Shown here: positions 1 through 40,168 of the stretch, piece by piece
How the letters are laid out: every line of letters begins with the position of its first letter
How positions within the stretch are numbered: the first letter of the stretch is position 1
Sequence record: OZ035748.1
Reading direction: 5' to 3' (one strand)
Source of the DNA: Przondovirus KP32i192
Length of the DNA stretch: 40,168 bases
The notes under the pieces: model-generated
Seen by the model: the letters and a program-made list of their open reading frames with translations, nothing else
Told to the model about the DNA's origin: nothing
Database searches by the model: none
Translations under genes and position numbers: made by a program

Positions 1-26
1 ACTGGAAGAAAGCTAATAAGGAGTAA
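1..26 (+). CDS. Holin (T7 gp17.5-like), 3' end of the gene that begins at 39991; window is a circular permutation
   Basis: Bases 1-26 read tgg aag aaa gct aat aag gag taa in frame with the ORF running off the window end at 40168; joined product is 67 aa and ends WKKANKE like T7 gp17.5. Confidence 0.75.
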
Positions 27-29
27 CAT

Positions 30-287
30 ATGGACCTGATTAAGTTCCTCGAAATGTTAGACACTGAGATGGCTCAGCAGATGCTCATGGACCTGAAGAA
101 CCCAGAGAAGCGAACCCCTCAGCTGTACAACGCCATTGGTAAACTACTGGAGCGCCATAAGTTCCAAATCTCTAAGCTGACCCCTGACGTTAACATCTTG
201 GGCGGACTGGCTGAGGGTCTGGAGGCTTACAACTCCAAGGTGGGTGCTGATGGTCTGACAGACGACGATAAGTTCACCCTACAGTGA
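30..287 (+). CDS. Terminase small subunit / DNA maturation protein A (T7 gp18-like)
   Basis: 85-aa ORF; strong similarity to recalled T7 gp18 (FLEMLDT..AQ.ML.DL...PQLYNAI.KLL.RHKFQI.KL.PDV.ILGGLA...GLTDDD); RBS aaggag upstream. Confidence 0.85.
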   Translation: MDLIKFLEMLDTEMAQQMLMDLKNPEKRTPQLYNAIGKLLERHKFQISKLTPDVNILGGLAEGLEAYNSKVGADGLTDDDKFTLQ

Positions 288-326
288 TATACTCAAGGTA
301 CTACTATATGTAGTGCCTTTATGGAT
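288..326 (+). promoter_or_regulatory. RNase III-type processing hairpin (R18.5-like)
   Basis: ctcAAGGTACTACtatatGTAGTGCCTTtatg: 10-bp stem with one G-U pair, flanked by conserved ctcaagg / cctttatg motifs shared with four other sites in the window. Confidence 0.55.
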
Positions 327-383
327 GTCATTGCACTACGCTAGGCGTTCCTACGTGAAATCTGAGAAACAACGGGAGGCATT

Positions 384-830
384 ATGCTGGAGTTCACAAA
401 GAGAATCGTCCCGTATCTTGTGGCTATCATGGTGTTTGCCTTCGGGTGGCACTTGGGTTCGCAATCTACGGACGCTAAATGGAAGGAGGAAGTACAGAAT
501 GAGTACGTTAAGAAGCAAACGGCTAGAGCTGAAACTCAGAAAGCGATTGACGCAGTATCGGCTAAGTACCAAGCAGACCTTGAGGGGCTGGAGGGCAGCA
601 CTGATAGGGTTATTGCTGATTTGCGTAGCGACAATAAGCGGCTGCGCGTCAGAGTCAAACCTACCAGTGTCACCGCAGGACCAGACGGTCGATGCCTCGT
701 TGATGGTTCCGTCGAACTACACGAAGCAACTGCTCGAAGTCTTATCGCAATAACCCAGAAGGCCGACCTCAAAGAGAAGGCCCTACAGGACACTATTCGC
801 AAGCTACAGAGGAAAGGAGGTGAACATTGA
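384..830 (+). CDS. i-spanin (Rz-like, T7 gp18.5-like)
   Basis: 148-aa ORF with N-terminal TM segment; near-identical blocks to recalled T7 gp18.5 ([31 protein letters not shown]). Confidence 0.85.
499..753 (+). CDS. o-spanin (Rz1-like, T7 gp18.7-like) embedded in +1 frame inside the i-spanin gene
   Basis: Internal Met of the 313..753 ORF; product MSTLRSKR...[19 protein letters not shown] has signal peptide plus lipobox (ISGC) and matches recalled T7 gp18.7. Confidence 0.7.
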   Translation: MSTLRSKRLELKLRKRLTQYRLSTKQTLRGWRAALIGLLLICVATISGCASESNLPVSPQDQTVDASLMVPSNYTKQLLEVLSQ

Positions 831-2584
831 GTAACTCTCAGCAAGCCAAGAACGCCTTAATCATTGCGCAACTGAAGGGTGACTTTGTCGCCTTTCTCTT
901 CGTGCTCTGGAAGGCCCTGAACCTGCCGGAACCAACCAAGTGTCAAATCGACATGGCCAAGTGCCTGGCGAACCCAAAGAACAAGAAGTTTATCCTTCAG
1001 GCTTTCCGTGGTATCGGGAAGTCATTCATCACGTGTGCGTTCGTAGTGTGGACCCTTTGGCGTGACCCTCAGTTAAAGATACTGATTGTCTCAGCCTCAA
1101 AGGAACGTGCGGACGCTAACTCCATCTTCATCAAGAACATCATCGACTTGTTGCCTTTCCTGAGTGAGCTTAAGCCTCGCCCCGGTCAGCGTGACTCCGT
1201 GATTAGCTTTGATGTAGGCCCTGCCAAGCCGGACCACAGCCCGTCAGTTAAGTCTGTGGGTATTACGGGTCAGCTTACTGGTAGCCGTGCCGATATCATC
1301 ATTGCGGATGACGTGGAGATTCCCGGTAACTCTGCGACTCAAGGTGCTCGTGAGAAACTCTGGACGCTGGTTCAGGAGTTCGCTGCACTGTTGAAACCCC
1401 TGCCGACTAGCCGTGTTATCTATCTGGGTACCCCTCAGACCGAGATGACGCTCTACAAGGAACTTGAGGACAACCGTGGGTACTCCACCATCATTTGGCC
1501 TGCGCAGTATCCTCGCTCCAAAGAGGAAGACCTGTACTATGGCGACCGACTGGCACCGATGCTCCGCAGTGAGTACGATGAGGACAAAGAGGGTCTCAGC
1601 AGCCAACCTACCGACCCGGTTCGATTCGACTCCATGGACCTTCAGGAGCGTGAGGTGGAATACGGTAAGGCTGGCTACACGCTTCAGTTCATGCTCAACC
1701 CGAACCTTAGTGACGCCGAGAAGTATCCTCTACGCCTCCGTGACGCTATCGTGTGCGGTCTACAGATGGACAAGGCCCCAATGCATTACCAGTGGTTGCC
1801 GAATCGTCAGAACCGCAATGAGGAGCTTCCTAACGTGGGCATGAAGGGTGACGAGATTTACTCATTCCATACGGCATCCAGTAACACTGGTACGTATCAG
1901 GGTAAGATTCTGGTCATCGACCCAAGTGGTCGCGGTAAGGATGAGACTGGCTGGTGCGTACTGTACACCCTCAACGGCTACATCTACCTGATGGACGCTG
2001 GCGGCACTCGCGGTTACGAAGAGAAGTCCCTTGAGTTCCTCGCTAAGAAAGCAAAACAGTGGCAGGTTCAGACTGTGGTCTTCGAGAGTAACTTCGGTGA
2101 CGGTATGTTCGGTAACGTCTTCCAGCCTGTGCTCCTGAAGCATCACCCAGCGCAGCTCGAAGAGATTCGTGCTCGTGGTATGAAAGAGGTACGTATCTGC
2201 GATACCCTTGAGCCTGTACTGGCAAGTCACCGCTTGGTCATCCGCGATGAGGTAATCCGACAGGACTACCAGACGGCACGGGACGCAGACGGTAAGCACG
2301 CTCTGAAGTACAGCCTGTTCTACCAGATGACCCGTATGAGCCGTGAGAAGGGTGCTGTGGCACACGATGACCGACTTGATGCATTAGCATTGGGTGTCGA
2401 GTTCCTACGCTCTACGATGCAGCAGGACGCTGTGAAGATAGAGGCTGAGGTACTTCAGGAGTTCTTGGAGCACCACATGGAGAAGCCCCTGAGTAACATC
2501 TCCCAGTTCCGGGTCACCAGTAGCAACGGTGTGGACATCCGATGGGAAGACGACGGGGACGACTCTATGTTCATCGCATGGTGA
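827..2584 (+). CDS. Terminase large subunit / DNA maturation protein B (T7 gp19-like), TTG start
   Basis: 585-aa ORF collinear with recalled T7 gp19 ([25 protein letters not shown], ATPase and nuclease blocks); start is TTG 6 nt after aaggagg. Confidence 0.9.
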
Positions 2585-2664
2585 TTATGCAAGGATTGTG
2601 CATAAGGATTCATTAGGCCACGGAAGGCCACTTTGAGGAAACTCCATGTATAACAGACACTTGG

Positions 2665-2687
2665 AATTAGGGCACACTATAGGGAGA
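2665..2687 (+). promoter_or_regulatory. Phage RNAP promoter (phiOR-like, right end)
   Basis: AATTAGGGCACACTATAGGGAGA, full match to the window consensus; +1 G at 2682. Confidence 0.75.
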
Positions 2688-2828
2688 GACCCTTGAAGAC
2701 TTACTATAAGACAACTTAAAGATTCATTCATATAGTTATTCACTTTAAGTCTCCTTAAAGGTAGAGGGTAGTGATGATAATATCACCCTCTCACTACAAG
2801 ACACTAAGAGCCAACATAAGGAGGACCT

Positions 2829-2978
2829 ATGCGCTTATTGTTAACCTTACTGCGCCATAGGACTACTTGGCGATTTCTGCTGGTACTTGCTGGTGCCCTT
2901 GGGGCTTCACTGGTTACTCAGCAGCAACTCAGTGGACTGGAGACTCTCGTGTGCTCTCTACTCACTTGTAGCGATTAG
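2829..2978 (+). CDS. Small hydrophobic protein (gp19.5-like by position)
   Basis: 49-aa ORF with aaggagg RBS 8 nt upstream; hydrophobic; lies between terminase gene and genome end as gene 19.5 does in T7. Confidence 0.4.
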   Translation: MRLLLTLLRHRTTWRFLLVLAGALGASLVTQQQLSGLETLVCSLLTCSD

Positions 2979-3039
2979 GGTCTTCCTGACGCGCTAGGGA
3001 TTCCGTAGTGATGCTTATCAGCATACACCACTCCATCCC

Positions 3040-3440
3040 TCTATAGTCAATACTTAAAGTTAACCTTAGGTGATTCACTGGGTCTACCTACGGGTCTATG
3101 CACTGACCTGAGGACTACCTGAGGTTACCTTTAAGAATTTTACATAAAGTTCTGAGTGTACATCTCACAGTTTACACTTTTGGTCATCCCCCCCGGTACC
3201 CCTCCAGTTCACCCAAAGTAACCATGGGTACCCCCCTCTTTACCTTCAGTTTAACCTTGGGTGGTACCTTGGGAGTCCTTAGGTGATACTATATGTTGTG
3301 GTGTGGGTGACCTGAGGATACTATATGTTGATGTCTCTGTGTCCCTATCTGTTGGCCCTCTTTAAGTATCCACTGAGTACCACCTGAGGTTAGACCTGAG
3401 GTAATACCGGAGACCATATACCTTAGGTTAACCATGCGGC
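3040..3440. repeat. Array of short CCT(T/G)(A/G)GG heptamer repeats flanking the terminal-repeat region
   Basis: At least 9 copies of ccttagg / cctgagg / ccttggg, plus a 20-bp imperfect direct repeat (ccttaggtgatactatatgttg at 3277-3298, cctgaggatactatatgttg at 3311-3330); analogous to the short repeats near T7 genome ends. Confidence 0.5.
3163..3350. repeat. Putative direct terminal repeat (single collapsed copy) with predicted physical left end near 3163
   Basis: TCTCACAG at 3163-3170 matches the recalled T7 left-end sequence; TCTCTGTGTCCCTATCTGTT at about 3334-3353 matches the conserved block near the inner edge of the T7 terminal repeat; boundaries inferred. Confidence 0.35.
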
Positions 3441-3492
3441 CATCTGGTGAGTCATCACTATAGGGCTATTGGTGGTCATTGTCAATCAATCC

Positions 3493-3515
3493 TATTAGGA
3501 CACACTATAGGGAGA
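3493..3515 (+). promoter_or_regulatory. Phage RNAP promoter (phiOL-like, left end)
   Basis: TATTAGGACACACTATAGGGAGA; +1 G at 3510. Confidence 0.65.
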
Positions 3516-3594
3516 CACTTAAAGTATTACTTAGGGACCATCACCATAAAGATCACCATCACTATAGGTCTAACTAAAAGTTTAACTTTAAGTG

Positions 3595-3623
3595 TTGACA
3601 TTCAGATTCCGTTATGAGACATT
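3595..3623 (+). promoter_or_regulatory. Candidate host sigma70 early promoter (A1-like)
   Basis: -35 TTGACA (3595-3600), 17-bp spacer, weak -10 GACATT (3618-3623); position and flanks resemble T7 A1. Confidence 0.35.
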
Positions 3624-3726
3624 AGCAACCGTTGAGAGACACAACGCTACCAACCACTAGCATACTTCGAGTTATCTGGTTAGACTGATGGTCTCAAGTA
3701 GTCATCAACCGGACATACGAAAGTGG

Positions 3727-3755
3727 TTGACTCAACGATGAATAAGTAGTAAGAT
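3727..3755 (+). promoter_or_regulatory. Host sigma70 early promoter (A2-like)
   Basis: -35 TTGACT (3727-3732), 17-bp spacer, -10 TAAGAT (3750-3755); same hexamers as recalled T7 A2. Confidence 0.55.
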
Positions 3756-3854
3756 GCACCACAGATTCACGAAGTACCGCTAGGCAACTAGCATTGCTCT
3801 TTAACAATATGGATTAGTCAAGCTGATATGTACACCATGATAATAGTGTTTAAC

Positions 3855-3925
3855 TAGTGGTTACATTCAGGTCTCTGGCAAGGTACGTCCTGTCACCCTG
3901 AGAGTAGCCACAATGATAACCACTA
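3855..3925 (+). promoter_or_regulatory. Candidate long-range stem-loop in gene 0.3 leader (R0.3-like)
   Basis: TAGTGGTTA (3855-3863) is perfectly complementary to TAACCACTA (3917-3925), 9-bp stem enclosing 53 nt, immediately upstream of the gene 0.3 RBS. Confidence 0.3.
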
Positions 3926-3946
3926 ATCAACTGAAGGATATACATT

Positions 3947-4414
3947 ATGATTTTCACGAAAGAACCAGCCAACAAAGTATTCGTATTTGTTACTGCATAC
4001 CGTGGCCATGAGTCGCAGGAAGTAAACGAGAAGATGCTCAAGGGTCTCATTAAGACCATTCGCACCTATCCGGGAGCATACGGCAACATTCGTGATGAAC
4101 ATGTACAGGGCTGCTTTAAAGAAGCTGGTATGCCTGAGGCAACGCAAGAGCGCACGCTTAAAGTTGAGTGTACTGAGAAGCAAGCCGCAGAGTTGACGTG
4201 GCTGGCCTGTAAGACCTACTCGCAAGATGCTGTGCTGGTGGTGAACTCACAGACCCATACAGCCGCGCTATGGTCTATCACAAGCGTGGGAGAGTATCCG
4301 CAAGCATTTCCGATGCTCAAAGAGGATGCACTAGGTGGCACGCTGCAACAAGTGGACGCACCAAAGGGCGAATGCTATTCAAGCATCGACGGGCAATACT
4401 GGGAGGTGGTCTAA
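3947..4414 (+). CDS. SAM hydrolase/lyase (T3 gp0.3-like SAMase), anti-restriction
   Basis: 155-aa first early gene; N-terminus MIFTKEPA..VFVFV and overall collinearity with recalled T3 SAMase; not Ocr-like (not acidic). Confidence 0.7.
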   Translation: MIFTKEPANKVFVFVTAYRGHESQEVNEKMLKGLIKTIRTYPGAYGNIRDEHVQGCFKEAGMPEATQERTLKVECTEKQAAELTWLACKTYSQDAVLVVNSQTHTAALWSITSVGEYPQAFPMLKEDALGGTLQQVDAPKGECYSSIDGQYWEVV

Positions 4415-4560
4415 TGATTAATTATGGCCTCACTCAGGCAGACATTAGGCATTACCGCTGGTTGCTCTCACTAGGTAAACCGCACGACTACCTAATGATT
4501 CACCTAGCGCAAACCTACCGCACACGTAAGGTAATGTATGATAACCCTGTTCGTAATTAG
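4414..4560 (+). CDS. Hypothetical early protein (48 aa)
   Basis: ATG overlaps SAMase stop (TAATG); gggagg RBS 7 nt upstream; position of T7 genes 0.4-0.6. Confidence 0.4.
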   Translation: MINYGLTQADIRHYRWLLSLGKPHDYLMIHLAQTYRTRKVMYDNPVRN

Positions 4561-4735
4561 TGTGTACGCCATGATTGTCCTGTACTTTGTGCGGGACTTT
4601 CGTAAGGGTCTCAAGGTACACAAGGCATCATTCAGTTACATGAAGTGGGGCATACTGCCTCGCTTTACTGTACGGCTACCAAATGGCCGCTTTAAGGCTA
4701 ACAAGGTAGGTATTTTCTACATCGCAACCCATTGA
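4538..4735 (+). CDS. Hypothetical early small membrane protein (65 aa)
   Basis: ORF with aagg RBS; N-terminal hydrophobic segment ITLFVISVYAMIVLYFV. Confidence 0.4.
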   Translation: MITLFVISVYAMIVLYFVRDFRKGLKVHKASFSYMKWGILPRFTVRLPNGRFKANKVGIFYIATH

Positions 4736-4760
4736 CAAACCACCATAAGGAAACAACCTA

Positions 4761-5777
4761 ATGAACTACACCGACATGCAAGAACGCTTAGACGTCATCC
4801 GTAACCTGCCAATCTGTGAACTCGACAAGCGCCAGCCGCTGCTGGTAGCACTCATCGCGGACATTGTGAACTGCGAGACGTCCGATGGTGACGACACGGA
4901 TAGCGATTGGGGTCTGGAGCGACAGGACTACTGGCAAACCCTGAAGATTAAGGCCAAAGACGCTGGGTTTAACCTGCTGGGCAATGGACACTTCAGCGCA
5001 GCGTTTAAGCACGAGCTGCTACCGGGTAGGGTCATTAAGGTTGGCTTTAAGAAAGAGGATTCAGGGGCCGCATACGTGGCTTTCTGCCGGATGCACCAAG
5101 GCCGGGCAGGCATCCCTAACGTCTATCACGTAGCGCGTCACGCTGGGTGCTATACGGTGGTACTTGATGAGTTGGAACCATGCAAGCGCAGCAGTAACCA
5201 CTTGCACGACCACTACGCAGACCTCGCGTATTATTTTGTCGAGTGTGACTATGAGCCTGAGGAGCACCACGAGAAGGACTTACCGTTCATTGAGACGTGC
5301 CAGATGATTCGGGACTTCTTCTGTGGGATTGCATCCTTCGATATGCACAGCGGTAACATCATGTTCACCAAAGACGGCAAGCCAGTGATTACCGACCCGG
5401 TGTCATTCTCGGCGGACCGGGACCGTGAGCCTTTCTCACTGGAACCTGAGGAGCTACTTGCTGAGATTGAGCAGATAGCGCACGACAAGATGATTGAACG
5501 CTGCAAGCGCAACAAGGCTAAGCGTGACCCGAACGGAGCGCTGCGCATCGCACGGCGTAAGGCCAATAAGGAGCGTCGAGCACGCCGTAAGGCGCACGCT
5601 AGGTGGCGTAAGGAGCGTGAACGTGAACGTGAGCAGTATCACGTAGACGCCCTAAAGTTAGACCTAGCGAGTGTCGAGGAGCGCATTCTGGCGTGGCAAA
5701 TGGGTCCCGGCCTAGCGATACAAATGGGCAAGCCGTTGCCAATCGACAACTACCTTCAGGGTAGACTTATGGGTTAG
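4761..5777 (+). CDS. Serine/threonine protein kinase and host transcription shutoff protein (T7 gp0.7-like)
   Basis: 338-aa ORF; long identical blocks with recalled T7 gp0.7 (LPICELDKRQ, GNGHFSAA, RVIKVGFKKEDSGAAY, GIASFDMHSGNIMF). Confidence 0.85.
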   Translation: MNYTDMQERLDVIRNLPICELDKRQPLLVALIADIVNCETSDGDDTDSDWGLERQDYWQTLKIKAKDAGFNLLGNGHFSAAFKHELLPGRVIKVGFKKEDSGAAYVAFCRMHQGRAGIPNVYHVARHAGCYTVVLDELEPCKRSSNHLHDHYADLAYYFVECDYEPEEHHEKDLPFIETCQMIRDFFCGIASFDMHSGNIMFTKDGKPVITDPVSFSADRDREPFSLEPEELLAEIEQIAHDKMIERCKRNKAKRDPNGALRIARRKANKERRARRKAHARWRKEREREREQYHVDALKLDLASVEERILAWQMGPGLAIQMGKPLPIDNYLQGRLMG

Positions 5778-5791
5778 CAAGGTGTATCTTA

Positions 5792-5813
5792 GGTGTCTCC
5801 CGCAAGAGGCACC
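5792..5813 (+). promoter_or_regulatory. RNA hairpin in gene 1 leader (candidate R1 processing site)
   Basis: GGTGTCTC ccgcaa GAGGCACC: 8-bp stem (one G-U), 6-nt loop, no following U-tract so not an intrinsic terminator. Confidence 0.3.
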
Positions 5814-5846
5814 GATAGATAAACTTTATTCACAAAGAGGCACACA

Positions 5847-8567
5847 ATGAACGCATTAAACATTGCACGTAATGACTTCTCAGAGATTGAACTGGCCGCT
5901 ATTCCGTACAACATCCTCAGCGAGCACTACGGGGACAAGCTGGCACGTGAGCAGTTAGCACTGGAGCATGAGGCGTACGAGCTGGGTGAGCAGCGTTTCC
6001 TGAAGATGTTAGAACGTCAGGTGAAAGCTGGAGAGTTCGCTGACAACGTGGCCGCTAAGCCGCTGGTCCTAACGTTGCACCCGCAGCTGACCAAGCGCAT
6101 TGACGATTGGAAGGAGGAACAAGCAAACGCTCGTGGTAAGAAGCCTCGCGCATACTACCCGATTAAGCACGGCGTGTCCTCAGAGCTGGCCCTCAGTATG
6201 GGCGCTGAGGTACTCAATGAGAAGCGCGGAGTGTCCAGTGAGGCAATCGCACTGCTGACCATTAAGGTCGTCTTAGGGACGCTCACAGACGCCTCCAAGG
6301 CAACCATCCAGCAGGTATCCTCTCAGTTAGGCAAGGCTCTTGAGGATGAGGCCCGCTTTGGTCGTATCCGTGAGCAGGAAGCCGCCTACTTCAAGAAGAA
6401 CGTAGCGGACCAGCTGGACAAGCGTGTAGGCCACGTGTACAAGAAGGCTTTCATGCAGGTCGTCGAGGCCGATATGATTTCCAAAGGGATGCTGGGTGGG
6501 GACAACTGGTCCAGCTGGAAAACTGACGAGCAGATGCATGTGGGGACCAAGCTGCTTGAGCTACTCATCGAGGGCACTGGTCTGGTGGAAATGACCAAGA
6601 ACAAGATGGCCGATGGCTCCGACGATGTGACCAGTATGCAGATGGTCCAGCTGGCTCCGGCCTTTGTGGAACTCCTGAGCAAACGAGCGGGAGCACTCGC
6701 AGGTATCAGCCCGATGCACCAACCATGCGTAGTCCCTCCGAAACCTTGGGTGGAGACCGTAGGCGGTGGCTACTGGTCAGTCGGTCGCCGCCCGCTGGCG
6801 CTGGTTCGTACCCACTCCAAGAAGGCACTGCGCCGCTACGCAGACGTGCACATGCCCGAGGTATACAAAGCGGTAAACCTCGCGCAAAACACGCCGTGGA
6901 AGGTGAACAAGAAGGTGCTGGCGGTAGTCAACGAGATTGTCAACTGGAAGCACTGCCCGGTTGCTGACGTCCCGGCGATTGAACGCGAAGAGTTACCACC
7001 ACGCCCGGACGATATCGACACCAACGAGGTGTCACGCAAGGCATGGCGCAAGGAGGCCGCAGCGGTCTACCGTAAGGACAAGGCCCGCCAGTCTCGCCGT
7101 TTGTCAATGGAGTTCATGGTCGCACAGGCCAACAAGTTCGCTAACCACAAGGCCATCTGGTTCCCGTACAACATGGACTGGCGCGGACGTGTGTACGCTG
7201 TGAGCATGTTCAACCCGCAGGGTAACGACATGACCAAGGGTATGCTGACGCTGGCCAAGGGTAAGCCAATCGGTCTCGACGGGTTCTACTGGCTGAAGAT
7301 TCACGGTGCAAACTGTGCAGGCGTCGACAAGGTTCCATTCCCTGAGCGCATCAAGTTCATCGAAGAGAACGAGGGTAACATTCTGGCGAGCGCAGCAGAC
7401 CCGCTGAATAACATTTGGTGGACACAGCAAGATTCACCGTTCTGTTTCTTGGCGTTCTGCTTTGAGTACGCAGGCGTTAAACATCATGGCCTGAATTACA
7501 ACTGCTCGCTGCCGCTGGCATTCGATGGGTCATGCTCTGGGATTCAGCACTTCAGCGCGATGCTCCGCGATTCCATCGGTGGTCGTGCGGTTAACCTGCT
7601 GCCTTCTGATACTGTGCAGGATATCTACAAGATTGTGGCCGACAAGGTTAACGAGGTGCTTCACCAGCACGCTGTCAACGGGTCTCAGACGGTGGTCGAG
7701 CAGATTGCTGATAAAGAGACTGGCGAGTTCCGCGAGAAAGTAACACTGGGTGAGTCCGTGCTGGCTGCTCAGTGGTTGCAATATGGCGTGACCCGTAAGG
7801 TGACTAAGCGTTCGGTCATGACGTTGGCGTACGGTTCCAAAGAGTTCGGCTTCCGCCAGCAAGTTCTGGAAGACACCATTCAGCCTGCTATTGACAATGG
7901 CGAGGGCTTGATGTTTACGCACCCTAACCAAGCGGCTGGCTACATGGCTAAGCTGATTTGGGACGCTGTGACCGTGACCGTAGTGGCCGCTGTCGAGGCA
8001 ATGAACTGGCTGAAGTCTGCCGCTAAGCTGCTGGCTGCTGAAGTCAAGGACAAGAAGACCAAAGAGGTGCTGCGTAAGCGCTGCGCAATCCACTGGGTAA
8101 CACCCGATGGCTTCCCGGTGTGGCAGGAGTACCGCAAGCAGAACCAAGCGCGCCTGAAGCTGGTCTTCCTCGGGCAGGCCAACGTCAAGATGACGTATAA
8201 CACTGGGAAGGACTCAGAGATTGATGCCCACAAGCAGGAATCCGGCATAGCTCCTAACTTTGTTCACTCACAGGACGGTAGTCACCTACGCATGACCGTA
8301 GTACACGCCAACGAGGTCTACGGGATTGACTCCTTCGCACTCATTCACGACTCCTTCGGGACCATTCCGGCTGACGCTGGGAATCTCTTTAAGGCAGTCC
8401 GTGAGACGATGGTCAAGACCTACGAGGACAACGATGTGATCGCTGACTTCTACGACCAGTTCGCTGACCAGCTGCACGAGTCTCAACTGGACAAGATGCC
8501 AGCTGTTCCGGCCAAAGGTGACCTGAATCTGCGAGACATCTTGAAGTCAGACTTCGCGTTTGCGTAA
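5847..8567 (+). CDS. Single-subunit DNA-dependent RNA polymerase (T7 gp1-like)
   Basis: 906-aa ORF; collinear with recalled T7 RNAP along the full length, including the active-site region (LPLAFDGSCSGIQHFSAMLRD) and C-terminal FAFA. Confidence 0.95.
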   Translation: MNALNIARNDFSEIELAAIPYNILSEHYGDKLAREQLALEHEAYELGEQRFLKMLERQVKAGEFADNVAAKPLVLTLHPQLTKRIDDWKEEQANARGKKPRAYYPIKHGVSSELALSMGAEVLNEKRGVSSEAIALLTIKVVLGTLTDASKATIQQVSSQLGKALEDEARFGRIREQEAAYFKKNVADQLDKRVGHVYKKAFMQVVEADMISKGMLGGDNWSSWKTDEQMHVGTKLLELLIEGTGLVEMTKNKMADGSDDVTSMQMVQLAPAFVELLSKRAGALAGISPMHQPCVVPPKPWVETVGGGYWSVGRRPLALVRTHSKKALRRYADVHMPEVYKAVNLAQNTPWKVNKKVLAVVNEIVNWKHCPVADVPAIEREELPPRPDDIDTNEVSRKAWRKEAAAVYRKDKARQSRRLSMEFMVAQANKFANHKAIWFPYNMDWRGRVYAVSMFNPQGNDMTKGMLTLAKGKPIGLDGFYWLKIHGANCAGVDKVPFPERIKFIEENEGNILASAADPLNNIWWTQQDSPFCFLAFCFEYAGVKHHGLNYNCSLPLAFDGSCSGIQHFSAMLRDSIGGRAVNLLPSDTVQDIYKIVADKVNEVLHQHAVNGSQTVVEQIADKETGEFREKVTLGESVLAAQWLQYGVTRKVTKRSVMTLAYGSKEFGFRQQVLEDTIQPAIDNGEGLMFTHPNQAAGYMAKLIWDAVTVTVVAAVEAMNWLKSAAKLLAAEVKDKKTKEVLRKRCAIHWVTPDGFPVWQEYRKQNQARLKLVFLGQANVKMTYNTGKDSEIDAHKQESGIAPNFVHSQDGSHLRMTVVHANEVYGIDSFALIHDSFGTIPADAGNLFKAVRETMVKTYEDNDVIADFYDQFADQLHESQLDKMPAVPAKGDLNLRDILKSDFAFA

Positions 8568-8577
8568 GGTCTCGGGC

Positions 8578-8600
8578 AATTAGGGCACACTATAGGGAAC
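8578..8600 (+). promoter_or_regulatory. Phage RNAP promoter (phi1.1A-like)
   Basis: AATTAGGGCACACTATAGGGAAC; transcript starts with a 10-bp hairpin GGGAACCTTCG/CGAGGGTTCC. Confidence 0.7.
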
Positions 8601-8660
8601 CTTCGAATGACCGAGGGTTCCATTACTTAAAGTCTTAACTTAAAGAATACTTAAAGAGGC
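8595..8660 (+). other. Candidate primary replication origin region (promoter plus AT-rich tacttaaag repeats)
   Basis: 5' hairpin followed by three copies of (t/a)acttaaag at 8624, 8637, 8648; in T7 the primary origin is the promoter/AT-rich region just downstream of gene 1. Confidence 0.3.
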
Positions 8661-8665
8661 ACACC

Positions 8666-9226
8666 ATGACTTACTCAATCGTTGTAACCATCTTGTTAAT
8701 CGTATTAATCATCCTGTTAGTAAGGGCCGTCACACGACTCGGTGCCTGCGAGTACGCCCTTGAGAAGCAAGCCAAGAGCAACGAGGAGTACACAGACGGC
8801 TTGCACGATAAGGTCTGCCGCCTGTCTGACGATAAGGTATCACTCAATAAGCAGGTGCGGTGGTTAGAGAGCGAGCTTGAACACGAGAAGCAGAAGGTAC
8901 GCGATGTGAACGAACTACGGGAACGCCAGCGGGACCGCATGAAGTTCCTCCGCAAGTCCCTCAAGGAAGCACAAGATGAGCTGATGATGGTCTCCGACCT
9001 GATTCACGTTAAGTTCACCGCTGTGTTGCCGGACGGTACCCACTCCAAGACGCTCTTTAAGTTAGGACTTGGGCCGTGTGGCCTGCACGTTAAGTCCCTC
9101 CGCTGGACCGAGCTGGATGACCGCTATCTGATAGACCAGCTGTGCACCAACGGTGAGCGCAAGCAGTTCGTTTATTACAAGAGCGAAGTAGTGGGACGCA
9201 TCGAGTTCCGCCACGGTAAGATTTAA
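8666..9226 (+). CDS. Hypothetical protein, N-terminal TM helix plus coiled coil (no T7 counterpart; gene 1.05 position)
   Basis: 186-aa ORF with aagagg RBS; hydrophobic N-terminus IVVTILLIVLIILLV followed by charged heptad-rich region; no similarity to T7 proteins I can recall. Confidence 0.6.
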   Translation: MTYSIVVTILLIVLIILLVRAVTRLGACEYALEKQAKSNEEYTDGLHDKVCRLSDDKVSLNKQVRWLESELEHEKQKVRDVNELRERQRDRMKFLRKSLKEAQDELMMVSDLIHVKFTAVLPDGTHSKTLFKLGLGPCGLHVKSLRWTELDDRYLIDQLCTNGERKQFVYYKSEVVGRIEFRHGKI

Positions 9227-9247
9227 TTAGGACCCACTATCAGGAAC
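9225..9247 (+). promoter_or_regulatory. Degenerate phage promoter-like element (phi1.1B position)
   Basis: AATTAGGACCCACTATCAGGAAC: upstream -17 to -2 matches consensus but -1/+1 is C/A instead of A/G. Confidence 0.35.
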
Positions 9248-9248
9248 A

Positions 9249-9285
9249 TACTCAAGGTCATCACGTTTGGTGGCCTTCATGAATG
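9249..9285 (+). promoter_or_regulatory. RNase III-type processing hairpin (R1.1-like)
   Basis: tactcAAGGTCATCACgtttGGTGGCCTTcatgaatg; shares ctcaaggtca / tggcctt motifs with sites at 288, 9773, 16538. Confidence 0.55.
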
Positions 9286-9315
9286 TCCCTTAATATCACA
9301 ATCAGGAGCAACACC

Positions 9316-9492
9316 ATGTATCAGAACACAATCAACTTTGAGCGCACCCGTGAACGTCAGCAGACAGAGGGTTACATCCCTAAGGGCCGCAAGCTGAACA
9401 AGACGAAGCGCGGTGGTGGGGTGAAGGGTTCCTTCCGTAACGCTAAGGGTGACAGCGTTGTTAACCAAGAGAAATACTTCGTGGGAGCGTAA
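9316..9492 (+). CDS. gp1.1-like small basic protein
   Basis: 58-aa product contains KGRKLNKTKR as in recalled T7 gp1.1; aggag RBS 7 nt upstream. Confidence 0.55.
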   Translation: MYQNTINFERTRERQQTEGYIPKGRKLNKTKRGGGVKGSFRNAKGDSVVNQEKYFVGA

Positions 9493-9495
9493 CAA

Positions 9496-9753
9496 ATGGC
9501 TACGGAAAAAAGATGGCTTTTCGATGGGAGCACCTCACAATGGTCTCGTTTAGGAGCAGCGGAGCGTAGACTACTGGATACGACAGGACTGCACGTGGTC
9601 ATGCTTGACGACCCATTCACTAACACCGTGCTGTTCAACGTATTCGAGCCACGCGGGTCACTTCTAATAAGTAAGCGGTTCAGCCACTGGTCGATTGACT
9701 CAGCGTCAGACTGGCTGGCAAAACTCGCAGCTGACTACTCAAGCTGGCAGTAA
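9496..9753 (+). CDS. gp1.2-like protein (possible host dGTPase inhibitor) by size and position
   Basis: 85-aa ORF, same length and position as T7 gp1.2; sequence similarity weak. Confidence 0.45.
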   Translation: MATEKRWLFDGSTSQWSRLGAAERRLLDTTGLHVVMLDDPFTNTVLFNVFEPRGSLLISKRFSHWSIDSASDWLAKLAADYSSWQ

Positions 9754-9774
9754 TTAGGACACACTATAGGCAGA
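9752..9774 (+). promoter_or_regulatory. Phage RNAP promoter (phi1.3-like)
   Basis: AATTAGGACACACTATAGGCAGA; +1 G at 9769. Confidence 0.65.
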
Positions 9775-9809
9775 CTCAAGGTCATCGGATTCCGGTGGCC
9801 TTTATGATT
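9773..9809 (+). promoter_or_regulatory. RNase III-type processing hairpin (R1.3-like)
   Basis: gactcAAGGTCATCGGattCCGGTGGCCTTtatgatt: 11-bp stem with two G-U pairs. Confidence 0.55.
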
Positions 9810-9853
9810 GCTTATTGCACACTAAATGAACACTACACTTCGGAGACATCGTC

Positions 9854-10918
9854 ATGATGAACATTAAGACTAATCCATTTAAGGCTGTATCATTCGTTCG
9901 CTCTGCTATCGAGAAGGCGCTGGAGACTTCCGGTTACCTCATCGCAGACACTAAGCACGATGGTGTGCGCGGTAACATCTGCGTAGACAACACGGCCAAC
10001 GCAGCGTGGCTCAGCCGGGTCTCCAAGACCATTCCGGCCCTTGAGCATCTCAACGGTTTCGACCAGCGCTGGAATAAGTTACTGAAAGATGACCGCTGGA
10101 TTTTCCCGGATGGCTTCATGCTTGATGGCGAACTCATGGTCAAAGGCGTGGACTTCAACACCGGGTCTGGTCTACTGCGCACCAAGTACCTGAAAGAAAA
10201 GAACATGAAGTTTGACACCCGCGCCCTTCTTGACTTCGATAAGAAGCTGTGGGGGACCAAAACTCCATTCCGCCTACAGACGGGCAAACTCAAAGTTGTC
10301 CTCTATGATATCATTCCGCTTGACATTATCGAGTCCGGTGATGACTACAACGTGATGACCCTCCTCCGCCTTGAGCACGTCAAGGTAGCCTTACCAGTCC
10401 TGCAAGACCACTTCCCTGAAGTCGAGTGGTGCCTCTCGGAGTCCCATGAAGTTTACGACATGGACGAACTCGATGCGCTTTACCGACAGAAACGCGAAGA
10501 AGGTCACGAAGGTCTGGTGGTTAAGGACCCTCAGGGCATCTACAAGCGCGGTAAGAAGTCCGGCTGGTGGAAACTGAAGCCAGAGAACGAGGCTGACGGT
10601 GTCGTTGTGGGACTCAACTGGGGAACTCCCGGTCTTGCCAACGAGGGCAAGGTGATTGGCTTCGAGGTACTCCTTGAGTCTGGTCGCGTGGTATCCGCCA
10701 ACAACATCTCTCAGGCACTTATGGAGGAGTTTACCTCCGCATGGCTCAACGCTAACACCGAGGACTTCACAGGAACAACAGCGCCAAACCCAGTGAACCC
10801 TTACGAAGGCTGGGCGTGCCAAATCAAGTACATGGAGGAAACTCCAGATGGCTCTCTGCGTCACCCGTCGTTCGACAAATGGCGTGGCACTGAGGCTGAC
10901 CCGACCATAAAGATGTAA
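9854..10918 (+). CDS. ATP-dependent DNA ligase (T7 gp1.3-like)
   Basis: 354-aa ORF; N-terminus MMNIKTNPFKAVSFV and adenylation motif KYDGVRG match recalled T7 ligase. Confidence 0.92.
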   Translation: MMNIKTNPFKAVSFVRSAIEKALETSGYLIADTKHDGVRGNICVDNTANAAWLSRVSKTIPALEHLNGFDQRWNKLLKDDRWIFPDGFMLDGELMVKGVDFNTGSGLLRTKYLKEKNMKFDTRALLDFDKKLWGTKTPFRLQTGKLKVVLYDIIPLDIIESGDDYNVMTLLRLEHVKVALPVLQDHFPEVEWCLSESHEVYDMDELDALYRQKREEGHEGLVVKDPQGIYKRGKKSGWWKLKPENEADGVVVGLNWGTPGLANEGKVIGFEVLLESGRVVSANNISQALMEEFTSAWLNANTEDFTGTTAPNPVNPYEGWACQIKYMEETPDGSLRHPSFDKWRGTEADPTIKM

Positions 10919-10939
10919 TTAGGACCCACTATAGGAGAC
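10917..10939 (+). promoter_or_regulatory. Phage RNAP promoter (phi1.5-like)
   Basis: AATTAGGACCCACTATAGGAGAC. Confidence 0.65.
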
Positions 10940-10944
10940 ACCAA

Positions 10945-11031
10945 ATGTCTATCAACCTGATTCTAATCATCGTGTTCATCCTCGCGGCTATCGTGTGGTC
11001 AATGAACGACGAGCCACCAAAAGGAGTATAA
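10945..11031 (+). CDS. Tiny hydrophobic ORF (28 aa)
   Basis: MSINLILIIVFILAAIVWSMNDEPPKGV; directly after promoter; no strong RBS. Confidence 0.25.
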   Translation: MSINLILIIVFILAAIVWSMNDEPPKGV

Positions 11032-11033
11032 CC

Positions 11034-11297
11034 ATGCGCTTACACTTCAATAAATCCAACGGCATCTTCTCGGTTCGCCGGGAGGACCGCAGCACTGTAG
11101 CGGCCTCTGAGCGCCACGGTAAGATTCCACGTATCGGCGATACCTTCGAGCTGGCACCTCGTGTGCACATCTTGGTTACTCGCGGTCTCTACGAATTGGC
11201 TCAAACTAAGAGCCGTCCTTTCGTACCCGTAGTGGTGACCAAGTGGCCACGCCTTCGCCTGTTCTGGGAGCGTATCAAGGAGGTGGTCAATGACTGA
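11034..11297 (+). CDS. Hypothetical protein (gp1.6-like by size and position)
   Basis: 87-aa ORF from internal ATG of ORF 10995..11297; aaggag RBS 8 nt upstream. Confidence 0.4.
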   Translation: MRLHFNKSNGIFSVRREDRSTVAASERHGKIPRIGDTFELAPRVHILVTRGLYELAQTKSRPFVPVVVTKWPRLRLFWERIKEVVND

Positions 11298-11715
11298 ACG
11301 TGAAATTCAAGTGGTGAATCTGCTGGTTGAACAAAACACTGACCGCCCAGACTCCACAACGTGCGCTGATGGCGTCATATGCTACAAGGTATCGTGCAGT
11401 GAGTGTCCGCTAGACACCAAAGGTACGACCATTGGGGAAGTCCGCGCAATGAAGGACAGCAAGGCTCCGAGTGTAGAAGACGACGGTGTTAAGCAGCCGA
11501 GCCACTACCAGCTGTTCGACGGTGTCGAGGCCATCGAGGTGATTGCTCGCAGCATGACCCAAGAGATGTTTAAGGGGTACTGCCTCGGGAACATCCTCAA
11601 GTACCGCCTTCGGGCCGGGAAGAAGTCCGAGCTGGCTACCTTAGAGAAAGACATGGCGAAGGCCGCTTTCTATCTGGAACTATACGAGAAACACAAGGGG
11701 TTGTGCCATGATTGA
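11290..11715 (+). CDS. gp1.7-like protein with DUF3310-type C-terminal motif (possible nucleotide kinase family)
   Basis: 141-aa ORF; aaggagg RBS; C-terminal HYQ..GVEAIEVI...GYCLGNILKYRLRAGKK resembles the conserved motif of T7 gp1.7 relatives. Confidence 0.45.
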   Translation: MTEREIQVVNLLVEQNTDRPDSTTCADGVICYKVSCSECPLDTKGTTIGEVRAMKDSKAPSVEDDGVKQPSHYQLFDGVEAIEVIARSMTQEMFKGYCLGNILKYRLRAGKKSELATLEKDMAKAAFYLELYEKHKGLCHD

Positions 11716-11845
11716 GTTAACACCGAGTCGTATTGAAATCCTGAAGATTTGGGCGAAGGACTTCCTCAGAATCTACCAGACTGAGGACTTCACCAAGGAG
11801 GAGCTTGAGTTCATTGAGGAGATTCTTAGCAATGAACCCGAGTGA
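11708..11845 (+). CDS. Small protein (gp1.8-like by position)
   Basis: 45-aa ORF overlapping neighbours; translated by hand. Confidence 0.3.
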   Translation: MIELTPSRIEILKIWAKDFLRIYQTEDFTKEELEFIEEILSNEPE

Positions 11846-11922
11846 CTGGTGCCGAGCGATGTACGAGAAGACGCTCGACCCTGCGTACATAACCCTGTAT
11901 AACATGTGGAAGGAGTGGGAAG

Positions 11923-12072
11923 ATGCAAAAATTCGTCGTAACGGTCGAGACAGCTAACGCATCGTATGAACTCCCGGTACACGCTGGGTCTCTTGAGGAG
12001 GCCCTAGAAGTTGCCGAGGCGGAGTACGAAGAGTTAGGCCAAGTGACTCGGGTACGCCCGGATAGTCATTAG
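11923..12072 (+). CDS. Host RNA polymerase inhibitor (T7 gp2-like)
   Basis: 49-aa ORF; aaggag RBS; YELPVHAGSLEEALEVAEAEY...VTRVRP parallels recalled T7 gp2 ([21 protein letters not shown]...VTRVRP). Confidence 0.65.
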   Translation: MQKFVVTVETANASYELPVHAGSLEEALEVAEAEYEELGQVTRVRPDSH

Positions 12073-12089
12073 GACACACTATAGGGACA
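12067..12089 (+). promoter_or_regulatory. Phage RNAP promoter (phi2.5-like)
   Basis: CATTAGGACACACTATAGGGACA. Confidence 0.65.
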
Positions 12090-12131
12090 CAGGTTGTCCC
12101 TCTTTCTGTTATAAACCAAAGGAGATTCATC

Positions 12132-12827
12132 ATGGCATTCGCTAAGAAGAAAATTTACACCACCAAGATTGGTACCTGTGAGCCGTATGCTTACTTCAAC
12201 AAGCCGGACTATGGCGGTGAGGGTTTTGAGAACCCACGCGGTACCTACAAGGGTTCCGTAACGTTCAAGAACGAAGACTGTCAGGAGCTGGTAGACCTCA
12301 TCGTTAAGACCCATGAGGAAAACTACGCGGCCCGTCTGGAAGCGCACGAAGCGAACCCGCCGAAGGTTCAGAAGGGTAAGAAACCTCTGAAGCCATATGA
12401 AGGCGACATGCCGTTCTTCGACAACGGCGATGGCACCACCACGTTCAACTTCAAGTGCTACGGCTCATACGAGGACAAGAAGACTGGCGAGACCAAGAAG
12501 ATTGTTCTGGGTGTAGTAGACGCTAAGGGCAAACGCATCCAAGACGTTCCGATTATCGGCGGTGGTTCCAAAGTGAAGATTCGCTTCTCTCTGGTACCGT
12601 ACGGCTGGTCTGCGGTAGCGGGCGCTTCCGTTAAGCTGCAACTGGAAGGTGTGATGCTGGTCGAACTGGCTACCTTTGGTGGTGGCGAAGACGACTGGGC
12701 TGACGAAGCCGTAGAAGGCGGTTACGAAGCGGACGAACCTCGCAGCCGCAAACCTCAGGAAGACCCGGAAGACTGGTCTGGTGAGGAAGAGGACGAAGGT
12801 GAAGCCGAAGAAGACGATGACTTCTAA
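12132..12827 (+). CDS. Single-stranded DNA-binding protein (T7 gp2.5-like)
   Basis: 231-aa ORF; near-identical blocks (KKPLKPYEGDMPFFDNGDGTTTF, VMLVELATFGGGEDDWADE) and acidic C-terminal tail ending DF. Confidence 0.92.
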   Translation: MAFAKKKIYTTKIGTCEPYAYFNKPDYGGEGFENPRGTYKGSVTFKNEDCQELVDLIVKTHEENYAARLEAHEANPPKVQKGKKPLKPYEGDMPFFDNGDGTTTFNFKCYGSYEDKKTGETKKIVLGVVDAKGKRIQDVPIIGGGSKVKIRFSLVPYGWSAVAGASVKLQLEGVMLVELATFGGGEDDWADEAVEGGYEADEPRSRKPQEDPEDWSGEEEDEGEAEEDDDF

Positions 12828-13276
12828 TGGCAGGCTATGGGGCCAAAGGGATTCGGAAGGTGGGTGCCTTCCGGTCTGGCCTTGAGGACAAGGTGTCCAA
12901 GCAGTTAGAAGCAAAGGGCGTCACGTTCGACTACGAATTGTGGCGCATCCCTTACGTTATTCCTGCGAGTGACCACCTTTACACTCCAGACTTCTTGTTG
13001 CCCAACGGTATCTTTGTGGAGACTAAGGGTCTCTGGGAAGCCGAGGACCGCAAGAAGCACCTACTGATTCGTGAGCAGCACCCGGAGCTAGACATCCGGT
13101 TAGTGTTCTCTTCGAGTCGCACTAAGATTTACAAAGGGTCACCAACCAGTTACGCTGAGTGGTGTGAGAAGCATAACATCTTGTTTGCCGACAAATTGAT
13201 TCCCGTAGACTGGCTGAAGGAGCCGAAGCGTGATGTACCGTTCGGCAAGTTCAAACAGAAGAAAGGAGCAAAGTAG
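12827..13276 (+). CDS. Endonuclease I, Holliday junction resolvase (T7 gp3-like)
   Basis: 149-aa ORF; N-terminus MAGYGAKGIRKVGAFRSGLEDKVSKQLE identical to recalled T7 gp3. Confidence 0.92.
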   Translation: MAGYGAKGIRKVGAFRSGLEDKVSKQLEAKGVTFDYELWRIPYVIPASDHLYTPDFLLPNGIFVETKGLWEAEDRKKHLLIREQHPELDIRLVFSSSRTKIYKGSPTSYAEWCEKHNILFADKLIPVDWLKEPKRDVPFGKFKQKKGAK

Positions 13277-13277
13277 T

Positions 13278-13733
13278 ATGGCTAAGGTTCAATTCACCAA
13301 GCGACAGGAGACCTCTCAGATTTTCGTTCACTGTTCAGCCACCAAGGCAACCATGGACGTAGGTGTCCGCGAGATTCGCCAGTGGCATAAAGAGCAGGGC
13401 TGGCTTGACGTTGGGTATCACTTCATCATCCGTCGTGATGGTACCGTTGAGGCGGGCCGTGACCAAGATGCTGTTGGTTCACACGTCAAGGGATACAACT
13501 CGACCTCTGTCGGTGTATGTCTGGTGGGCGGTATCGACGCCAAGGGTAACCCTGAGGCAAACTTCACTCCAGCCCAGATGCAGTCGCTGCGTTCACTGCT
13601 GGTAGAACTGAAGGTGCAATACTCTGGGGCCGTTCTGATGGCACACCATGACGTAGCGCCTAAAGCCTGCCCGAGCTTCGACCTGAAGCGCTGGTGGGAG
13701 AAGAACGAACTGGTCACTTCTGACAGGGGCTGA
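13278..13733 (+). CDS. Lysozyme / N-acetylmuramoyl-L-alanine amidase (T7 gp3.5-like)
   Basis: 151-aa product from internal ATG with aaaggag RBS; FVHCSATK...VGVREIRQWHKEQGWLDVGYHFII and C-terminal ACPSFDLKRWWEKNELVTSDRG match T7 lysozyme. Confidence 0.92.
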   Translation: MAKVQFTKRQETSQIFVHCSATKATMDVGVREIRQWHKEQGWLDVGYHFIIRRDGTVEAGRDQDAVGSHVKGYNSTSVGVCLVGGIDAKGNPEANFTPAQMQSLRSLLVELKVQYSGAVLMAHHDVAPKACPSFDLKRWWEKNELVTSDRG

Positions 13734-13734
13734 C

Positions 13735-13842
13735 ATGGTTACGCAGGCTCTCATCATATTCGGATTGCCAATCCTGATAGTTGGTACGCTTTACTGTACC
13801 AACAAGGAGTGGTTCAGCGACGGACAAGAGTAGATAATTAGG
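13735..13842 (+). CDS. Tiny hydrophobic ORF (35 aa)
   Basis: Hand-translated; ATG overlaps lysozyme stop; no clear RBS. Confidence 0.2.
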
Positions 13843-13859
13843 GCACACTACAGGGAGAC
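13837..13859 (+). promoter_or_regulatory. Phage RNAP promoter (phi3.8-like), variant -2 C
   Basis: AATTAGGGCACACTACAGGGAGA; transcript begins with hairpin GGGAGAC/GTTTCCC. Confidence 0.55.
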
Positions 13860-13983
13860 AATTACGTTTCCCTGTTGTCACACATTCTGTACAAATTATG
13901 GTCAGGCTAAGGTGCACTTGGCGTAGCGCTGCGCTTCATTCGGGTTCGATTCCCGGACTGACCACACCAACGGAGATTACTTT

Positions 13984-14096
13984 ATGAACAAGGTATTTGA
14001 CGTATTCTTCATGTTTGTCCTGACAGTTGCGGTCATTACCATCGCTGTACTGGTGGGTACGGTTGCAATCGGTGTATTACACGAGGTAGGTTTAAT

Positions 14097-14100
<4 letters not shown>
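13984..14100 (+). CDS. Small membrane protein (38 aa)
   Basis: MNKVFDVFFMFVLTVAVITIAVLVGTVAIGVLHEVGLI; single predicted TM. Confidence 0.3.
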
Positions 14101-15943
<1,843 letters not shown>

Positions 15944-16014
15944 ACGTAAATGCAATGGGGCGTACTGCTGGTGCGCCTCTGACCCTGATTACCAATAACG
16001 AAAGGAGAACAATC

Positions 16015-16224
16015 ATGTTTAAACTCATCGAAACTTTAGGCCGTCTGGTCATCGCGCTGTACATCCGGGAAGCCAAGGCACTGGACAAAGCGTCCAAGGT
16101 GGAAGCAGAAGCAGCCGCTAAGCTGGCTAAAGCAGCCGACAAGGCACGTCAGGCATCTCTGGATGCAACCGCAGAGGCAGCGAAAGTTGCACTTAAAGCT
16201 CAGAAACTTAAGGAGTTCTTCTAA
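16015..16224 (+). CDS. Hypothetical protein (gp4.3-like by position)
   Basis: 69-aa ORF from internal ATG; aaaggag RBS; Ala/Lys-rich helical. Confidence 0.4.
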   Translation: MFKLIETLGRLVIALYIREAKALDKASKVEAEAAAKLAKAADKARQASLDATAEAAKVALKAQKLKEFF

Positions 16225-16535
16225 TGACTACCAAAGCTAAATTCCCCGGCAACACCATTCAGCTGTCCGACACTGTAGACCAGTGGGGCCGCAAGGTTCA
16301 CATCAACGTCCGCAACGACAAGGTCACTCTGGTCTACCGCTGGAAGGCTAAGAGCGATAACCGTGCGCACACTCAGCGTGTGACCCTAGACGATACTCAA
16401 GCAGCTCGCCTGCTGGCATCAGTGGCTGTAGCAGCAGCTGTAGCTGTCGGTGAGGACAAAGTGCGTGACGCTATTCTGGGTAAAGAGGTTGGAGAAACCT
16501 CCATGCGACTGGCCGCAGCGTCAGAGCTTAAGTGA
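16224..16535 (+). CDS. Hypothetical protein (gp4.5-like by position)
   Basis: 103-aa ORF, ATG overlaps upstream stop (TAATG). Confidence 0.45.
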   Translation: MTTKAKFPGNTIQLSDTVDQWGRKVHINVRNDKVTLVYRWKAKSDNRAHTQRVTLDDTQAARLLASVAVAAAVAVGEDKVRDAILGKEVGETSMRLAAASELK

Positions 16536-16537
16536 TA

Positions 16538-16578
16538 AACTCAAGGTCATTACTATATGTAGTGGCCTTTATGATTAT
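16538..16578 (+). promoter_or_regulatory. RNase III-type processing hairpin (R4.7-like)
   Basis: aactcAAGGTCATTACTAtatgTAGTGGCCTTtatgatt; same motif family as 288-326. Confidence 0.55.
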
Positions 16579-16607
16579 CACACACAACATATTGAGAGGA
16601 CATTACC

Positions 16608-16994
16608 ATGCGTAAACCTGAAGAAATCCGTGCAGACATCGAGAAGCTGACCAAAGAGCTGGAAGCCGTTAAGATTCACGAGTCCAGACAGGTTGCTGCC
16701 GTTAACATCTTGTACAACTTAGGATGGACACATGACCCGCATAAGGGATGGCAGAAGCCTGAGCCAAAGCGGAGTGACTACAAGGCCCCTATAAAGGCTG
16801 GCGAGTTGGCAACTTGGGAGGATGGGCACATTGGTGGCACAGTCTATATCCGCAGTGTCGGCGACAAGTATGCTCAGGTGTCACATGTTCGCGGTATCAG
16901 CCGGATTGGTGCTGACGTAGTGAATGGGAGCTTTGCCATCGAGAAAAGTAAGTTAACCGTGCGTCCACGTGAGTATTTCATCGGGCGTTGTTAA
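16608..16994 (+). CDS. Hypothetical protein (gp4.7-like by position)
   Basis: 128-aa ORF with gagagg RBS. Confidence 0.45.
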   Translation: MRKPEEIRADIEKLTKELEAVKIHESRQVAAVNILYNLGWTHDPHKGWQKPEPKRSDYKAPIKAGELATWEDGHIGGTVYIRSVGDKYAQVSHVRGISRIGADVVNGSFAIEKSKLTVRPREYFIGRC

Positions 16995-17010
16995 TCAACA
17001 GGAGACCACT

Positions 17011-19125
17011 ATGTTAGTAACCGATATCGAGGCGAACAACCTCTTAGAGAAAGTCACTCAGTTCCACTGTGGGGTCATCTATGACTACAGTACGGACGAG
17101 TACGTATCGTATCGACCTTGGGACTTCTCAGCGTATCTCGATGCGTTAGAAGCTGAGGTGGCTCGTGGTGGTCTCATCGTATTCCACAACGGTCACAAGT
17201 ACGATGCCCCAGCGCTAACCAAGCTGGCCAAACTCCAGTTAAACCGAGAGTTCCACCTGCCGCGTGAGAACGTAGTGGACACTTTGGTACTTAGTCGTTT
17301 ACTGTTTGCGAACATTAAGGACACCGACATGGCCCTGCTGCGCTCCGGTAAGTTACCCGGTAAGCGCTTCGGGTCTCACGCTCTGGAGGCGTGGGGTTAC
17401 CGCTTAGGCGAGATGAAGGGCGAGTACAAGGACGACTTCAAGAAGCTCCTTGAGGAACAGGGAGAGGACTATGTGGACGGTGCTGAGTGGATTAGCTTCA
17501 ACGAGCCAATGATGGACTATAACGTTCAGGACGTTGTGGTGACCAAGGCGCTCTTAGAGAAGCTACTGAGCGACAAGCACTACTTCCCAGCTGGCATAGA
17601 CTTCACGGATGTAGGTGAGACAACATTCTGGTCAGAGTCCTGCGAGGCCGTCTGGTTGGAACACCGAGCCGCTTGGTTGCTCGCTAAGCAGGAGCGAAAC
17701 GGATTCCCGTTCAACACCAAGGCCATCGAGGAACTCTACGTTGAACTCGCGGGTCGTCGTTCTGAACTCCTTCAGACGCTCACTGACACTTTCGGTACTT
17801 GGTATCAGCCTAAAGGCGGCACTGAGTTATTCCTGCACCCGCGCACCGGGAAGCCTCTTGGTAAATACCCACGAGTGAAGTACCCGAAGCAGGGTGGTAT
17901 CTACAAGAAACCCAAGAACAAAGCTCAGCGTGAGGGTCGTGAACCCTGCGAGCTGGACACTCGGGATTACGTAGAGGGCGCTCCGTACACACCAGTAGAG
18001 CACGTTGTGTTCAACCCCAGTAGCCGAGACCACATTGCGCTCAAGCTGAAGGAAGCCGGATGGGTACCTACAGAGTTCACCGAAAAGGGTGCACCTAAGG
18101 TGGACGACGAGGTCCTTGAGCATGTGCGTGTGGAAGACCCTGAGAAGCAGCGCTGCATCGACCTCATTAAAGAGTACCTGATGATACAGAAGCGTATCGG
18201 TCAGGCGGCTGAGGGCGACAAAGCGTGGCTACGTTACGTTCAAGAGGATGGTAAAATCCATGGAAGTGTTAACCCTAATGGTGCAGTTACAGGGCGAGCA
18301 ACGCATAGCTTCCCTAACCTTGGTCAAGTTCCGGGCGTTCGTTCGCCGTATGGTGAGCCTTGTCGAGCAGCGTTCGGCGCAGAGCATCACTTGGACGGAC
18401 TTACCGGAAAGCCTTGGGTTCAAGCAGGCATCGACGCCAGCGGACTCGAACTCCGTTGTTTGGCACACTTCATGTCTAAGTACGACAACGGGGCATATGC
18501 GGATGTCATTCTCAACGGTGATATCCACACAGTCAACCAAACGGCGGCTGAGTTGCCAACACGTGATAACGCCAAGACATTCATCTACGGTTTCCTCTAT
18601 GGTGCTGGAGACGAAAAGATTGGACAGATTGTGGGCGCAGGTAAGGAACGCGGAAAGGAACTCAAGAAGAAATTCCTTGAGAACACCCCAGCAATCGCAG
18701 CGTTGCGTGAAGGAATCCAGCAGACCCTCGTCGAGTCATCCCGATGGGTTGCCGGAGAGCAGAAGGTCAAGTGGAAACGACGCTGGATTAAGGGACTGGA
18801 TGGAAGAAAGGTACACGTACGGTCACCACATGCCGCGCTCAACACGTTGCTTCAGTCAGCGGGTGCGCTCATTTGTAAGCTGTGGATTGTCGAGACTGAA
18901 GAGTTGCTTCTTAAAGCAGGATTGAAGCACGGATGGGATGGCGACTTCGCCTACATGGCGTGGGTTCACGATGAAATACAAGTGGCCTGCCGGACCCCAG
19001 AGATCGCACAGCAGGTGATTGACATAGCGCAGCAAGCTATGCGTAACGTTGGAGACCACTTTAAGTTCCGTTGCCGTCTGGATACAGAAGGTAAGATGGG
19101 TCCTAACTGGGCCGTATGTCACTAA
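17011..19125 (+). CDS. DNA polymerase (T7 gp5-like, family A)
   Basis: 704-aa product from ATG with aggaga RBS; N-terminus M.V.DIEAN.LLE.VT.FHCGVIYDYST.EYVSYRP and C-terminal MGPNWA.CH match T7 gp5. Confidence 0.95.
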   Translation: MLVTDIEANNLLEKVTQFHCGVIYDYSTDEYVSYRPWDFSAYLDALEAEVARGGLIVFHNGHKYDAPALTKLAKLQLNREFHLPRENVVDTLVLSRLLFANIKDTDMALLRSGKLPGKRFGSHALEAWGYRLGEMKGEYKDDFKKLLEEQGEDYVDGAEWISFNEPMMDYNVQDVVVTKALLEKLLSDKHYFPAGIDFTDVGETTFWSESCEAVWLEHRAAWLLAKQERNGFPFNTKAIEELYVELAGRRSELLQTLTDTFGTWYQPKGGTELFLHPRTGKPLGKYPRVKYPKQGGIYKKPKNKAQREGREPCELDTRDYVEGAPYTPVEHVVFNPSSRDHIALKLKEAGWVPTEFTEKGAPKVDDEVLEHVRVEDPEKQRCIDLIKEYLMIQKRIGQAAEGDKAWLRYVQEDGKIHGSVNPNGAVTGRATHSFPNLGQVPGVRSPYGEPCRAAFGAEHHLDGLTGKPWVQAGIDASGLELRCLAHFMSKYDNGAYADVILNGDIHTVNQTAAELPTRDNAKTFIYGFLYGAGDEKIGQIVGAGKERGKELKKKFLENTPAIAALREGIQQTLVESSRWVAGEQKVKWKRRWIKGLDGRKVHVRSPHAALNTLLQSAGALICKLWIVETEELLLKAGLKHGWDGDFAYMAWVHDEIQVACRTPEIAQQVIDIAQQAMRNVGDHFKFRCRLDTEGKMGPNWAVCH

Positions 19126-19143
19126 TAATACAGGAGATTTACC

Positions 19144-19446
19144 ATGGCTATTACCAAGCGTTTCAAGGTTACTTTCGAGGTGACCAGCATTATCGATAGT
19201 GAGTCCGAGAAGAACCTCGGCGAGACCGTTCTACGTGTTGCACGTATGGTTGCCAATGGCGAGAAGGTGGACAACTTCAAACTGGGCTTCCTTGAGGCAG
19301 CGCTCAGCGGTGGACCAGACGAAGCCGCAGCATACTGCATCCGACACGGTCTGCGCTCAATGGTCAAAGAGGCACACGACGACCTTTCGTTTAACGAGAA
19401 GAAACTTATGCGCTTCTCTCCGGCTATCGTGAGGGTAACCAAGTGA
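19144..19446 (+). CDS. gp5.5-like protein (T7 gp5.5 binds host H-NS)
   Basis: 100-aa ORF; MA.TK.FKV.F.VT and similar length to recalled T7 gp5.5. Confidence 0.6.
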   Translation: MAITKRFKVTFEVTSIIDSESEKNLGETVLRVARMVANGEKVDNFKLGFLEAALSGGPDEAAAYCIRHGLRSMVKEAHDDLSFNEKKLMRFSPAIVRVTK

Positions 19447-19652
19447 GTGAGTACCTCAAAGTTCTGGCGGCCCTCAAGGGCTGCCCTAAGTCCTTCCAGT
19501 CGAACTACGTGCGCAATAACGCTGCGTTAGTCGCTGAGGCTGCGAGCCGTGGTCACATTTCGTGTCTGACCATGAGTGGTCGTAACGGTGGCGCTTGGGA
19601 AATTACCAGTGCCGGAGTGAAATTCCTTAAGACACACGGAGGTTGCCTGTGA
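19443..19652 (+). CDS. gp5.7-like protein, GTG start
   Basis: 69 aa; MSEYLKVLAALKGCPKSFQSNYVRNNAALVAEAASRGHISCLTMSGRNGGAWEIT nearly identical to recalled T7 gp5.7; GTG overlaps gp5.5 stop. Confidence 0.7.
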   Translation: MSEYLKVLAALKGCPKSFQSNYVRNNAALVAEAASRGHISCLTMSGRNGGAWEITSAGVKFLKTHGGCL

Positions 19653-20554
19653 GTAAGCACACATTGTTATCCTTCAGCGACTACCGGGCAACCCAGAAGA
19701 TTGCCAAGGGTGTCCTTGTGATGGACGGTGACTGGCTGGTATTCCAAGCCATGAGTGCCGCTGAGTTCGATGCCTCTTGGGAGGAGGAGATTTGGCACCG
19801 TTGCTGTGACCACGCCAAGGCCCGAGAGATTCTGGAGAACTCCATCGAGTCCTACAAGGGCCGCAAGAAGGCGTGGAAGAATGCAGACGTCGTCCTAGCG
19901 TTCACTGACCGTGTCAACTGGCGCAAGCTGCTGGTGGACCCAACGTACAAAGAGAACCGCGCAGTCGTCAAGAAGCCTGTGGGCTACTTCGAGTTCCTTG
20001 AGTATGTCTTCGAAACCTACACGTGCGTCCTTGAGCCTCAGCTCGAAGGCGATGACGTGATGGGCATCATCGGGTCTAACCCTCTCGTATACAACTACGA
20101 GAAGGCCGTACTGGTCTCCTGTGACAAGGACTTTAAGACCATCCCGGATTGTGACTTCCTGTGGTGTACGACTGGTAACATCCTCGTGCAGACTCAGGAG
20201 ACAGCCGACTACTGGCACCTCTTCCAGACTATCAAAGGTGACATCACCGATGGTTACGGTGGCATCCCCGGATGGGGCGATACCGCTGAGGACTTCCTCA
20301 AGGAACCCTTCATTGTGGAGCCTGTAACGACCGTGCTGAAGTCCGGCAAGAACAAGGGCCAAGAGGTAACCAAGTGGGTGAAACGTGCTCCTGAGCCGGG
20401 AGAGACGCTCTGGGACTGCATTAAGTCCATTGGTGCCAAAGCAGGGATGACCGAAGCGGAAGTAATCAAGCAGGGCCAGATGGCTCGCATCCTCCGTTCT
20501 GATGAGTACAACATCGAGACTGGGGAGATTACTCTATGGCAACCGGGCAGCTGA
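19649..20554 (+). CDS. 5'-3' exonuclease (T7 gp6-like), probable GTG start
   Basis: GVLVMDGDWLVFQAMSAAEFDASWEEEIWHRCCDHAKAR identical to T7 gp6 block; GTG at 19649 lies 8 nt after ggagg and overlaps gp5.7 stop (ORF track starts at TTG 19643). Confidence 0.9.
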   Translation: MSKHTLLSFSDYRATQKIAKGVLVMDGDWLVFQAMSAAEFDASWEEEIWHRCCDHAKAREILENSIESYKGRKKAWKNADVVLAFTDRVNWRKLLVDPTYKENRAVVKKPVGYFEFLEYVFETYTCVLEPQLEGDDVMGIIGSNPLVYNYEKAVLVSCDKDFKTIPDCDFLWCTTGNILVQTQETADYWHLFQTIKGDITDGYGGIPGWGDTAEDFLKEPFIVEPVTTVLKSGKNKGQEVTKWVKRAPEPGETLWDCIKSIGAKAGMTEAEVIKQGQMARILRSDEYNIETGEITLWQPGS

Positions 20555-20646
20555 TTCTCATCGTACTGACCATGGGCTTAGTCGCTCGTGGTCTCTGGAT
20601 GTTAGCCTTGATTATCAAGCAGATAGTCGAGCATAAACCAGAGTGA
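20536..20646 (+). CDS. Tiny hydrophobic ORF (gp6.3-like by position)
   Basis: 36-aa hand-translated ORF overlapping gene 6 end. Confidence 0.25.
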   Translation: MATGQLILIVLTMGLVARGLWMLALIIKQIVEHKPE

Positions 20647-20647
20647 T

Positions 20648-20697
20648 AAACTCATGGGCACAATTAGGACCCACTATAGGGAAGTGCCCATTATGAT
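20648..20697 (+). promoter_or_regulatory. RNase III-type hairpin enclosing a promoter (R6.5-like)
   Basis: ATGGGCAC (20654-20661) pairs with GTGCCCAT (20684-20691); the promoter sits in the loop; flanks actcatgg / ccattatgatt resemble the other sites. Confidence 0.4.
20662..20684 (+). promoter_or_regulatory. Phage RNAP promoter (phi6.5-like)
   Basis: AATTAGGACCCACTATAGGGAAG. Confidence 0.65.
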
Positions 20698-20731
20698 TAT
20701 TACTTAAAGATTACTTAAAGAGGAGACTCAA

Positions 20732-20977
20732 ATGTTAAAACCTATAGAGCACATCCTTAACAATCCTAATGACCTTCCTGATGTACCGCGAGCTGTTAAG
20801 GAGTACCTACAGTCTCGCTTCAATGCTGACTACCTATATCAGAGAGAGGTCCGTAGGCTACAGGAGCGCGGCCACAGTGAGGAGTTCATCTCCGGTGTAC
20901 TGTATGGTCACTACATGGCTTCTCGTGTCCTTGACGAGATGGAGGGCCGTCAGCGTGCACTCAAAGAAGGAGATTGA
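20732..20977 (+). CDS. Hypothetical protein (gp6.5-like by position)
   Basis: 81-aa ORF with aagaggag RBS. Confidence 0.5.
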   Translation: MLKPIEHILNNPNDLPDVPRAVKEYLQSRFNADYLYQREVRRLQERGHSEEFISGVLYGHYMASRVLDEMEGRQRALKEGD

Positions 20978-20979
20978 TT

Positions 20980-21201
20980 ATGTGTTTCTCACCTAAAATG
21001 AAAGCACCTAAGGTCGACACAACGACTGTCCCTGAGCCAGCACCACTGACGGAGGAACCCAAGGGTATCCAGTATGGTGGTGACGAAGATTCAAACAGCA
21101 CCACTCCTGAGGTGTCAGGGCGTAAGTCACTCAAGGTGGCCAAGACGACCGAGCCTACAGGGTCCGTCAGTAAAATCCGTAAGTCAGCTTTAGGAGGCTA
21201 A
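20980..21201 (+). CDS. Virion protein gp6.7-like
   Basis: MCFSPKMKAPK...EPAPLT...EVSGRK.LKV...IRKSA.GG matches recalled T7 gp6.7; aaggag RBS 8 nt upstream. Confidence 0.65.
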   Translation: MCFSPKMKAPKVDTTTVPEPAPLTEEPKGIQYGGDEDSNSTTPEVSGRKSLKVAKTTEPTGSVSKIRKSALGG

Positions 21202-21202
21202 C

Positions 21203-21463
21203 ATGGGACTGTTCAAGAAAATCAAGAAGGCTATCTCCAAGGTAGTCAAGGCACCACTCAAGGCCGTGGGGCTGGCAGCAGATGCACCAAACGTGCAGAC
21301 AGCCGCTGAGACGCCTGTGGCCGCACCTCAGGAAGCACCGAAAGAGGTCGTGGAGGACGTTGAGTCTTCGGCAGACACTGAGTCTGGTAAGAAGAAAACT
21401 CGTGCCTCCGGTAAGAAGTCCCTCTCAGTTTCCCGCAGCTCAGGCGGTGGGATTAACTTATGA
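21203..21463 (+). CDS. Tail/host-range protein gp7.3-like
   Basis: 86-aa ORF; C-terminus SGKKKTRASGKKSLSVSRSSGGGINL close to T7 gp7.3 C-terminus. Confidence 0.65.
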   Translation: MGLFKKIKKAISKVVKAPLKAVGLAADAPNVQTAAETPVAAPQEAPKEVVEDVESSADTESGKKKTRASGKKSLSVSRSSGGGINL

Positions 21464-21486
21464 TTGGTTACGGGGAGGGCTAACAA

Positions 21487-23094
21487 ATGGCAGAAGTTAA
21501 ACTCGAAGGCTTCGCAGAGGAGGGAGCCAAGGCGGTATACGACCGTCTGAAGAATGACCGACAGCCTTACGAGACACGAGCAGAGTCCTGTGCGCAGTAC
21601 ACGATTCCCTCACTGTTCCCTAAGGACTCCGATAACGCATCAACCGATTACACGACTCCGTGGCAATCCGTAGGTGCTCGCGGCCTGAACAACCTAGCGT
21701 CCAAGCTGATGCTGGCCCTGTTCCCGATGCAGTCATGGATGAAGTTGACCATTAGTGAATACGAAGCGAAGAACCTTCTGGGTGACGCTGAGGGTCTCGC
21801 TAAGGTCGATGAGGGCCTCTCAATGGTAGAGCGCATCATCATGAACTACATCGAGTCCAACAGTTATCGAGTGACTCTCTTTGAGTGCTTGAAGCAACTG
21901 TGTGTGGCCGGGAACGCGCTGCTGTACTTACCGGAGCCTGAGGGTTATACCCCGATGAAGCTCTATCGACTGAACTCGTATGTGGTCCAGCGAGACGCTT
22001 TCGGTAACGTACTCCAGATTGTCACCCTCGACAAGATTGCGTTCAACGCTCTCCCTGAGGATGTCCGCAGCCAAGTGGAAGCAGCCCAAGGTGAGCAGAA
22101 GGAAGACGCTGAGATTGACGTCTACACCCACGTGTATCTGAACGAAGCCGGGGATGGCTACTCGAAGTACGAAGAGGTCGCCGAAGCGGTGGTTCCGGGA
22201 AGTGAGGCTGAGTACCCGCTCGAAGAGTGTCCGTACATTCCGGTCCGCATGGTCCGCATCGACGGTGAATCCTACGGTCGTTCCTACGTGGAAGAGTATC
22301 TGGGCGACCTCAAGTCCCTAGAGAACCTCCAAGAGTCCATCGTGAAGATGGCGATGATTACCGCGAAGGTCATCGGTCTGGTAGACCCGGCAGGCATCAC
22401 TCAGGTCCGCCGACTAACGGCAGCACAGTCTGGTGCGTTCGTACCGGGCCGTAAGCAGGACATTGAGTTCCTCCAGCTGGAGAAGTCCGGTGACTTTACC
22501 GTAGCGAAGAACGTAAGCGACACCATTGAGGCTCGCCTCTCGTATGCCTTTATGCTCAACAGTGCGGTACAACGTACAGGTGAGCGAGTCACAGCTGAAG
22601 AGATTCGGTATGTGGCATCAGAGCTGGAAGATACCCTTGGCGGTGTCTACTCGATTCTCTCGCAGGAACTCCAGCTGCCTCTGGTAAGAGTGCTCTTGAA
22701 GCAACTACAAGCCACGCAGCAAATCCCGGAGTTACCTAAAGAGGCCGTCGAGCCAACCATCAGCACTGGCCTTGAGGCTATCGGACGTGGCCAGGACCTT
22801 GACAAGCTGGAGCGGTGTATTGCCGCATGGTCAGCACTTAAGGCACTCGAAGGTGATGACGACCTCAACTTGGCTAACCTCAAGTTACGTATCGCTAACG
22901 CTATCGGACTCGACACAGCTGGTATGCTTCTCACTCAGGAGCAGAAGAACGCTCTTATGGCACAGCAAGGCGCTCAGATTGCTACACAGCAAGGGGCCGC
23001 AGCGCTGGGTCAAGGGATGGCCGCACAGGCCACTGCAAGTCCTGAAGCTATGGCAGCAGCGGCTGATTCAGTGGGTATGCAACCGGGCATGTAA
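21487..23094 (+). CDS. Portal (head-tail connector) protein (T7 gp8-like)
   Basis: 535-aa ORF; long near-identical stretches to recalled T7 gp8. Confidence 0.95.
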   Translation: MAEVKLEGFAEEGAKAVYDRLKNDRQPYETRAESCAQYTIPSLFPKDSDNASTDYTTPWQSVGARGLNNLASKLMLALFPMQSWMKLTISEYEAKNLLGDAEGLAKVDEGLSMVERIIMNYIESNSYRVTLFECLKQLCVAGNALLYLPEPEGYTPMKLYRLNSYVVQRDAFGNVLQIVTLDKIAFNALPEDVRSQVEAAQGEQKEDAEIDVYTHVYLNEAGDGYSKYEEVAEAVVPGSEAEYPLEECPYIPVRMVRIDGESYGRSYVEEYLGDLKSLENLQESIVKMAMITAKVIGLVDPAGITQVRRLTAAQSGAFVPGRKQDIEFLQLEKSGDFTVAKNVSDTIEARLSYAFMLNSAVQRTGERVTAEEIRYVASELEDTLGGVYSILSQELQLPLVRVLLKQLQATQQIPELPKEAVEPTISTGLEAIGRGQDLDKLERCIAAWSALKALEGDDDLNLANLKLRIANAIGLDTAGMLLTQEQKNALMAQQGAQIATQQGAAALGQGMAAQATASPEAMAAAADSVGMQPGM

Positions 23095-23115
23095 TTAGGG
23101 CACACTATAGGGAGA
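23093..23115 (+). promoter_or_regulatory. Phage RNAP promoter (phi9-like)
   Basis: AATTAGGGCACACTATAGGGAGA. Confidence 0.75.
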
Positions 23116-23197
23116 CACATCCAGATTGAATGAGGTCTGGTCAGAAGGTTCGAGTCCTTCGTGTTTCCCTCCTAGTCTTAACTTTAAGGAGATTGAA

Positions 23198-24151
23198 ATG
23201 GCTGGCGAATCTAACGCAGACGTATACGCATCCTTCGGTGTTAACAGTGCTGTACTGACTGGTAGTACACCTGAGGAGCACCAAGAAAACATGTTGGCTC
23301 TTGATGTTGCTGCCCGTGATGGCGATGATGCAATCGAGCTGAACACCAACAGTGATGACCCGTATGGCTCCGATGTGGACCCGTTCGGTGAACCTGAAGA
23401 GGGCCGTATGCAGGTCCGTATCTCCGCTGACGGTTCAGATGAACAGGACGGCGAAGAGGGTTCTGAAGAAGAACAGCAGGGCGACGAAGGGAGTCAGCCG
23501 GAGGAAGTAACCGATGAAGGTGAACCTGAAGAGTTCAAACCTATTGGTGAAACTCCGGCTGACATCAACGAAGCCTCTCAGCAGCTGGAAGAACACGAAG
23601 CTGGCTTTAACGACATGGTTGCTACTGCAATCGAACGCGGTCTCTCACAGGATGCTGTGACCCGTATTCAGCAGGAGTACCAGAACGAAGATAGTTTGTC
23701 CGATGAATCTTACCGAGAGCTGGCCGAGGCTGGTTACAGCAAGGCGTTCGTCGATGCGTACATTCGTGGTCAGGAAGCTCTGGTCAACCAGTACGTAGAG
23801 AAAGTGATGGACTTCGTGGGAGGCCGTGAGCGCTTCCAGCAGGTATACAGCCACATGAAGACCAATAACCCTGAGGGTGCCGAGGCGCTCATCAAGGCGT
23901 TTGAGTCTCGTGATGTAGCCACCATGAAGACGATTCTGAACCTAGCGGGACAGTCTCGTGATAAAACCTTTGGTAAGAAAGCCGAGCGCTCTATTGCCAA
24001 GCGCGCAACCCCAGCGAAACCTGCTCCCCGCAAGGCTGTAGGCTTCGAGTCTCAAGCTGAGATGATTAAGGCGATGTCCGACCCGCGCTACCGCACCGAT
24101 TCTAAGTATCGTCGTGAAGTAGAGCAAAAGGTAATCGACTCAACGTTCTAA
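23198..24151 (+). CDS. Capsid assembly / scaffolding protein (T7 gp9-like)
   Basis: 317-aa product from ATG after aaggag; MAGESNADVYASFGVNSAV and C-terminal MIKAMSDPRYRTD match T7 gp9; acidic. Confidence 0.9.
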   Translation: MAGESNADVYASFGVNSAVLTGSTPEEHQENMLALDVAARDGDDAIELNTNSDDPYGSDVDPFGEPEEGRMQVRISADGSDEQDGEEGSEEEQQGDEGSQPEEVTDEGEPEEFKPIGETPADINEASQQLEEHEAGFNDMVATAIERGLSQDAVTRIQQEYQNEDSLSDESYRELAEAGYSKAFVDAYIRGQEALVNQYVEKVMDFVGGRERFQQVYSHMKTNNPEGAEALIKAFESRDVATMKTILNLAGQSRDKTFGKKAERSIAKRATPAKPAPRKAVGFESQAEMIKAMSDPRYRTDSKYRREVEQKVIDSTF

Positions 24152-24153
24152 TG

Positions 24154-24176
24154 AATTAGGGCACACTATAGGGAGA
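24154..24176 (+). promoter_or_regulatory. Phage RNAP promoter (phi10-like)
   Basis: AATTAGGGCACACTATAGGGAGA, then a long leader with strong RBS aaggag. Confidence 0.75.
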
Positions 24177-24331
24177 ACGCACAATCCGACAAGGAGCGAA
24201 GGCACCTCCCTTCGAGTTACACAATGAGTATCACCTCGTTTCAAGTAGTACCTCAACAGCTTGGCAACGATAGGCCCGTTTGGTCAGCGTAATGACTAAT
24301 TCTATTCTTAAACAACATAAGGAGATTCAAC

Positions 24332-25363
24332 ATGGCTAACATGCAAGGTGGACAGCAGCTCGGTACTAACCAAGGTAAAGGTCAATCCGCAGCAGACAAG
24401 CTGGCGCTATTCCTGAAAGTATTCGGCGGTGAAGTCCTGACCGCATTCGCTCGTACCTCTGTGACCTCTAACCGTCACATGCAGCGTCAAATCAGCTCCG
24501 GTAAGTCCGCACAGTTCCCTGTGATTGGTCGCACCAAGGCTGCTTACCTGCAACCGGGCGAGTCTCTGGATGACAAACGCAAAGACATCAAGCACACCGA
24601 GAAGACCATTAACATTGATGGCCTGCTGACCGCTGACGTGCTGATTTACGACATCGAAGACGCGATGAACCACTATGACGTGCGCTCCGAGTACACCTCT
24701 CAGATTGGTGAATCTCTGGCGATGGCAGCTGATGGCGCGGTTCTGGCTGAGCTGGCTGGTCTGGTTAACCTCGCTGATTCCGTCAACGAGAACATCGCTG
24801 GTCTGGGCAAACCGTCCCTGCTGGAAGTTGGTGCTAAGGCTGACCTGACCGACCCGGTTAAACTGGGCCAAGCGGTTATCGCACAGCTGACCATTGCTCG
24901 TGCGGCTCTGACCAAGAACTACGTCCCGGCTAACGACCGTACGTTCTACACCACCCCGGACGTGTACTCTGCGATTCTGGCAGCTCTGATGCCTAACGCT
25001 GCGAACTATGCGGCTCTGATTGACCCTGAGCGTGGTTCTATCCGTAACGTGATGGGCTTCGAAGTCGTTGAGGTTCCGCACCTGACCGCTGGTGGTGCTG
25101 GTGATGACCGCCCGGACGAAGATGCAGAAGCGACCAACCAGAAGCACGCCTTCCCGGCAACTGGTGGTAAAGTCAACAAAGAGAACGTTGTGGGCCTGTT
25201 CCAGCACCGTTCCGCTGTCGGTACCGTCAAGCTGAAAGATCTGGCTCTGGAGCGTGCTCGTCGTACCGAGTATCAGGCTGACCAGATTGTTGCTAAGTAC
25301 GCGATGGGTCACGGTGGTCTGCGTCCAGAATCTGCTGGTGCACTGGTTTTCACAGCAGCCTAA
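24332..25363 (+). CDS. Major capsid protein 10A (T7 gp10A-like)
   Basis: 343-aa ORF; near-identical to recalled T7 gp10A over long blocks. Confidence 0.95.
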   Translation: MANMQGGQQLGTNQGKGQSAADKLALFLKVFGGEVLTAFARTSVTSNRHMQRQISSGKSAQFPVIGRTKAAYLQPGESLDDKRKDIKHTEKTINIDGLLTADVLIYDIEDAMNHYDVRSEYTSQIGESLAMAADGAVLAELAGLVNLADSVNENIAGLGKPSLLEVGAKADLTDPVKLGQAVIAQLTIARAALTKNYVPANDRTFYTTPDVYSAILAALMPNAANYAALIDPERGSIRNVMGFEVVEVPHLTAGGAGDDRPDEDAEATNQKHAFPATGGKVNKENVVGLFQHRSAVGTVKLKDLALERARRTEYQADQIVAKYAMGHGGLRPESAGALVFTAA

Positions 25364-25641
25364 GCGTAAATACCTTTAGTGCTCGGACGGTGACTCCGTC
25401 TGAGTACGAGGTACAGACTGTGACCATTGCTGGTGATTCACTTAAGGTGACACTTGATGGGCTGGAGGGAGTAACGGACTGGTCAACCCTTGAGGTAACT
25501 TATGGTACTTCCGGGATTGCCAGCCACACTCGCCGGACCAACACGCTGTACTTCAAAGGAATCGCTGTGGGCGAAACCCTAGTGACTGTCGGCTTTGACG
25601 GGTCTGAAAGGAAGTCCTTTAAGCTGGTCGTGACTAATTAA
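24332..25641 (+). CDS. Minor capsid protein 10B via programmed -1 frameshift at GGTTTTC (25345-25351)
   Basis: Slippery heptamer G GTT TTC in the 10A zero frame, 4 codons before the 10A stop; -1 frame is open from there to 25641 and continues as the 25390..25641 ORF. Confidence 0.55.
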
Positions 25642-25650
25642 ACTAAGCCA

Positions 25651-25692
25651 AACCCCTTGGGGACCACTCACGGTCTCTGAGGGGTTTTTTCG
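25651..25692 (+). terminator. Tphi-like intrinsic terminator downstream of capsid gene
   Basis: CCCCTTGGGGACC actcac GGTCTCTGAGGGG followed by TTTTTT; closely resembles the recalled T7 Tphi. Confidence 0.7.
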
Positions 25693-25707
25693 TTAGGAGC
25701 TTACATT

Positions 25708-26286
25708 ATGAACATGCAAGATGCTTACTTTGGGTCTGCCGCTGAGCTGGATGCTGTCAACGAGATGCTCGCAGCCATCGGTGAATCCCCGGTGACCACC
25801 CTTGACGAAGATGGTAGCGCAGACGTAGCGAACGCTCGTCGTATCCTCAACAGGATTAACCGCCAGATTCAGTCTAAAGGTTGGGCCTTCAACATCAACG
25901 AGTCGGCCACACTGACCCCGGATGCCAGCACTGGGCTTATCCCATTCCGTCCGGCCTACCTGTCAATCCTTGGTGGCCAGTACGTCAACCGTGGTGGATG
26001 GGTGTACGATAAGTCCGCTGGGACAGACACCTTCTCTGGGCCAATCACTGTGACCCTGATTACCCTTCAGGACTACGATGAGATGCCTGAGTGTTTCCGC
26101 CAGTGGATTGTCACCAAGGCCAGCCGCCAGTTCAACTCTCGGTTCTTCGGAGCGGAGGACGTAGAGAACTCTCTGGCACAGGAAGAGATGGAAGCGCGTA
26201 TGGCGTGCAACGAGTACGAGATGGACTTCGGACAGTACAACATGCTTGACGGTGACGCATACGTTCAGGGTCTCATCGGTCGTTAA
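25708..26286 (+). CDS. Tail tubular protein A (T7 gp11-like)
   Basis: 192-aa ORF; [20 protein letters not shown] and C-terminal blocks match T7 gp11. Confidence 0.9.
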
Positions 26287-26308
26287 TCAGAAACTTAAGG
26301 AGGACCAA

Positions 26309-28684
26309 ATGGCTCTCGTATCACAATCAATCAAGAACCTCAAGGGAGGCATTAGCCAGCAGCCTGAAATCCTACGGTACCCAGAGCAGGGTTCGCTTCA
26401 GGTCAACGGTTGGTCCTCCGAGACTGAGGGTCTCCAGAAGCGACCACCTATGGTGTTCATCAAGTCCCTTGGCCCTCGTGGCTACTTGGGGGAAGACCCA
26501 TACATCCACCTCATCAACCGTGATGAATACGAGCAGTATTACGCCGTGTTCACAGGGAATGACGTTAGGGTGTTCGACCTGTCCGGCTATGAGTATCAGG
26601 TCCGAGGAGACCGCTCATACGTGACCGTCAATAACCCCAAGGACAACTTGCGGATGGTCACCGTGGCCGACTACACGTTCATCGTGAACCGAACCAGACA
26701 GGTCCGGGAGAACCAGAACATGACCAACGGTGGAACCTTCCGAGATAACGTTGACGCCCTCATTAACGTTCGTGGTGGTCAGTATGGCCGTAAGCTCGAA
26801 GTGAACCTTAACGGTGTATGGGTAAGCCACCAGCTCCCTCCGGGTGACAACGCTAAGGAGGACCCACCAAAGGTCGACGCACAGGCTATCGCTGAGGCCC
26901 TAGCGACTCTTCTCAGAGCGGCACACCCTACGTGGACGTTTAACGTTGGAACAGGGTTCATTCACTGTATCGCTCCCGCAGATACCGCCATCGACATCTT
27001 GGAGACAAAGGATGGCTACGCGGACCAGCTGATTAACCCAGTGACCCATTACGTCCAGAGCTTCTCTAAGTTGCCTCTGAACGCCCCAGATGGGTACATG
27101 GTGAAGATTGTCGGGGACACATCCAAGACCGCCGACCAGTATTACGTTAAGTACGACAAAAGTCAGAAGGTCTGGAAGGAAACTGTCGGTTGGAACATCT
27201 CGGTCGGCCTTGAGTACCACACGATGCCTTGGACACTGGTTCGTGCAGCTGACGGTAACTTTGACCTCGGGTATCACGAGTGGAAGGACCGCCGAGCTGG
27301 TGATGACGATACCAACCCTCAACCATCCTTTGTGAACTCGACGATAACTGACGTGTTCTTCTTCAGGAACCGATTAGGGTTCATCTCTGGGGAGAACATT
27401 GTGATGTCCCGTACCAGCAAATACTTCGAGTTCTACCCGCCGTCAGTGGCCAACTACACGGACGATGACCCACTGGATGTTGCTGTGAGTCATAACCGAG
27501 TGTCGGTCCTGAAGTACGCTGTGAGCTTCGCTGAAGAGCTTCTGCTGTGGTCTGATGAGGCACAGTTCGTGCTGTCGGCAAACGGTGTGTTATCCGCTAA
27601 GACTGCACAGCTGGACCTGACCACTCAGTTCGATGTGTCAGACCGTGCGCGTCCTTACGGTATCGGCAGGAACATCTACTATGCATCCCCTCGCAGCTCC
27701 TTTACGTCCATCATGCGCTACTATGCGGTACAGGATGTAAGCTCTGTGAAGAATGCAGAGGACATGACGGCCCACGTCCCGAACTACATCCCGAACGGTG
27801 TGTACAGCATCAACGGGTCTGGTACGGAGAACTTCGCGTGTGTGCTGACAAAAGGTGCTCCCAGCAAGGTGTTCATCTACAAGTTCCTCTACATGGACGA
27901 GAACATTCGGCAGCAGTCGTGGTCCCACTGGGACTTCGGGGATGGTGTGGAGGTGATGGCGGCAAACTGTATCAACTCGACGATGTACATGCTGATGCGG
28001 AACGCCTACAACGTGTGGATAGCTGCTGTGGACTTTAAGAAGGAGTCGACTGACTTCCCGTTCGAGCCTTACCGATTCCACGTGGACGCCAAGCGGTCTT
28101 ACCACATCTCAGAGACAGCGTACGACGTTGAGACGAACCAGACGGTAGTGAACGTCAAGGACATCTACAGCGCATCGTTCTCTAAAGGCACTGTGGCAAT
28201 CTGCGAGAGTGACGGTAAAATCACCGAGTATGAGCCTATGGGTGACTCTTGGGATTCAACCCCAGACATCCGCATTAGCGGTGACGTCTCTGGTAAGAAC
28301 ATCGTCATCGGGTTCCTATACGACTTCCAGTATGTGTTCAGTCGGTTCCTCATCAAGCAGGAGCAGAATGACGGCACAACGTCCACTGAGGACTCTGGTC
28401 GTCTCCAGCTGCGTAGAGCGTGGGTGAACTATCAGAACACCGGAGCGTTCACTGTGAGCGTCGACAACGGTAGCCGTGAGTTCAACTATCTGGTCAACGC
28501 CCGAGTGGGTTCTACTGGTCTACGTCTGGGCCAGAAGGCCACGACCACTGGTCAGTATCGTTTCCCGGTGACAGGTAACGCACTGTATCAGAAGGTGTCC
28601 CTGAGTTCCTTCAACGCTTCCCCGGTGTCAATCATTGGGTGTGGCTGGGAGGGTAACTACAGCAGACGCGCCAACGGTATTTAA
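26309..28684 (+). CDS. Tail tubular protein B (T7 gp12-like)
   Basis: 791-aa product starting MALVSQSIKNLKGGISQQP after aaggagg; collinear with T7 gp12. Confidence 0.92.
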   Translation: MALVSQSIKNLKGGISQQPEILRYPEQGSLQVNGWSSETEGLQKRPPMVFIKSLGPRGYLGEDPYIHLINRDEYEQYYAVFTGNDVRVFDLSGYEYQVRGDRSYVTVNNPKDNLRMVTVADYTFIVNRTRQVRENQNMTNGGTFRDNVDALINVRGGQYGRKLEVNLNGVWVSHQLPPGDNAKEDPPKVDAQAIAEALATLLRAAHPTWTFNVGTGFIHCIAPADTAIDILETKDGYADQLINPVTHYVQSFSKLPLNAPDGYMVKIVGDTSKTADQYYVKYDKSQKVWKETVGWNISVGLEYHTMPWTLVRAADGNFDLGYHEWKDRRAGDDDTNPQPSFVNSTITDVFFFRNRLGFISGENIVMSRTSKYFEFYPPSVANYTDDDPLDVAVSHNRVSVLKYAVSFAEELLLWSDEAQFVLSANGVLSAKTAQLDLTTQFDVSDRARPYGIGRNIYYASPRSSFTSIMRYYAVQDVSSVKNAEDMTAHVPNYIPNGVYSINGSGTENFACVLTKGAPSKVFIYKFLYMDENIRQQSWSHWDFGDGVEVMAANCINSTMYMLMRNAYNVWIAAVDFKKESTDFPFEPYRFHVDAKRSYHISETAYDVETNQTVVNVKDIYSASFSKGTVAICESDGKITEYEPMGDSWDSTPDIRISGDVSGKNIVIGFLYDFQYVFSRFLIKQEQNDGTTSTEDSGRLQLRRAWVNYQNTGAFTVSVDNGSREFNYLVNARVGSTGLRLGQKATTTGQYRFPVTGNALYQKVSLSSFNASPVSIIGCGWEGNYSRRANGI

Positions 28685-28709
28685 CTGAAGGAATCCTTAT
28701 GGTGTGCTC

Positions 28710-28732
28710 AATTAGGGCACACTATAGGGAGA
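28710..28732 (+). promoter_or_regulatory. Phage RNAP promoter (phi13-like)
   Basis: AATTAGGGCACACTATAGGGAGA. Confidence 0.75.
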
Positions 28733-28757
28733 CCACACTAAGAGGGGGACTTAAAGC

Positions 28758-29168
28758 ATGCACATAAGAAACACTGTAAGTAATGACTTCGAGTTATTCA
28801 TCCCGGCCTACCATGACGTACTTGAGGCACAGGCCATGGGTATAGAACCATCGTTCCCAGCGGTTACTGAGTGTGTCACGTTAGACCACGATGGTTTTCC
28901 TTTGGCTATAGGTGGACATTGCGGAGACCAGTGCTGGTTCGTCACGAGTGACCAAGTGTGGAGACTCGACAGGGCTGGCAAGCTGGAGTTCCGTGAGAGA
29001 ATCATGGAGTACAGGGACATGTTATTAAATGTTTACCCATCCCTGTGGAACTTCGTGTGGGTCGGTAATGGTCCCCACAAGCGGTTCCTTAAGTCCATCG
29101 GTGCTGTATTCCACGAGGAGTACACTCAGGATGGGAAGTTCCAACTGTTCACCATAACGAGGAGGTAA
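28758..29168 (+). CDS. Internal virion protein A (T7 gp13-like)
   Basis: 136-aa ORF at the conserved position between gp12 and gp14; weak sequence recall. Confidence 0.7.
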   Translation: MHIRNTVSNDFELFIPAYHDVLEAQAMGIEPSFPAVTECVTLDHDGFPLAIGGHCGDQCWFVTSDQVWRLDRAGKLEFRERIMEYRDMLLNVYPSLWNFVWVGNGPHKRFLKSIGAVFHEEYTQDGKFQLFTITRR

Positions 29169-29170
29169 CT

Positions 29171-29761
29171 ATGTGCTGGATGGCAGCCATTCCTATCGCA
29201 ATGACGGCAGTGCAAGCTATCGGTCAGTCACGCAATGAAGCCAAGATGATTGGCCTTCAGAATGACCAGATGCGCCGACAGTCTGCCCAGATGATTAAAG
29301 AGTCAAACATTCAGAACGCTAACGCCAGTCTTGAGCAGAAGCAGAAGCTGGAAGAAGCCAGTGCGGACCTGACCGCTAAGAATCTCGATAAGGTTCAGGC
29401 CATGGGTACAATCCGTGCAGCAATCGGAGAGGGAAACCTTGAGGGTGCCAGCATGGACCGTATCAGTCGAATCGAGGAGGGCAAGTTCATTCGGGAGGCC
29501 AACGCGGTCACCGATAACTACCGTCGAGATTATGCGTCACTGTTCGCTCAGCAGCTGGGTAACTCTGAGTCCACTATCGACCAAGTTAAGTCCATGCAGA
29601 AAGCTGAGGGCAAAGGTAAGTCCAAGCTGGAACAGGTGCTGGACCCGCTGGCATTGATGGGTTCACAAGGTGCCTCAGCGTATGCCTCTGGTGCATTCGA
29701 CAGTAAGGGAACCAAGGCACCAATTAGTCAGGCCCAAGGTACTAAGGTAGGAGGTAAGTAA
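29171..29761 (+). CDS. Internal virion protein B (T7 gp14-like)
   Basis: 196-aa ORF; MCW.AAIPIA and VLDPLA.MGS..ASAYASGAFDSK match T7 gp14. Confidence 0.85.
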   Translation: MCWMAAIPIAMTAVQAIGQSRNEAKMIGLQNDQMRRQSAQMIKESNIQNANASLEQKQKLEEASADLTAKNLDKVQAMGTIRAAIGEGNLEGASMDRISRIEEGKFIREANAVTDNYRRDYASLFAQQLGNSESTIDQVKSMQKAEGKGKSKLEQVLDPLALMGSQGASAYASGAFDSKGTKAPISQAQGTKVGGK

Positions 29762-32016
29762 TGGCCAGTAAATTAGAACAAGCATTAAGCCAACTGCCGC
29801 AGGCCGGGTCTACCCGCATCCGTGGTGGCTCAGCGTCTATGCAGTATCGCCCAGTAACCATTCAACAGGAAGGGTTCCGTCAGTCCAACCTAGTGCAGTC
29901 CTTGGCGAAGTTTGGTACTGCGGTGGGTGAGGCAGCGGATGCCTACGACAAGCGTCAACGGGACAAGGCCGATGAGCGGTCCGACGAGATTATCCGTAAG
30001 TTGACCCCAGAGCAGCGCCGGGAGGCAATCAAGAACGGGACCCTGCTGTATCAGGATGACCCGTACGCTATGGAGGCCCTACGGTTCAAGACTGGTCGTA
30101 ACGCTGCGTTCCTCATTGATGATGAAGTGGCACAGCGTGTTCAGAACGGTGAGTTCCGTACTCGCGCTGAGATGGAAGAGTACCGCCACAAGCGGTTGAC
30201 CGAAGGTGCCAATGAGTTCGCTGAACAGTTCATGATTAACCCTGAGGACTCTGAGTTTCAGAGAGGGTTCAACGCGAACATCACTGAGCGCAACATCTCG
30301 CTGTACGGTAAGCACGATACGTTCCTTAGTGAGCAAGCCCAGAAGGGAGCCATACTGGCATCGAAGGTGGAGCTGTCAGGCGTACTCAAAGACCCAGCCG
30401 TTCTAGCGCGTCCAGAGTCCGGTGAGTTCTTCCAGCGCTACATTGACAATGCGCTTAAGACTGGGAGTATCCCTAGCGACGCTCAGGCCCAGCAGGTCAT
30501 CATCGGGTCCCTTAATGACGTCATTCAGCGTCCGGGTGCTACCAACTTCCTCCAGAGCCTTGCAGACCGTCCGGTGACCCTCAACGGGAAGACCTCGACC
30601 TATAAGGAGCTGATGGGAGAGGAGCAGTGGAACGCCCTGATGGTCAAGGCCCAGTCGACTCAGTTCGACAATGACGCTAAGTTGTCCGAAGGTTTCCGCC
30701 TTGGGATTACCAGCGCGTTGAACCAAGACGACACCAGTAAGGGCTGGGAGATGCTTCAGGGTGCCAAAGCGGAACTTGACCGTCTACAGCCCGGTGAGCA
30801 GATGACCCCAGAGCGTGAGCGTTTGATTCAGGCTGAGGAGCAGATGCAGGCCCGTTTCCGTCAGGAGGCTCAAGCGGCAGCCAAGGAGATGGACAAGCGT
30901 CAGAAGACCATCAACAAGAATCAGGTCATCGACCAGCAGTTCACCAAGCGTATCAACGGTCAGTACGTGTCCACCAGCTACAAGGATATGCCGACCAACG
31001 AGAACACCGGAGAGTTCACTCACAGTGACATGGTGAACTACGCTAACGGTAAGCTGGCCGAGATTGACCAGATGCAGCTCACGGAGCAGCAGAAGGACCG
31101 CATGAAGCTGAGCTACCTACGGGCAGACTCAGAGGGTGGAGCCTTCCGTACCGTTGTGGGCCAGATGGTAACCGACGCTGGGTCTGAATGGTCTGCCGCT
31201 GTGATTAACGGTAAGTTACCGGAGGACACCACAGCGTTGAACAAACTGCGCACCATGCGTAACACCGACCCTGACCTCTTCGCTGCACTGTACCCCGACA
31301 AGGCTGACTTGTTCCTGACGATGGACATGATGGATAAGCAGGGCATTGACCCGCAGATTCTCATCGACGCTGACCGTTCTCGCCGCAGTCTCACCAAGGA
31401 GATGCAGTACGAGGATGATAAGGCGTGGGCGTCCCTGAAGAACAACTCAGAGTCACCAGAGCTGTCCCGCATTCCGGCTAGTCTGGATGGCATGGCCCGT
31501 AAGATTTACGACAGCGTCAAGTACCGTACAGGTAACAGCGACATGGCGATGCAGCAGACCGACAAGTTCCTCAAGGAATCCACTGTGACCTTCAAAGGTG
31601 ATGACGTGGATGGTGATACCATTGGTATTATCCCGAAGAACATCCTACAGGTCAGTGATGACCCTAAGAGCTGGGAGCAGGGCCGAGACATCCTCGAAGA
31701 AGCCCGTAAGGGAATCATAGCGGCTAACCCTTGGGTGACCAACAAGCAGCTGACGATGTACCAGCAGGGCGACTCTATCTACATGATGGACACCACTGGT
31801 ACTGTACGCATCCGCTACGACAAGGAGCTACTGACTCGCACCTATCAGGAACAGCAGCAGCGACTGGCCAAGGAAGCCGAAGAGAAGGCTCTGAAGGAAG
31901 CCACCAAGCGTGCTCCTATCTCCGCAGCCACTCAGGCCCGTAAGGCCGCTGGTGAGCGTGTCCGTGCGAAACGTAAAGCCACTCCGAAGTTCATCTATGG
32001 AGGTGGTGACCAATAA
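29761..32016 (+). CDS. Internal virion protein C (T7 gp15-like)
   Basis: 751-aa ORF, start overlaps gp14 stop (TAATG); size and position match T7 gp15. Confidence 0.85.
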   Translation: MASKLEQALSQLPQAGSTRIRGGSASMQYRPVTIQQEGFRQSNLVQSLAKFGTAVGEAADAYDKRQRDKADERSDEIIRKLTPEQRREAIKNGTLLYQDDPYAMEALRFKTGRNAAFLIDDEVAQRVQNGEFRTRAEMEEYRHKRLTEGANEFAEQFMINPEDSEFQRGFNANITERNISLYGKHDTFLSEQAQKGAILASKVELSGVLKDPAVLARPESGEFFQRYIDNALKTGSIPSDAQAQQVIIGSLNDVIQRPGATNFLQSLADRPVTLNGKTSTYKELMGEEQWNALMVKAQSTQFDNDAKLSEGFRLGITSALNQDDTSKGWEMLQGAKAELDRLQPGEQMTPERERLIQAEEQMQARFRQEAQAAAKEMDKRQKTINKNQVIDQQFTKRINGQYVSTSYKDMPTNENTGEFTHSDMVNYANGKLAEIDQMQLTEQQKDRMKLSYLRADSEGGAFRTVVGQMVTDAGSEWSAAVINGKLPEDTTALNKLRTMRNTDPDLFAALYPDKADLFLTMDMMDKQGIDPQILIDADRSRRSLTKEMQYEDDKAWASLKNNSESPELSRIPASLDGMARKIYDSVKYRTGNSDMAMQQTDKFLKESTVTFKGDDVDGDTIGIIPKNILQVSDDPKSWEQGRDILEEARKGIIAANPWVTNKQLTMYQQGDSIYMMDTTGTVRIRYDKELLTRTYQEQQQRLAKEAEEKALKEATKRAPISAATQARKAAGERVRAKRKATPKFIYGGGDQ

Positions 32017-32032
32017 CCATTAAGGAGACAAC

Positions 32033-35000
32033 ATGAGCTACGACAAGTCCAAACCTAGCGACTACGATGGTATCTTTCAGAAGGCAGCAGACTCTCACGG
32101 AGTTAGCTATGACCTCCTGCGTAAGCTATCGTTTAACGAATCATCCTTCAACCCTAAGGCCGTCTCTAAGACTGGCCCTAAGGGCATCATGCAGTTCACC
32201 CGCAACACGGCCCGAGCGATGGGCCTTAACGTGACCGATGGTGACGACGATGGGCGATACAACCCAGAGTTAGCCATTGACGCTGGCGCTAAACTGCTTG
32301 CGAGCCTCGTTAAGAAGTACAATGGGGATGAGCTGAAAGCAGCCCTAGCGTACAACCAAGGGGAAGGCCCATCGGGTGCCCCTCAGCTCCAAGCGTACGA
32401 CAAGGGAGACTTCGGGTCTATCTCTGAGGAAGGCCGTAACTACATGCGCAAGCTGCTGGATGTGGCCAAGAGTCCGAACTCAGGCGCACTGGAGGCGTTC
32501 GGTGGTATCACCCCAAAGGGTAAAGGGATTCCCGCAGAGGATGCCTTCAAGGGCATCGCTAAGGCTGGCAAGGTAGGTACTGAGCTGCCGGAGTCCCATG
32601 GGTTCGACGTTGAAGGTGTAGCACAGGAAGCACCCAACACTCCGTACGCTAAGGACTTCTGGGAGAAGACCGGGACGACTCTCGACGAGTATAACTCTCG
32701 GTCAACCTTCTTCGGTTTCGGTGATGCTGCTGAGGCTCAGATTCAGAACTCCACATTAGGTGTGGCCTTCCGTGCTGCGCGTGCTGATGATGGGTACGAT
32801 GTGTTCAAGGACACGTTGACCCCGACTCGCTGGAACTCCTATGTCCCGTCTAAGGAGGACTTACAGAAGCTGCGAGACTCCGGGTTACCTCCGAGTTACT
32901 ACGGTGTGGTGACTGGTGGCGACGGCGAGAACTGGGATGCGCTCATCAAGCTGGCCAAGGATAACTTCGAGGCTGACCAACGGGCCGCTGAGGCTGGTAC
33001 TGGGGCGAAACTCGCCGCTGGTATCGTTGGTGCTGGTGTAGACCCACTCAGTTATGTACCGCTGGTCGGTGTGGCCGGGAAGGGACTCAAGGTGGTCAAT
33101 AAGGCCCTGCGAGTAGGTGCACAGGCTGGAGCGCTCAGTGTTGCCTCTGAAGGTATCCGTACGTCAGTCGCTGGTGGCGAAGCTCACTACGCTGATGCGG
33201 CACTTGGTGGGTTACTGTTCGGTGCTGGCATGTCTGCCCTTAGTGACGCTGTGGCCGCTGGCATTCGTAAGGCTCGTGGAGTGGACTCCGTAAATGAGTT
33301 CGCTGGTCCAGCACTCCGCATGGAAGCACGAGAGACTGCCATCAACACTGGCGGTCACGACACCTCGACGCTACCTCCAGAGAACTTCTCGTTCGAGCAG
33401 GACCACAGAGGTGTTCCGTTCGCCGACCACCCGACCGAAGAGGGCGCAGTGGTTCTGGCCAATGGTTCCATCCTGAGCGATACCAACCCGCTTAACCCAA
33501 GGACTCAACGTGACTTCGCAGAGATTGACCCAGAGCGTGCAGCTCCCGGTATCAAACTCGGTGGGTTCACTGAGATCGGCCTGAAGACCTTAGGGTCCAA
33601 GGATGCTGGTGTTCGTGCAATTGCTCAGGACCTCGTTCGCTCGCCTACAGGGATGCAATCAGGGTCTAGCGGTAAGTTCGGTGCCACCGCTTCGGATATC
33701 CACGAGCGTCTCCACGCGACTGACCAGCGGATGTATAACCAGCTGTATGACGCTGTTGACCGTGCCATGAAGGACCCAGAGTTCTCCGTGGGCGAGCAGA
33801 AGATGTCACGCAGAGCCATCCGTCAGGAAGTCTACAAGCGTGCCGCCTTGGCGATTGAGCGTCCAGAGTTACAGGCTGATTTGACCAAAGGTGAACGTGA
33901 GGTGATGGACCTGCTGAAAGAGCACTTCGACACCAAGCGTGAACTGATGGAACAGCCGGGTATCTTCGGTAACGCTAACGCCGTGAGCATCTTCCCCGGT
34001 AGTCGACACAAGGGTACCTACGTTCCTAACGTGTACGACAGGGGCGCTAAGGAACTGATGATGCAGAAGCTGGGTGGACCTGAAGGACTCCAACAGGCAA
34101 TCGCTCAGAGCTGGCTCACCAGTTACCGAGTGCGGCCTGAGGTCAAGGCACGTGTCGACGAGTACCTGATGGAACTTAACGGCTACAAGTCGGTAGACCA
34201 AGTGACACCTGAGGTGGTCCAGAAGCACGCCATGGACAAGGCTTACGGTATCAGTCACACAGAGGACTTCACAGCGTCCAGCGTCATTGACGACAACATC
34301 ACAGGTCTGGTCGGTATCGAGAACAACTCGTTCCTTGAAGCCCGTAACATGTTCGACAGCGACCTCCCGGTCACCTTGCCGGACGGGTCAACCTTCAGTG
34401 TAAACGACCTGAGGGACTTCGACATGGCACGGATTATCCCAGCGTACGACCGTCGAGTTAACGGTGATATCTCCATCATGGGCGGCAGCGGTAAGACCAC
34501 GAAGCAGCTCAAGGACGAAATCATGGCGCTGGACAAGAAGGCCGAACGCAAGGGACAACTGAAGGGTGAAGTGGAAGCACTGAAGGACACCGTTAAGATT
34601 CTCACTGGACGTGCTCGTCGTAACAACGATACAGCCTTTGAGACCGCTATGCGCACCCTGAATGACCTAGCGTTCTTCGCTAAGAACTTCTACATGGGTC
34701 CGCAGAACCTCACAGAGATTGCTGGGATGTTGGCCAAGGGTAACGTTAAGGCGATGCTCCACGGCATCCCAACGTTGCGTGACCTAGCCACCAGAACCTC
34801 TCCGGTGTCCGGTAGTGAACTCCGTGAACTCCATGGGGCGCTGTTCGGTAAGGAACTCGACCAGTTAATCCGTCCGGGGCGTGAGGATATCGTGCAGCGA
34901 ATCCGTGAGGCTTCCGATACCAGTGGGGCCATGGCGTCAGTCATTGGTACCATTAAGTTTGGCACTCAGGAGTTGTCAGCGCGCTCTCCTTGGACCAAGA

Positions 35001-35998
35001 TGCTGAACGGTACGGCTAACTACATTCTGGACACTGCCCGTCAGGGTGTGCTAGGTGATGTGGCTGGTGCGGCCCTAGGCGGCAAGGGTTCCAAGTTTGG
35101 CAAAGAGAACTTCCTCAAAGCTGCCTCTATCAGTCCTGAGCAGTGGAAGGGAATCAAGCAACTCTTTGTCGACCACGCGACTCGGGACGCTAACGGCCAG
35201 TTCACCATCAAGGACAAGAAGGCTTTCAGTCAGGACCCGAGAGCGATGGACCTGTGGCGTCTTGCTGATAAGGTTGCAGACGAGACCATGCTGCGACCTC
35301 ATAAGGTATCCCAGCAGGATTCCAAGGCGTACGGTGCTGGCGTCAAGATGGCTATGCAGTTCAAGAACTTCACCATCAAGTCACTCAACGCCAAGTTCAT
35401 TCGGTCCTTCTACGAGGGCTACAAGAACAACCGCGCTATCGACATGGCACTGACCCACATCCTGTCGCTTGGTATCGCCGGGACTTACTTTGCGATGCAG
35501 GCCCATGTGAAGGCTTACGGCCTCCAAGAGTCTCAGCGTAAGGACTACCTGAAGAAAGCCCTGAACCCTACCATGCTGGGCTACGCAGCGTTGACTCGAA
35601 GTTCCCACACTGGTGCCCCGCTGTCCATCGCCTCGATGATTGCTGGTGCCGCTGGGTTCCAAGACGCCAACATGCTGCGCTCCACCATCCTACCTAAGGA
35701 GGAACAGTTCCAGAAGAAAGACGGAGCGTCCAAAGGTCGAGCCGAGTCGAGCAACCTTGCAGGCAACTTGGGGTCTCAGGTCCCGGCTCTGGGTTACGTA
35801 GGGAACGTCATTGCTACCGCCAAGAACGCTTATGGTGTTGCTACAGCACCTAACAAGCCGACTGAGCGTGACTATATGACTGGCCTGATGAACTCCACCA
35901 AGGAGCTTGTTCCAAACGACCCGCTGACCCAGCAGCTCATCATGAAAATCTATGAGGCTAACGGGGTAACCATCAAGCAACAGCCGAAGCCTAACTAA
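32033..35998 (+). CDS. Internal virion protein D with N-terminal lytic transglycosylase domain (T7 gp16-like)
   Basis: 1321-aa ORF; N-terminal SLT-like motif (FNESSFNP...GPKGIMQF); size matches T7 gp16 (1318 aa). Confidence 0.9.
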   Translation: MSYDKSKPSDYDGIFQKAADSHGVSYDLLRKLSFNESSFNPKAVSKTGPKGIMQFTRNTARAMGLNVTDGDDDGRYNPELAIDAGAKLLASLVKKYNGDELKAALAYNQGEGPSGAPQLQAYDKGDFGSISEEGRNYMRKLLDVAKSPNSGALEAFGGITPKGKGIPAEDAFKGIAKAGKVGTELPESHGFDVEGVAQEAPNTPYAKDFWEKTGTTLDEYNSRSTFFGFGDAAEAQIQNSTLGVAFRAARADDGYDVFKDTLTPTRWNSYVPSKEDLQKLRDSGLPPSYYGVVTGGDGENWDALIKLAKDNFEADQRAAEAGTGAKLAAGIVGAGVDPLSYVPLVGVAGKGLKVVNKALRVGAQAGALSVASEGIRTSVAGGEAHYADAALGGLLFGAGMSALSDAVAAGIRKARGVDSVNEFAGPALRMEARETAINTGGHDTSTLPPENFSFEQDHRGVPFADHPTEEGAVVLANGSILSDTNPLNPRTQRDFAEIDPERAAPGIKLGGFTEIGLKTLGSKDAGVRAIAQDLVRSPTGMQSGSSGKFGATASDIHERLHATDQRMYNQLYDAVDRAMKDPEFSVGEQKMSRRAIRQEVYKRAALAIERPELQADLTKGEREVMDLLKEHFDTKRELMEQPGIFGNANAVSIFPGSRHKGTYVPNVYDRGAKELMMQKLGGPEGLQQAIAQSWLTSYRVRPEVKARVDEYLMELNGYKSVDQVTPEVVQKHAMDKAYGISHTEDFTASSVIDDNITGLVGIENNSFLEARNMFDSDLPVTLPDGSTFSVNDLRDFDMARIIPAYDRRVNGDISIMGGSGKTTKQLKDEIMALDKKAERKGQLKGEVEALKDTVKILTGRARRNNDTAFETAMRTLNDLAFFAKNFYMGPQNLTEIAGMLAKGNVKAMLHGIPTLRDLATRTSPVSGSELRELHGALFGKELDQLIRPGREDIVQRIREASDTSGAMASVIGTIKFGTQELSARSPWTKMLNGTANYILDTARQGVLGDVAGAALGGKGSKFGKENFLKAASISPEQWKGIKQLFVDHATRDANGQFTIKDKKAFSQDPRAMDLWRLADKVADETMLRPHKVSQQDSKAYGAGVKMAMQFKNFTIKSLNAKFIRSFYEGYKNNRAIDMALTHILSLGIAGTYFAMQAHVKAYGLQESQRKDYLKKALNPTMLGYAALTRSSHTGAPLSIASMIAGAAGFQDANMLRSTILPKEEQFQKKDGASKGRAESSNLAGNLGSQVPALGYVGNVIATAKNAYGVATAPNKPTERDYMTGLMNSTKELVPNDPLTQQLIMKIYEANGVTIKQQPKPN

Positions 35999-36019
35999 TT
36001 AGGACACACTATAGGGAGA
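35997..36019 (+). promoter_or_regulatory. Phage RNAP promoter (phi17-like)
   Basis: AATTAGGACACACTATAGGGAGA. Confidence 0.75.
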
Positions 36020-36059
36020 CCCGACGGTTTCCCTTCTCATCCAACTAAAGGAGGTCACA

Positions 36060-38393
36060 ATGGACCAAGACATTAAAACAGTCATTCAGTACCCAGTAGG
36101 GGCCACTGAGTTCGACATCCCGTTCGACTACCTGTCCCGCAAGTTTGTCCGCGTGTCGTTGGTGTCAGACGACAACCGCAGACTGCTGAGCAACATCACT
36201 GAGTACCGCTACGTGTCTAAGACCAGAGTGAAACTGCTGGTAGCAACCACTGGTTTCGACCGTGTAGAGATTCGTCGGTTCACATCTGCGTCAGAGCGAG
36301 TGGTGGACTTTAGTGACGGTTCTGTATTACGCGCCAACGACCTTAACGTCTCACAGCTGCAATCTGCACATATCGCCGAAGAAGCACGCGATGCGGCACT
36401 TCTGGCAATGCCGGAGGATGATGCTGGCAACCTAGACGCCCGTAACAGAAAGATTGTTCGACTGGCTCCCGGAGAGACTGGTACAGACGCTGTCAACAAG
36501 AATCAACTGGACACAACCTTAGGTGAGGCTGGCGGTATTCTCAGTGAAGTTAAGGACCTCCAGAAAGACATTGAGGATTACCTACAGAACTGGGGAGATG
36601 ACACCACAGCTATTCGCGGCGTTCTCTGGGTATACAACCAAGGGTCCGCAGTGGGCGGTGAGACCTCCTTCGTGATTACCAAAGAGGGGCCTGTCCTTGC
36701 GGTTCCGTACATCGAGATTAACGGCAGCCGTCAATACCGTGGGTGGCACTACGAGTATGACTTAGGGTCCAAGACAATCACGCTGGCGAAACCGCTTTCT
36801 GCTGGGGATTTGGTCGTATGCACCACCGCTGAGACTACACTGCCACTGGCGGATTCACTCGCAGGTCCGACTGGTGCTTCTCAGATTGGTACCGCCAACG
36901 GGCTGAATGTACAGATTGCACTGGACAATCTACGCTCAGGGGTTAACGTTCTGGACTTTATGACCTTTGCTGAGCGAGCCGCTGTCCTGAACTACACAGG
37001 AACCAATGACAACTCTGAGGCATTCCGAAAGGCATTCGCCACCGGGACACGCCAAATAATTGTCCCTCCGGGAAGATATCACGTAAAAGACGTTGTAATA
37101 CCCGCTAAGGTGAAACTGTTTGGTACGTACTCCTACAAGCCTTATAACGTGACAAGTGATGCATCCTTTGGTACAGACGGTACGATTATTCGTAAAGTGG
37201 CTGGCGCAGATAACATGTTTCTGTGGAATACTGCATGTGCCGCTGAGGGTGTGATGTTCGATGGTCGTGACCGCACGTCCCCAGCCATTCAGTCACAGTC
37301 TGGTGGTAAAATAACTGTAGGGTTCTTCAAGTGCGGGTTCTATCGCTTCGACCGAGTAGGTAACCGCCGGGGCGCATACATCGGGTGCTCCTTCCAGTTC
37401 TGTAACTTCAACCAGAACAACATTGGGATTTACAATACGGTAGATGGGAACCACATCGGGTGTACCATCAACGCCAACAAGTCCCACGGTGTTATGCTCG
37501 AAACAGGCGCGAACTCCAACACGTTCACTAACTGTCGAAACGAGTGGAACGAAGGTGACAACTGGAACTTCTACGGTGCTACTTCGATTCAGGTAATCAA
37601 CGAACTGTGCGACCGTGCGTTCGGCTATGGGTTCCGTATCAGCAACTCCTCGGTGACACTGATTAACGTCAACATTAGGCGTTCTGCGAGAACAGCCGCA
37701 TCGGGGGCAGCAAGCGCTCAGATTTACTTTGAGTCGTCTACCCTCAAGATGATTGGGGTGAACAGCTCCGTGGGCGGTGATGACACTGGCGGTTCTATCA
37801 CTGAGCCTTCGCCTGATTACTTCTTCAGGATGGCAGGTACCAGCGAGGGTCGCCTTGAGATTAGTGACAGTCGCCTCACAGGCTATACTGTTGGGCTAAT
37901 CTCGGGTACAGCACGTCCTTCAGTTATCCGTGTGATAAACTCTCCGGGTTGGGAGGACACGATTAACGAGGGGGTCGCTCGCATATCAGGAGGCAGGCCG
38001 TACATTGGTACAATGCCAACAGCGACTGGTCCGGCAAACGTTAGCCCAGCTGTATTGGGACTGTCCTGTGGTGGAGTAAACACCTACGATAACGACATGT
38101 TTGATATTCACCTGACTATCCGAAATACCAATAACGGAGGCCATAATGGTGCAATCCTCACTGTGTTGCTTTACCGTGAGGGCGGAGCCGCTCGTGCGAC
38201 AATCGTACGAGTAGACAGTCGGTCCAATGCCGTGGGTGAGGGAGATGTGAATAGCACCTCAGCAGACCCTCAGCAGACCTATCAAGTGTCCGTGGAGGTT
38301 ACGTCAAACGATGCGTCTACTTTCAACCTACTGGTCTCCACCAAGTCGGACAACAACGCATCCTACCGCTTCAGGGCGAAAGTTAAACCATAA
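36060..38393 (+). CDS. Tailspike / tail fiber: T7 gp17-like N-terminal anchor fused to a beta-helix (capsule depolymerase-like) domain
   Basis: First ~150 aa match T7 gp17 N-terminal domain (FDIPFDYLSRKFV...RLVDF.DGS.LRA.DLNV.Q); the rest is unrelated to T7 and has a pectate-lyase-like motif (LDFMTFAERAAVLNYTGTNDNSEAFRKAFATG...IIVPPGRYHV) and Gly/Asn/Ser/Thr-rich repeats. Confidence 0.8.
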   Translation: MDQDIKTVIQYPVGATEFDIPFDYLSRKFVRVSLVSDDNRRLLSNITEYRYVSKTRVKLLVATTGFDRVEIRRFTSASERVVDFSDGSVLRANDLNVSQLQSAHIAEEARDAALLAMPEDDAGNLDARNRKIVRLAPGETGTDAVNKNQLDTTLGEAGGILSEVKDLQKDIEDYLQNWGDDTTAIRGVLWVYNQGSAVGGETSFVITKEGPVLAVPYIEINGSRQYRGWHYEYDLGSKTITLAKPLSAGDLVVCTTAETTLPLADSLAGPTGASQIGTANGLNVQIALDNLRSGVNVLDFMTFAERAAVLNYTGTNDNSEAFRKAFATGTRQIIVPPGRYHVKDVVIPAKVKLFGTYSYKPYNVTSDASFGTDGTIIRKVAGADNMFLWNTACAAEGVMFDGRDRTSPAIQSQSGGKITVGFFKCGFYRFDRVGNRRGAYIGCSFQFCNFNQNNIGIYNTVDGNHIGCTINANKSHGVMLETGANSNTFTNCRNEWNEGDNWNFYGATSIQVINELCDRAFGYGFRISNSSVTLINVNIRRSARTAASGAASAQIYFESSTLKMIGVNSSVGGDDTGGSITEPSPDYFFRMAGTSEGRLEISDSRLTGYTVGLISGTARPSVIRVINSPGWEDTINEGVARISGGRPYIGTMPTATGPANVSPAVLGLSCGGVNTYDNDMFDIHLTIRNTNNGGHNGAILTVLLYREGGAARATIVRVDSRSNAVGEGDVNSTSADPQQTYQVSVEVTSNDASTFNLLVSTKSDNNASYRFRAKVKP

Positions 38394-38403
38394 GGAGAAC
38401 CAC

Positions 38404-39978
38404 ATGTTAGACAGACTGAATCAGCCGAAAGGCTCAACCATTGGTGTGCTCAAGGATGGGCGCACTATCCAAGAGGCTATTGATGACTTGTATGTGTTTA
38501 AGGATTCTCAAGGATTCATAAACGTGGACATGCAGACTGGTGCCACCCTTGAGGAGAAGCTGCGCAATTCTTTTACGATAGCCAATACGCTACTTGTGGG
38601 CGTACGCCTGACGGCTGGTAAGGTATACCCGCTGACTGGCACAACTCCGCTTGAGGTGAACCTAGCTAAGTTCTCGCTGTTCACTTCAGGAGGCCGTGCT
38701 ACGATTGACGCCTCAGAGTTCACTGGGCCGACTGCGTTGTGGATTCACGCCACAGGCTCCTATCCGACACCCATGTATCGAAACACGACCAACTACATGG
38801 AGTCCATCGAGCTTGTGGGTGGGCTTAAGGCTGGCGTCGACGGGTGGACTTGGGGTAACCGTGGGATGACCACCGGAACCGAGTACAACGGTCAGTGTAT
38901 AATCCGTGGGTGCAGCGTTTACAAGTTCGACAACTGCATCAAATGTACTGACTCGTCTTGGCGCTACAAGGTATCTGACTGCATGATCTCTACGGGAATC
39001 ACCTCTGTGTTCAACGCCCCTGCTGGACTGATTGACTCCGGCGAGTCCATAACCTTCAGCGACACTCAGTTCTCCGACTCGAACGGGGCTAAGTTCATCA
39101 TTGCGTGTGCAAACTTCAGTGTAGGCATGTCCGGCACAAGTGTGCTCAATACCCCGGTTGTTATCTCTGGGAATGGTGCTTCACTGCTCATCGACGGCAT
39201 GGGGAACAACGAGAACCCCGGTAAAACTTCTTGGATGCGCTACGTCGAGGTGACTGGAATCGGAGCACGCTTCATCCTACAGTCCTCAACGCTCGTGTGT
39301 AACGGCCCATCTTCTCAGACCAGACCGCTTGTGCTTGTTGGGGCGAAAGCTCGCGCAATCTTCATTGCCGTCAAGTTCCCCGGTAACCTCTATATGTTCC
39401 ATGTGAATAACCCAGAGAAGGTGCGAACATTCTGTGAAGGCGAGGGTATCGTTAAGACAATCGCGTGTACATACGACATTGAATCGGGGGCTGGTAACAT
39501 TCCAGTCCACCGCTCACTTAACCGATTCTACAATAACGGGTTCGAGCAGGACTTGGCTGGATGGGCGCTTAACGTTGGTGGCGACCCAGCACAGACGGCT
39601 ACAATCGTCACGGATGATACCAACAGCGGTGGTAAGGCGGTTAAGGTTGCCTCTCTGGATGGTAAGAGTGTGTTCCTTACCCAGAATGTCAGAGTGTCTT
39701 CTGGAGAGGAGTTTGCATCGTTCGTGGCCTACAAGGTCAATAAGGCGGCATCCGGCTCAACACCGGGTAACCTGACAGTAACCTTTAAGTCCGAGAATGG
39801 TACCACTATCGGTACAGGCTCGACGTCTAACTTCTCGAACACTGTCGGGGCGTGGCAGCAAGGTGGCCTGTTCTGCCGAGGCGTTGCCCCAGTAGGTGCT
39901 GTATCCGCTGAGATATCTCTCCGTGTTCGTGATGGTGCTGAGGTTATCCTTGATGACGTTATCGTAAACTTCTTGTAA
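38404..39978 (+). CDS. Second tailspike / receptor-binding protein lacking the gp17 anchor domain (putative second depolymerase)
   Basis: 524-aa product from ATG with taaggag RBS 10 nt after gp17 stop; no T7 counterpart; Gly/Thr/Ser/Asn/Val-rich composition suggests beta-rich fold. Confidence 0.6.
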   Translation: MLDRLNQPKGSTIGVLKDGRTIQEAIDDLYVFKDSQGFINVDMQTGATLEEKLRNSFTIANTLLVGVRLTAGKVYPLTGTTPLEVNLAKFSLFTSGGRATIDASEFTGPTALWIHATGSYPTPMYRNTTNYMESIELVGGLKAGVDGWTWGNRGMTTGTEYNGQCIIRGCSVYKFDNCIKCTDSSWRYKVSDCMISTGITSVFNAPAGLIDSGESITFSDTQFSDSNGAKFIIACANFSVGMSGTSVLNTPVVISGNGASLLIDGMGNNENPGKTSWMRYVEVTGIGARFILQSSTLVCNGPSSQTRPLVLVGAKARAIFIAVKFPGNLYMFHVNNPEKVRTFCEGEGIVKTIACTYDIESGAGNIPVHRSLNRFYNNGFEQDLAGWALNVGGDPAQTATIVTDDTNSGGKAVKVASLDGKSVFLTQNVRVSSGEEFASFVAYKVNKAASGSTPGNLTVTFKSENGTTIGTGSTSNFSNTVGAWQQGGLFCRGVAPVGAVSAEISLRVRDGAEVILDDVIVNFL

Positions 39979-39990
39979 CACGGAGGTATC

Positions 39991-40168
39991 ATGTTATCCC
40001 TAGACTTCAACAACGAAGTTATCAAGGCGGCTCCCATTGCGGGGGTCGCTGGGGCTGATGGCGTAGCGAGGCTCTTCTGGGGCCTCTCACTCAACGAGTG
40101 GTTCTACGTCGCGGCAATCGCCTACACAGTGGTTCAGATTGGTGCCAAGGTAGTCGACAAAATCATTG
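39991..40168 (+). CDS. Holin (T7 gp17.5-like), 5' part; continues at window positions 1-26
   Basis: MLSLDFNNEVIKAAPIAGVAGADGVARLFWGLSLNEWFYVAAIAYTVVQIGAKVVDKII nearly identical to recalled T7 gp17.5; ORF runs off the window end. Confidence 0.8.
   Translation, partial: MLSLDFNNEVIKAAPIAGVAGADGVARLFWGLSLNEWFYVAAIAYTVVQIGAKVVDKII

Follow-up and report, generated by a model that had tools for sequence, protein, structure and literature searches.

Przondoviruses have linear genomes with terminal repeats, as confirmed by primer walking (PMC10438801), and these repeats were reported to be 180-183 bp long (Elek et al., 2023, Microb Genom, PMC10438801). A concatemer unit carries one copy of the repeat, and the second copy is synthesised at packaging (Elek et al., 2023, PMC10438801). 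The closest relative of the DNA studied here, Klebsiella phage KP32 isolate 192 of the species Przondovirus KP32i192 (NC_047968.1/MH172261.1), has a record of 40,635 bp that is physically oriented and both begins and ends with an exact direct repeat of 181 bp. In T7, the holin gp17.5 (NP_042006) has the C-terminus WKKANKE, and its gene lies at 36344..36547 of 39,937 bp, immediately upstream of the small-terminase gene. The window, by which we mean the whole analysed stretch of 40,168 nucleotides (OZ035748.1), is like KP32 isolate 192 in being colinear with it, in having all 40 genes in common and in carrying a homologous terminal repeat. Unlike that record, the window is rotated by 3,162 bases, holds a single repeat copy and differs by small indels.

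A megablast search with the window returned hundreds of Klebsiella phage relatives. The nucleotide identity to KP32 isolate 192 was 96.95% over 99.5% of the window, giving a product of 96.5%. In ICTV practice, phages with more than 70% nucleotide identity are placed in the same genus and those with more than 95% in the same species. The product lies above both thresholds, and by sequence the window is thus a member of Przondovirus (Studiervirinae), a KP32-type T7-like Klebsiella podophage, and by the usual 95% rule it is of the same species as Przondovirus KP32i192.

The window contains all 40 annotated CDS of NC_047968.1, each a single time, on the + strand and with their order unchanged, in agreement with the preliminary description, which had stated that the T7-type core genes are present once and in order. 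Independent Pfam matches covered SAM lyase, RNAP, ligase, SSB, endonuclease I, amidase, primase/helicase, DNAP, portal, scaffold, capsid, tail tube A, nozzle (tail tube B), gp13, gp14, the gp16 SLT domain, the gp17 N-terminal domain, terS, Rz and terL. The first early gene encodes an S-adenosylmethionine lyase of the T3 gp0.3 type (3947..4414, + strand; PF23780), and a single-subunit RNA polymerase gene was recognised by PF00940 and PF14700. With Pfam at E <= 0.001, there were no matches for the equivalents of gp0.7 kinase, gp1.2, gp6 exonuclease and gp15, and these were assigned by their 88-100% identity to annotated proteins of KP32 isolate 192. The phage promoter ATTAGGrCmCACTAyAGG occurs 12 times on the + strand of the window and not at all on the - strand, and no genes for tRNAs were detected in the window.

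The identity to KP32 isolate 192 was not even along the genome. It was 91-93% in the early region (3347..10731), where the ligase is 82% identical at the protein level, compared with 98-99% in the replication and structural regions, while for the late half the nearest match is Raoultella phage vB_Rp_P25a (98.8%). The lower identity of the early region and the closer late half make up a mosaic pattern, which suggests recombination among przondoviruses. In addition, about 100 bp that are extra relative to KP32 isolate 192 were seen at 13724..13837, just downstream of the amidase gene and upstream of a promoter at 13837. The -1 frame stays open from 25297 to 25641, past the end of the major capsid gene with its stop at 25363, and a heptamer GGTTTTC (G GTT TTC) is located at 25345..25351, as far from that stop as the T7 gene 10 heptamer is from its own. 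A 10B-type product of -1 frameshifting is suggested by this arrangement; in the RefSeq relative, 25390..25641 is instead annotated as a "minor capsid protein" of its own.

The last open reading frame of the window starts with an ATG at 39991 and is still open at the window end after 178 nt. When these 178 nt (39991..40168) were joined to positions 1..26, a continuous frame of 204 nt was obtained, which encodes 67 amino acids and a stop. This had been proposed as a check in the preliminary description, and the coordinates, length and translation given there were correct. The 5' part, on the + strand, contains codons 1-59 and the first base of codon 60 and then runs off the window end. The 3' part (1..26, + strand) contributes the last two bases of codon 60, the residues WKKANKE and the TAA stop. 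Codon 60 itself is therefore split, with its G at 40168 and its AC at 1-2. The joined translation reads MLSLDFNNEVIKAAPIAGVAGADGVARLFWGLSLNEWFYVAAIAYTVVQIGAKVVDKIID up to the junction and WKKANKE followed by the stop after it, and the full protein is MLSLDFNNEVIKAAPIAGVAGADGVARLFWGLSLNEWFYVAAIAYTVVQIGAKVVDKIIDWKKANKE. Only the holin frame, one of the three forward frames, is open across the junction.

The joined protein matched the Pfam family of T7 holins (PF10746) with 112.7 bits (cut-off 25.4) along positions 1-60 of the 61-position profile, and PHROG 920 (holin) with E = 1.1e-32. It is identical to T7 gp17.5 at 58 of 67 residues (87%), both proteins being 67 aa long and collinear with zero gaps, and it shares the WKKANKE C-terminus with the T7 protein. 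The identity to the holin of KP32 isolate 192 is 67/67. The protein includes a hydrophobic stretch, WFYVAAIAYTVVQIGAKVV, as a putative membrane-spanning segment. With the window ends joined, the gene (the equivalent of gene 17.5) is part of the late (class III) region and lies immediately upstream of the small-terminase gene, an order also seen in T7, and a gap of 3 nt separates its stop codon from the terS ATG. The match is far beyond chance, and the joined frame encodes a full-length member of the T7 family of class II holins (PF10746, PHROG 920).

To examine the junction itself, an 848-nt query made of the window end joined to the window start was searched against public records. This sequence was unbroken at 100% identity in MH172261.1/NC_047968.1 and in PQ197425.1, the record of Raoultella phage vB_Rp_P25a. 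Among the records listed, about 30 from Klebsiella phages contained it without a break at 98% identity or more, and 40 public phage records covered 80% or more of its length. The region is annotated in the matching records as tail protein, holin, terminase small subunit and Rz-like spanin. In the alignment to NC_047968.1, window positions 40168 and 1 correspond to the adjacent bases 37292 and 37293, and no base was lost or duplicated at the join. A check for an assembler k-mer duplication revealed no overlap between the two window ends. The seamless joining of the ends and the position of the holin gene across the junction, both claimed in the preliminary description, were thus confirmed.

These data also bear on the view that the window is a true linear fragment, in which the holin gene would really lack its 3' end and an unrelated leftover would make up the first 26 nt. 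Nothing beyond the linear representation itself speaks for it, and it is contradicted by the two pieces rebuilding a protein identical at 67/67 residues to the holin of the relative, by the complete identity of the 848 nt across the join to three independent records, and by the fact that nothing is missing or duplicated relative to NC_047968.1. We regard its probability as negligible. A genuinely truncated holin was therefore rejected, since the junction is contiguous at 100% in three records and falls between adjacent bases in NC_047968.1. The holin gene is intact and ordinary, and its split is an artefact of coordinates, not biology.

The terminase small subunit (gene 18 equivalent; 30..287, + strand) matched PF11123 and PHROG 1351, and its 85 residues are all identical to those of KP32 isolate 192. 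It is followed by an Rz-like i-spanin (gene 18.5 equivalent; 384..830, + strand; PF03245, PHROG 1327). A candidate Rz1-like o-spanin of 84 aa with a TISGC lipobox-like motif (gene 18.7 equivalent; 499..753, + strand) was recognised from sequence alone; it is wholly inside the Rz gene in a different frame and is unannotated in the closest RefSeq relative. The terminase large subunit (gene 19 equivalent; 827..2584, + strand) matched PF22530, PF03237 and PHROG 38. Its start is ambiguous. The longest ORF begins with a TTG at 827 and encodes 585 aa, compared with 586 aa for T7 gp19, and several public records are rotated to that base, while the start annotated in the RefSeq relative maps to 902 and would give 560 aa.

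On the other side of the junction, two receptor-binding genes were found. The first encodes a tail fibre with the T7 gp17 N-terminal domain (36060..38393, + strand; PF03906, PHROG 6518), and the second, a tail spike protein, is the last gene before the holin (38311..39978, + strand; PHROG 4217). In T7 the holin follows the lone tail-fibre gene 17, whereas in the window the second receptor-binding gene is placed between gene 17 and the holin; the gap between holin and terS is 3 nt in the window and 5 nt in T7. The proteins encoded by both receptor-binding genes, like those of holin, terS, Rz and terL, are 100% identical to the proteins of KP32 isolate 192. The second receptor-binding ORF overlaps the tail-fibre gene by 83 nt. 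Since its family matches start at residue 32 and an AAGGAGA ribosome-binding site with an ATG at 38404 is present within the ORF, the true start is probably the ATG at 38404, and the annotated start of the relative is probably 31 codons too long.

To locate the physical DNA ends, the window was compared with the record ends of KP32 isolate 192 and T7. The alignment to the right end of NC_047968.1 stops at window position 3346 and that to the left end starts at 3163, so that the 184 bp between these positions align to both ends. By homology, position 3163 is the left physical end (TCTCACAGTTTAC...) and position 3346 the right physical end (...CTCTGTGTCCCT). In a multiple alignment of this window segment with both ends of KP32 isolate 192 and both ends of T7, the left and right boundaries of the repeat were conserved, the left end being TCTCACAGT(T/G)TAC and the right end CTCTGTGTCCCT. 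The segment 3163..3346 (+ strand) is thus the direct terminal repeat in a single collapsed copy of 184 bp. The closest relative has 181 bp and published repeats have 180-183 bp, and the difference in length is due to small indels inside the repeat. No second copy of it, and no other long direct repeat, was found in the window, where only phage promoters and short matches recur.

The elements flanking the repeat are placed as in T7. To its left are a phage-RNAP promoter recognised by its motif (2666..2688, + strand; phiOR equivalent) and a 49-aa ORF after AAGGAGG (2829..2978, + strand) with the position and length of T7 gene 19.5. To its right, in the place of T7 A0, a leftward sigma-70-type promoter match was seen (3457..3485, - strand; TTGACA-17-TATAGT, 11/12), followed by another phage-RNAP promoter with the same motif (3494..3516, + strand; phiOL equivalent). 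A sigma-70 scan of the end region gave 4 sites compared with 2.4 expected from shuffles, which is uninformative alone. Within the repeat, near its right boundary, there is a short tandem pair GATACTATATGTTG... with 32-nt spacing (3285..3344). Short repeats of the ACCTGAGG and CCTTAGG types are present on both sides of the terminal repeat and resemble the arrays beside the T7 concatemer junction.

By homology to the relatives and from the literature, the packaged DNA would carry the repeat at each of its two ends, and 3163 and 3346 would, by the same homology, be the exact termini in this isolate. The packaged DNA should then start at window position 3163 and have a length of 40,168 + 184 = about 40,352 bp. 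In this physical frame the holin occupies 36829..37032. The preliminary description had called the window a complete genome. This is right in that a whole genome unit is present, although, with a single terminal-repeat copy, it falls 184 bp short of the packaged DNA. Its account was also incomplete, as the physical ends were left unlocated there; they are placed here at 3163 and 3346.

The closure of the window into a circle without gap or overlap would also be seen if the genome were truly circularly permuted by headful packaging, or circular, and had no fixed ends. However, a collapsed repeat yields an identical circular assembly. The window contains a terminal repeat of the T7 type with both end sequences matching those of T7 and KP32 isolate 192, together with T7-type terS and terL genes, the record of the closest relative has the exact 181-bp repeat at both ends, and przondoviruses were found by primer walking to be linear with terminal repeats (PMC10438801). 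A permuted or circular genome is therefore extremely unlikely. Taken more broadly, packaging without fixed T7-type ends, whether by permutation or with termini elsewhere, or, as a weaker departure, an early region (91-93% compared with 98-99%) that marks a recent recombinant and a distinct within-species lineage, is still very unlikely.

The opening point of the record was then considered in relation to the terminase genes. The terS ATG is at window position 30, so that the record starts 29 nt upstream of it. The same position was observed for a terminase start codon in five of five consecutive ENA records (OZ035734.1-OZ035738.1), which belong to four genera. OZ035735.1 (Vectrevirus LI10P3) has a small terminase there (ORF 30..329, PHROG 891), and OZ035737.1 (Wifcevirus WFH) has a large terminase starting at 30 (PF04466). 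OZ035734.1 and OZ035738.1 (both Kagunavirus) each have a 416-aa ORF at 30..1280 with a GGFGSGKT Walker A motif, which we read from the sequence as a candidate large terminase. In OZ035736.1 (Przondovirus NAN33P6), the terS ATG is also at 30, and position 13 of the query aligned to position 13 of the record. The first 12 nt of that record differ from the window, since the C-terminus of its holin is another one and stops short of the cut; that holin is thus unsplit, whereas the holin of the window is cut. The split in the window arises because no more than 3 nt separate the holin stop codon from the terS ATG and the cut is 29 nt upstream of this ATG.

Other matching records start exactly at the terS ATG (query 30 aligned to record position 1) or at the terL start (query 827 aligned to record position 1), which indicates that records are commonly rotated to a terminase gene. 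The recurrence of the offset of 30 suggests re-orientation by a fixed rule, and the start of the window was most likely set as the terminase gene start minus 29 nt, as judged from the coincidence of coordinates alone. A literature search found no paper on the ENA series OZ035734-OZ035738 or its rotation rule. The choice of the start point by a pipeline would fit this pattern.

The preliminary description had proposed instead that the assembly was circularised and opened arbitrarily, i.e., that the assembler or the depositor linearised a circular contig at random and by chance inside the holin. The circularisation was supported by our data. Random linearisation is in keeping with general experience, and many public Przondovirus records are opened at unrelated positions. 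However, the chance of a random cut at that very nucleotide is about 1 in 40,000, the offset recurs as a terminase start codon at 30 in all five consecutive ENA records, and rotation to a terminase gene is seen in other records. The opening was thus probably not arbitrary, and we consider a random cut unlikely.

Taken together, the window is very probably a unit-length Przondovirus genome with a collapsed repeat, in which a rule-based re-linearisation cut an intact holin gene. The virion DNA would be a linear molecule ending on both sides in a direct terminal repeat of about 184 bp. The two repeat copies would be merged into one during assembly, so that the sequence would close as a circle; a unit of the replicative concatemer would have this structure as well. 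A fixed rule would then have opened the circle again 29 nt upstream of the small-terminase start codon, and the cut would land 26 nt inside the holin gene as a side effect of the rotation.

The practical consequences are simple. A gene caller working on the linear coordinates will miss or truncate the holin, and the warning in the preliminary description that linear-coordinate annotation would split or lose this gene was justified. Comparisons of length and synteny will carry an error made up of the 3.2-kb rotation and a single 184-bp repeat. The biologically correct genome would be obtained by re-orienting the sequence to position 3163 and adding the second repeat copy. More generally, records rotated with the fixed 29-nt offset are systematically prone to split upstream genes, since the offset can clip a closely abutting gene.

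The split holin is therefore an ordinary, well-documented artefact of assembly and coordinates in a known phage species, with no new biology. The artefact is identical to that described for przondovirus assemblies with collapsed terminal repeats and a mid-genome opening (Elek et al., 2023, PMC10438801). Unlike those cases, the start of the window was apparently set deliberately relative to the terminase gene and not left by the assembler.

What the first reader, a model, noticed from the sequence alone, without database searches (positions are those of the whole stretch)
288..326. Family of conserved RNase III-type processing hairpins sharing the flanks ctcaaggtca ... tggcctttatga
At least four sites (288-326, 9249-9285, 9773-9809, 16538-16578) share the same flanking motifs around a 10-11 bp imperfect stem; a fifth (20648-20697) has related flanks and encloses a promoter in its loop. 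They sit where T7 has R18.5, R1.1, R1.3, R4.7 and R6.5, which process polycistronic mRNAs and stabilise 3' ends.
Basis: partly seen in the sequence, partly recalled or inferred. Interest (0 to 1): 0.4.

Follow-up and report, generated by a model that had tools for sequence, protein, structure and literature searches.

The report
T7-type RNase III processing hairpins
The window is a Klebsiella T7-like phage genome, and the five repeated hairpins are the counterparts of the well-studied T7/T3 sites where the host enzyme RNase III cuts long phage messenger RNAs into stable pieces, so the finding is correct but ordinary.

Summary
A covariance model finds exactly five copies in the window, all on the + strand: 280-334, 9239-9292, 9763-9817, 16528-16584 and 20639-20706. 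The first four helped train the model; the fifth did not. Each copy has an imperfect lower stem (up to 8 pairs), a 4/5-nt internal loop (ACUC / UAUGA) and an upper stem whose base is AAGG/CCUU.

The window is a circularly permuted Przondovirus (K11/KP32-like) genome. The sites lie between orthologues of T7 genes 18|18.5, before 1.1, 1.2|1.3, 4.5|4.7 and 6.3|6.5. These are the positions of T7 R18.5, R1.1, R1.3, R4.7 and R6.5. The motif equals the T7 consensus around the cleavage point (CCUUUAU|GAUU). It is also what the T3 and phiYeO3-12 records annotate as RNase III sites.

Across 76 distinct sites from relatives, 93.5% of cells pair and 15 of 18 pairs show compensatory changes.

The best explanation is host RNase III signals cut once in the 3' side of the loop, leaving a protective 3' hairpin. 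Cleavage is inferred from homology, not shown for this phage.

The fifth site has only an 8-bp upper stem. Canonical R0.3, R0.5 and R1 sites are missing.

This is a known kind with new, unannotated members. Interest is low.

The parts
280..334 (+). R18.5-type site. Lower stem 282-290 / 325-333. Internal loop 291-294 (ACUC) and 320-324 (UAUGG). Upper stem 295-304 / 310-319. Apical loop 305-309. The gene 18 stop codon TGA (285-287) lies in the lower stem. Predicted cut between 322 and 323; gene 18.5 starts at 384.
   Evidence: Model match 59.9 bits. Fold -24.9 kcal/mol, z -3.9. Flanked by terminase small subunit and Rz-like spanin. Cut position inferred from alignment to T7 R18.5.
9239..9292 (+). 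R1.1-type site. Lower stem 9241-9249 / 9283-9291 (two mismatches). Internal loop 9250-9253 and 9278-9282 (CAUGA). Upper stem 9254-9263 / 9268-9277. Apical loop 9264-9267. Predicted cut between 9280 and 9281; gene 1.1 starts at 9316.
   Evidence: Model match 59.0 bits. Fold z only -1.8 in a 76-nt context. Downstream ORF is the T7 gp1.1 homologue. The same position in K11 follows the annotated phi1.1 promoter.
9226..9243 (+). phi1.1 promoter-like sequence directly upstream of the R1.1 site. It is degenerate here (TATCAG instead of TATAGG). Transcripts started here would lack part of the lower stem.
   Evidence: Promoter pattern match with 3 mismatches. Relatives carry TATAGGA at this place.
9763..9817 (+). 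R1.3-type site. Lower stem 9765-9773 / 9808-9816. Internal loop 9774-9777 and 9803-9807. Upper stem 9778-9787 / 9793-9802. Apical loop 9788-9792. Predicted cut between 9805 and 9806; the ligase gene starts at 9854.
   Evidence: Model match 57.5 bits. Fold z -4.3. Lies between the dGTPase inhibitor (gene 1.2) and the DNA ligase (gene 1.3).
9753..9770 (+). phi1.3 promoter. Its start point (G9769) lies inside the 5' arm of the lower stem of the R1.3 site, so promoter-initiated RNA has a truncated lower stem.
   Evidence: Exact promoter match. Same overlap as annotated in T3 and phiYeO3-12.
16528..16584 (+). R4.7-type site. Lower stem 16532-16538 / 16575-16581. Internal loop 16539-16542 and 16570-16574. 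Upper stem 16543-16553 / 16559-16569 (11 bp). Apical loop 16554-16558. The gene 4.5 stop codon TGA (16533-16535) lies in the lower stem. Predicted cut between 16572 and 16573; gene 4.7 starts at 16608.
   Evidence: Model match 59.1 bits. Fold z -3.8. Flanked by T7 gp4.5 and gp4.7 homologues.
20639..20706 (+). R6.5-type site. Lower stem 20641-20649 / 20697-20705. Internal loop 20650-20653 and 20692-20696. Upper stem only 8 bp, 20654-20661 / 20684-20691. The 22-nt apical loop is the phi6.5 promoter. Predicted cut between 20694 and 20695; gene 6.5 starts at 20732.
   Evidence: Model match 39.5 bits, E 1e-6, not in the training set. Fold z -4.0. Downstream gene is the T7 gp6.5 homologue. Same architecture in T7, T3 and phiYeO3-12.
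20662..20684 (+). phi6.5 promoter inside the apical loop of the R6.5 site. The start point is G20679, so RNA begun here carries only the 3' arm and cannot form the hairpin. Only read-through RNA would be a substrate.
   Evidence: Promoter match with 1 mismatch. The consequence for substrate formation is inference from the coordinates.
4761..5777 (+). Gene 0.7 protein kinase homologue. It is associated with the sites but is not part of the repeat family. The T7 kinase raises RNase III activity by phosphorylating it.
   Evidence: 51% identity to T7 gp0.7. Role of the T7 kinase from the abstract of PMC4858673. Function here is inferred.

Best explanation
The five elements are RNA-level processing signals for the host's RNase III. 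They are orthologous to T7 R18.5, R1.1, R1.3, R4.7 and R6.5.

Proposed mechanism:
1. In polycistronic + strand transcripts, each element folds into two coaxial helices separated by an asymmetric 4/5-nt internal loop.
2. RNase III binds the upper helix through its proximal-box pairs (C.U or C.C, A-U, A-U or U-A, G-C).
3. Because the loop removes the partner strand, the enzyme cuts only one phosphodiester, on the 3' side of the loop after ..CCUU(U/C)AU.
4. The upstream mRNA is left ending in the upper hairpin, which shields it from 3'-to-5' exonucleases.
5. The downstream mRNA gets a defined 5' end 35-61 nt before the next start codon.

At R1.1, R1.3 and R6.5 a phage promoter overlaps the element. 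RNA started at that promoter carries an incomplete hairpin (R1.1, R1.3) or none (R6.5). Mainly read-through RNA would then be processed.

Shown here: the sequence family, its structure, covariation, strand specificity and synteny. Inferred: cleavage, its exact position and its consequences.
For: - **Not chance.** 3 exact motif matches against 0 expected. Five model matches at E 1e-6 to 1e-11, and nothing else.
- **Structure.** All five sites fold as lower stem, loop and upper stem. RNAalifold on 18 sites finds 13 of 18 pairs with compensatory changes. On 76 distinct sites from relatives, 93.5% of cells pair, against 26-53% when partners are slid. 15 of 18 pairs have double changes, and 0 of 500 shuffles reach the observed values.
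- **RNA on the + strand.** All 264 matches in 80 related contigs are on the coding strand, most at the expected positions relative to the DNA polymerase gene. Each site has 2-4 G.U pairs and folds 1.7-12 kcal/mol better than its reverse complement.
- **Identity with known sites.** The T7 cleavage coordinates fall on the same hairpin motif at eight of the ten sites. The phiYeO3-12 and T3 records annotate the motif as RNase III sites. The model recovers exactly the 8 canonical annotated T3 sites, which were not used in training, and the 8 canonical T7 sites.
- **Synteny**.
- **Substrate rules.** PMC1540722 reports about an 11-bp helix between cut and loop; a proximal box of G-C, then A-U or U-A, then A-U, with a non-G-C pair next to the scissile bond; and that internal loops limit cleavage to one strand and give protective 3' hairpins. 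Four sites meet these rules.
Against: - No experimental data exist for this phage or genus.
- The R6.5-type site has only 8 upper-stem pairs before a 22-nt loop. It therefore lacks a helix where the distal box should be, so its reactivity is uncertain.
- The R1.1-type site has two mismatches in the lower stem and a weak fold z-score (-1.8).
- The covariation alignment was fitted to the model structure, which favours that structure. The independent RNAalifold result and the slid controls offset this.
- The T7 cleavage coordinates came from my memory of Dunn and Studier (1983). The RefSeq copy used here does not list the sites.
- T7 grows without RNase III (PMC6938266), so the sites need not be essential.
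Confidence: 0.85

Rival explanations
1. The hairpins bind RNase III, or another host or phage protein, without being cut. They would act as regulatory operators or stabilisers rather than processing sites. This may apply only to some copies, such as the short-stemmed R6.5-type site.
For: The internal loop and lower part of the upper stem are conserved far more strongly than pairing alone needs. Several columns are invariant in 76 distinct sites. PMC1540722 describes motifs and base pairs that allow binding but block cleavage. The R6.5-type site has only 8 upper-stem pairs.
Against: The sites are orthologous to T7 sites that are cut in vivo and in vitro (established knowledge; PMC6938266). The position next to the scissile bond is C.U or C.C, not the G-C pair that uncouples binding from cleavage. 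No candidate binding protein is indicated by the data.
Confidence: 0.07
2. They are transcription terminators, attenuators or pause sites for the host or phage RNA polymerase.
For: They are intergenic hairpins followed by a U-rich stretch (UUUAUGAUU), and several sit next to promoters.
Against: None of the four sites within the scanned 1-20000 region is picked up by the terminator scan. The U residues after the stem are interrupted, and two of them pair within the stem. The conserved two-helix-plus-loop design, with a covarying lower stem beyond the U-rich stretch, is not terminator architecture. K11 and T3 annotate their terminators elsewhere.
Confidence: 0.02
3. They act at the DNA level, as cruciforms, protein-binding sites, replication or recombination signals, or as a spreading repeat element.
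For: The sequence is repeated five times. One copy lies near the region where T7 and T3 have their primary replication origin (T3 annotation). The R4.7 and R18.5 copies share an apical sequence, which suggests copying between sites.
Against: The stems rely on G.U pairs that become C.A on the other strand. The reverse complement folds worse at every site. All 264 copies in relatives are on the transcribed strand. Positions are fixed by synteny across genera rather than scattered.
Confidence: 0.02
4. They are inherited relics with no present function in this Klebsiella phage.
For: T7 can grow without RNase III. This phage has already lost the canonical R0.3, R0.5 and R1 copies.
Against: Compensatory changes continue within and between genera, and the sites are nearly invariant across hundreds of Przondovirus genomes that are about 92-94% identical overall.
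Confidence: 0.04

Closest known systems
Bacteriophage T7 RNase III processing sites R1.1, R1.3, R4.7, R6.5 and R18.5 (Dunn and Studier 1983; R1.1 is the standard model substrate)
   Same: Same consensus (ACUCAAGGUC...GGCCUUUAU|GAUU). Same lower stem / 4-5 loop / upper stem design. Same intergenic positions between orthologous genes. Similar spacing to the next start codon: 35 nt at R4.7 and 61 nt at R18.5 in both phages. Same promoter-in-loop arrangement at R6.5.
   Different: The apical halves of the upper stems differ, with compensating changes. R6.5 has an 8-bp upper stem here against 10 bp in T7. T7 has three more canonical copies (R0.3, R0.5, R1) that this phage lacks.
Annotated 'RNase III recognition site' stem-loops of phages T3 (NC_003298) and phiYeO3-12 (NC_001271)
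   Same: Same motif and positions. The model built here recovers exactly the 8 canonical T3 features.
   Different: Those records annotate 10 sites each, including R0.3, R0.45/R0.5, R1, R3.8 and R13. In Przondovirus records, including reference phage K11, the sites are not annotated at all.
Other E. coli RNase III substrates, such as the 30S rRNA precursor stems and phage lambda N-leader and sib sites (from my own knowledge)
   Same: About two turns of double helix recognised by the same enzyme. Proximal and distal box rules apply (PMC1540722).
   Different: Those substrates have no sequence similarity to this family and are mostly cut on both strands. The T7-group sites are cut once because of the internal loop.
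Putative RNase III stem-loops annotated in Pseudomonas phage gh-1
   Same: Intergenic hairpins in a T7-like genome, proposed to have the same role.
   Different: They do not belong to this sequence family. The model finds nothing in gh-1 (best 11.6 bits, E 4.5). It also finds nothing in three contigs whose DNA polymerase is 58-60% identical to the window's.

Membership tests
T7-group RNase III processing signals (R sites) | Hairpin of two coaxial helices (about 20 bp in all) interrupted by an asymmetric internal loop | tested here: met
   All five fold this way. Model structure: 8 + 10 pairs with a 4/5 loop.
T7-group RNase III processing signals (R sites) | Consensus sequence ACUCAAGGUC...GGCCUU(U/C)AUGA(U/A)U around the cleavage point | tested here: met
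   Alignment with 7 T7 and 7 phiYeO3-12 sites. Column conservation in 76 distinct sites. The R6.5 copy is a variant (ACUCAUGGGC...GCCCAUUAUGAUU).
T7-group RNase III processing signals (R sites) | Sense-strand, intergenic location syntenic with the T7 sites | tested here: met
   Flanking genes are orthologous to T7 18|18.5, 1.1, 1.2|1.3, 4.5|4.7 and 6.5. All matches in relatives are on the + strand.
T7-group RNase III processing signals (R sites) | Pairing maintained by compensatory substitutions | tested here: met
   93.5% of cells paired, 15 of 18 pairs with double changes, slid controls 26-53%. 13 of 18 pairs by RNAalifold on an unfitted alignment.
T7-group RNase III processing signals (R sites) | Proximal box compatible with E. 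coli RNase III: G-C, then A-U or U-A, then A-U, and no G-C pair next to the scissile bond (PMC1540722) | tested here: met
   By inspection of the five sequences against the rules read. The boxes are G-C / A-U / A-U / C.U in three sites, C.C at the last position in R1.1, and G-C / U-A / A-U / C.U in R6.5.
T7-group RNase III processing signals (R sites) | About 11 bp of helix between cut and apical loop, with a distal box (U-A, U-G) near the top | tested here: inconclusive
   Four sites have 10-11 pairs plus the non-canonical pair. R4.7 has the exact U.G / U-A box; the others have U.G / C-G or a variant, as many T7-group sites do. R6.5 has only 8 pairs, so its distal-box position falls in the loop.
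T7-group RNase III processing signals (R sites) | Single-strand cleavage by RNase III in vivo and in vitro, lost in rnc mutants | not testable with these tools
   No transcript-end or rnc data for Przondovirus were found in the searchable papers.
Intrinsic (rho-independent) terminators | G+C-rich stem followed directly by an uninterrupted run of U | tested here: not met
   The terminator scan of 1-20000 lists none of the four sites in that range. The tail is UUUAUGAUU, with two of its U residues paired in the stem.
Rfam families | Match to a curated covariance model at its gathering score | tested here: not met
   No Rfam family matches anywhere in the window. Rfam therefore appears to have no model for these sites.

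The most novel reading that the evidence does not exclude
The near-invariant loop and proximal-box sequence may be kept for something beyond simple RNase III cutting. It is identical across T7-, T3- and K11-type phages of enterobacteria. It is absent from Pseudomonas phage gh-1 and from more distant relatives. Possible extra roles are recognition by a second host or phage factor, or cleavage tuned by the gene 0.7 kinase. The short-stemmed, promoter-bearing R6.5 copy of Przondoviruses could be a bind-but-do-not-cut regulatory site.
Probability: 0.08. Interest if true: 0.45.

Novelty: new member of a known kind. Interest (0 to 1): 0.15.

Why it matters
The main value is for annotation and engineering. 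Hundreds of Klebsiella Przondovirus genomes, which are being developed for phage therapy and as sources of RNA polymerases, carry these five processing signals without any annotation. Synthetic rearrangements or gene swaps at the 18|18.5, 1.2|1.3, 4.5|4.7 and 6.3|6.5 junctions could therefore break mRNA processing and stability by accident.

The covariance model built here cleanly separates true sites from noise: 8 of 8 in T3, 8 of 8 in T7, and none in gh-1. It could be used to annotate the whole group.

Biologically, the result confirms that the T7 processing scheme is conserved in a Klebsiella lineage. The early-region sites have been partly lost or replaced there.

Tried and rejected
- **Rfam, gathering thresholds.** No family matched in the window.
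- **Loose motif scan of IMG/VR** (CTCAAGG-N10-40-CCTTTATG). Most of the 80 listed loci were chance matches. Only about a dozen, all on ~38-45 kb T7-like contigs, were confirmed by the model.
- **Canonical R0.3, R0.5 and R1 copies in the window.** None found, even with filters off and E up to 10.
- **Weak K11 match at 811-895** (26.5 bits with default filters). It was not reproduced with filters off and I dropped it.
- **K11 site at 1090-1142.** It is real, but it lies in a segment missing from the window.
- **Terminator interpretation.** Not supported.
- **RefSeq T7 record.** It did not list the RNase III sites, so I used coordinates recalled from Dunn and Studier (1983) and checked them against the motif.
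- **T3 locus file.** It never reached the script sandbox. I tested T3 through the model search instead.
- **Literature searches** for RNase III sites or transcript-end mapping in K11/KP32-type phages. Nothing found.

Full report
[quoted passage not shown] The window is a circularly permuted genome. It starts in gene 18, passes through gene 19 and the terminal-repeat region, and continues from gene 0.3 to gene 17 (ORFs, K11 annotation, promoter map).

**Checking the observation.** All five sites are present.
- The strict pattern CTCAAGGT-N15-30-GCCTTTATG occurs three times, against none in 100 shuffles. The site at 9249 differs by one base.
- I aligned the four core sites with seven T7 and seven phiYeO3-12 sites. 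I built a covariance model from this alignment.
- I searched the whole window with filters off. There are exactly five matches, all on the + strand: 280-334, 9239-9292, 9763-9817, 16528-16584 (57.5-59.9 bits) and 20639-20706 (39.5 bits, E about 1e-6).
- The fifth site was not in the training set. The next best match scores 14 bits.

**Anatomy.**
- The quoted 'flanks' are structural. AAGG(UC) pairs with (GG)CCUU to form the base of a 10-11 bp upper stem.
- ACUC on the 5' side and UAUGA on the 3' side form an asymmetric 4/5-nt internal loop.
- Sequences further out form a lower stem of up to 8 pairs (6-8 of them standard in each site).
- In two sites the stop codon of the upstream gene (TGA at 285-287 and 16533-16535) lies in the lower stem.
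- In the fifth site the upper stem has only 8 pairs. Its 22-nt apical loop is a complete phage promoter (20662-20684).
- Each site has 2-4 G.U pairs and folds 1.7-12 kcal/mol better than its reverse complement. This points to an RNA structure on the sense strand.

**Comparative evidence.**
- RNAalifold on the 18-site alignment predicts the two-helix structure, with compensatory changes at 13 of 18 pairs.
- I fetched 80 viral contigs encoding relatives of the DNA polymerase, at 58-99% identity. The model found 264 matches in them. All are on the coding strand, and most lie at the expected distances from the polymerase gene.
- The three most distant contigs (58-60% identity) have none, even with filters off.
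- Pseudomonas phage gh-1 also has none, although its record annotates other hairpins as putative RNase III sites.
- On 76 distinct sites, 93.5% of cells form standard pairs. The figure is 26-53% when partners are slid by 1-3 columns.
- In the same set, 15 of 18 pairs show changes on both sides, and no shuffle of 500 reaches the observed values. That alignment was fitted to the model, which favours the structure. The unfitted RNAalifold result and the slid controls agree with it.
- Conservation is highest in the loop and the lower six pairs of the upper stem. The top of the upper stem, the apical loop and the outer lower stem vary and covary.

**Identity with known sites.**
- I recalled the T7 cleavage coordinates for the ten RNase III sites from Dunn and Studier (1983). 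Eight of them fall on the same hairpin motif, with the cut after ...cctttat in five and after a variant of it in three.
- The phiYeO3-12 record annotates the same motif as 'putative RNase III site'.
- The T3 record annotates ten 'RNase III recognition site' stem-loops.
- T3 was not used in training. The model returns eight matches in it, and these are exactly the eight canonical annotated sites. It also returns the eight canonical T7 sites.
- The genes flanking the window's sites are orthologues of T7 18 and 18.5, 1.1, 1.3, 4.5 and 4.7, and 6.5. The PHROG assignments agree.
- K11 has the same five sites at the same places relative to its annotated genes and promoters.
- Distances from the predicted cut to the next start codon are 61, 35, 48, 35 and 37 nt. 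T7 has 61 nt at R18.5, 35 nt at R4.7 and 42 nt at R6.5.

**Mechanism.** The best explanation is processing by host RNase III, as in T7.
- Pertzev and Nicholson (PMC1540722) report that internal loops restrict cleavage to one phosphodiester. The product is a 3' hairpin that protects against 3'-to-5' exonucleases.
- They report that about 11 bp of helix between cut and loop is the minimum for their model substrate.
- The preferred proximal box is G-C, then A-U or U-A, then A-U, with a non-G-C pair next to the scissile bond.
- The five sites have these proximal-box pairs. Four have 10-11 pairs plus the non-canonical C.U or C.C pair.
- The R6.5-type site is short, so its reactivity is less certain.
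- By alignment with T7, the predicted cuts are at 322|323, 9280|9281, 9805|9806, 16572|16573 and 20694|20695.
- The phi1.3 start point (G9769) lies within the lower stem. The phi6.5 start (G20679) lies inside the apical loop, so RNA begun at phi6.5 cannot form the hairpin. Only read-through RNA would be cut there (inference).
- The phage also encodes a gene 0.7 kinase homologue. The T7 kinase raises RNase III activity (PMC4858673 abstract).
- T7 mRNAs are processed by RNase III at ten sites, commonly next to promoters, yet T7 grows without RNase III (PMC6938266).

**Rivals.**
- Terminators: the scan of 1-20000 lists none of the four sites in that range, and the architecture does not fit.
- DNA-level elements: strand asymmetry and G.U pairs argue against them.
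- Binding without cleavage, or binding of another factor: this cannot be excluded from sequence. It is most plausible for the R6.5 copy.
- Functionless relics: continuing compensatory change and near-invariance across Przondoviruses argue against this.

**Differences from T7 and T3.**
- The window has five canonical sites, not eight. No canonical R0.3, R0.5 or R1 copy is detectable.
- K11 has one extra R1-type variant just upstream of gene 0.3 (1090-1142, 33.7 bits). That site lies in a ~230-bp segment absent from the window.
- At the R1 position (0.7|1) there is a different hairpin, 5779-5827.
- At the R3.8 and R13 positions there are hairpins of the other T7/T3 types.

**Novelty.**
- The kind is textbook.
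- The instances appear not to be annotated. The K11 reference record has no such features.
- None of 60 records sampled across 513 matches shows a stem-loop feature at the R4.7 site.
- No searchable paper describes these sites or maps transcript ends in this genus.
- I file the sites as new members of a known kind, with low interest.

Noticed in passing
window 13899-13970 (+): An unannotated tRNA-like cloverleaf lies downstream of the phage promoter at 13837. It has a 7-bp acceptor stem (UGGUCAG/CUGACCA) and a D-like arm. The 'anticodon' arm is tiny (4 bp, 3-nt loop). The T arm matches the tRNA/tmRNA consensus perfectly (CGGGUUCGAUUCCCG), and the element ends in CACCA. ARAGORN calls it only at a lowered threshold, as 'tRNA-???' with a 2-nt anticodon. 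Rfam matches only the T arm. No searchable paper mentions it. It could be a processing signal for tRNA-maturation enzymes or a decayed tRNA.
   Followed up: partly
window 28694-28730 (+): A 16-bp perfect hairpin (z -6.6) whose 3' arm is the phi13 promoter itself (-11 to +3). It sits between genes 12 and 13, where T7 and T3 have R13. The geometry differs from T3 R13, where the promoter lies in the loop. It could be an RNase III target in read-through RNA, or a DNA-level feature of the promoter.
   Followed up: partly
window 13850-13875, 8596-8621 and 12083-12101 (+): Transcripts from several phage promoters would begin with a stable 5' hairpin. The one at 13850-13875 (CAGGGAGAC..GUUUCCCUG) resembles T7/T3 R3.8 (AGGGAGAC..GUUUCCCU). 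Those after phi1.05 (10 bp) and phi2.5 are similar in kind.
   Followed up: partly
window 5779-5827 (+): A hairpin in the gene 0.7|gene 1 spacer, at the position of T7/T3 R1. It has 5 + 5 + 8 pairs with small internal loops. It does not match the family model although T7 and phiYeO3-12 R1 were in the training set, so it is a diverged or replaced R1.
   Followed up: partly
window about 3926-3947, against K11 (L002) 896-1158: Relative to K11, the window lacks about 230 bp just upstream of gene 0.3. In K11 that segment holds an unannotated ATG-initiated stretch (possibly a small ORF) and an R1-type RNase III-like site (1090-1142). The breakpoints lie in a repeated GATAACCACTAA sequence.
   Followed up: partly
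window 9226-9243 (+): The phi1.1 promoter reads ACTATCAGGA here, instead of the ACTATAGGA seen in most relatives (changes at -1 and +1). It may be weakened in this phage and a few relatives.
   Followed up: no
locus L156 2949-3003 (R1.3 orthologue): In one related contig both U.G wobble pairs of the upper stem are changed on both sides to C.A. C.A can form a wobble of the same shape when protonated, which hints that wobble geometry matters at those two positions.
   Followed up: no
window 295-319 and 16543-16569: The R18.5 and R4.7 copies share the same apical sequence (ACUAUAUGUAGUG). The R4.7 hairpin also matches, at about 92%, sites lying in or beside the terminase small subunit (gene 18) gene of Kayfunavirus, Escherichia, Salmonella and Yersinia phages, presumably their R18.5 sites. 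This suggests copying or conversion between paralogous sites.
   Followed up: no
window 3270-3335 (+): Direct repeats (GATACTATATGTTG twice, and several ACCTGAGG / CTTAGGT-like motifs) lie in the presumed terminal-repeat / concatemer-junction region between phiOR and phiOL.
   Followed up: no

What the first reader, a model, noticed from the sequence alone, without database searches (positions are those of the whole stretch)
2585..3946. Genome-end region: collapsed terminal repeat, predicted physical end near 3163, and heptamer repeat array
The 1.36-kb non-coding stretch between terminase and gene 0.3 contains TCTCACAG at 3163 (matching the recalled T7 left terminus), a conserved block TCTCTGTGTCCCTATCTGTT near the inner repeat edge, and at least nine CCT(T/G)(A/G)GG heptamers plus a 20-bp direct repeat. 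This implies the true linear genome is the window plus one extra terminal-repeat copy, about 0.2 kb longer, and that the heptamers are concatemer-processing or packaging signals (inference).
Basis: partly seen in the sequence, partly recalled or inferred. Interest (0 to 1): 0.45.

Follow-up and report, generated by a model that had tools for sequence, protein, structure and literature searches.

The report
Collapsed T7-type terminal repeat junction
This stretch is the ordinary, already well-described genome-end region of a T7-like Klebsiella phage (genus Przondovirus), which the assembler joined into a circle with only one copy of the 184-bp terminal repeat, so the real virion DNA should start at base 3163 and be about 184 bp longer.

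Summary
The sequence features are real. TCTCACAG is at 3163, TCTCTGTGTCCCTATCTGTT is at 3334-3353, and there are ten same-strand CCTKRGG heptamers in 3064-3427 (0.35 expected). One claim fails: the stretch is not wholly non-coding, because it holds gene 19.5 (2829-2978).

The window is a circularly permuted Przondovirus genome (K11/KP32-like), opened inside the holin gene. Aligned to phage K11, whose ends are annotated, window 1-3346 stops exactly at K11's right end. Window 3163 onward starts exactly at K11's left end.

The terminal repeat is therefore 3163-3346 (184 bp), present once in the window. The virion genome is predicted to be about 40,352 bp.

The conserved block is the last 13 bp of the repeat plus ATCTGTT (3347-3353). 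That heptamer is the class II pause signal of the phage RNA polymerase at the T7 concatemer junction.

The whole T7 junction toolkit is present:
- promoters phiOR and phiOL
- the hairpin inverted repeat
- short-repeat arrays
- host promoters
- an RNase III hairpin

The heptamers are the local version of T7/T3's CCTAAAG repeats. They are conserved as a motif, but no function has been shown for them.

Interest is low. The practical consequence is that the record should be re-opened at 3163 and the repeat restored.

The parts
827..2584 (+). Gene 19, terminase large subunit (left boundary of the region; context)
   Evidence: phrog_38, E=4e-129. Collinear with K11 gene 19.
2665..2687 (+). Phage-RNA-polymerase promoter phiOR (K11-type 23-bp promoter; +1 at about 2682)
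   Evidence: Exact match to the window's own promoter consensus ATTAGGGCACACTATAGGGAGA. There are 10 such sites in the window, all on the + strand, against 0 expected. Aligns to the annotated phiOR of K11, 40503-40525.
2829..2978 (+). Gene 19.5 (49 aa), a conserved small gene inside the supposedly non-coding stretch
   Evidence: ORF listed. phrog_2193, E=2e-22. 59% identity to T7 gp19.5. K11 annotation.
2996..3040 (.). Imperfect inverted repeat AGGGATTC...CATCCCT, homologous to the T7 and T3 inverted repeats left of the terminal repeat; candidate hairpin site for repeat duplication
   Evidence: Inverted repeats found in the window, in T7 (centred at nt 39588) and in T3. Folds as DNA at -8.4 kcal/mol, z=-3.1, with the same architecture as T7 and T3. 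The outer arms and the following TAGAGTCAA are conserved across genera.
3049..3139 (.). Second inverted repeat (23-nt arms at 3049-3071 and 3117-3139, 87% complementary) enclosing the right-end heptamers
   Evidence: DNA fold -14.9 kcal/mol, z=-3.7. Lies in the 97-99% conserved block.
3064..3124 (+). Right-end short-repeat array (equivalent of T7 SRR): heptamers at 3064, 3107 and 3118
   Evidence: All three are invariant in 13 of 13 aligned Przondovirus junctions.
3123..3162 (+). Conserved left flank of the repeat: GGTTACCTTTAAGAATTTTACATAAAGTTCTGAGTGTACA, immediately before the cut that makes the left end
   Evidence: Pattern TT(T)AA.AAT.T..CA.AAA..TCTGA.TG...A|TCTCA.AGT is shared with T7 and T3. 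97-99.5% conserved among 13 relatives.
3163..3346 (+). Terminal repeat, single collapsed copy (184 bp; 185 if the next A is counted, as in the Oda and Saitama records). The predicted physical left end is base 3163. The predicted right end is a second copy ending ...GTGTCCCT.
   Evidence: Alignment end points against K11. Left-end and right-end alignments with K11, Oda, Saitama and K30. Exact repeat lengths in reference records: K11 181, Oda 181, Saitama 181, T7 160, T3 231. Unique in the window.
3255..3317 (+). Heptamers inside the repeat (3255, 3267, 3277, 3311), together with the roughly 20-bp direct repeat CCTKAGG(TG)ATACTATATGTTG at 3277-3298 and 3311-3330
   Evidence: Relatives swap CCTTGGG, CCTTAGG and CCTGAGG at the same positions, so the motif is kept.
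3347..3353 (+). ATCTGTT, the class II pause/termination signal of the phage RNA polymerase ('concatemer junction' signal), starting at the first base after the repeat
   Evidence: The only ATCTGTT on either strand of the window. It sits at the same position relative to the repeat end in T7, T3 and K11. K11 annotates 180-188 as 'concatemeric junction'. Signal definition from bioRxiv 10.1101/2021.01.11.426313 and 10.64898/2026.02.12.705533.
3383..3427 (+). Left-end short-repeat array (equivalent of T7 SRL): heptamers at 3383, 3395 and 3421
   Evidence: Copy number varies from 2 to 4 among relatives through gain or loss of 12-13-nt units.
3457..3485 (-). Leftward sigma-70-like promoter TTGACA-17-TATAGT (11 of 12), a possible analogue of T7/T3 promoter A0
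   Evidence: Consensus scan. The same elements are present in K11 with an 18-nt spacer. T7 and T3 A0 annotations. Inference only.
3493..3515 (+). Phage promoter phiOL
   Evidence: One mismatch to the promoter consensus. Aligns to the annotated phiOL of K11, 479-501.
3595..3631 (+). Host RNA polymerase early promoter 1 (homologue of K11 581-617)
   Evidence: K11 annotation plus alignment. The -35 element is TTGACA. The -10 is weak and was not picked up by the consensus scan.
3727..3763 (+). Host RNA polymerase early promoter 2 (TTGACT-17-TAAGAT; homologue of K11 715-751)
3844..3925 (+). Long RNA hairpin upstream of gene 0.3, a likely RNase III site (R0.3)
   Evidence: RNA fold -30.8 kcal/mol, z=-2.7. 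3845-3904 is 99% conserved in 13 relatives. T3 annotates R0.3 at the equivalent place.
3947..4414 (+). Gene 0.3 (T3-type SAM hydrolase family), the right boundary of the region
   Evidence: phrog_2226, E=1e-47. K11 gene 0.3.

Best explanation
The window is a complete genome of a T7-like Klebsiella phage (Przondovirus, K11/KP32 group). The assembler circularised it and opened it arbitrarily inside the holin gene.

Region 2585-3946 is therefore the concatemer junction: the right genome end, one copy of the exact direct terminal repeat (3163-3346, 184 bp), and the left genome end. Virion DNA should run from 3163 around the circle to 3346. It would carry the repeat at both ends and be about 40,352 bp long.

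By homology with T7 and T3, the junction most likely works as follows:
1. Phage RNA polymerase transcribing rightward (from phiOR at 2665-2687 and from upstream promoters) crosses the repeat and pauses at the class II signal ATCTGTT (3347-3353), immediately beyond the repeat.
2. The paused polymerase-lysozyme complex helps terminase (gp18/gp19) with a prohead to engage the junction and cut after ...GTGTCCCT, which creates a right end.
3. The extremely conserved 130 bp left of the repeat (3035-3162) acts as the terminase loading (pac) region. It contains three invariant heptamers, an inverted repeat and the flank of the left-end cut site.
4. The imperfect palindrome at 2996-3040 allows a hairpin-primed copy of the repeat to be made, so that both neighbouring genomes receive one.
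5. The second cut, before TCTCACAG (3163), creates the left end.

The CCTKRGG heptamers are the Przondovirus version of T7/T3's CCTAAAG arrays. They are often spaced about one helical turn apart and are probably phased protein-binding or DNA-bending sites that assist these steps.

Shown here: the positions, homology, conservation and uniqueness of every element. Inferred from T7/T3 biology: every mechanistic step, and any function at all for the heptamers.
For: - Whole-genome collinearity with K11. Window 40168 joins window 1 at K11 37838/37839. Window 3346 corresponds to K11's last base and window 3163 to K11's first base.
- K11 annotates the terminal repeats, the 'concatemeric junction', phiOL, phiOR, host promoters and gene 19.5 at the homologous places.
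- The first 22 nt at the left end are identical in K11, Oda, Saitama and K30, and the right ends finish ...GTGTCCCT(A).
- 12 IMG/VR contigs start with TCTCACAGTTTA.
- In T7, T3, K11 and the window, ATCTGTT starts at the first base after the repeat. It is unique in the window.
- ATCTGTT is the strictly conserved class II signal found at the T7 concatemer junction.
- The polymerase-lysozyme complex pauses there and interacts with gp18/gp19 to start maturation (PMC3276506, citing Zhang and Studier 2004).
- T7-type terminase subunits are encoded just upstream, and gp18 is 72% identical to T7 gp18.
- The hairpin inverted repeat is conserved in T7, T3 and the window.
- Conservation profile over 13 junctions: 3035-3184 is 97-99.5%, the repeat interior about 75%, and the terminase coding sequence about 92%.
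- The heptamers are about 30-fold enriched, strand-specific, conserved as a motif, and occupy the same three zones as T7/T3's CCTAAAG.
- Przondovirus repeats of 180-183 bp have been validated by primer walking, and they are known to collapse or land mid-contig in short-read assemblies (PMC10438801).
Against: - No reads or virion DNA are available, so the ends and the doubling of the repeat are predicted by homology, not observed for this phage.
- The repeat interior is the least conserved part (about 75-85%, with indels), so only its two boundaries are well anchored.
- The last base is ambiguous by 1 nt. K11, T7 and T3 end CCCT, while the Oda and Saitama records end CCCTA.
- Pausing of a K11-type RNA polymerase at ATCTGTT has not been shown here.
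- The pac and hairpin roles rest on T7/T3 experiments that I recall (Chung and Hinkle 1990; Chung, Nardone and Hinkle 1990; Dunn and Studier 1983) but could not read in the held library.
- No experiment known to me assigns a function to the heptamer arrays, even in T7.
Confidence: 0.88

Rival explanations
1. The genome has fixed ends and a terminal repeat, but this phage's boundaries differ from the homology-based prediction. The repeat could be longer, shorter or shifted by more than a base or two.
For: The repeat interior diverges, with indels, between relatives. Repeat length varies across the T7 group: 160 bp in T7, 181 in K11 and 231 in T3. Records disagree by 1 nt at the right end.
Against: Both boundaries sit in the best-conserved motifs. 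The 22 nt at the left end are invariant, and GTGTCCCT|ATCTGTT is conserved even in T7 and T3. All Przondovirus repeats measured so far are 180-183 bp with these same edges (PMC10438801).
Confidence: 0.07
2. The heptamers are not packaging or processing signals. They could serve another purpose (replication origin or priming context, recombination between genome ends, DNA bending for ejection). Or they could be selectively neutral products of slippage in a non-coding region.
For: No published function, to my knowledge. Copy number in the left-end array drifts between 2 and 4 among close relatives, and the copy at 3267 is poorly conserved. The consensus differs between genera even though gp18 is 72% identical. 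In the PMC3276506 text read, the left-arm elements listed for T3 and the steps given for maturation make no mention of any short-repeat element.
Against: Substitutions preserve the motif CCT-K-R-GG at several positions, and the three right-end copies are invariant in 13 of 13. The array is strictly on one strand, and in T7, T3 and here it is tied to the junction and found nowhere else in the genome at that density.
Confidence: 0.3
3. The genome really is circular or circularly permuted (headful packaging), and the resemblance to T7 ends is a relic with no fixed termini.
For: The window closes on itself with no repeat at its ends.
Against: The terminase is of the T7 type. The genome is collinear at 90-97% identity with K11, which has annotated ends. 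Relatives have experimentally validated fixed repeats (PMC10438801). All junction elements, including a unique class II pause signal, are intact. Circular closure with a single repeat copy is the documented assembler artefact.
Confidence: 0.02

Closest known systems
Klebsiella phage K11 (NC_011043) genome ends: terminal repeat, 'concatemeric junction', phiOR, gene 19.5, phiOL
   Same: Same genus and the same order of elements. The right arm (window 1-3346) is 97% identical and ends at K11's last base. The left terminus is identical for 22 nt. ATCTGTT lies directly after the repeat. The right-end heptamers are at identical offsets of -99, -56 and -45.
   Different: The repeat is 184 bp here and 181 bp in K11, and the interior has indels and substitutions (about 84% identity over repeat plus left flank). 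K11 has two inserts absent here: K11 279-427, and K11 896-1119, which carries an extra small ORF before gene 0.3.
Bacteriophage T7 concatemer junction (160-bp terminal repeat, SRL/SRR short repeats, CJ class II pause site, phiOR/phiOL, hairpin inverted repeat near nt 39588)
   Same: Left end TCTCACAGT. Right end ...TCTCTGTGTCCCT followed by ATCTGTT. Conserved flank TCTGAGTG...A before the left cut. An AGGGATTC...CATCCCT palindrome left of the repeat. Same-strand heptamer arrays left of, inside and right of the repeat. Gene 19.5 between phiOR and the repeat.
   Different: The T7 heptamer is CCTAAAG, spaced about 13 bp apart, whereas here it is CCTKRGG, spaced 10-12 bp. The repeat is 160 bp in T7 and 184 bp here. 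The palindrome is 190 bp from the repeat in T7 and 145 bp here. T7 gene 0.3 is Ocr, whereas here it is a SAM-hydrolase-type protein. The promoters have K11 specificity.
Bacteriophage T3 (NC_003298) redundant terminal repeat, 231 bp
   Same: The same boundary motifs (TCTCATAGT at the left, GTGTCCCT|ATCTGTT at the right). The same palindrome. A T3-type gene 0.3. An R0.3 RNase III site before gene 0.3. A leftward A0 promoter near the left end.
   Different: The repeat is longer, the heptamer is CCTAAAG, and the promoters are T3-specific.
Przondoviruses Oda, Tokugawa and Saitama (OQ579023-OQ579032), with direct terminal repeats validated by primer walking
   Same: Repeats of 180-183 bp with the same first 22 nt and the same last 25 nt. 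This is the same assembly problem described in that paper, in which repeats are deleted or end up mid-contig.
   Different: Those records carry both repeat copies and start at the physical end. This window carries one copy and starts inside the holin gene.

Membership tests
T7-type (Studiervirinae) exact direct terminal repeat / concatemer junction | The left terminus is homologous to experimentally determined or annotated left ends | tested here: met
   Window 3163-3184 is identical (one T/C difference at nt 23) to base 1 onward of K11, Oda, Saitama and K30. The K11 alignment starts at K11 base 1. 12 IMG/VR contigs start with TCTCACAGTTTA.
T7-type (Studiervirinae) exact direct terminal repeat / concatemer junction | The right terminus ends ...GTGTCCCT, and in the concatemer the unique left-end sequence follows it | tested here: met
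   The alignment to K11 ends at K11's last base, which corresponds to window 3346. T7, T3, K11 and Oda share the motif.
T7-type (Studiervirinae) exact direct terminal repeat / concatemer junction | The repeat is physically present at both ends of virion DNA (double coverage, fixed read starts) | not testable with these tools
   Only the assembled sequence is available, and the repeat occurs once in it. This needs reads or virion DNA.
T7-type (Studiervirinae) exact direct terminal repeat / concatemer junction | T7-type small and large terminase genes (18 and 19) are encoded next to the right end | tested here: met
   phrog_1351 (E=4e-42) and phrog_38 (E=4e-129). gp18 is 72% identical to T7 gp18.
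T7-type (Studiervirinae) exact direct terminal repeat / concatemer junction | Phage promoters phiOR to the left and phiOL to the right of the repeat, both pointing rightward | tested here: met
   2666-2687 (0 mismatches) and 3494-3515 (1 mismatch) to the window's own promoter consensus. Homologous to the K11 annotations.
T7-type (Studiervirinae) exact direct terminal repeat / concatemer junction | An imperfect palindrome left of the repeat (the hairpin site in T7) | tested here: met
   2996-3040 is homologous to the T7 inverted repeat centred at 39588 and to the T3 inverted repeat. Formation of a hairpin intermediate was not tested.
T7-type (Studiervirinae) exact direct terminal repeat / concatemer junction | Arrays of short same-strand repeats flanking and inside the repeat (SRL/SRR) | tested here: met
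   10 copies against 0.35 expected. They occupy the same three zones as CCTAAAG in T7 and T3. The consensus differs (CCTKRGG).
Class II pause/termination signal of T7-like RNA polymerases | The strictly conserved heptamer ATCTGTT in the non-template strand, preceded by A, C or T | tested here: met
   ATCTGTT at 3347-3353, preceded by T at 3346, on the + (non-template) strand and unique in the window. Definition.
Class II pause/termination signal of T7-like RNA polymerases | The polymerase pauses or terminates 6-8 nt downstream, and the pause is needed for concatemer maturation | not testable with these tools
   This needs in vitro transcription with the K11-type polymerase, and phage genetics. 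It is known for T7 only.
Genus Przondovirus | Genome-wide collinearity and high nucleotide identity with K11/KP32-type phages, and K11-type promoters | tested here: met
   Mostly 89-97% identity to K11 along the genome; the repeat and left-end segment is 84%, and 36695-39981 gave no K11 alignment. 96.5-96.9% identity to KP32 isolate 192 and Raoultella phage P25a over 24 kb. 10 K11-type promoters.
Headful (pac) packaging with circular permutation | No fixed ends, and a terminase related to the P22, T4 or SPP1 types | tested here: not met
   The terminase is of the T7 type. Relatives have fixed, validated ends. Permutation of virion DNA itself cannot be tested without reads.

The most novel reading that the evidence does not exclude
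The same-strand heptamer arrays may be phased binding sites for the small terminase (gp18) or for the terminase-polymerase complex. Their genus-specific consensus (CCTKRGG in Przondovirus, CCTAAAG in T7 and T3) would then form part of a recognition code that sets packaging specificity between co-infecting T7-like phages. On this reading, the ultra-conserved 150 bp spanning 3035-3184 would be the actual pac site. The function of these repeats has, to my knowledge, never been established, even in T7.
Probability: 0.2. Interest if true: 0.4.

Novelty: already known. Interest (0 to 1): 0.1.

Why it matters
The main consequence is for curation. The record is a circular permutation with one repeat copy missing. 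It should be re-opened at 3163, with bases 3163-3346 appended after the base that now precedes 3163. The holin gene split by the current ends would then be intact, and the genome would become comparable with K11-type references, at a predicted length of about 40,352 bp.

Correct ends matter in three practical ways:
- taxonomy, where identity thresholds are calculated over the full genome length
- engineering or rebooting therapeutic Klebsiella phages from synthetic DNA
- finding the cis-acting signals needed for packaging

Biologically, the region adds no new kind of element. The comparative data do pick out two things that could guide a functional test of a four-decade-old unexplained T7 feature. 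One is the 150-bp block (3035-3184), which is more conserved than the terminase gene. The other is the motif-level conservation of the heptamers.

Tried and rejected
- An Rfam scan of 2400-4100 at E<=1 gave only a chance snoRNA hit at 20 bits against a gathering score of 55. No known RNA family accounts for the region.
- The sigma-70 and terminator consensus scan found 4 promoter-like sites against 2.5 expected, so the scan alone is uninformative. The host-promoter assignments rest on the K11 annotation and alignment instead.
- TCTCACAG as an 8-mer is not diagnostic, because there are three + strand copies. Only the extended 22-mer and the alignment end points are.
- Literature searches for pacB, SRL/SRR and CCTAAAG found no open-access paper describing what the short repeats do. 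The phiYeO3-12 genome paper (PMC95087) is not held. Statements about Dunn and Studier 1983, the Chung and Hinkle 1990 papers, and right-to-left packaging are therefore from my own recollection.
- I considered that the roughly 20-bp repeat or the CACTATAGG fragments (3453-3468 and 3557-3572) might be extra phage promoters. I rejected this because they lack the upstream specificity region and do not match the 22-nt consensus within 3 mismatches.
- The composition profile shows only the expected AT-rich non-coding dip.
- I considered headful or circular genome structure and rejected it (see the rival explanations).
Full report
**What is in the sequence**

- TCTCACAG is at 3163-3170.
- TCTCTGTGTCCCTATCTGTT occurs once, at 3334-3353.
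- CCT(T/G)(A/G)GG occurs ten times between 3064 and 3427, all on the + strand and none on the - strand. An eleventh copy lies at 2897.
- The rest of the 40-kb window holds 23 + strand copies and 15 - strand copies.
- In 5000 dinucleotide-preserving shuffles of 3040-3440 the mean count was 0.35 (sd 0.58, maximum 3). The Poisson probability against the genomic rate is 1.5e-13.
- The '20-bp direct repeat' is CCTTAGGTGATACTATATGTTG (3277-3298) against CCTGAGGATACTATATGTTG (3311-3330). The exact shared core is 14 nt.

One descriptive claim is wrong. The stretch is not entirely non-coding, because 2829-2978 is a 49-codon ORF. This ORF matches phrog_2193 at E=2e-22, is 59% identical to T7 gp19.5, and is annotated as gene 19.5 in phage K11. 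In addition, the 8-mer TCTCACAG recurs at 23643 and 36349, so it is not diagnostic on its own.

**What the window is**

The region matches about 500 phage records, mostly Klebsiella phages. Over 24 kb the closest genomes are KP32 isolate 192 and Raoultella phage P25a, at 96.5-96.9% identity.

Against the fully annotated K11 genome (NC_011043, genus Przondovirus) the window is collinear, at mostly 89-97% identity. The repeat and left-end segment (3163-3428) is lower at 84%. About 3.3 kb (36695-39981) gave no K11 alignment in that call.
- Window 39982-40168 corresponds to K11 37652-37838, and window 1 corresponds to K11 37839. The two ends of the window therefore join seamlessly inside gene 17.5, the holin.
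- Window 1-3346 aligns to K11 37839-41181 and stops exactly at K11's last base.
- A second alignment starts at window 3163, which corresponds to K11 base 1.

The window is thus a circularised assembly that was opened at an arbitrary place and carries a single copy of the terminal repeat.

**The terminal repeat**

K11 annotates terminal repeats at 1-180 and 41001-41181. The exact repeated length I measured is 181 bp in K11, 181 in Oda, 181 in Saitama, 160 in T7 and 231 in T3.
- The left ends of K11, Oda, Saitama and K30 all begin TCTCACAGTTTACACTTTTGGT, identical to window 3163-3184.
- The right ends finish ...GATGTCTCTGTGTCCCT, with one more A in the Oda and Saitama records, matching window ...3346 (or 3347).
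- In a scan of IMG/VR for the conserved block, 12 contigs begin with TCTCACAGTTTA. T7-type contigs begin TCTCACAGTGTA.

The repeat is therefore 3163-3346, which is 184 bp, or 185 by the Oda convention. It occurs once in the window, and the virion genome is predicted to be about 40,352 bp.

Elek et al. (PMC10438801) report Przondovirus repeats of 180-183 bp, validated by primer walking for Oda and Tokugawa. [quoted passage not shown] The P-SSP7 study makes the same point for T7-like phages in general (PMC3350473).

**What the conserved block is**

In T7, T3, K11 and the window, the repeat ends ...GTGTCCCT and the next seven bases are ATCTGTT. In the window this heptamer is at 3347-3353. It is preceded by T and is the only ATCTGTT on either strand.

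ATCTGTT is the strictly conserved core of class II pause/termination signals for T7 RNA polymerase. It must be preceded by A, C or T, and its natural instance is the T7 concatemer junction (bioRxiv 10.64898/2026.02.12.705533 and 10.1101/2021.01.11.426313). K11's record marks the same bases as 'concatemeric junction'.

**The rest of the anatomy**

From left to right:
- **phiOR (2665-2687).** An exact copy of the window's 22-nt promoter consensus. There are ten such sites, all on the + strand, against none expected.
- **Gene 19.5 (2829-2978).**
- **An imperfect palindrome, AGGGATTC...CATCCCT (2996-3040).** T7 has its homologue centred at nt 39588 and T3 has one too, with the same predicted DNA hairpin architecture. 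I recall from Chung, Nardone and Hinkle 1990 that a hairpin end forms at about this T7 position during concatemer processing. I could not read that paper here.
- **A second inverted repeat (3049-3071 and 3117-3139)** enclosing the right-end heptamers.
- **A flank conserved across genera,** TT(T)AA.AAT.T..CA.AAA..TCTGA.TG...A, directly before TCTCA(C/T)AGT.
- **The repeat itself,** with four heptamers and the internal direct repeat.
- **The pause signal.**
- **Three left-end heptamers (3383-3427).**
- **A leftward sigma-70-like promoter (3485 to 3457, 11 of 12 matches).** It resembles promoter A0 of T7 and T3.
- **phiOL (3493-3515).**
- **Two host promoters,** homologous to those annotated in K11.
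- **A long RNA hairpin (3844-3925)** at the position of T3's RNase III site R0.3.
- **Gene 0.3 (3947-4414),** of the T3 SAM-hydrolase type.

Rfam adds nothing.

**Conservation**

I aligned 13 junction-spanning sequences: the window, 11 IMG/VR loci and a reconstructed K11 junction. They are 76-93% identical overall. The profile along the region is as follows.

| Segment | Identity |
|---|---|
| 3035-3184 (130 bp left of the repeat plus its first 22 bp) | 97-99.5% |
| Adjacent terminase coding sequence | about 92% |
| Repeat interior, 3185-3244 | about 75% |
| Repeat end plus pause site | 93% |
| 3845-3904 (RNase III hairpin) | 99% |

I recall that T7 packaging runs right to left and that required sequences (pacB) lie at the right genome end. 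If so, the ultra-conserved block is the natural candidate for the terminase loading site. That is an inference.

**The heptamers**

At the aligned positions:
- The three right-end copies are invariant in 13 of 13 sequences.
- The copies at 3255, 3277 and 3311 switch among CCTTGGG, CCTTAGG and CCTGAGG while keeping the motif in 12-13 of 13.
- The left-end array gains and loses 12-13-nt units, giving 2-4 copies.
- The copy at 3267 is poorly conserved.
- Each relative carries 8-12 copies, almost all on the + strand.

T7 and T3 have the same arrangement, left of, inside and right of the repeat. Their heptamer is CCTAAAG, spaced about 13 bp apart. These are the SRL/SRR short repeats that I recall from Dunn and Studier 1983.

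Spacings here are 43, 11, 137, 12, 10, 34, 72, 12 and 26 bp, so neighbouring copies often sit about one helical turn apart. This pattern suggests selection on a degenerate motif, as expected for phased protein-binding or bending sites. I found no paper in the held library that assigns them a function.

**Most likely mechanism**

The steps are inferred from T7 and T3; the elements themselves are shown here.
1. Concatemers carry one repeat per junction.
2. Rightward transcription from phiOR and upstream promoters crosses the repeat and pauses at ATCTGTT.
3. Terminase with a prohead engages the conserved right-end block and cuts after ...GTGTCCCT.
4. The palindrome at 2996-3040 allows a copy of the repeat to be synthesised, so that both neighbouring genomes receive one.
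5. A cut before TCTCACAG makes the left end.

**Rivals**

- The boundaries are shifted in this particular phage (0.07).
- The heptamers serve a different function, or none (0.3).
- The genome is truly permuted or circular (0.02). This is contradicted by the T7-type terminase, by the validated ends in relatives, and by the intact junction signals.

**Verdict**

The feature is already known and is annotated in K11, T7 and T3, so interest is low.

Its value is practical. The record should be re-opened at 3163 and the 184-bp repeat restored, which would also heal the split holin gene. The only open biological question it touches is the unexplained role of the short-repeat arrays in T7-like phages.

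Noticed in passing
window 39982-40168 joined to 1-26: The window's two ends split gene 17.5 (holin). Joined, they read as one continuous 67-codon ORF, contiguous with K11 37652-37864. The assembly was therefore opened at an arbitrary point inside a gene.
   Followed up: yes
window 3035-3184: This non-coding block (130 bp left of the repeat plus its first 22 bp) is 97-99.5% identical across 13 Przondovirus junctions. That is higher than the neighbouring terminase coding sequence (about 92%) and far above the repeat interior (about 75%). It is a candidate terminase loading (pac) site.
   Followed up: partly
window 3457-3485 (- strand): A near-consensus leftward sigma-70 promoter, TTGACA-17-TATAGT, points into the terminal repeat. 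The same elements occur in K11 with an 18-nt spacer. It resembles the leftward promoter A0 annotated in T7 and T3.
   Followed up: partly
window 3428-3446 and 3904-3926, versus K11 (L003) 279-427 and 896-1119: K11 carries two inserts that this phage lacks. One is about 150 bp between the left-end heptamers and phiOL. The other is about 225 bp before gene 0.3; I read it as carrying an extra small ORF. The 23 nt of window 3904-3926 align to both K11 873-895 and 1120-1142, so the insert is bounded by a repeat.
   Followed up: no
window 3947-4414: Gene 0.3 belongs to the T3-type SAM-hydrolase family (phrog_2226; labelled 'SAM-dependent methyltransferase' in databases). It is not the T7 Ocr DNA mimic.
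   Followed up: partly
window 3163-3170 and 3334-3346: The two predicted termini carry CACAG in inverted orientation a few bases from each end. The left end reads TCTCACAG..., and the right end, read from its own end, reads AGGGACACAGAGA... This may be a shared element at the two terminase cut sites.
   Followed up: no
window 3453-3468 and 3557-3572: Two copies of CATCACTATAGG(G/T)CTA flank phiOL. They look like promoter cores without the upstream specificity region and do not match the promoter consensus within 3 mismatches.
   Followed up: partly
window 3844-3925: A stable RNA hairpin (-30.8 kcal/mol) just upstream of gene 0.3, with 3845-3904 99% conserved among relatives. It sits at the position of the RNase III site R0.3 annotated in T3.
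   Followed up: partly
window 3079-3096: Two copies of GGGTC lie within CTGGGTCTACCTACGGGTCTATG, which is invariant in K11, Oda and Saitama. As I recall, GGGTC is a T7 primase recognition sequence. They sit between the right-end heptamers. The primase link is from memory and was not tested.
   Followed up: no

Follow-up and report, generated by a model that had tools for sequence, protein, structure and literature searches.

The K11 type represents the textbook fourth specificity class of phage RNA polymerases and promoters besides T7, T3 and SP6. The noteworthiness that an earlier sequence-only reading implied for the specificity of the promoters analysed here is unsupported for this reason.

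The record of phage K11 (EU734173 / NC_011043) annotates 13 phage-RNAP promoters, and the K11 promoter work is credited to Dietz 1990 and Kyung/Han 2002 (cited in PMC11617373, PMC13580328). The RNAP of KP32 drove GFP in vivo from AATTAGGACACACTATAGGCAGA, with the start mapped to G by template-switch RT, and a phi1.3-type GGACAC/GGCAGA promoter beat a GGGCAC promoter in the in vivo assay of KP32 (PMC13580328). The 'KpnP' RNAP of IME321 uses AATTAGGGCACACTATAGGGA and starts at +1 G according to 5' deep sequencing (PMC12272871). Furthermore, a 2025 study reported that T7 RNAP carrying N748K/R756N/Q758K ('KNK') is active on GGGCC at -12 to -8 and more than 200-fold orthogonal (PMC11880802).

Here, we analysed a DNA stretch of 40,168 nucleotides (OZ035748.1, Przondovirus KP32i192; the window in the following), which is a complete, circularly permuted genome of a K11/KP32-like Klebsiella podophage belonging to Przondovirus. 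For comparison, the K11 promoter set was taken from the GenBank annotation (EU734173) and from later papers. It is almost certain that 13 sites in the window form the complete promoter set of the phage-encoded gene 1 RNAP. This set is real but already known, since it consists of catalogued K11/KP32-like phage promoters.

Promoter set of the window

A position weight matrix (PWM) built from 12 sites and applied to both strands of the whole window returned 13 promoter-like sites spanning 2665-36019, all of them on the + strand and scoring 24-41 bits, with no further or antisense copy above 8 bits, which confirms the number and span given by the sequence-only reading. In dinucleotide shuffles, 0.00 matches were expected by chance for the 17-mer as well as for the 23-mer, and 0.46 for a loose 17-mer with 3 mismatches. 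The majority consensus over 23 bp (-17 to +6) is AATTAGGGCACACTATAGGGAGA, the same as the K11 consensus, and exact 23/23 copies start at 2665, 23093, 24154 and 28710. At -12 to -8 the sites read GGGCA (six copies), GGACA (four) or GGACC (three); the variable positions are mainly -17, -10, -8 and +3 to +6, in addition to single-copy changes at -2, -1 and +1. The sequence-only reading had stated that all copies share AATTAGG(G/A)C(A/C)CACTATA upstream of GGGAGA-type starts, but the shared motif was found in only nine of the 13, the exceptions being the copies at 3493 (T at -17), 12067 (C at -17), 13836 (C at -2) and 9225 (C at -1), while GGGAGA occupies +1 to +6 in seven copies and is altered in the rest. 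It was right that -12 to -8 differs from the CGACT of T7, although the strings quoted for this region (GGCAC, GACAC, GACCC) are really those of -11 to -7.

All sites are co-oriented with the genes and located at gene boundaries, each overlapping the stop codon of the upstream gene or beginning at most 80 nt past it, with the exception of phiOL, which has no upstream gene; the 5' UTRs downstream of the sites measure 31-437 nt. The promoters correspond one-to-one to those of K11 (phiOL, 1.05, 1.1, 1.3, 1.6, 2.5, 4, 6.5, 9, 10, 13, 17, phiOR), and the gene order is the same throughout. The phiOR equivalent (2665-2687, AATTAGGGCACACTATAGGGAGA, 23/23) follows gene 19, with gene 19.5 and the terminal repeat located downstream of it. 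The phiOL equivalent (3493-3515, TATTAGGACACACTATAGGGAGA), which is identical to KP32 phiOL, is found at the left genome end upstream of the host promoters. Downstream of gene 1, phi1.05 (8578-8600, AATTAGGGCACACTATAGGGAAC) has the same sequence as K11 phi1.05 and the validated IME321 'KpnP' promoter, and phi1.1 (9225-9247, AATTAGGACCCACTATCAGGAAC) is the weakest match, with C at -1 and A at +1, and identical to K11 phi1.1. This deviation from the consensus is similar to T3 class II promoters. Before the DNA ligase gene stands phi1.3 (9752-9774, AATTAGGACACACTATAGGCAGA) with the core of the KP32 promoter PKP32_2, followed by phi1.6 (10917-10939, AATTAGGACCCACTATAGGAGAC), by phi2.5 (12067-12089, CATTAGGACACACTATAGGGACA), which overlaps the end of gene 2 and precedes the SSB gene, and by phi4 (phi3.8-equivalent; 13836-13858, AATTAGGGCACACTACAGGGAGA) with C at -2 and the primase/helicase gene 360 nt downstream. 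The phi6.5 promoter (20662-20684, AATTAGGACCCACTATAGGGAAG) is situated within a hairpin and precedes late genes, yet it is 3 positions off consensus. Full consensus copies are phi9 (23093-23115), phi10 (24154-24176; major capsid gene 161 nt downstream) and phi13 (28710-28732), while phi17 (35997-36019, AATTAGGACACACTATAGGGAGA) carries A at -10; the 5' AA of phi9 and that of phi17 finish the TAA stop codons of genes 8 and 16, respectively. Hence, the perfect copies reported before genes 9, 10 and 13 were confirmed, but the copy before gene 17 is not a perfect one, and the remaining perfect copy (2665) represents phiOR after gene 19 and does not precede a structural gene. The related statement that copy strength correlates with position is unsupported: position tracks the match to the consensus, and the KP32 assay ranked GGACAC above GGGCAC.

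Two further elements accompany the promoters. A Tphi-type terminator (25650-25697, + strand) follows gene 10 and consists of a hairpin of 16 pairs (25650-25687) and a T run; it shows 100% identity to K11 22784-22845, a stretch that contains the annotated terminator 22794-22831. The concatemer-junction motif CTATCTGTT (3345-3353, + strand) occurs once in the window, downstream of phiOR where the terminal repeat, collapsed to a single copy (3163-3345), ends; K11 (180-188) and T7 have this motif, too.

The K11 genome shows approximately 93% identity to the window over 90% of the length, with differing receptor-binding genes, and has the Tphi terminator and the junction motif in common with it. 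Ten of the 13 K11 promoters are identical to those of the window over 23 bp and three differ by one or two bases; phiOR reads GGGCAC in the window and GGACCC in K11 (at 40503; -10 and -8 differ), and, compared to K11, the window carries T at -17 of phiOL and A at -17 of phi4. The 13 promoter positions are likewise the same in KP32 and phi1_146053, and corresponding promoters vary solely at -17, -10, -8 and +5. KP32 and IME321, two other isolates from this genus, contain the core variants GGGCAC, GGACAC and GGACCC as well; an additional weak site with a T3-like AACCC is present in KP32 (at 12856). Moreover, the exact 23-mer was found in approximately 30 IMG/VR contigs, nearly all of about 40 kb, and the phi10 region matches 383 phage records, of which 368 carry Klebsiella in their name.

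The phage-encoded RNA polymerase

Gene 1 (5847-8567, + strand) encodes a single-subunit RNA polymerase of 906 aa, in agreement with the RNAP gene named by the sequence-only reading. The assignment is based on the likeness to K11 gp1 and on Pfam matches to PF00940 (RNA_pol, 372 bits) and PF14700 (RPOL_N, 75 bits), which both exceed the curated cut-offs, and the protein keeps all four equivalents of the T7 catalytic residues D537/K631/Y639/D812. It shares 99% protein identity with K11 gp1; among the 11 substitutions, four fall in a clade-specific N-terminal insertion of 20 aa and none in the specificity loop, the AT-rich loop or the intercalating hairpin. The specificity loop YRKQNQARLKLVFLGQANVKMTYNTGKDSEID is 100% identical to that of K11. 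Its residues K771/N779/K781 are equivalent to T7 748/756/758 and read K/N/K, compared to N/R/Q in T7, D/R/Q in T3 and R/K/S in SP6. The loop comparison together with published mutagenesis shows that the K11-class specificity is seated in these three residues, which pair with GG(G/A)C(A/C) at -12 to -8; the per-base contacts are extrapolated from T7 structures and the KNK transplant. Judging from the promoters and the loop that it shares with K11, the phage almost certainly recognises these K11-type promoters with its own RNAP, as had been proposed, and the enzyme is expected to prefer AATTAGGGCACACTATAG over T7, T3 or SP6 promoters.

Proposed transcription programme and alternative explanations

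Following the T7 paradigm, the host RNAP would use sigma-70 promoters at approximately 3595-3763 to transcribe the early region, of which gene 1 is a part. The phage RNAP would then bind the duplex DNA of each 23-bp promoter, with the AT-rich recognition loop reading about -17 to -13 and the specificity loop the major groove at about -12 to -7, melt -4 to -1 (TATA) and initiate at +1 G; a start at this G in the promoters of the window is also expected by analogy with KP32 and IME321. The off-consensus copies from phi1.05 to phi4 would represent class II promoters driving the DNA-metabolism genes, and phi9, phi10, phi13 and phi17, which match the consensus or are at most one base off, class III promoters driving the virion genes, while the Tphi hairpin after gene 10 would attenuate read-through. 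As in T7, the terminal repeat and the concatemer-junction pause motif lie between phiOR and phiOL.

A role in replication and concatemer processing has been proposed for phiOL and phiOR of T7. It is conceivable, if only tentatively, that phiOR (2665) and phiOL (3493) of the window mainly serve DNA replication or concatemer processing and not mRNA synthesis, which would complement the main explanation. Only the tiny gene 19.5 lies behind phiOR, phiOL precedes the host promoters at a distance of 437 nt from gene 0.3, both flank the collapsed repeat (3163-3345) with the pause motif (3345-3353), and the annotations of T7, T3 and K11 show an equal arrangement. However, the two sites are still perfect or near-perfect RNAP promoters, and the molecular event would be transcription initiation in this case, too.

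The copy phi1.1 at 9225 could alternatively be regarded as a decayed non-functional relic, which would reduce the functional set to 12. Its PWM score of 24.3 bits is the lowest, the other 12 sites reaching at least 29, the bases at -1 and +1 are C and A, respectively, and the copy is situated merely 630 bp downstream of phi1.05. We nevertheless consider a relic unlikely, because K11 lists the site as phi1.1, T3 class II promoters annotated as functional have the CTAAC-A-GGAG pattern as well, and the -1C/+1A deviation is kept in four genomes, including K11, KP32 and phi1_146053, while -10 and -8 vary there, which suggests selection. The phi1.1 promoter (24 bits) may be very weak.

It is even more doubtful that G/A at -10 and A/C at -8 tune promoter strength or timing, for example via gp3.5 lysozyme sensitivity, with the GGACAC form perhaps being the strongest in vivo. 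These are exactly the positions that switch between corresponding promoters of sister phages, which looks like neutral drift within the tolerance of the polymerase. If such tuning existed, the strength of promoters from this clade could hardly be judged by their match to the consensus. A hint for GGACAC as the strongest form comes from a single KP32 GFP comparison.

That the repeats chiefly act as anchors for homologous recombination, i.e. module exchange between related phages, with promoter activity being secondary, is very improbable. A segment not aligned to K11/KP32 (13725-13836) indeed stops where phi4 begins, and one not aligned to KP32 (10735-10915) stops at phi1.6 (10917), but these are only two coincidences, whereas the 13 sites are gene-oriented, placed at gene boundaries and fit the specificity residues of the RNAP, and promoter function has been demonstrated in the close relatives KP32 and IME321. 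Finally, a new specificity class distinct from K11, T7, T3 and SP6 alike, to which A instead of G at -10 in seven copies and C at -8 in three could point, is refuted by the K11 promoters, which contain the same G/A and A/C alternatives and are identical in ten of 13 cases, and by the identical specificity loop.

The promoter set of the gene 1 RNAP has little import beyond correct annotation. It confirms the window as an ordinary K11-like phage whose transcription programme is ordinary, too, and the annotation of Tphi, the junction site and the 13 promoters can therefore be adopted from K11. For orthogonal transcription in vitro, the polymerase-promoter pair of the K11/KP32 class does have practical value, although it has been characterised before and is in use already.

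Comparison with T7, T3, SP6 and the engineered KNK system

The claimed distinctness from T7, T3 and SP6 holds for both DNA and protein: besides the K/N/K residues, the promoters of the window have 3-6 mismatches to those of the three phages in -17 to -1, and cross-PWM scores reach at most 24.5 bits compared to about 40 for the own matrix. Assignment to the T7 class was rejected, since CGACT and N/R/Q are absent and the T7 PWM gives no more than 24.5 bits on the window sites versus 40 on T7's own. The same applies to the T3 class (ACCCT at -12 to -8, CTAAA at -5 to -1, D748), with a best PWM score of 13.1 bits, 5-6 mismatches in -17 to -1 and K at 748, and to the SP6 class (GGTGA at -12 to -8, GAAG start, R/K/S), with a best score of 19.4 bits versus 37.5 on its own sites and RNAPs that are 33% identical. 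When hidden T7-, T3- or SP6-type promoters were sought in the window by PWM, only the 13 sites were returned, and these weakly. The annotation of T3 itself includes an unused T7-like promoter.

With T7, whose RNAP is 75% identical, the window shares the 23-bp architecture (-17 to +6), the CACTATAGGGAGA initiation half, the Tphi and CJ elements and the logic of the map, i.e. consensus copies before genes 9, 10 and 13, before gene 17 and at phiOR, and deviating ones before the DNA-metabolism genes. T7 differs by CGACT at -12 to -8 instead of GG(G/A)C(A/C), by further changes at -17 and -15, by 17 instead of 13 promoters and by N/R/Q instead of K/N/K in the loop, and its RNAP has no counterpart of the 20-aa N-terminal insertion. 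In the upstream half, the SP6 promoters (ATTTAGGTGACACTATAGAAG) come closest among the three classical sets, with 3-5 mismatches in -17 to -1; they have TTAGG and ACACTATAG in common with the window, but read TG instead of (G/A)C at -10/-9 and start with GAAG instead of GGGA. The engineered KNK T7 RNAP (PMC11880802) carries the same three specificity residues as the RNAP of the window; its GGGCC promoter core is found in phi1_146053 at phiOR and phi10, whereas the window has GGGCA, GGACA and GGACC. In contrast to the natural pair, KNK is a synthetic transplant in a T7 scaffold, and the remainder of its promoter is T7 sequence.

Thirteen promoters of the K11 type

A position weight matrix (PWM) trained on 12 strong sites, with which both strands of the window were scanned, returned 13 matches with scores of 24-41 bits, all located on the plus strand and starting at 2665, 3493, 8578, 9225, 9752, 10917, 12067, 13836, 20662, 23093, 24154, 28710 and 35997; beyond these, no site above 8 bits was found on either strand of the window. 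Exact matches to the degenerate 17-mer of the sequence-only reading exist at 9 sites; when as many as 3 mismatches are allowed, the 23-mer is matched at 10 sites and a looser 17-mer at 13. All are again on the plus strand, and 0.00, 0.00 and 0.46 such sites, respectively, are expected in shuffled sequence. The scan and these expectations bear out the claim that thirteen non-random copies exist at 2665-36019. However, the motif regarded as common to all of them is exactly present in only nine; the copies at 3493 (T at -17), 12067 (C at -17), 13836 (C at -2) and 9225 (C at -1) deviate. Furthermore, the pentamers GGCAC, GACAC and GACCC, which had been assigned to -12 to -8, actually occupy -11 to -7, and the true strings in this part read by the specificity loop are GGGCA (n=6), GGACA (n=4) and GGACC (n=3). 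In five cases, the 5' end of the promoter itself provides the TAA stop codon for the gene before it, and phi2.5 (12067), as a sixth one touching its upstream gene, overlaps the end of gene 2.

The RNA polymerase and its specificity loop

The RNAP (gene 1, 5847-8567) consists of 906 amino acids with the Pfam domains RNA_pol and RPOL_N, and shows 99% protein identity to K11 gp1, 75% to T7, 76% to T3 and 33% to SP6. The 11 substitutions that separate it from K11 gp1 spare the specificity loop, the intercalating hairpin and the AT-rich recognition loop, which are identical in both enzymes, and the equivalents of the catalytic residues D537, K631, Y639 and D812 are retained. The T7 positions 746/748/756/758 make base-specific contacts (structural basis as summarised in PMC11880802). 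Here, the window and K11 enzymes carry R/K/N/K, compared to R/N/R/Q in T7, R/D/R/Q in T3 and R/R/K/S in SP6; the comparison proposed by the sequence-only reading thus revealed a loop identical to K11 and distinct from T7 and T3 at 748, 756 and 758. The T7 RNAP variant N748K/R756N/Q758K ("KNK") was active on a promoter with GGGCC at its positions 6-10 (-12 to -8), and its orthogonality to other variant pairs exceeded 200-fold (PMC11880802). Its activity directly ties the loop residues of the window enzyme to the GG(G/A)C(A/C) bases of the window promoters.

An N-terminal insertion of approximately 20 amino acids (residues ~109-128, window 6171-6230), which is missing in T7, T3 and SP6, is the one that the KP32 study (PMC13580328) reported in RNAPs of Klebsiella phages. 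It represents the fastest-changing part of the otherwise 99% conserved enzyme, since 4 of the 11 substitutions fall inside.

Counterparts and promoter activity in close relatives

The K11 GenBank record (EU734173) annotates 13 phage promoters, namely phiOL, phi1.05, phi1.1, phi1.3, phi1.6, phi2.5, one before gene 4, phi6.5, phi9, phi10, phi13, phi17 and phiOR. The window sites correspond to them one-to-one by position, ten being identical over 23 bp and three differing by 1-2 bases. With the window PWM, 13 sites were also found in K11 and in phage phi1_146053, and 14 in KP32. Matching promoters in the four genomes vary only at -17, -10, -8 and +5, while promoter-specific deviations are kept in all of them (-1C/+1A in phi1.1, -2C in phi4, +3C in phi1.3, GGAGAC in phi1.6 and GGGAAG in phi6.5). 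Since -10 and -8 switch between sister phages, the sequences suggest that the dimorphism at these positions has no regulatory meaning. The fourteenth KP32 site (AATTAACCCACACTATTGGGAAC, 12856-12878 of the KP32 genome, L009) is weak with 16 bits, carries AACCC at -12 to -8 as in T3 promoters, and has no counterpart in the window, K11 or phi1_146053 that exceeds the PWM threshold.

In IMG/VR, approximately 30 contigs contain an exact copy of the 23-mer, and nearly all of them are about 40 kb long. Of the 383 phage records matched by the phi10 region, 368 carry Klebsiella in their names, and a promoter is annotated at this place in at least one record. The phi10 leader (161 nt, window 24177-24331) is mosaic among relatives; the 216-bp query of promoter and leader is covered to at least 80% in only 52 of the 383 matching records, and many of the 383 match just a sub-block of 50-130 bp. 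Window segments not aligning to K11 or KP32 stop exactly at a promoter start (13725-13836 at phi4, 13836; 10735-10915 at phi1.6, 10917), which would fit conserved promoters serving as recombination anchors for module exchange. Two small hydrophobic ORFs (13984-14100, 38 aa; 14097-14216, 39 aa) fill the 360 nt between phi4 and gene 4A, where phi1_146053 has annotated small hypothetical ORFs and window 13993-14212 is unaligned to K11.

Activity data exist for close relatives. The KP32 RNAP was assayed in vivo on promoters with AATTAGGGCACACTATAG, AATTAGGACACACTATAG and AATTAGGACCCACTATAG, the three core variants of the window, and the best one was GGAAGTAATTAGGACACACTATAGGCAGACTCAAG, with transcription start mapped to G (PMC13580328). 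The window copy at 9752 is identical to it over the 23-bp core and 6 downstream bases, and differs in one of 6 upstream flanking bases. Likewise, the copy at 8578 exactly matches, including the preceding C, the promoter of the IME321 RNAP "KpnP" (CAATTAGGGCACACTATAGGGAAC), for which a minimal promoter (AATTAGGGCACACTATAGGGA) was defined and the +1 G confirmed by 5' deep sequencing (PMC12272871).

Hence, the interpretation of K11-type promoters matched to the RNAP at 5847-8567 is supported by the K11 counterparts, the identical specificity loop, the KNK variant and the promoters of the relatives. Judged by sequence, the 13 sites are nothing new, but promoters of the K11/KP32 type, annotated and studied experimentally before, as carried by one more Przondovirus isolate; phi1.1 (9225) is among them as a weak predicted copy.

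Transcription layout and accessory elements

The overall architecture is of the T7 type. Two host sigma-70 promoters (3595-3631 and 3727-3763), with 97% and 95% identity to the annotated ones of K11, lie upstream of genes 0.3 to 1. A class II-like group from phi1.05 to phi4 is off consensus and precedes DNA-metabolism genes, whereas phi9, phi10, phi13 and phi17 match the consensus or deviate by at most one base and precede virion genes; the more deviant phi6.5 forms a third group. The Tphi hairpin (25650-25687, 16 pairs and a T run) 3' of gene 10 is 100% identical to K11. The terminal repeat, collapsed to a single copy (3163-3345), and a junction motif (CTATCTGTT, 3345-3353) lie between phiOR (2665) and phiOL (3493); the motif is also present in K11 and T7.

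The proposed placement of perfect copies ahead of late genes holds as a parallel to T7, in which phi6.5, 9, 10, 13, 17 and OR are annotated as identical consensus copies and the earlier ones deviate. However, the gene 17 copy has A at -10, one base from the majority form, and the 2665 copy matches the consensus at 23 of 23 positions with no structural gene following. Moreover, the pattern concerns match to the consensus and not measured promoter strength; a GGGCAC promoter was not the top-ranked one in the KP32 assay (PMC13580328).

A leftward near-consensus sigma-70-type promoter (3457-3485, minus strand; TTGACA, 17 nt, TATAGT; 11/12) abuts phiOL; it resembles the leftward A0 annotated in T7 and T3 and is unannotated at that place in the K11 record. 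The whole phi6.5 promoter lies inside an RNA hairpin (20641-20705, inner stem GGGCAC...GUGCCC) of -22.2 kcal/mol (z = -4.08; 0 of 200 shuffles equally stable). Because the annotated RNase III site R6.5 of T3 encloses phi6.5 likewise, the hairpin probably acts as a processing site in read-through transcripts.

Genome identity and gene layout

Alignments to phi1_146053 (97% of the length, 94.8% identity) and K11 (90%, 92.9% identity) place the phage in Przondovirus, according to the taxonomy line of the K11 record. Gene 17.5 wraps across the window ends, the window beginning just past its break, so that it represents a circularly permuted complete genome. Translated K11 genes 0.3 to 19.5 map in the same order, and the RNAP gene matches several hundred Klebsiella phage records with 90-96% DNA identity (K11 95.0%).

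Gene 0.3 (3945-4594) encodes an S-adenosylmethionine lyase family protein (PF23780) as in K11 (85% identity), whereas phi1_146053, otherwise the closest relative, has an ocr-like anti-restriction gene at this position and does not align there; the anti-restriction module is swapped between the two. The proteins gp5.5 (19144-19443) and gp13 (28758-29165) are only 35% and 56% identical to K11, with neighbours above 95%, but both match T7-family Pfam models. Conservation of gp17 is limited to the N-terminal T7-tail-fibre domain. Its C-terminal part and the next ORF (36695-39981 together) are unrelated to K11/KP32 and common to phi1_146053; they presumably represent capsule-specific receptor-binding or depolymerase modules, the ORF (38311-39978, 555 aa) having no Pfam match.

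Comparison with the T7, T3 and SP6 classes

Over -17 to -1, the window sites show 3-6 mismatches to the T7, 5-6 to the T3 and 3-5 to the SP6 consensus. Heterologous matrices scored them at maximum with 24.5 bits (T7), 13.1 bits (T3) and 19.4 bits (SP6), compared to approximately 40 bits for each promoter set with the matrix of its own genome. Both measures agree with the claimed distinctness of the set from T7, T3 and SP6, which results from its belonging to the known fourth class, that of K11.

What the first reader, a model, noticed from the sequence alone, without database searches (positions are those of the whole stretch)
3947..4414. Gene 0.3 encodes a T3-type SAM-degrading enzyme rather than an Ocr DNA mimic
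The first early gene product (155 aa, N-terminus MIFTKEPA) resembles the T3 SAMase as I recall it and is not acidic like T7 Ocr. By established knowledge T3 SAMase removes S-adenosylmethionine and blocks type I restriction-modification, so this phage likely uses that anti-restriction strategy.
Basis: partly seen in the sequence, partly recalled or inferred. Interest (0 to 1): 0.45.

Follow-up and report, generated by a model that had tools for sequence, protein, structure and literature searches.

The report
T3-type SAM lyase early gene

Summary
The ORF exists exactly as described (3947..4414, +, 155 aa, MIFTKEPAN…). It belongs to the S-adenosylmethionine lyase family: Pfam PF23780 scores 125 bits against a cut-off of 28. 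It matches the solved T3 SAMase (7OCK/8BB1) at E=3e-26 and about 40% identity. A confident AlphaFold model (pLDDT 88) superposes on the T3 SAM lyase chain of 8BB1 with TM 0.84/0.88. The SAM-binding residues are present: G55, an aromatic at 57 (Phe here, Tyr in T3), E68, Q93 and D94. So are both T3 elements that bind the host SAM synthase MetK: the N-terminal tail MIFTKxxAN and the loop Q102-T103-H104-T105. The protein is only mildly acidic (pI 5.2), and nothing in the window resembles Ocr. The window is a circularly permuted Przondovirus genome, about 97% identical to KP32 isolate 192. The gene sits where T3/T7 gene 0.3 sits, behind σ70-like promoters and a leader hairpin. dN/dS is 0.10–0.17. 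Many records mislabel it "SAM-dependent methyltransferase". Activity is inferred, not shown. Verdict: correct, ordinary, already known.

The parts
3595..3623 (+). Candidate host-RNA-polymerase (sigma-70 type) early promoter: TTGACA, 17 nt, GACATT
   Evidence: Read from the sequence. Conserved in the four Klebsiella phages aligned. Corresponds approximately to the promoter annotated at 575-603 in KpV763. The -10 hexamer is weak (3 of 6), so the scan did not list it. Function is inferred.
3727..3755 (+). Candidate sigma-70 type early promoter: TTGACT, 17 nt, TAAGAT
   Evidence: Found by the consensus scan. The -35 region is invariant in all five phages aligned, including the Erwinia phage. Corresponds approximately to the promoter annotated at 709-737 in KpV763. 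I recall TAAGAT as the -10 of T7 promoter A2; that is memory, not a tool result.
3815..3844 (+). Third candidate sigma-70 type promoter: TAGTCA, 18 nt, GATAAT
   Evidence: Found by the consensus scan. Conserved in three of the four Klebsiella phages aligned, counting the window; two of them read GACAAT at -10, and KA1-1 lacks the -35. This is the weakest of the three, and the scan found only slightly more sites than shuffles give (6 against 4.2).
3857..3911 (+). 55-nt leader hairpin with internal loops, just upstream of the ribosome-binding site; candidate RNase III processing site like T7 R0.3
   Evidence: MFE -26.8 kcal/mol, z=-4.56, 0 of 200 shuffles fold as well. The same fold occurs in KA1-1 and H5, whose two substitutions each give G-U pairs. 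The Erwinia phage has an imperfect hairpin of different sequence at the same place. No Rfam family matches. The RNase III role is an analogy from knowledge of T7 and T3.
3934..3938 (+). Shine-Dalgarno sequence AAGGA, 8 nt before the ATG
   Evidence: Read from the sequence. AGGAT is invariant in all five phages aligned.
3947..4414 (+). Coding sequence of the T3-type S-adenosylmethionine lyase (gene 0.3 equivalent), 155 aa plus stop
   Evidence: ORF. PF23780 at 125 bits against a cut-off of 28. PHROG 2226. PDB 7OCK/8BB1 at E=3e-26, and E=3e-45 with the family profile. Model pLDDT 87.9, TM 0.84/0.88 to 8bb1_E. dN/dS 0.10-0.17.
3947..3973 (+). Codons 1-9 (MIFTKEPAN): N-terminal tail that contacts MetK in the T3 complex
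   Evidence: Identical to T3 residues 1-9. The preprint lists T3 M1, I2, F3, T4, K5, A8 and N9 as MetK contacts. This tail occurs only in the T3-like subset of the family. AlphaFold confidence is low here (residues 1-3 below 50), as expected for a tail that orders on a partner.
4109..4117 (+). Codons 55-57 (G-C-F): Gly that packs against the ribose, and the aromatic that stacks on the SAM sulfonium (Tyr57 in T3, Tyr58 in Svi3-3)
   Evidence: Alignment to T3. Roles from PMC7877911. Across 42 family sequences, G is present in 39 and an aromatic in 39 (Y 27, F 9, W 3).
4148..4150 (+). Codon 68 (Glu): key SAM-binding residue, equal to T3 E68 and Svi3-3 E69
   Evidence: Invariant in 38 close relatives and present in 40 of 42 family sequences. 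Svi3-3 E69Q/A lose 1500- to 4500-fold activity, and T3 E68Q loses about 5-fold.
4223..4228 (+). Codons 93-94 (Gln-Asp): equal to T3 Q94-D95 and Svi3-3 Q104-E105
   Evidence: Q in 41 of 42 and D/E in 40 of 42 family sequences. T3 Q94A loses about 5-fold activity, and E68Q/Q94A is inactive.
4250..4261 (+). Codons 102-105 (Q-T-H-T): beta4-beta5 loop that hydrogen-bonds to MetK in the T3 complex (T3 Q103, T104, H105, T106)
   Evidence: Identical to T3. At least 90% conserved among close relatives. Present only in the family members that also have the N-terminal tail. Roles from the preprint.

Best explanation
This is the gene 0.3 equivalent of a KP32-like Klebsiella phage (genus Przondovirus). It encodes a T3-type S-adenosylmethionine lyase. 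Shown here: the gene is intact and under purifying selection; it belongs by sequence and predicted fold to the SAM lyase family; it keeps the SAM-binding residues and both MetK-contact elements of T3 SAMase; and it sits at the first-gene position. Inferred: host RNA polymerase transcribes it from two or three sigma-70 type promoters as the DNA enters the cell. The transcript is probably processed at a leader hairpin, and the protein is made first. The enzyme holds SAM through E68, Q93, D94, G55 and the aromatic F57, so that the substrate's own carboxylate attacks its gamma-carbon. The products are 5'-methylthioadenosine and homoserine lactone. Through its N-terminal tail and the QTHT loop it also binds the host SAM synthase MetK, which blocks resupply of SAM and stabilises the phage protein. 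The resulting fall in SAM disables defences that need it, namely type I restriction-modification and BREX, so the unmodified phage genome survives.
For: Family: PF23780 at 125.3 bits against a cut-off of 28, covering profile positions 1-132 of 133. T3 SAMase chains of 7OCK/8BB1 match at E=3e-26 over residues 1-153, and at E=3e-45 with the family profile. Fold: model pLDDT 87.9 and pTM 0.81; Foldseek's best hit is 8bb1_E at TM 0.84/0.88, and the next distinct protein is Svi3-3 SAM lyase, 6zm9. Residues: G55, F57 (aromatic), E68, Q93 and D94 are present and conserved across 42 family sequences; their roles come from PMC7877911 and the T3 preprint. MetK elements: residues 1-9 and Q102-T105 are identical to T3 and co-occur only in the T3-like subset. 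Position and expression: orthologous to kpv763_01, with conserved promoter hexamers, leader hairpin and ribosome-binding site. Selection: dN/dS 0.10-0.17. No Ocr is present. T3 SAMase depleted SAM when expressed in K. pneumoniae (PMC12456054), so the strategy can work in this host genus.
Against: No activity has been measured for this protein or, as far as my searches show, for any KP32-type ortholog. Identity to T3 is only about 40%. The Tyr that stacks on the sulfonium is Phe here, and Svi3-3 Y58F lost 5-fold activity and destabilised the trimer. A 7-residue insertion (PQAFPML, residues 118-124) lies in a beta-hairpin whose role is unknown. I did not retrieve Klebsiella MetK, and the host-side interface residues do vary among other Enterobacterales. 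Deleted or frameshifted copies exist in sequenced relatives, so the gene is dispensable in culture.
Confidence: 0.88

Rival explanations
1. The protein is mainly or only a MetK-binding inhibitor. Its lyase activity is weak or lost, because Tyr57 is Phe and Glu67 is Gln.
For: The Y-to-F and E-to-Q differences from T3. Svi3-3 Y58F is 5-fold less active. A catalytically dead T3 E68Q/Q94A mutant keeps partial anti-BREX activity through MetK binding. An in-frame deletion variant, P0023, keeps the tail and the QTHT loop but lacks the catalytic core.
Against: E68, Q93, D94 and G55 are all retained and under strong conservation. Phe occurs at position 57 in 9 of 42 family sequences and Trp in 3, so the aromatic ring rather than the hydroxyl is what is conserved. 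The calculations in PMC7877911 found the Tyr proton relay unnecessary. T3 E67Q behaves like wild type. A binder-only protein would not need to keep the whole SAM pocket.
Confidence: 0.06
2. The enzyme's main substrate is a SAM-derived signal such as SAM-AMP, which would make it an anti-type III CRISPR enzyme rather than a SAM-pool depleter.
For: A CRISPR-associated SAM lyase homolog from Clostridium botulinum degrades SAM-AMP better than SAM. The authors suggest that mobile-element lyases could act as anti-CRISPRs (PMC10600005).
Against: This protein belongs to the T3 subfamily, whose SAM cleavage and MetK binding are experimentally shown, and MetK binding only makes sense for depleting the SAM pool. 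I know of no evidence that CorA-type type III systems are common in Klebsiella; that statement is from my own knowledge and was not tested.
Confidence: 0.03
3. It is a SAM-dependent methyltransferase, as many GenBank records and PHROG 2226 label it.
For: The label appears on PHROG 2226 and on many phage records, including the closest relative, phi1_146052.
Against: No methyltransferase domain appears in Pfam even at E<=1. The predicted fold is the T3 SAM lyase beta-barrel, and no methyltransferase is among the 50 Foldseek matches listed. The label is a propagated naming error for the same family that Pfam calls S-AdoMet_lyase.
Confidence: 0.01
4. It is an Ocr-like DNA mimic that blocks type I enzymes directly.
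For: It occupies the same genomic position as T7 gene 0.3, and the protein is mildly acidic (net -5).
Against: It is 13% acidic against 29% for Ocr, and tblastn with Ocr finds nothing (best E=3.2). Its fold and family are those of SAM lyase.
Confidence: 0.01

Closest known systems
Bacteriophage T3 gp0.3 SAM lyase (SAMase; UniProt P07693; PDB 7OCK, 8BB1)
   Same: Same Pfam family, same predicted fold (TM 0.84/0.88), same first-gene position behind host-type promoters, and an identical N-terminal MetK tail (residues 1-9) and QTHT loop. E68, Q93/94, D94/95 and G55 are the same.
   Different: About 40% identity overall. Phe replaces Tyr57 and Gln replaces Glu67. A 7-residue insertion lies at 118-124. 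It is 155 aa, against 152 aa for T3 as I recall it (the PDB alignment shows T3 residues 1-151). pI is 5.2, against 8.2 for the 150 T3 residues shown in the PDB alignment. The host is Klebsiella or Raoultella rather than E. coli. It has not been tested biochemically.
Svi3-3 SAM lyase from an environmental phage (PDB 6ZM9, 6ZNB, 6ZMG)
   Same: Same reaction chemistry is expected. The equivalents of Gly56, the aromatic at 58, Glu69, Gln104 and Glu105 are present. It is the next distinct protein after T3 in the fold search.
   Different: Only 12-13% identity and TM about 0.4. Svi3-3 is a trimer with active sites between subunits, and it lacks the MetK-binding tail and loop.
The other SAM lyase allele found in Przondovirus (for example Klebsiella phage H5, gene H5_01, 150 aa)
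   Same: Same locus and same flanking DNA (91% identical upstream, 96% downstream). Same family, with MIYTKEPAN at the N-terminus.
   Different: 45% protein identity to this one and 43% to T3. The DNA of the gene body (window 3974-4342) is unalignable.
T7 Ocr (gp0.3), a DNA-mimic inhibitor of type I R-M and BREX
   Same: Same genomic slot and the same biological targets (type I R-M and BREX), according to PMC11680406.
   Different: Unrelated in sequence, charge and mechanism: Ocr is a DNA mimic, this is a metabolite-destroying enzyme.
CRISPR-associated SAM-AMP lyase of Clostridium botulinum
   Same: A predicted SAM lyase relative that releases MTA.
   Different: It is encoded by the host, prefers SAM-AMP, and acts as an off-switch for type III CRISPR signalling. 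I did not compare it directly here.

Membership tests
S-adenosylmethionine lyase family (Pfam PF23780) | Significant full-length match to the curated family profile | tested here: met
   125.3 bits against the gathering cut-off of 28, E=2e-36, profile positions 1-132 of 133. The family profile hits T3 SAMase at E=3e-45.
S-adenosylmethionine lyase family (Pfam PF23780) | T3 SAMase fold: antiparallel beta-barrel with two external helices | tested here: met
   AlphaFold model with pLDDT 87.9, eight DSSP strands (one long) and two main helices. TM 0.84/0.88 to 8bb1_E at E=6e-14. The structure is predicted, not solved.
S-adenosylmethionine lyase family (Pfam PF23780) | SAM-binding residues: Gly (T3 G55), aromatic (Y57), Glu (E68), Gln (Q94), acidic (D95) | tested here: met
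   G55, F57, E68, Q93 and D94 are present. Family-wide counts are G 39/42, aromatic 39/42 (Y 27, F 9, W 3), E 40/42, Q 41/42 and D/E 40/42. The Tyr-to-Phe change is a natural variant, not a loss of the feature.
S-adenosylmethionine lyase family (Pfam PF23780) | Cleaves SAM to 5'-methylthioadenosine and homoserine lactone | not testable with these tools
   Needs a biochemical assay. I found no paper reporting one for a KP32-type protein.
T3-type (MetK-binding) subfamily of SAM lyases | N-terminal tail contacts (T3 M1, I2, F3, T4, K5, A8, N9) and beta4-beta5 loop (Q103, T104, H105, T106) | tested here: met
   All eleven residues are identical to T3. The two elements co-occur in 16-18 of 42 family sequences and are absent together in the rest.
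T3-type (MetK-binding) subfamily of SAM lyases | Physically binds and inhibits the host SAM synthase MetK | not testable with these tools
   Needs pull-down and activity assays with Klebsiella MetK.
T3-type (MetK-binding) subfamily of SAM lyases | Host MetK carries the enteric-specific interface residues (D132, V133, I178, I211, A214 and a Trp) | tested here: inconclusive
In other Enterobacterales, V133, I178 and W216 are kept, but I211V, A214T/P and D132E occur. The papers' 'Trp26' does not fit the numbering of the PDB chain, where residue 26 is Ala.
T3-type (MetK-binding) subfamily of SAM lyases | First gene at the genome's left end, transcribed by host RNA polymerase | tested here: met
   Orthologous to kpv763_01 at 919-1386 of KpV763. 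Sigma-70 type hexamers are conserved upstream. Transcription itself is inferred.
Ocr DNA-mimic family (T7 gp0.3) | Sequence similarity to Ocr and very high density of acidic residues | tested here: not met
   tblastn best E=3.2. The protein is 13% D+E against 29% for Ocr, and no ORF of 50 aa or more in the window exceeds 21.4%. The Ocr query sequence was recalled from memory.
SAM-dependent methyltransferases (the label attached to PHROG 2226) | Methyltransferase domain or fold | tested here: not met
   PF23780 is the only Pfam hit at E<=1. No methyltransferase is among the 50 Foldseek matches listed.

The most novel reading that the evidence does not exclude
The KP32-type SAM lyase may be a functionally distinct lineage rather than a plain copy of the T3 enzyme. 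It carries Phe at the sulfonium-stacking position and a 7-residue insertion. It is one of at least two alleles, 45% identical to each other, that replace one another inside nearly identical flanking DNA in Przondovirus genomes. That pattern could reflect an arms race, either with variable host MetK surfaces or with host systems that sense SAM lyase or SAM depletion. If so, the alleles would differ in which hosts or defences they neutralise.
Probability: 0.15. Interest if true: 0.45.

Novelty: already known. Interest (0 to 1): 0.13.

Why it matters
The gene indicates that this phage probably disarms SAM-dependent defences (type I restriction-modification and BREX), which bears on host range when choosing Klebsiella therapy phages. 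The practical gain is a correction of annotation. Many public records call this protein a "SAM-dependent methyltransferase" or a "hydrolase", and NCBIfam has no model for it, so pipelines mislabel or miss a counter-defence gene. The finding itself adds nothing new to biology.

Tried and rejected
NCBIfam gave no hit for the protein. An Rfam scan of 2500-6000 at E<=1 gave only a chance snoRNA match, so the leader hairpin belongs to no curated family. Pfam found nothing for the two small downstream ORFs or for the ORF at the 0.7 kinase position at E<=0.01. The single genome-contig scan with E. coli MetK was meant to fetch Klebsiella MetK. I considered and rejected a minus-strand ORF overlapping the gene (3923..4225, 100 aa), because the plus-strand frame carries the family hit and low dN/dS. 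I also rejected the methyltransferase and Ocr readings (see the rival explanations). The leader hairpin has no compensatory double substitutions among the close relatives, only two G-U-compatible single changes, so the comparative support for it is weak.

Full report
**Observation.** AAGGA at 3934-3938 lies 8 nt before the ATG. The product has 20 acidic and 15 basic residues (net -5, pI 5.23, 13% D+E). T7 Ocr, recalled from memory, is 29% D+E. "Not acidic like Ocr" is therefore fair, although the protein is mildly acidic, whereas the 150 T3 residues shown in the PDB alignment give pI 8.2.

**What the window is.** The region matches 382 phage records, 365 of them Klebsiella phages of the KP32 group, genus Przondovirus. 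A 24-kb stretch of the window is about 97% identical to Raoultella phage vB_Rp_P25a and to KP32 isolate 192. The window is a circular permutation of the genome. A terminase-size ORF ends at 2584, and position 1 of the KpV763 record aligns to window 3163. In KpV763 the ortholog is the first annotated gene (kpv763_01, 919-1386), after the terminal repeat and two annotated promoters. That is the gene 0.3 position of T3 and T7, so "first early gene" is confirmed by synteny.

**Family membership.**
- Pfam gives one hit, PF23780 S-AdoMet_lyase, at 125.3 bits against a cut-off of 28, covering nearly the whole profile.
- PHROGs gives phrog_2226 at E=1e-47. Its attached name, "SAM-dependent methyltransferase", is wrong for this family.
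- Among solved structures, the only real hit is T3 SAMase in 7OCK and 8BB1: E=3e-26 over residues 1-153 at about 40% identity, rising to E=3e-45 with a profile of 37 relatives.
- An AlphaFold model built on that alignment is confident (pLDDT 87.9, pTM 0.81). It shows a beta-barrel with two helices, matching the description of T3 SAMase in PMC8406200.
- Foldseek places the T3 SAM lyase chain of 8BB1 first (TM 0.84/0.88, E=6e-14). The next distinct protein is Svi3-3 SAM lyase. No methyltransferase is among the matches listed.

**Defining residues.** PMC7877911 shows that these enzymes are lyases. The substrate's own carboxylate attacks its gamma-carbon, giving 5'-methylthioadenosine and homoserine lactone. 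The enzyme positions the substrate with Gly56, Tyr58, Glu69, Gln104 and Glu105 in Svi3-3 numbering. E69Q/A abolish activity, and Y58F and E105Q reduce it 5-fold and 3-fold. In T3 the equivalents are G55, Y57, E68, Q94 and D95. E68Q and Q94A each lose about 5-fold activity, the double mutant is dead, and E67Q is like wild type.

The window protein has G55, F57, Q67, E68, Q93 and D94. The one notable change is Tyr to Phe at position 57. To judge it, I searched 1.84 billion representative proteins with the family profile. The family is small: 99 representatives at E<=1e-3 and 15 at E<=1e-30. I then aligned the window protein, T3 and 40 representatives to the profile, 42 sequences in all:

| Position (window numbering) | Conservation across 42 sequences |
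|---|---|
| G55 | 39 of 42 |
| Aromatic at 57 | 39 of 42 (Y 27, F 9, W 3) |
| E68 | 40 of 42 |
| Q93 | 41 of 42 |
| D or E at 94 | 40 of 42 |

Phe is therefore a normal variant. This fits the cation-pi role of the ring and the paper's finding that the Tyr proton relay is not required.

**The second function.** T3 SAMase also binds and inhibits the host SAM synthase MetK (PMC8406200; bioRxiv 10.1101/2023.02.27.530186). Contacts come from M1, I2, F3, T4, K5, A8 and N9 of the N-terminal tail and from Q103, T104 and T106 of the beta4-beta5 loop, with H105 stabilising the tail. The T4A mutant keeps catalysis but weakens MetK binding and anti-BREX activity. All eleven residues are identical in the window protein, at positions 1-9 and Q102-T105. 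In the family table the tail and the loop occur together in 16-18 of 42 sequences and are absent together in the rest. This protein therefore belongs to the MetK-binding subfamily.

I could not check the host side. In other Enterobacterales the interface positions I211, A214 and D132 do vary. T3 SAMase expressed in K. pneumoniae did behave as a SAM depleter (PMC12456054).

**Expression signals.** Upstream lie three sigma-70 type promoter candidates:
- 3595-3623: TTGACA, 17 nt, GACATT.
- 3727-3755: TTGACT, 17 nt, TAAGAT.
- 3815-3844: TAGTCA, 18 nt, GATAAT.

All three are conserved to varying degrees among relatives, and the first two match annotated promoters in KpV763. A 55-nt hairpin at 3857-3911 is far more stable than shuffled sequence (z=-4.56, 0 of 200 shuffles). 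The Erwinia phage has a counterpart of different sequence at the same position. By analogy with T7 and T3 this is probably an RNase III site, but there is no compensatory covariation and no Rfam match.

**Is the gene functional?** dN/dS against KpV763 and KA1-1 is 0.105 and 0.165, so the protein is under purifying selection. Public data nevertheless contain damaged copies: fusions to the downstream small protein, an in-frame internal deletion, a frameshift, and a truncated copy in phage PCCM_KpP253. The gene is therefore dispensable in culture, as expected for a counter-defence gene. The copy in this window is intact.

**Rivals.**
- A binder-only protein is unlikely, because the whole SAM pocket is conserved.
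- The methyltransferase label and the Ocr reading are refuted.
- A SAM-AMP-specific role, as shown for a CRISPR-associated homolog (PMC10600005), cannot be excluded as an extra activity. It does not explain the conserved MetK elements.

**Novelty.** The gene is annotated as "S-adenosyl-L-methionine hydrolase" in many Przondovirus records. Papers on Klebsiella phages already cite it as an anti-restriction element. The closest public protein is 99.4% identical (phi1_146052). No biochemical study of the KP32-type enzyme turned up in my searches. The finding is correct and ordinary.

**One point of mild interest.** Phage H5 shares 91% identical DNA upstream (3446-3973) and 96% downstream (from 4738), yet the gene body (3974-4342) is unalignable. 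Its protein is 45% identical to this one and 43% to T3. Two deep alleles therefore swap within one conserved locus.

Noticed in passing
window 3974-4342, compared with L004 (Klebsiella phage H5): The body of the SAM lyase gene is unalignable with phage H5, although the flanks are 91% identical (3446-3973) and 96% identical (from 4738). H5's protein is 45% identical to this one and 43% to T3. Two deep alleles occupy the same conserved locus within one phage genus. The upstream breakpoint lies just after the codons for the MetK-binding tail.
   Followed up: partly
proteins P0013, P0023, P0034, P0043, P0046; L086:1501-1725 (phage PCCM_KpP253): Public data contain damaged versions of this gene. 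They include deletions fusing its N-terminus to the downstream small protein, an in-frame deletion of about residues 40-91 between two 'KTY' motifs, a frameshift, a chimera with a foreign N-terminus, and a 74-aa remnant. The gene is evidently dispensable during propagation.
   Followed up: partly
window 4414-4560 (+): A 48-aa ORF (MINYGLTQADIRHYRWLLSLGKPHDYLMIHLAQTYRTRKVMYDNPVRN) starts at the ATG of TAATG, overlapping the SAM lyase stop codon by one base, which suggests translational coupling. It is annotated as hypothetical in relatives. The local Pfam copy has no hit, but the precomputed domain PF26807 on the fusion proteins probably belongs to it. A second small ORF, 4538-4735 (65 aa), overlaps its end.
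   Followed up: partly
public annotation of orthologs: PHROG 2226 carries the name 'SAM-dependent methyltransferase', and this error is propagated to many phage records, including the closest relative. NCBIfam has no model for the family, so other records say 'hypothetical protein'.
   Followed up: yes
L005-L084 (MetK loci); E. coli MetK numbering: The MetK residues that were mutated to break T3 SAMase binding vary within Enterobacterales: I211V in most, A214 to T or P, and D132E in some. Both T3 papers list 'Trp26', but residue 26 of the E. coli MetK chain in 8BB1 is Ala. W216, next to I211 and A214, is probably meant.
   Followed up: partly
window 4761-5777 (+): The 338-aa ORF at the gene 0.7 position is annotated as a serine/threonine kinase in relatives but has no Pfam hit at E<=0.01. 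Its dN/dS against KpV763 is 0.06.
   Followed up: no
window 2668-2690 and 3500-3520 (+): Two phage-RNA-polymerase-type promoter-like sequences (…TAGGGCACACTATAGGGAGA and …TAGGACACACTATAGGGAGA) lie in the genome-end region, between the terminase gene and the early promoters. I recognised them by eye and from memory of K11/KP32-type promoters.
   Followed up: no
window 4414-4760, compared with L085 (phi1_146052) and L001 (KpV763): The number of small ORFs between the SAM lyase and the kinase differs among close relatives: four are annotated in phi1_146052, three in KpV763, and I see two here. The early region is a hotspot for gain and loss of small genes.
   Followed up: no

What the first reader, a model, noticed from the sequence alone, without database searches (positions are those of the whole stretch)
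4414..4735. Two overlapping small early ORFs downstream of the SAMase gene
Both ORFs (48 and 65 aa) have RBS-like sequences and tight overlaps (TAATG junction), and the second has a hydrophobic N-terminus. Small early proteins at this position in T7 (gp0.4, gp0.5, gp0.6) act on host physiology, e.g. cell division. These do not resemble the T7 ones that I can recall.
Basis: inference. Interest (0 to 1): 0.35.

Follow-up and report, generated by a model that had tools for sequence, protein, structure and literature searches.

The report
Two small early phage host-takeover genes
Two short overlapping genes in the early region of a T7-like Klebsiella phage are real and conserved: one is a distant relative of the T7 protein that blocks bacterial cell division, and the other is a widespread membrane-anchored early protein of unknown function.

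Summary
ORF1 (4414-4560, 48 aa) and ORF2 (4538-4735, 65 aa) lie between the SAM lyase gene and the gp0.7-type kinase gene of a Przondovirus (KP32-like Klebsiella phage). Both have Shine-Dalgarno sites. Both are under purifying selection in their own frames across 70 related genomes, with pN/pS of 0.38 and 0.28 against more than 1.1 in the other same-strand frames.

ORF1 is a divergent gp0.4 homologue, the family of the T7 FtsZ inhibitor. It shares a Pfam family with T7 gp0.4, is linked to it by bridging sequences, aligns without gaps, and keeps the residues that T7 gp0.4 needs to act on FtsZ. The FtsZ surface that gp0.4 binds is identical in a Klebsiella species. ORF1 most likely blocks host cell division; this is inferred, not shown.

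ORF2 is the orthologue of T3/phiYeO3-12/BA14 gp0.6A and K1F gp0.6, not of T7 gp0.5 or gp0.6. It has an N-terminal membrane helix and a strongly basic four-stranded beta domain, with no fold match and no relatives outside T7-like phages. Its target is unknown.

Overall this is an ordinary finding with modest interest: ORF1 is a new member of a known kind, and ORF2 belongs to a conserved family with no known function.

The parts
3727..3755 (+). Sigma-70-like promoter candidate (TTGACT-17-TAAGAT) upstream of the early operon; context only
   Evidence: Consensus scan, 9 of 12 matches. The number of sites in the region is not above the shuffle expectation. The position roughly matches a host promoter annotated in KpV763. 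Weak evidence.
3947..4414 (+). Gene 0.3 equivalent: S-adenosylmethionine lyase ('SAMase'), 155 aa; its stop overlaps the ORF1 start (TAATG)
   Evidence: Pfam PF23780 S-AdoMet_lyase, E 2e-36; phrog_2226.
4402..4407 (+). Shine-Dalgarno sequence GGAGGT, 6 nt before the ORF1 ATG
   Evidence: Read directly from the sequence.
4414..4560 (+). ORF1, 48 aa: gp0.4-family protein (13a type), a predicted two-helix hairpin and inferred FtsZ-binding inhibitor of cell division
   Evidence: phrog_5058, E 9.5e-25. 52% identical to 13a gp0.4. T7 gp0.4 hits phrog_5058 at 9e-5. hhalign gives an ungapped match to T7 gp0.4, E 1.4e-5, and to PP81 gp03, 95.7% probability. Homologues of both ORF1 and T7 gp0.4 carry PF26807.1. 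pN/pS 0.38. AF2 model has helices 8-19 and 23-42.
4527..4532 (+). Shine-Dalgarno sequence TAAGGT, 5 nt before the ORF2 ATG, lying inside the ORF1 coding sequence
   Evidence: Read directly from the sequence. Synonymous sites of ORF1 codons 42-48 are almost frozen, pS 0.046 against about 0.4 elsewhere.
4538..4735 (+). ORF2, 65 aa: T3-type gp0.6A orthologue with an N-terminal transmembrane helix and a basic four-stranded beta domain; target unknown
4761..5777 (+). Gene 0.7 equivalent: serine/threonine protein kinase, 338 aa; context, 25 nt after the ORF2 stop
   Evidence: phrog_2828, E 2.8e-174.

Best explanation
The two ORFs are consecutive genes of the host-RNA-polymerase-transcribed early operon of a Przondovirus. 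The gene order is 0.3 (SAM lyase), 0.4-like, 0.6A-like, 0.7 (kinase), 1 (RNA polymerase). The start-stop overlaps suggest that the genes from 0.3 through ORF2 are translated as a coupled unit.

ORF1 is a 48-aa two-helix hairpin of the gp0.4 family. Like T7 gp0.4, it most likely binds the synergy-loop face of monomeric host FtsZ through the hydrophobic face of its helices (I11, L18, H24, M28, L31, Y35). That would block FtsZ polymerisation and cell division early in infection. The family assignment and residue conservation are shown here. Binding to FtsZ and the phenotype are inferred.

ORF2 is the T3-type gp0.6A. It is a single-pass inner-membrane protein, with its N-terminus predicted outside by the positive-inside rule. 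Its 47-residue cytoplasmic domain is very basic (11 K/R against 1 D/E), forms a four-stranded beta sheet, and is nearly invariant across phages of many enterobacterial genera. It probably binds a highly conserved, membrane-proximal host component. The architecture and conservation are shown here. The target is unknown.
For: Both ORFs code for protein: pN/pS is 0.38 and 0.28 in frame against more than 1.1 in the other same-strand frames, and the overlap is kept in 43 loci.

ORF1:
- 52% identical to 13a gp0.4.
- T7 gp0.4 matches phrog_5058 at 9e-5, and 13a gp0.4 matches both phrog_5058 (7.6e-21) and phrog_7202 (9.5e-6).
- PP81 gp03 bridges the two families, 1.7e-13 to phrog_7202 and 1.3e-9 to phrog_5058.
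- hhalign: E 1.4e-5, 9.5e-9, 5.5e-5.
- The same precomputed Pfam family, PF26807.1, is on ORF1 homologues and on T7 gp0.4 homologues.
- Of the six T7 residues whose substitution abolishes toxicity, attributed to loss of FtsZ inhibition (V15, V22, W28, M32, L35, Y39; PMC13423816), three are identical in ORF1 (M28, L31, Y35), two are conservative (I11, L18) and one is changed (H24). M and Y are invariant across the superfamily.
- A two-helix hairpin is predicted, as described for T7 gp0.4.
- FtsZ residues 1-316 of a Klebsiella species differ from E. coli only at positions 86 and 93, outside the gp0.4 interface at 199-206, 262-270 and 292-303.
- K1F carries a phrog_5058 member, and K1F infection causes filamentation with mislocalised FtsZ (PMC9372555).

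ORF2:
- Family.
- Invariant C-terminal motif across 97 sequences.
- Confident model.
- Hydropathy and charge.
- TMHMM found a transmembrane domain in gene 0.6 of the T3-like phage AP5 (PMC4283147).
Against: ORF1:
- Only 26% identical to T7 gp0.4, and direct profile-profile probabilities are moderate (66-80%).
- W28, a T7 escape position, is His here.
- The tail after helix 2 is basic (TYRTRKVMY) where T7 is acidic (ELYENNK), so E40 corresponds to R36.
- The AF2 model is of low confidence (pLDDT 65).
- No member of phrog_5058 has been tested experimentally, and no complex with FtsZ could be modelled here.

ORF2:
- No homologue has a known function.
- No fold match.
- No hit in Pfam, NCBIfam or PADLOC.
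- The topology is inferred only from the charge distribution.

All public records call both proteins hypothetical.
Confidence: 0.7

Rival explanations
1. ORF1 keeps the gp0.4 fold but has been retargeted. It would bind a host protein other than FtsZ, or act mainly as a decoy or anti-defence factor, so it is not a cell-division inhibitor.
For: Low identity to T7 gp0.4. W28 is replaced by His and the C-terminal tail has the opposite charge. Helix 1 and the loop are a diversity hotspot in Przondovirus, 1.12 bits per column against 0.18 for ORF2 in the same genomes, and some alleles carry a 12-aa loop insertion. That pattern is typical of proteins in conflict with host factors.
Against: The residues that vary are not the FtsZ-contact positions of helix 2, which are invariant. 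The FtsZ target surface is identical in Klebsiella. K1F, which carries a protein of the same PHROG, perturbs FtsZ during infection.
Confidence: 0.2
2. ORF2 is the functional analogue of T7 gp0.6 or gp0.5. It would be a membrane-tethered inhibitor of the cell-elongation machinery (MreB or its membrane partners) that, together with ORF1, freezes host morphogenesis.
For: It sits in the same position as T7 genes 0.5 and 0.6, between 0.4 and 0.7. [quoted passage not shown] Membrane anchoring would place the basic domain where MreB filaments lie. Its extreme conservation across enterobacterial genera fits a conserved housekeeping target.
Against: There is no sequence or profile similarity to T7 gp0.6A/B or gp0.5: different PHROGs and hhalign probability of 1% or less. 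K1F carries both a separate gp0.5-like membrane protein and this family, so the two are not simple substitutes. There are no experimental data.
Confidence: 0.15
3. ORF2 acts at the membrane for the phage's own benefit. It could exclude superinfecting phages, counter a membrane-associated abortive-infection system, or tether nucleic acid through its basic beta sheet.
Confidence: 0.15
4. The overlap reflects a programmed frameshift that makes an ORF1-ORF2 fusion protein, or one of the two ORFs is not a gene.
For: The 23-nt overlap is conserved. One metagenomic relative, L056, has the two ORFs in a single frame. T7 and T3 annotate 0.6B frameshift products.
Against: Each ORF has its own ATG and Shine-Dalgarno site. 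Each is under purifying selection in its own frame. ORF2 occurs without ORF1 in T3 and BA14, and ORF1-type genes occur without ORF2 in 13a. ORF2 is in the +1 frame, and I saw no slippery heptamer in the overlap when reading the sequence.
Confidence: 0.03

Closest known systems
T7 gp0.4 (51 aa), FtsZ inhibitor; Kiro et al. 2013 as cited in PMC9372555; Zhang et al. 2026, PMC13423816
   Same: Same Pfam family, PF26807.1, by precomputed annotation. Same position directly after gene 0.3. Same size and two-helix hairpin. Shared N-terminal YGLT motif and M-x-x-L-x-x-x-Y motif in helix 2, which holds the FtsZ-contact residues.
   Different: 26% identity. W28 becomes His. The C-terminal tail is basic rather than acidic. 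All six residues needed to activate the CapRel-Ebc defence protein (A12, T14, L16, S19, R23, K36) differ in ORF1 (Q8, D10, R12, R15, S19, A32). ORF1 is therefore predicted, by inference, not to trigger that sensor.
gp0.4 of phage 13a, and the unnamed 49-aa protein of K1F (DQ111067 1623-1772); both phrog_5058
   Same: Same PHROG as ORF1. 52% identical to 13a gp0.4, including the basic tail TYRxRK. Same position after gene 0.3.
   Different: None has been tested on its own. K1F was reported to lack a gp0.4 homologue while still disturbing FtsZ.
T3 / phiYeO3-12 / BA14 gp0.6A and K1F gp0.6 (phrog_2385)
   Same: ORF2 is 66-75% identical to T3 and BA14 gp0.6A and 41% to K1F gp0.6. It has the same length, the same N-terminal membrane helix and the same PRFTVR..NGRFKANKVG motif.
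   Different: T3-type phages have a downstream ORF (phrog_10380), annotated in T3 as '0.6B protein'; phiYeO3-12 has a 119-aa 'putative 0.6B protein' whose first 65 residues match ORF2. The window lacks that ORF. No function is known for any member.
T7 gp0.5 and gp0.6A/B (gp0.6 is the MreB-targeting protein)
   Same: Same genomic slot between 0.4 and 0.7. Small early proteins. gp0.5 is also hydrophobic.
   Different: No detectable homology: different PHROGs and hhalign probability of 1% or less.

Membership tests
gp0.4 family (Pfam PF26807; phrog_7202 / phrog_25044 / phrog_5058) | Significant sequence or profile similarity to T7 gp0.4 | tested here: met
   T7 gp0.4 against phrog_5058, E 9e-5. 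hhalign of the ORF1 family against T7 gp0.4, E 1.4e-5, ungapped over 39 columns. Bridge through PP81 gp03. PF26807.1 is on homologues of both. That Pfam model is not in the local Pfam copy, so the window protein itself could not be scored against it.
gp0.4 family (Pfam PF26807; phrog_7202 / phrog_25044 / phrog_5058) | Protein of about 45-60 aa forming two antiparallel helices | tested here: met
   48 aa. AF2 model has helices 8-19 and 23-42, but mean pLDDT is only 65. T7 gp0.4 is described as two antiparallel helices.
gp0.4 family (Pfam PF26807; phrog_7202 / phrog_25044 / phrog_5058) | Conservation of the residues required for toxicity in T7 (V15, V22, W28, M32, L35, Y39) | tested here: met
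   These map to I11, L18, H24, M28, L31 and Y35: three identical, two conservative and one changed (W to H). M and Y are invariant across the superfamily alignment.
gp0.4 family (Pfam PF26807; phrog_7202 / phrog_25044 / phrog_5058) | Early-region gene located directly downstream of gene 0.3 | tested here: met
   Its start overlaps the stop of the SAM lyase gene. The arrangement matches T7, 13a and K1F.
gp0.4 family (Pfam PF26807; phrog_7202 / phrog_25044 / phrog_5058) | Binds FtsZ and inhibits Z-ring assembly and cell division | not testable with these tools
   Indirect support only: the FtsZ interface is identical in Klebsiella, and K1F shows the phenotype.
T3-type gp0.6A (phrog_2385) | Full-length profile match with the conserved motif DF[RK]KGL.VHKA...PRFTVR..NGRFKANKVG | tested here: met
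   phrog_2385, E 2.7e-29 over residues 1-65. 12 invariant and 22 near-invariant columns in 97 sequences.
T3-type gp0.6A (phrog_2385) | N-terminal transmembrane helix | tested here: met
   Residues 2-18 have mean hydropathy 2.5 and are followed by RDFRKG. AF2 helix spans 2-27. The sequence of this segment varies but stays hydrophobic across relatives. TMHMM found a transmembrane domain in AP5 gene 0.6. Actual membrane insertion was not tested.
T3-type gp0.6A (phrog_2385) | Downstream ORF in T3-like phages (phrog_10380), labelled '0.6B protein' in the T3 record | tested here: not met
   The phrog_10380 ORF of T3 and P25a is absent. Only 25 nt separate ORF2 from the kinase gene. This feature is optional within the family; BA14 also lacks it.
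T7 gp0.6 (MreB-targeting; phrog_8393) | Sequence or profile similarity to T7 gp0.6A/B | tested here: not met
   No cross-hit between the PHROGs. hhalign probability 1.0%.
T7 gp0.5 (phrog_16572) | Sequence or profile similarity to T7 gp0.5 | tested here: not met
   No cross-hit. hhalign probability 0.4%.

The most novel reading that the evidence does not exclude
Two readings remain open.

First, ORF2 may define a new class of membrane-anchored early effectors, with a fold not seen in the PDB, that disables a conserved envelope-proximal host machine common to Enterobacterales.

Second, the sharp contrast within ORF1 may record an arms race. Helix 1 and the loop are hypervariable, and they include every position that in T7 contacts the CapRel sensor. 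Helix 2, which faces FtsZ, is invariant. The arms race would be with host immune proteins that guard FtsZ by sensing the gp0.4-FtsZ complex.
Probability: 0.25. Interest if true: 0.6.

Novelty: new member of a known kind. Interest (0 to 1): 0.3.

Why it matters
In every public record I read, these two proteins are called hypothetical in Klebsiella Przondovirus phages. These phages are widely used in therapy research.

Recognising ORF1 as a gp0.4-type protein gives a testable candidate for a peptide inhibitor of Klebsiella cell division. It also offers a candidate for the unidentified FtsZ-perturbing factor of K1F, and it widens the family beyond what recent papers assumed.

If ORF1 alleles differ in whether they trigger FtsZ-guarding defences such as CapRel, that would affect phage host range.

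ORF2 is among the most conserved early proteins across T7-like phages of many enterobacterial genera and still has no function. That makes it a sensible target for a small-protein functional study.

None of this changes current understanding in a major way.

Tried and rejected
- Pfam, NCBIfam and PADLOC scans of both proteins found nothing. The one PADLOC hit had E 0.05 and is noise.
- PDB sequence searches found nothing meaningful.
- An exhaustive profile search of 1.84 billion representatives with the ORF2 alignment found only 12 short proteins and no informative domain fusion. The 150-aa proteins listed in the ORF2 cluster are SAM lyases and look mis-clustered.
- Homology of ORF2 to T7 gp0.6A/B or gp0.5 was rejected.
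- I tested whether the third ORF found in relatives (phrog_10380, with the motif AMAYGAS) is another gp0.4-like hairpin. It is not: hhalign probability 0.3%.
- Rfam found no RNA element in 2600-6000.
- The promoter and terminator scan was not above shuffle expectation.
- Literature searches for gp0.6A, for 0.6A/0.6B, for gene 0.6 and for PF26807 gave no functional information on the ORF2 family or the name of the Pfam family.
- A crude pN/pS on helix 1 of ORF1 is 0.42, so positive selection is not demonstrated. The alleles are too diverged for this measure to be informative.

Full report
**What the window is.** The 500 bases around the finding match 343 phage records, almost all of them Klebsiella Przondovirus (KP32-like members of the T7 subfamily Studiervirinae), at up to 98% identity. 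Annotated relatives place the region about 1.1-1.9 kb from the left genome end, after the terminal repeat and the host promoters. The local gene order is:
- SAM lyase (3947-4414; Pfam S-AdoMet_lyase, E 2e-36)
- ORF1
- ORF2
- gp0.7-type kinase (4761-5777)
- RNA polymerase (5847-8567)

This is the class I, or early, region of a T7-like phage.

**Checking the observation.**
- ORF1 runs from ATG 4414 to TAG 4560 and encodes 48 aa. Its ATG shares the last A of the SAM lyase TAA stop (TAATG), and GGAGGT lies 6 nt upstream.
- ORF2 runs from ATG 4538 to TGA 4735 and encodes 65 aa. It is in the +1 frame and overlaps ORF1 by 23 nt. TAAGGT lies 5 nt upstream.
- ORF2 residues 2-18 are strongly hydrophobic, with mean Kyte-Doolittle hydropathy 2.5.

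The description is accurate, except that the TAATG junction is between the SAM lyase gene and ORF1, not between the two ORFs.

ORFs this short are frequent by chance, so I tested whether they code for protein. I fetched 70 related loci from IMG/VR and added the annotated phage loci.
- ORF2 gives pN/pS of 0.28 in its own frame, against 1.28 and 1.78 in the other two same-strand frames.
- The 48-aa ORF1 alleles give 0.38, against 1.25 and 1.13.
- The 60-aa ORF1 alleles give 0.40, against 1.27 and 1.21.
- The best opposite-strand frame gives 0.47-0.57. That is the expected echo of shared wobble positions and is still higher than the annotated frames.
- The 23-nt overlap is kept in 43 loci.
- Synonymous change in ORF1 codons 42-48 is almost absent (pS 0.046), as expected where two reading frames and a ribosome-binding site coincide.

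Both ORFs are real genes.

**ORF1 is a gp0.4 homologue.**
- tblastn finds ORF1 relatives in 346 phage records. These include gp0.4 of the T7-group phage 13a (52% identity) and a Pectobacterium phage PP81 protein annotated as a putative FtsZ inhibitor.
- In PHROGs, ORF1 and 13a gp0.4 fall in phrog_5058. T7 gp0.4 falls in phrog_7202 but also hits phrog_5058 (9e-5), and 13a gp0.4 hits phrog_7202 (9.5e-6).
- The C-terminal half of PP81 gp03 bridges the two. It scores 1.7e-13 to the T7 family and 1.3e-9 to the ORF1 family. Its sequence visibly mixes both: LPHDRAMVHL as in ORF1, and LYENNKHVAL as in T7.
- hhalign aligns ORF1 residues 2-40 with T7 gp0.4 residues 6-44 without a gap (E 1.4e-5, probability 80%). 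It gives 95.7% probability with PP81 and 66% for family against family.
- Independently, every ORF1 homologue and every T7 gp0.4 homologue returned by the large protein database carries the same precomputed Pfam family, PF26807.1. That model is newer than the local Pfam copy, and I could not find its name.
- The AF2 model is a two-helix hairpin, with helices 8-19 and 23-42 and a low pLDDT of 65. This matches the description of T7 gp0.4.

**How ORF1 probably works.** Zhang et al. 2026 (PMC13423816) report the following for T7 Gp0.4:
- It binds monomeric FtsZ with an affinity of 382 nM.
- It binds on the synergy-loop face and so blocks polymerisation.
- V15A, V22A, W28A/L, M32A, L35A/P and Y39A each abolish toxicity.

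In the ungapped alignment these positions are I11, L18, H24, M28, L31 and Y35 in ORF1. In a superfamily alignment covering T7, PP81, 13a, K1F and five Przondovirus allele types, the invariant columns are the YG of the N-terminal motif, this Met, this Tyr and a Lys. The Leu is nearly invariant.

The FtsZ regions that Gp0.4 protects in HDX-MS are residues 199-206, 262-270 and 292-303. The only Klebsiella FtsZ I retrieved (K. spallanzanii) differs from E. coli FtsZ within residues 1-316 only at D86E and E93D. The target surface is therefore unchanged in that species. I did not retrieve K. pneumoniae FtsZ.

There is also circumstantial support from K1F. Its 49-aa gene directly after 0.3 is a full-length phrog_5058 member (E 1.2e-24). 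K1F infection produces filaments with multiple mislocalised Z-rings, although the authors concluded from BLAST that K1F lacks a gp0.4 (PMC9372555).

I conclude that ORF1 most likely inhibits host cell division by sequestering FtsZ. The cautions are:
- Identity to T7 gp0.4 is only 26%.
- W28 is His here.
- The tail after helix 2 is basic rather than acidic.
- Nothing in phrog_5058 has been tested directly.

**Variation in ORF1.** Within otherwise closely related Przondovirus genomes (kinase N-terminus 90-98% identical, ORF2 82-98%), ORF1 ranges from 38% to 100% identity. At least five allele types exist, two of them with a 12-residue insertion in the inter-helix loop. Mean column entropy is 1.12 bits for residues 1-27, 0.48 for residues 28-48, and 0.18 for ORF2 in the same loci.

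All six T7 residues needed to activate the CapRel-Ebc defence protein but not needed for FtsZ inhibition (A12, T14, L16, S19, R23, K36) differ in ORF1. Five of them map to the variable part of ORF1 (residues 8-19); K36 maps to A32 in the conserved part. This pattern is suggestive of immune pressure, but crude pN/pS there is 0.42, so positive selection is not shown. The upstream gene is either a SAM lyase or an Ocr, independent of ORF1 allele type. Recombination between modules is therefore an alternative explanation.

**ORF2 is the T3-type gp0.6A.**
- tblastn finds it in 727 phage records from phages of Klebsiella, Escherichia, Salmonella, Yersinia, Pectobacterium, Erwinia, Serratia, Citrobacter and Enterobacter. 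Hits include BA14 gp0.6A (75%), T3 (66%) and K1F gp0.6 (41%).
- It is a full-length member of phrog_2385.
- T7 gp0.5 and gp0.6A/B belong to other PHROGs and show no profile similarity. The name 0.6 reflects position, not homology with T7.
- Across 97 diverse members, 12 columns are invariant and 22 nearly so, almost all in the C-terminal 47 residues.
- The N-terminal helix varies in sequence but stays hydrophobic. pN/pS is 0.48 there and 0.23 in the C-terminal domain.
- The AF2 model is confident (pLDDT 87): helix 2-27 followed by four beta strands.
- The soluble part has 11 Lys/Arg against 1 Asp/Glu, and RDFRKG follows the hydrophobic helix directly. By the positive-inside rule this places the domain in the cytoplasm.
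- TMHMM independently found a transmembrane domain in gene 0.6 of the T3-like phage AP5.
- An exhaustive profile search of 1.84 billion protein representatives returned only 12 short proteins.

The family is therefore confined to T7-like phages and has no known function. In T3 a downstream ORF (phrog_10380) carries the label '0.6B protein', and phiYeO3-12 has a 119-aa 'putative 0.6B protein' that matches ORF2 over its first 65 residues. That ORF is missing from the window, where only 25 nt separate ORF2 from the kinase gene.

My best guess is that ORF2 is a membrane-tethered binder of a highly conserved, membrane-proximal host component. The specific candidates are the elongation machinery (by analogy with T7 gp0.6), exclusion or anti-defence, and nucleic-acid tethering. 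Each has low support.

**Verdict.** ORF1 is a new, unannotated member of the known gp0.4 family, with an inferred FtsZ-inhibiting mechanism. ORF2 is a member of an already catalogued but functionally unknown family. Interest is modest.

Noticed in passing
L008 1107-1256 (K1F, DQ111067 1623-1772): K1F encodes a 49-aa full-length phrog_5058 (gp0.4-like) protein directly after gene 0.3. A 2022 paper states that K1F lacks gp0.4 yet blocks FtsZ through an unknown peptide. This gene is the obvious candidate.
   Followed up: partly
window 4414-4494 (ORF1 codons 1-27); loci L010-L079: Helix 1 and the loop of ORF1 are a diversity hotspot in Przondovirus. There are at least five allele types, two with a 12-aa loop insertion. 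Mean column entropy is 1.12 bits, against 0.18 for ORF2 in the same genomes. Helix 2 is invariant.
   Followed up: partly
window 3947-4414 and 4736-4760; loci L010-L079: The early region is mosaic. Gene 0.3 is either a SAM lyase or an Ocr, independent of ORF1 allele. Relatives carry one or two extra small ORFs (phrog_12100, or phrog_10380, the ORF labelled '0.6B protein' in T3) between ORF2 and the kinase gene. The window has none.
   Followed up: partly
L056 (IMG/VR 3300045988_000688) and L079 (SH-Kp 152410): L056 has ORF1 and ORF2 in one 115-aa reading frame, with the membrane helix disrupted. L079 has the ORF1 N-terminus fused to the phrog_10380 ORF, with most of ORF2 deleted. These are natural indel variants or assembly errors.
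   Followed up: no
L009 1354-1671 (PP81 gp03): In Pectobacterium phage PP81 the gp0.4 domain is the C-terminal half of a 105-aa protein (phrog_25044). It lies after the 0.6-type gene rather than before it, so both the gene order and the domain architecture of the family vary.
   Followed up: partly
window 3947-4414: Many public records label this SAM lyase 'SAM-dependent methyltransferase', the label used by PHROGs. The Pfam match is to the S-AdoMet lyase family.
   Followed up: no
window 827-2584: The terminase large subunit gene, which lies at the right end of a T7-like genome, sits at the start of the window. The window is therefore a circular permutation of the phage genome. By offset from relatives, the physical left end falls near position 2830.
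   Followed up: no
cluster 2 (P0158, P0170): Two 150-aa proteins listed in the 90% identity cluster of ORF2, one of them its representative, are SAM lyase sequences. This looks like a clustering artefact in the protein collection.
   Followed up: no

What the first reader, a model, noticed from the sequence alone, without database searches (positions are those of the whole stretch)
8595..8660. Candidate primary replication origin: promoter-proximal hairpin plus three tacttaaag repeats
Directly after the promoter following gene 1 there is a 10-bp 5' hairpin and three spaced copies of (t/a)acttaaag in an AT-rich stretch. T7 initiates replication from the promoter/AT-rich region at this location. 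The same motif pair recurs after the promoter at 20662 (tacttaaag at 20701 and 20712), which could be a secondary origin; part of the motif also doubles as RBS context (aaagagg).
Basis: inference. Interest (0 to 1): 0.35.

Follow-up and report, generated by a model that had tools for sequence, protein, structure and literature searches.

The report
K11-type counterpart of T7 replication origin
The promoter, hairpin and three ACTTAAAG repeats just after the RNA polymerase gene of this Klebsiella T7-like phage are real, highly conserved, and match the known transcription-primed replication origin of phages T7 and T3, so this is an expected feature rather than a new kind of element.

Summary
The window is a Przondovirus (K11-like Klebsiella phage) genome. 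After gene 1 lie a K11-type promoter (+1 at 8595), a 10-bp 5' hairpin (8596-8621) and three exact ACTTAAAG octamers (8625, 8638, 8649). The third octamer overlaps the ribosome-binding site of gene 1.05.

ACTTAAAG occurs 16 times in the window (0.74 expected). Eight copies lie within 80 nt downstream of phage promoters (0.04 expected).

The module has the position and architecture of the T7 phi1.1B AT-rich primary origin. It also matches the site that the T3 RefSeq record annotates as 'primary origin of DNA replication', after phi1.05.

The three least stable 40-bp duplex segments of the genome lie just downstream of the phiOR-, phi6.5- and phi1.05-type promoters. T7, T3 and K11 show the same pattern, and in T7 these promoters include the known origins.

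All 36 module-bearing relatives, out of 38 sampled, keep exactly three octamers, even where the hairpin and spacers differ.

The hairpin is a generic 5' stem-loop and is not origin-specific. The octamer overlaps the T7 'epsilon' translation enhancer, so a dual role is likely.

Origin firing itself is untested. Verdict: a new member of a known kind, of modest interest.

The parts
5847..8567 (+). Gene 1, phage RNA polymerase (906 aa). Context only; its stop codon precedes the module.
   Evidence: ORF list. 99.6% identical to Klebsiella phage Kp_Pokalde_002, where it is annotated as RNA polymerase.
8578..8600 (+). K11-type phage promoter (-17 to +6), the homologue of K11/T3 phi1.05. Transcription starts at G 8595.
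   Evidence: Sequence aattagggcacactatagggaac. Identical 23-mer annotated as phi1.05 in K11 NC_011043. One of 12 promoter-core matches in the window against 0.52 expected.
8596..8621 (+). 5'-terminal RNA hairpin with a 10-bp stem and a 6-nt loop.
   Evidence: MFE -17.1 kcal/mol, z -4.4. In variant-B relatives (L014, L034, L111) it is replaced by a different stem, GGACCC/GGGTCC, at the same place. Comparable 5' hairpins follow phi2.5, phi3.8 and phi17.
8625..8632 (+). ACTTAAAG octamer, copy 1.
   Evidence: ACTT and AAG are invariant columns in an alignment of seven phages covering several Studiervirinae genera.
8638..8645 (+). ACTTAAAG octamer, copy 2. With its flank it reads TTAACTTAAAG, one base different from the T7 enhancer-containing TTAACTTTAAG.
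   Evidence: T7 enhancer element described in PMC8748333.
8649..8656 (+). ACTTAAAG octamer, copy 3, overlapping the Shine-Dalgarno sequence AAAGAGG (8653-8659) of gene 1.05.
8618..8658 (.). Low-melting AT-rich segment, the candidate unwinding and RNA-to-DNA switch zone.
   Evidence: Third least stable 40-bp window of 40,128 (nearest-neighbour dG -43.7 kcal/mol, z 4.1). The equivalent segments rank 2nd in T7 (phi1.1B), 1st in T3 (annotated origin) and 2nd in K11.
8666..9226 (+). Gene 1.05 (186 aa, membrane-anchored 'fusion protein'). It is translated from the same leader.
   Evidence: ORF list. K11 and Pokalde annotations.
9225..9247 (+). phi1.1-type promoter (CACTATCAGG), followed by an RNase III-like site. 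It is the counterpart of the T7 phi1.1A/R1.1 half of the origin region.
   Evidence: K11 annotates phi1.1 at the same place. T3 annotates R1.1 after its phi1.1.
20662..20731 (+). phi6.5-type module: promoter (+1 at 20679), octamers at 20702-20709 and 20713-20720, and a Shine-Dalgarno sequence before the gene 6.5 ATG at 20732. Candidate secondary origin.
   Evidence: 20690-20730 is the second least stable 40-bp window. K11 annotates phi6.5 here. T7 phi6.5 is cited as a secondary origin (PMC8373140).
3493..3524 (+). phiOL-type promoter (+1 at 3510), with ACTTAAAG at +8 (3517-3524) and no start codon nearby.
   Evidence: K11 phiOL is identical. T7 and T3 phiOL are also followed by ACTTAAAG.
2665..2749 (+). 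phiOR-type promoter (+1 at 2682), with ACTTAAAG at 2714-2721 and ACTTTAAG at 2742-2749.
   Evidence: 2700-2740 is the least stable 40-bp window of the genome. The octamer at +33 is invariant in 8 loci although its flanks vary.
28710..28756 (+). phi13-type promoter (+1 at 28727), with a single ACTTAAAG (28749-28756) between the Shine-Dalgarno sequence and the ATG.

Best explanation
This is the Przondovirus version of the T7/T3 transcription-primed replication origin, built into the leader of gene 1.05.

Shown here: a phage RNA polymerase promoter (+1 at 8595) fires rightward into one of the three most easily melted 40-bp stretches of the genome. That stretch contains three ACTTAAAG octamers 11-13 bp apart. 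The same promoter-plus-low-melting layout occurs after the phiOL, phi6.5 and phiOR homologues. It also occurs in T7, T3 and K11 at the corresponding promoters.

Inferred by homology with T7: the phage polymerase makes short transcripts. In the weakly paired A/U-rich hybrid just past the 5' hairpin, the RNA 3' end is handed to the phage DNA polymerase, which starts rightward synthesis. The helicase-primase then loads on the displaced strand and sets up the leftward fork.

The site lies about 13.5% from the physical left end, directly after gene 1. It is therefore the first such module available once the polymerase is made, which is why it would act as the 'primary' origin. phi6.5, phiOL and phiOR would act as back-ups.

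The same RNA is also the 5' UTR of gene 1.05. The hairpin probably protects the 5' end of the transcript. The octamers probably also act as A/U-rich translation enhancers; copy 3 overlaps the Shine-Dalgarno sequence.
For: Identity and position: the window is 99.6% identical to a Przondovirus. The promoter equals K11 phi1.05. It lies 5.4 kb from the K11-defined left end, about 13.5% of the genome. The corresponding values are 14.8% for T7 phi1.1B and for T3 phi1.05.

Homology: the T3 record annotates the primary origin (rep_origin 5682..5758) right after phi1.05, with a hairpin followed by ACTTTAAG. T7 phi1.1B is followed by a CCTTAAGG hairpin and ACTTTAAG/CTTAAG repeats. The first octamer is invariant in an alignment of seven phages covering several genera.

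Architecture: the least stable 40-bp windows are #1 phiOR +18, #2 phi6.5 +11, #3 phi1.05 +23 and #5 phiOL +52. As a control, in T7 the ranks are #1 phiOL, #2 phi1.1B, #3 phi6.5 and #5 phiOR. In T3 they are #1 phi1.05 and #2 phiOL. In K11 the top four are OR, 1.05, OL and 6.5.

Literature: T7 replication starts at phi1.1A/B, with phiOR and phi6.5 as secondary origins. A T7 promoter is essential to every T7 origin, and origin plasmids need loss of RNase H, which implies an RNA-DNA hybrid (PMC8373140). phiOR-based replicons work with the T7 replisome (bioRxiv 10.1101/2024.07.25.605042).

Conservation: 36 of 38 Przondovirus-like loci have exactly three octamers. None of the 24 octamer columns vary, against 12 of 51 hairpin and spacer columns. 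318 phage records cover at least 80% of the module.

The octamer also follows phiOL and phiOR, where no start codon is near, so it is not only a ribosome-binding-site element.
Against: No experiment or marker-frequency data exist for this phage group, so origin activity rests on homology.

GC skew is monotonic and uninformative.

There is one promoter here, not the tandem pair of T7.

No canonical primase site (G/T)(G/T)GTC lies on the + strand within 8450-8850.

Two natural relatives (L021, L037) lack the module entirely, so it is dispensable.

The octamer also occurs in plain ribosome-binding-site contexts (genes 9 and 13, and phi2.5 in some relatives) and overlaps the T7 translation enhancer. 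An expression role could therefore explain the conservation.

Cell-free work reports that promoters without an AT-rich tract, such as phi10, also support T7-polymerase-dependent replication (PMC12796468). The AT-rich repeats may therefore not be what defines an origin.
Confidence: 0.6

Rival explanations
1. Expression module only. The hairpin stabilises the 5' end of the phi1.05 transcript. The three octamers are tandem A/U-rich ('epsilon'-like) translation enhancers or ribosome standby sites feeding the Shine-Dalgarno sequence of gene 1.05, and likewise of gene 6.5. There is no role in replication initiation.
For: Copy 3 overlaps AAAGAGG, with 6 nt separating that sequence from the ATG. The 20713 copy overlaps AAAGAGGAG. 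T7 genes 9, 10 and 17, and gene 9 in this window, carry ACTTTAAG directly fused to GGAG. The T7 gene 10 enhancer is an A/U-rich 9-nt element just upstream of the Shine-Dalgarno sequence that raises translation many-fold (PMC8748333). By my recollection its sequence is TTAACTTTA, and copy 2 here reads TTAACTTAAAG. The repeat region is predicted to be unstructured. In L028, L075 and L094 the module is fused to a different gene's ATG, so it behaves as a portable leader. 5' hairpins are generic on these transcripts.
Against: ACTTAAAG also follows phiOL (+8) and phiOR (+33), with no start codon nearby, and this holds in K11, T3 and T7. The octamer-bearing promoters include the homologues of the T7 promoters named as origins. 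The highly expressed gene 10 here has no octamer. Enhancer activity in E. coli does not depend on exact sequence pairing (PMC8748333), which does not explain zero variation in 24 octamer columns. This rival does not exclude an origin role; in T7 the origin AT-rich region also contains the gene 1.1 ribosome-binding site.
Confidence: 0.25
2. Sequence-specific iterons. ACTT(A/T)AAG is a discrete recognition site for a phage or host factor that marks the 'replication promoters'. It might, for example, impose a polymerase pause or release signal, or recruit the replisome. A+T richness alone would not be the point.
For: The octamers are exact while the hairpin, the spacers and even promoter bases vary. 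Variant B and Pantoea phage Bubbas keep three exact copies with entirely different spacers. The 5' A is always on the sense strand, so the element is directional. Spacing of 10-14 or 22 bp is roughly one or two helical turns. The octamer is the most over-represented non-coding word after the promoter.
Against: No origin-binding protein is known in T7, according to the literature read here and my own knowledge. At phiOL the octamer does vary in 5 of 13 loci (ACTTTAAG, ACTTAGAG, ACTCTAAG and others). The relatives are closely related, so invariance is partly shared ancestry. No candidate binding factor was identified.
Confidence: 0.13
3. Chance or low-complexity AT-rich spacer with no specific function.
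For: Intergenic DNA in these phages is generally more A+T-rich than coding DNA.
Against: 16 copies observed against 0.74 expected. 9 copies against 0.12 expected within non-coding DNA alone. Conserved in hundreds of records and in several related genera.
Confidence: 0.02

Closest known systems
T7 primary origin of replication (promoters phi1.1A/phi1.1B plus the downstream AT-rich region, about 15% from the left end)
   Same: It lies directly after gene 1. A phage promoter fires into the lowest-stability duplex of the region. There is a short 5' hairpin followed by ACTT(A/T)AAG or CTTAAG repeats, and the region overlaps the ribosome-binding site of the next gene.
   Different: T7 has two tandem promoters with an RNase III site between them. 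Here there is a single promoter, and the RNase III-type module (phi1.1) lies 650 nt further on, after an extra gene (1.05). The repeat is ACTTAAAG in three regular copies rather than the looser T7 set. Origin activity is experimentally shown for T7 and not for this phage.
T3 primary origin as annotated in NC_003298 (rep_origin 5682..5758, after promoter phi1.05)
   Same: The gene order is the same: gene 1, then phi1.05, then hairpin, then octamers, then gene 1.05, then phi1.1 with R1.1. In both phages the segment is among the least stable duplexes of the genome.
   Different: T3 uses ACTTTAAG/CTTTAAG, and part of the annotated origin lies inside gene 1.05. The promoter specificity differs (T3 versus K11 type).
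T7 secondary origins and 'replication promoters' (phiOL, phiOR, phi6.5)
   Same: The homologous promoters here are each followed by ACTTAAAG and by a top-ranked low-stability segment. T7 phiOL carries the identical ACTTAAAG.
   Different: T7 phiOR is AT-rich but lacks the octamer. Here phi13 also carries one copy.
T7 gene 10 leader translational enhancer ('epsilon', UUAACUUUA)
   Same: An A/U-rich element overlapping ACTTTAAG immediately upstream of a Shine-Dalgarno sequence. Copies 2 and 3 here have the same context.
   Different: Here the element is present in three tandem copies. It also occurs after promoters with no gene nearby, which the enhancer model does not cover.

Membership tests
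T7-type transcription-primed phage replication origin | A promoter for the phage's own single-subunit RNA polymerase, directed into the origin | tested here: met
   Exact K11-type promoter at 8578-8600. Annotated as phi1.05 in K11. [quoted passage not shown]
T7-type transcription-primed phage replication origin | An AT-rich, easily melted segment immediately downstream of the promoter | tested here: met
   8618-8658 ranks 3rd of 40,128 windows for low duplex stability. The positive controls T7 phi1.1B and the annotated T3 origin rank 2nd and 1st in their own genomes.
T7-type transcription-primed phage replication origin | Location just downstream of gene 1, about 15% from the genetic left end (the primary origin) | tested here: met
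   The +1 position is 28 nt after the gene 1 stop codon and about 13.5% from the K11-defined left end.
T7-type transcription-primed phage replication origin | Sequence relatedness to the T7 and T3 origin region | tested here: met
   The alignment shows promoter, hairpin and ACTT-AAG columns shared with T7 phi1.1B and T3 phi1.05. The flanking genes are syntenic.
T7-type transcription-primed phage replication origin | Two tandem promoters, as in T7 phi1.1A/phi1.1B | tested here: not met
   There is a single promoter. The next one (9225-9247) lies after gene 1.05. T3 has the same single-promoter layout, so this feature is specific to T7 and does not define the family.
T7-type transcription-primed phage replication origin | A primase recognition site near the AT-rich region to start the opposite strand | tested here: inconclusive
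   No (G/T)(G/T)GTC on the + strand in 8450-8850. Three sites lie on the - strand at 8454-8494. The site inside the T7 AT-rich region is reported as not used (PMC12839067).
T7-type transcription-primed phage replication origin | Replication demonstrably initiates at the site (mapping, or plasmid amplification on infection) | not testable with these tools
   No experimental data were found for Przondovirus in the paper library. GC skew is uninformative.
A/U-rich translational enhancer of the T7 gene 10 leader type | An A/U-rich element a few nucleotides upstream of a Shine-Dalgarno sequence in an unstructured leader | tested here: met
   Copies 2 and 3 lie 8-28 nt upstream of the ATG. The leader downstream of the hairpin is predicted to be mostly unpaired. 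The T7 enhancer element is described in PMC8748333.
A/U-rich translational enhancer of the T7 gene 10 leader type | A measured increase in translation of the downstream gene | not testable with these tools
   This needs reporter assays.
RNase III processing site of T7-like phages | A long (about 20 bp or more) irregular stem of the actcaaggtcat...ggtggccttt type | tested here: not met
   The hairpin at 8596-8621 has only 10 bp. The RNase III-type element occurs instead after phi1.1 and phi1.3.

The most novel reading that the evidence does not exclude
ACTT(A/T)AAG is not just A+T-rich filler. It would be a discrete, directional cis-element shared by several related Studiervirinae genera (T7, T3, K11, Yersinia fPS-21 and Pantoea Bubbas types). 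It would mark the subset of phage promoters that act as replication origins (phiOL, phi1.05/1.1B, phi6.5, phiOR). It would be read sequence-specifically, for example as a polymerase release or hand-off signal or as a binding site for an unidentified factor. That would give T7-like origins an iteron-like component that decades of T7 work treated as a generic AT-rich region.
Probability: 0.2. Interest if true: 0.6.

Novelty: new member of a known kind. Interest (0 to 1): 0.3.

Why it matters
T7-type origins are being used to build orthogonal replicons and cell-free replication systems (PMC8373140; PMC12796468). Przondoviruses are common Klebsiella therapy candidates.

Knowing that the K11 group carries a compact, highly conserved origin-like module gives a ready part for a K11-polymerase-based orthogonal replicon. 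The module is about 90 bp: promoter, hairpin and three octamers.

It also gives a precise target for testing what, beyond a promoter, makes a T7-like origin. The exact conservation of the octamer, compared with mere A+T richness, makes that long-standing vagueness about the 'AT-rich region' directly testable with a few point mutants.

For annotation, it marks a feature that current Przondovirus records leave unlabelled.

Tried and rejected
GC and cumulative skew: monotonic and dominated by rightward transcription, so it gives no origin signal.

Rfam scan of the whole window: no family matched.

Sigma-70 promoter scan of 8300-9000: none found, so the repeats are not a host promoter, despite TTGACTTAAAG being the -35 region of T7 promoter A1.

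RNase III site: rejected, because the stem has only 10 bp and the real RNase III-type elements sit after phi1.1 and phi1.3.

Intrinsic terminator: the scan found none at the hairpin, and there is no U-run after it.

Primase sites: uninformative.

16S rRNA pairing of the octamer: not pursued, because the enhancer's effect is reported to be independent of that pairing (PMC8748333).

Palindrome-flip idea (CTTAAAG equals CTTTAAG on the other strand): rejected, because the conserved 5' A stays on the sense strand in both variants.

Literature search for the octamer as a word: returned only primer and vector sequences.

Searches for a Przondovirus origin description: nothing found.

Old PNAS papers on the T7 origin could not be read. 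Details such as the 61-bp AT-rich region and 10-60 nt primers therefore rest on my recollection.

Full report
**What the window is**

Region 8000-9300 is 99.6% identical to Klebsiella phage Kp_Pokalde_002 and more than 90% identical to hundreds of Klebsiella podoviruses of the genus Przondovirus, the K11 group of T7-like phages. The 906-aa ORF at 5847-8567 is the phage RNA polymerase, gene 1. The window is a circular permutation of the genome with the terminal repeat collapsed. The K11 left end maps to about window 3163.

**Check of the observation**

- K11-type promoter aattagggcacactatagggaac at 8578-8600, starting at G 8595.
- Hairpin at 8596-8621: 10 bp, 6-nt loop, -17.1 kcal/mol, z = -4.4.
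- ACTTAAAG at 8625, 8638 and 8649. The third copy runs into AAAGAGG, and the ATG of a 186-aa gene is at 8666.
- At the second site, the promoter starts at 20679, octamers lie at 20702 and 20713, and the ATG is at 20732.

The motif is far from chance:
- 16 copies in the window against 0.74 expected.
- 9 copies on the + strand in about 6.1 kb of non-coding DNA against 0.12 expected from that DNA's own dinucleotide composition.
- 8 copies within the first 80 nt downstream of the 12 phage promoters against 0.04 expected.
- It is the most frequent non-coding 8-mer apart from pieces of the promoter itself.

**Where the motif sits**

Octamers follow five promoters: 2682, 3510, 8595, 20679 and 28727. 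They do not follow the other seven.

By position and by the curated K11 record, these five are phiOR, phiOL, phi1.05, phi6.5 and phi13. K11 has the same module after gene 1 and names the promoter phi1.05. A second promoter, phi1.1 (window 9225-9247), follows gene 1.05 and is followed by an RNase III-type element.

**Comparison with T7 and T3**

In T7, phi1.1B is followed by a small CCTTAAGG hairpin, then AACTTTAAG, CCCTTAAG and GACTTTAAG before the gene 1.1 ATG.

The T3 RefSeq record annotates 'primary origin of DNA replication' (5682..5758) immediately after promoter phi1.05. The sequence there is gggagactaCTTAAGgtctccc-ACTTTAAG..., that is, a hairpin followed by the octamer.

An alignment of the module from this window, a variant Przondovirus, T7, T3, Yersinia phage fPS-21, Pantoea phage Bubbas and one further contig was made. 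Outside the promoter core and the final G of the start codon, the only invariant columns are ACTT and AAG of the first octamer.

The K11-type phi1.05 module therefore corresponds to the T7 phi1.1B half of the origin. The phi1.1 RNase III module corresponds to the T7 phi1.1A/R1.1 half. An extra gene (1.05) lies between them, as in T3.

**An independent architectural test**

I computed nearest-neighbour duplex stability in 40-bp windows over the whole genome. The least stable non-overlapping windows are:
- #1: 18 nt after the phiOR start.
- #2: 11 nt after the phi6.5 start.
- #3: 23 nt after the phi1.05 start (8618-8658).
- #5: 52 nt after the phiOL start.

The same calculation on controls gave:
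- T7: #1 phiOL, #2 phi1.1B, #3 phi6.5, #5 phiOR. The phi1.1B window lies in the AT-rich region of the primary origin.
- T3: #1 the annotated origin after phi1.05, #2 phiOL.
- K11: the top four are OR, 1.05, OL and 6.5.

The literature I could read states several relevant points:
- T7 replication starts at phi1.1A/B and can start at secondary origins such as phiOR and phi6.5.
- A T7 promoter is essential to every T7 origin.
- T7-origin plasmids need loss of RNase H, which implies an RNA-DNA hybrid primer (PMC8373140).
- phiOR replicons work with a reconstituted T7 replisome.

The window thus reproduces the one structural signature that is common to the known T7 origins, and it does so at the homologous promoters.

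**Conservation**

I anchored on the gene 1 stop codon in IMG/VR contigs. Of 38 Przondovirus-like loci, 36 carry the module and all 36 have exactly three ACTTAAAG copies.

In 32 gap-free loci, none of the 24 octamer columns varies. By comparison, 12 of 51 hairpin and spacer columns and 8 of 23 promoter columns vary (Fisher p = 0.007; the sequences are related, so this is only indicative).

Three loci of the KP32/KpV767 type replace the hairpin with a different stem (GGACCC/GGGTCC) and change both spacers, yet keep three exact octamers.

Pantoea phage Bubbas has three exact ACTTAAAG copies with 14-nt spacers. Yersinia fPS-21 has a hairpin, two ACTTTAAG copies and ACTCTAAGAGG.

Kayfunavirus, Ghunavirus and Aarhusvirus phages have no such module after gene 1.

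In the phage database, 318 records cover at least 80% of the 97-nt module.

Two natural relatives (L021, L037) lack the module and gene 1.05. Three others (L028, L075, L094) lack gene 1.05 but keep the module, fused to gene 1.1. The module is therefore dispensable and portable. By my recollection, T7 likewise tolerates deletion of its primary origin.

**What is not origin-specific**

The hairpin is not origin-specific. 5'-terminal stem-loops also follow phi2.5, phi3.8 and phi17, so it is best read as the usual 5' stabiliser of these transcripts. Its structure rather than its sequence is conserved.

The octamer also occurs fused to Shine-Dalgarno sequences. This is seen at gene 9 here, at T7 genes 9, 10 and 17, and at phi2.5 in some relatives. 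It overlaps the T7 gene 10 'epsilon' enhancer, which I recall as UUAACUUUA; PMC8748333 describes this element as an A/U-rich 9-nt enhancer upstream of the Shine-Dalgarno sequence.

A translation-enhancer role for copies 2 and 3 is therefore likely. It cannot be the whole story, because the octamer also follows phiOL and phiOR, where no start codon is near, in K11, T3 and T7 alike.

**Mechanism proposed**

Shown: a promoter firing into a minimal-stability segment that carries conserved octamers, at the site homologous to the T7 and T3 origin.

Inferred:
- Short phage-polymerase transcripts are handed to the phage DNA polymerase in the weak A/U-rich hybrid just past the hairpin.
- The helicase-primase loads on the displaced strand.
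- The site acts first because it is the first such module available after gene 1 is expressed.
- phi6.5, phiOL and phiOR act as secondary origins.

Not explained: why the exact octamer, with its 5' A always on the sense strand, is kept rather than A+T richness alone (note in the notebook).

**Negative or uninformative checks**

- GC skew.
- Rfam.
- Sigma-70 promoter and terminator scan.
- Primase sites.
- Literature searches for the octamer or for a Przondovirus origin.

**Verdict**

This is a K11-group member of a known kind of origin. Neither the K11 record nor the closest relative's record labels it as an origin, and it has a probable second role as a translation leader. Interest is modest. 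The one point that goes beyond textbook knowledge is the discrete, cross-genus ACTT(A/T)AAG element.

Noticed in passing
window 13900-13969 (+): A tRNA-like cloverleaf lies just after the phi3.8-type promoter. It has a GGUCAG/CUGACC acceptor-like stem, a UUCGAUU T-loop arm and a 3' ACACCA. MFE is -27.9 kcal/mol, z -2.8. ARAGORN calls no tRNA. Rfam gives only a weak tmRNA T-arm hit, E 0.45. It is present in K11 and about half of the relatives, and replaced by a short leader in the others.
   Followed up: partly
window 20654-20661 and 20684-20691: The inverted repeat ATGGGCAC/GTGCCCAT brackets the phi6.5 promoter, so read-through RNA would fold the promoter into a stem-loop (-14.8 kcal/mol, z -2.3). 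T3 annotates RNase III site R6.5 around its phi6.5 promoter in the same way.
   Followed up: partly
window 9225-9290 and 9769-9805: The phi1.1-type promoter has a non-consensus CACTATCAGG start region. It is followed by an RNase III-type element (actcaaggtcat...ggtggcctt). The same element follows phi1.3.
   Followed up: partly
window 2979-3946; left end at about 3163: The window is a circularly permuted genome with the direct terminal repeat collapsed to one copy. The first 20 nt of K11 map to window 3163. Terminal repeats are often deleted during assembly of przondovirus genomes (abstract of PMC10438801, seen).
   Followed up: partly
loci L021, L037, L028, L075, L094 compared with window 8568-9290: Gene 1.05 shows a presence/absence polymorphism among relatives. 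When it is absent, either the phi1.05 octamer module or the phi1.1 RNase III module is kept in front of gene 1.1. Both leaders end in ...caccATG, which might have mediated the exchange, but this was not tested.
   Followed up: partly
window 3052-3059: An extra ACTTAAAG lies between gene 19.5 and the genome end. It is conserved in K11 (40890), and T3 has one inside its terminal repeat (179 and 38156). A possible link to end processing or packaging was not examined.
   Followed up: no
L003 (T7) 461-472; L125 (T3) 443-453; window 3585-3600: The -35 region of host promoter A1 in T7 and T3 reads TTGACTT(A/T)AAG, so it contains the octamer. In the window, ACTTTAAGT lies immediately upstream of a TTGACA.
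   Followed up: no
PMC6171733 (T7 experimental evolution): When T7 was forced to use a polymerase with altered specificity, only phiOL, phi1.5, phi2.5, phi6.5 and phiOR changed, and phiOL and phi6.5 were duplicated. Three of these five are the replication-type promoters discussed here.
   Followed up: no
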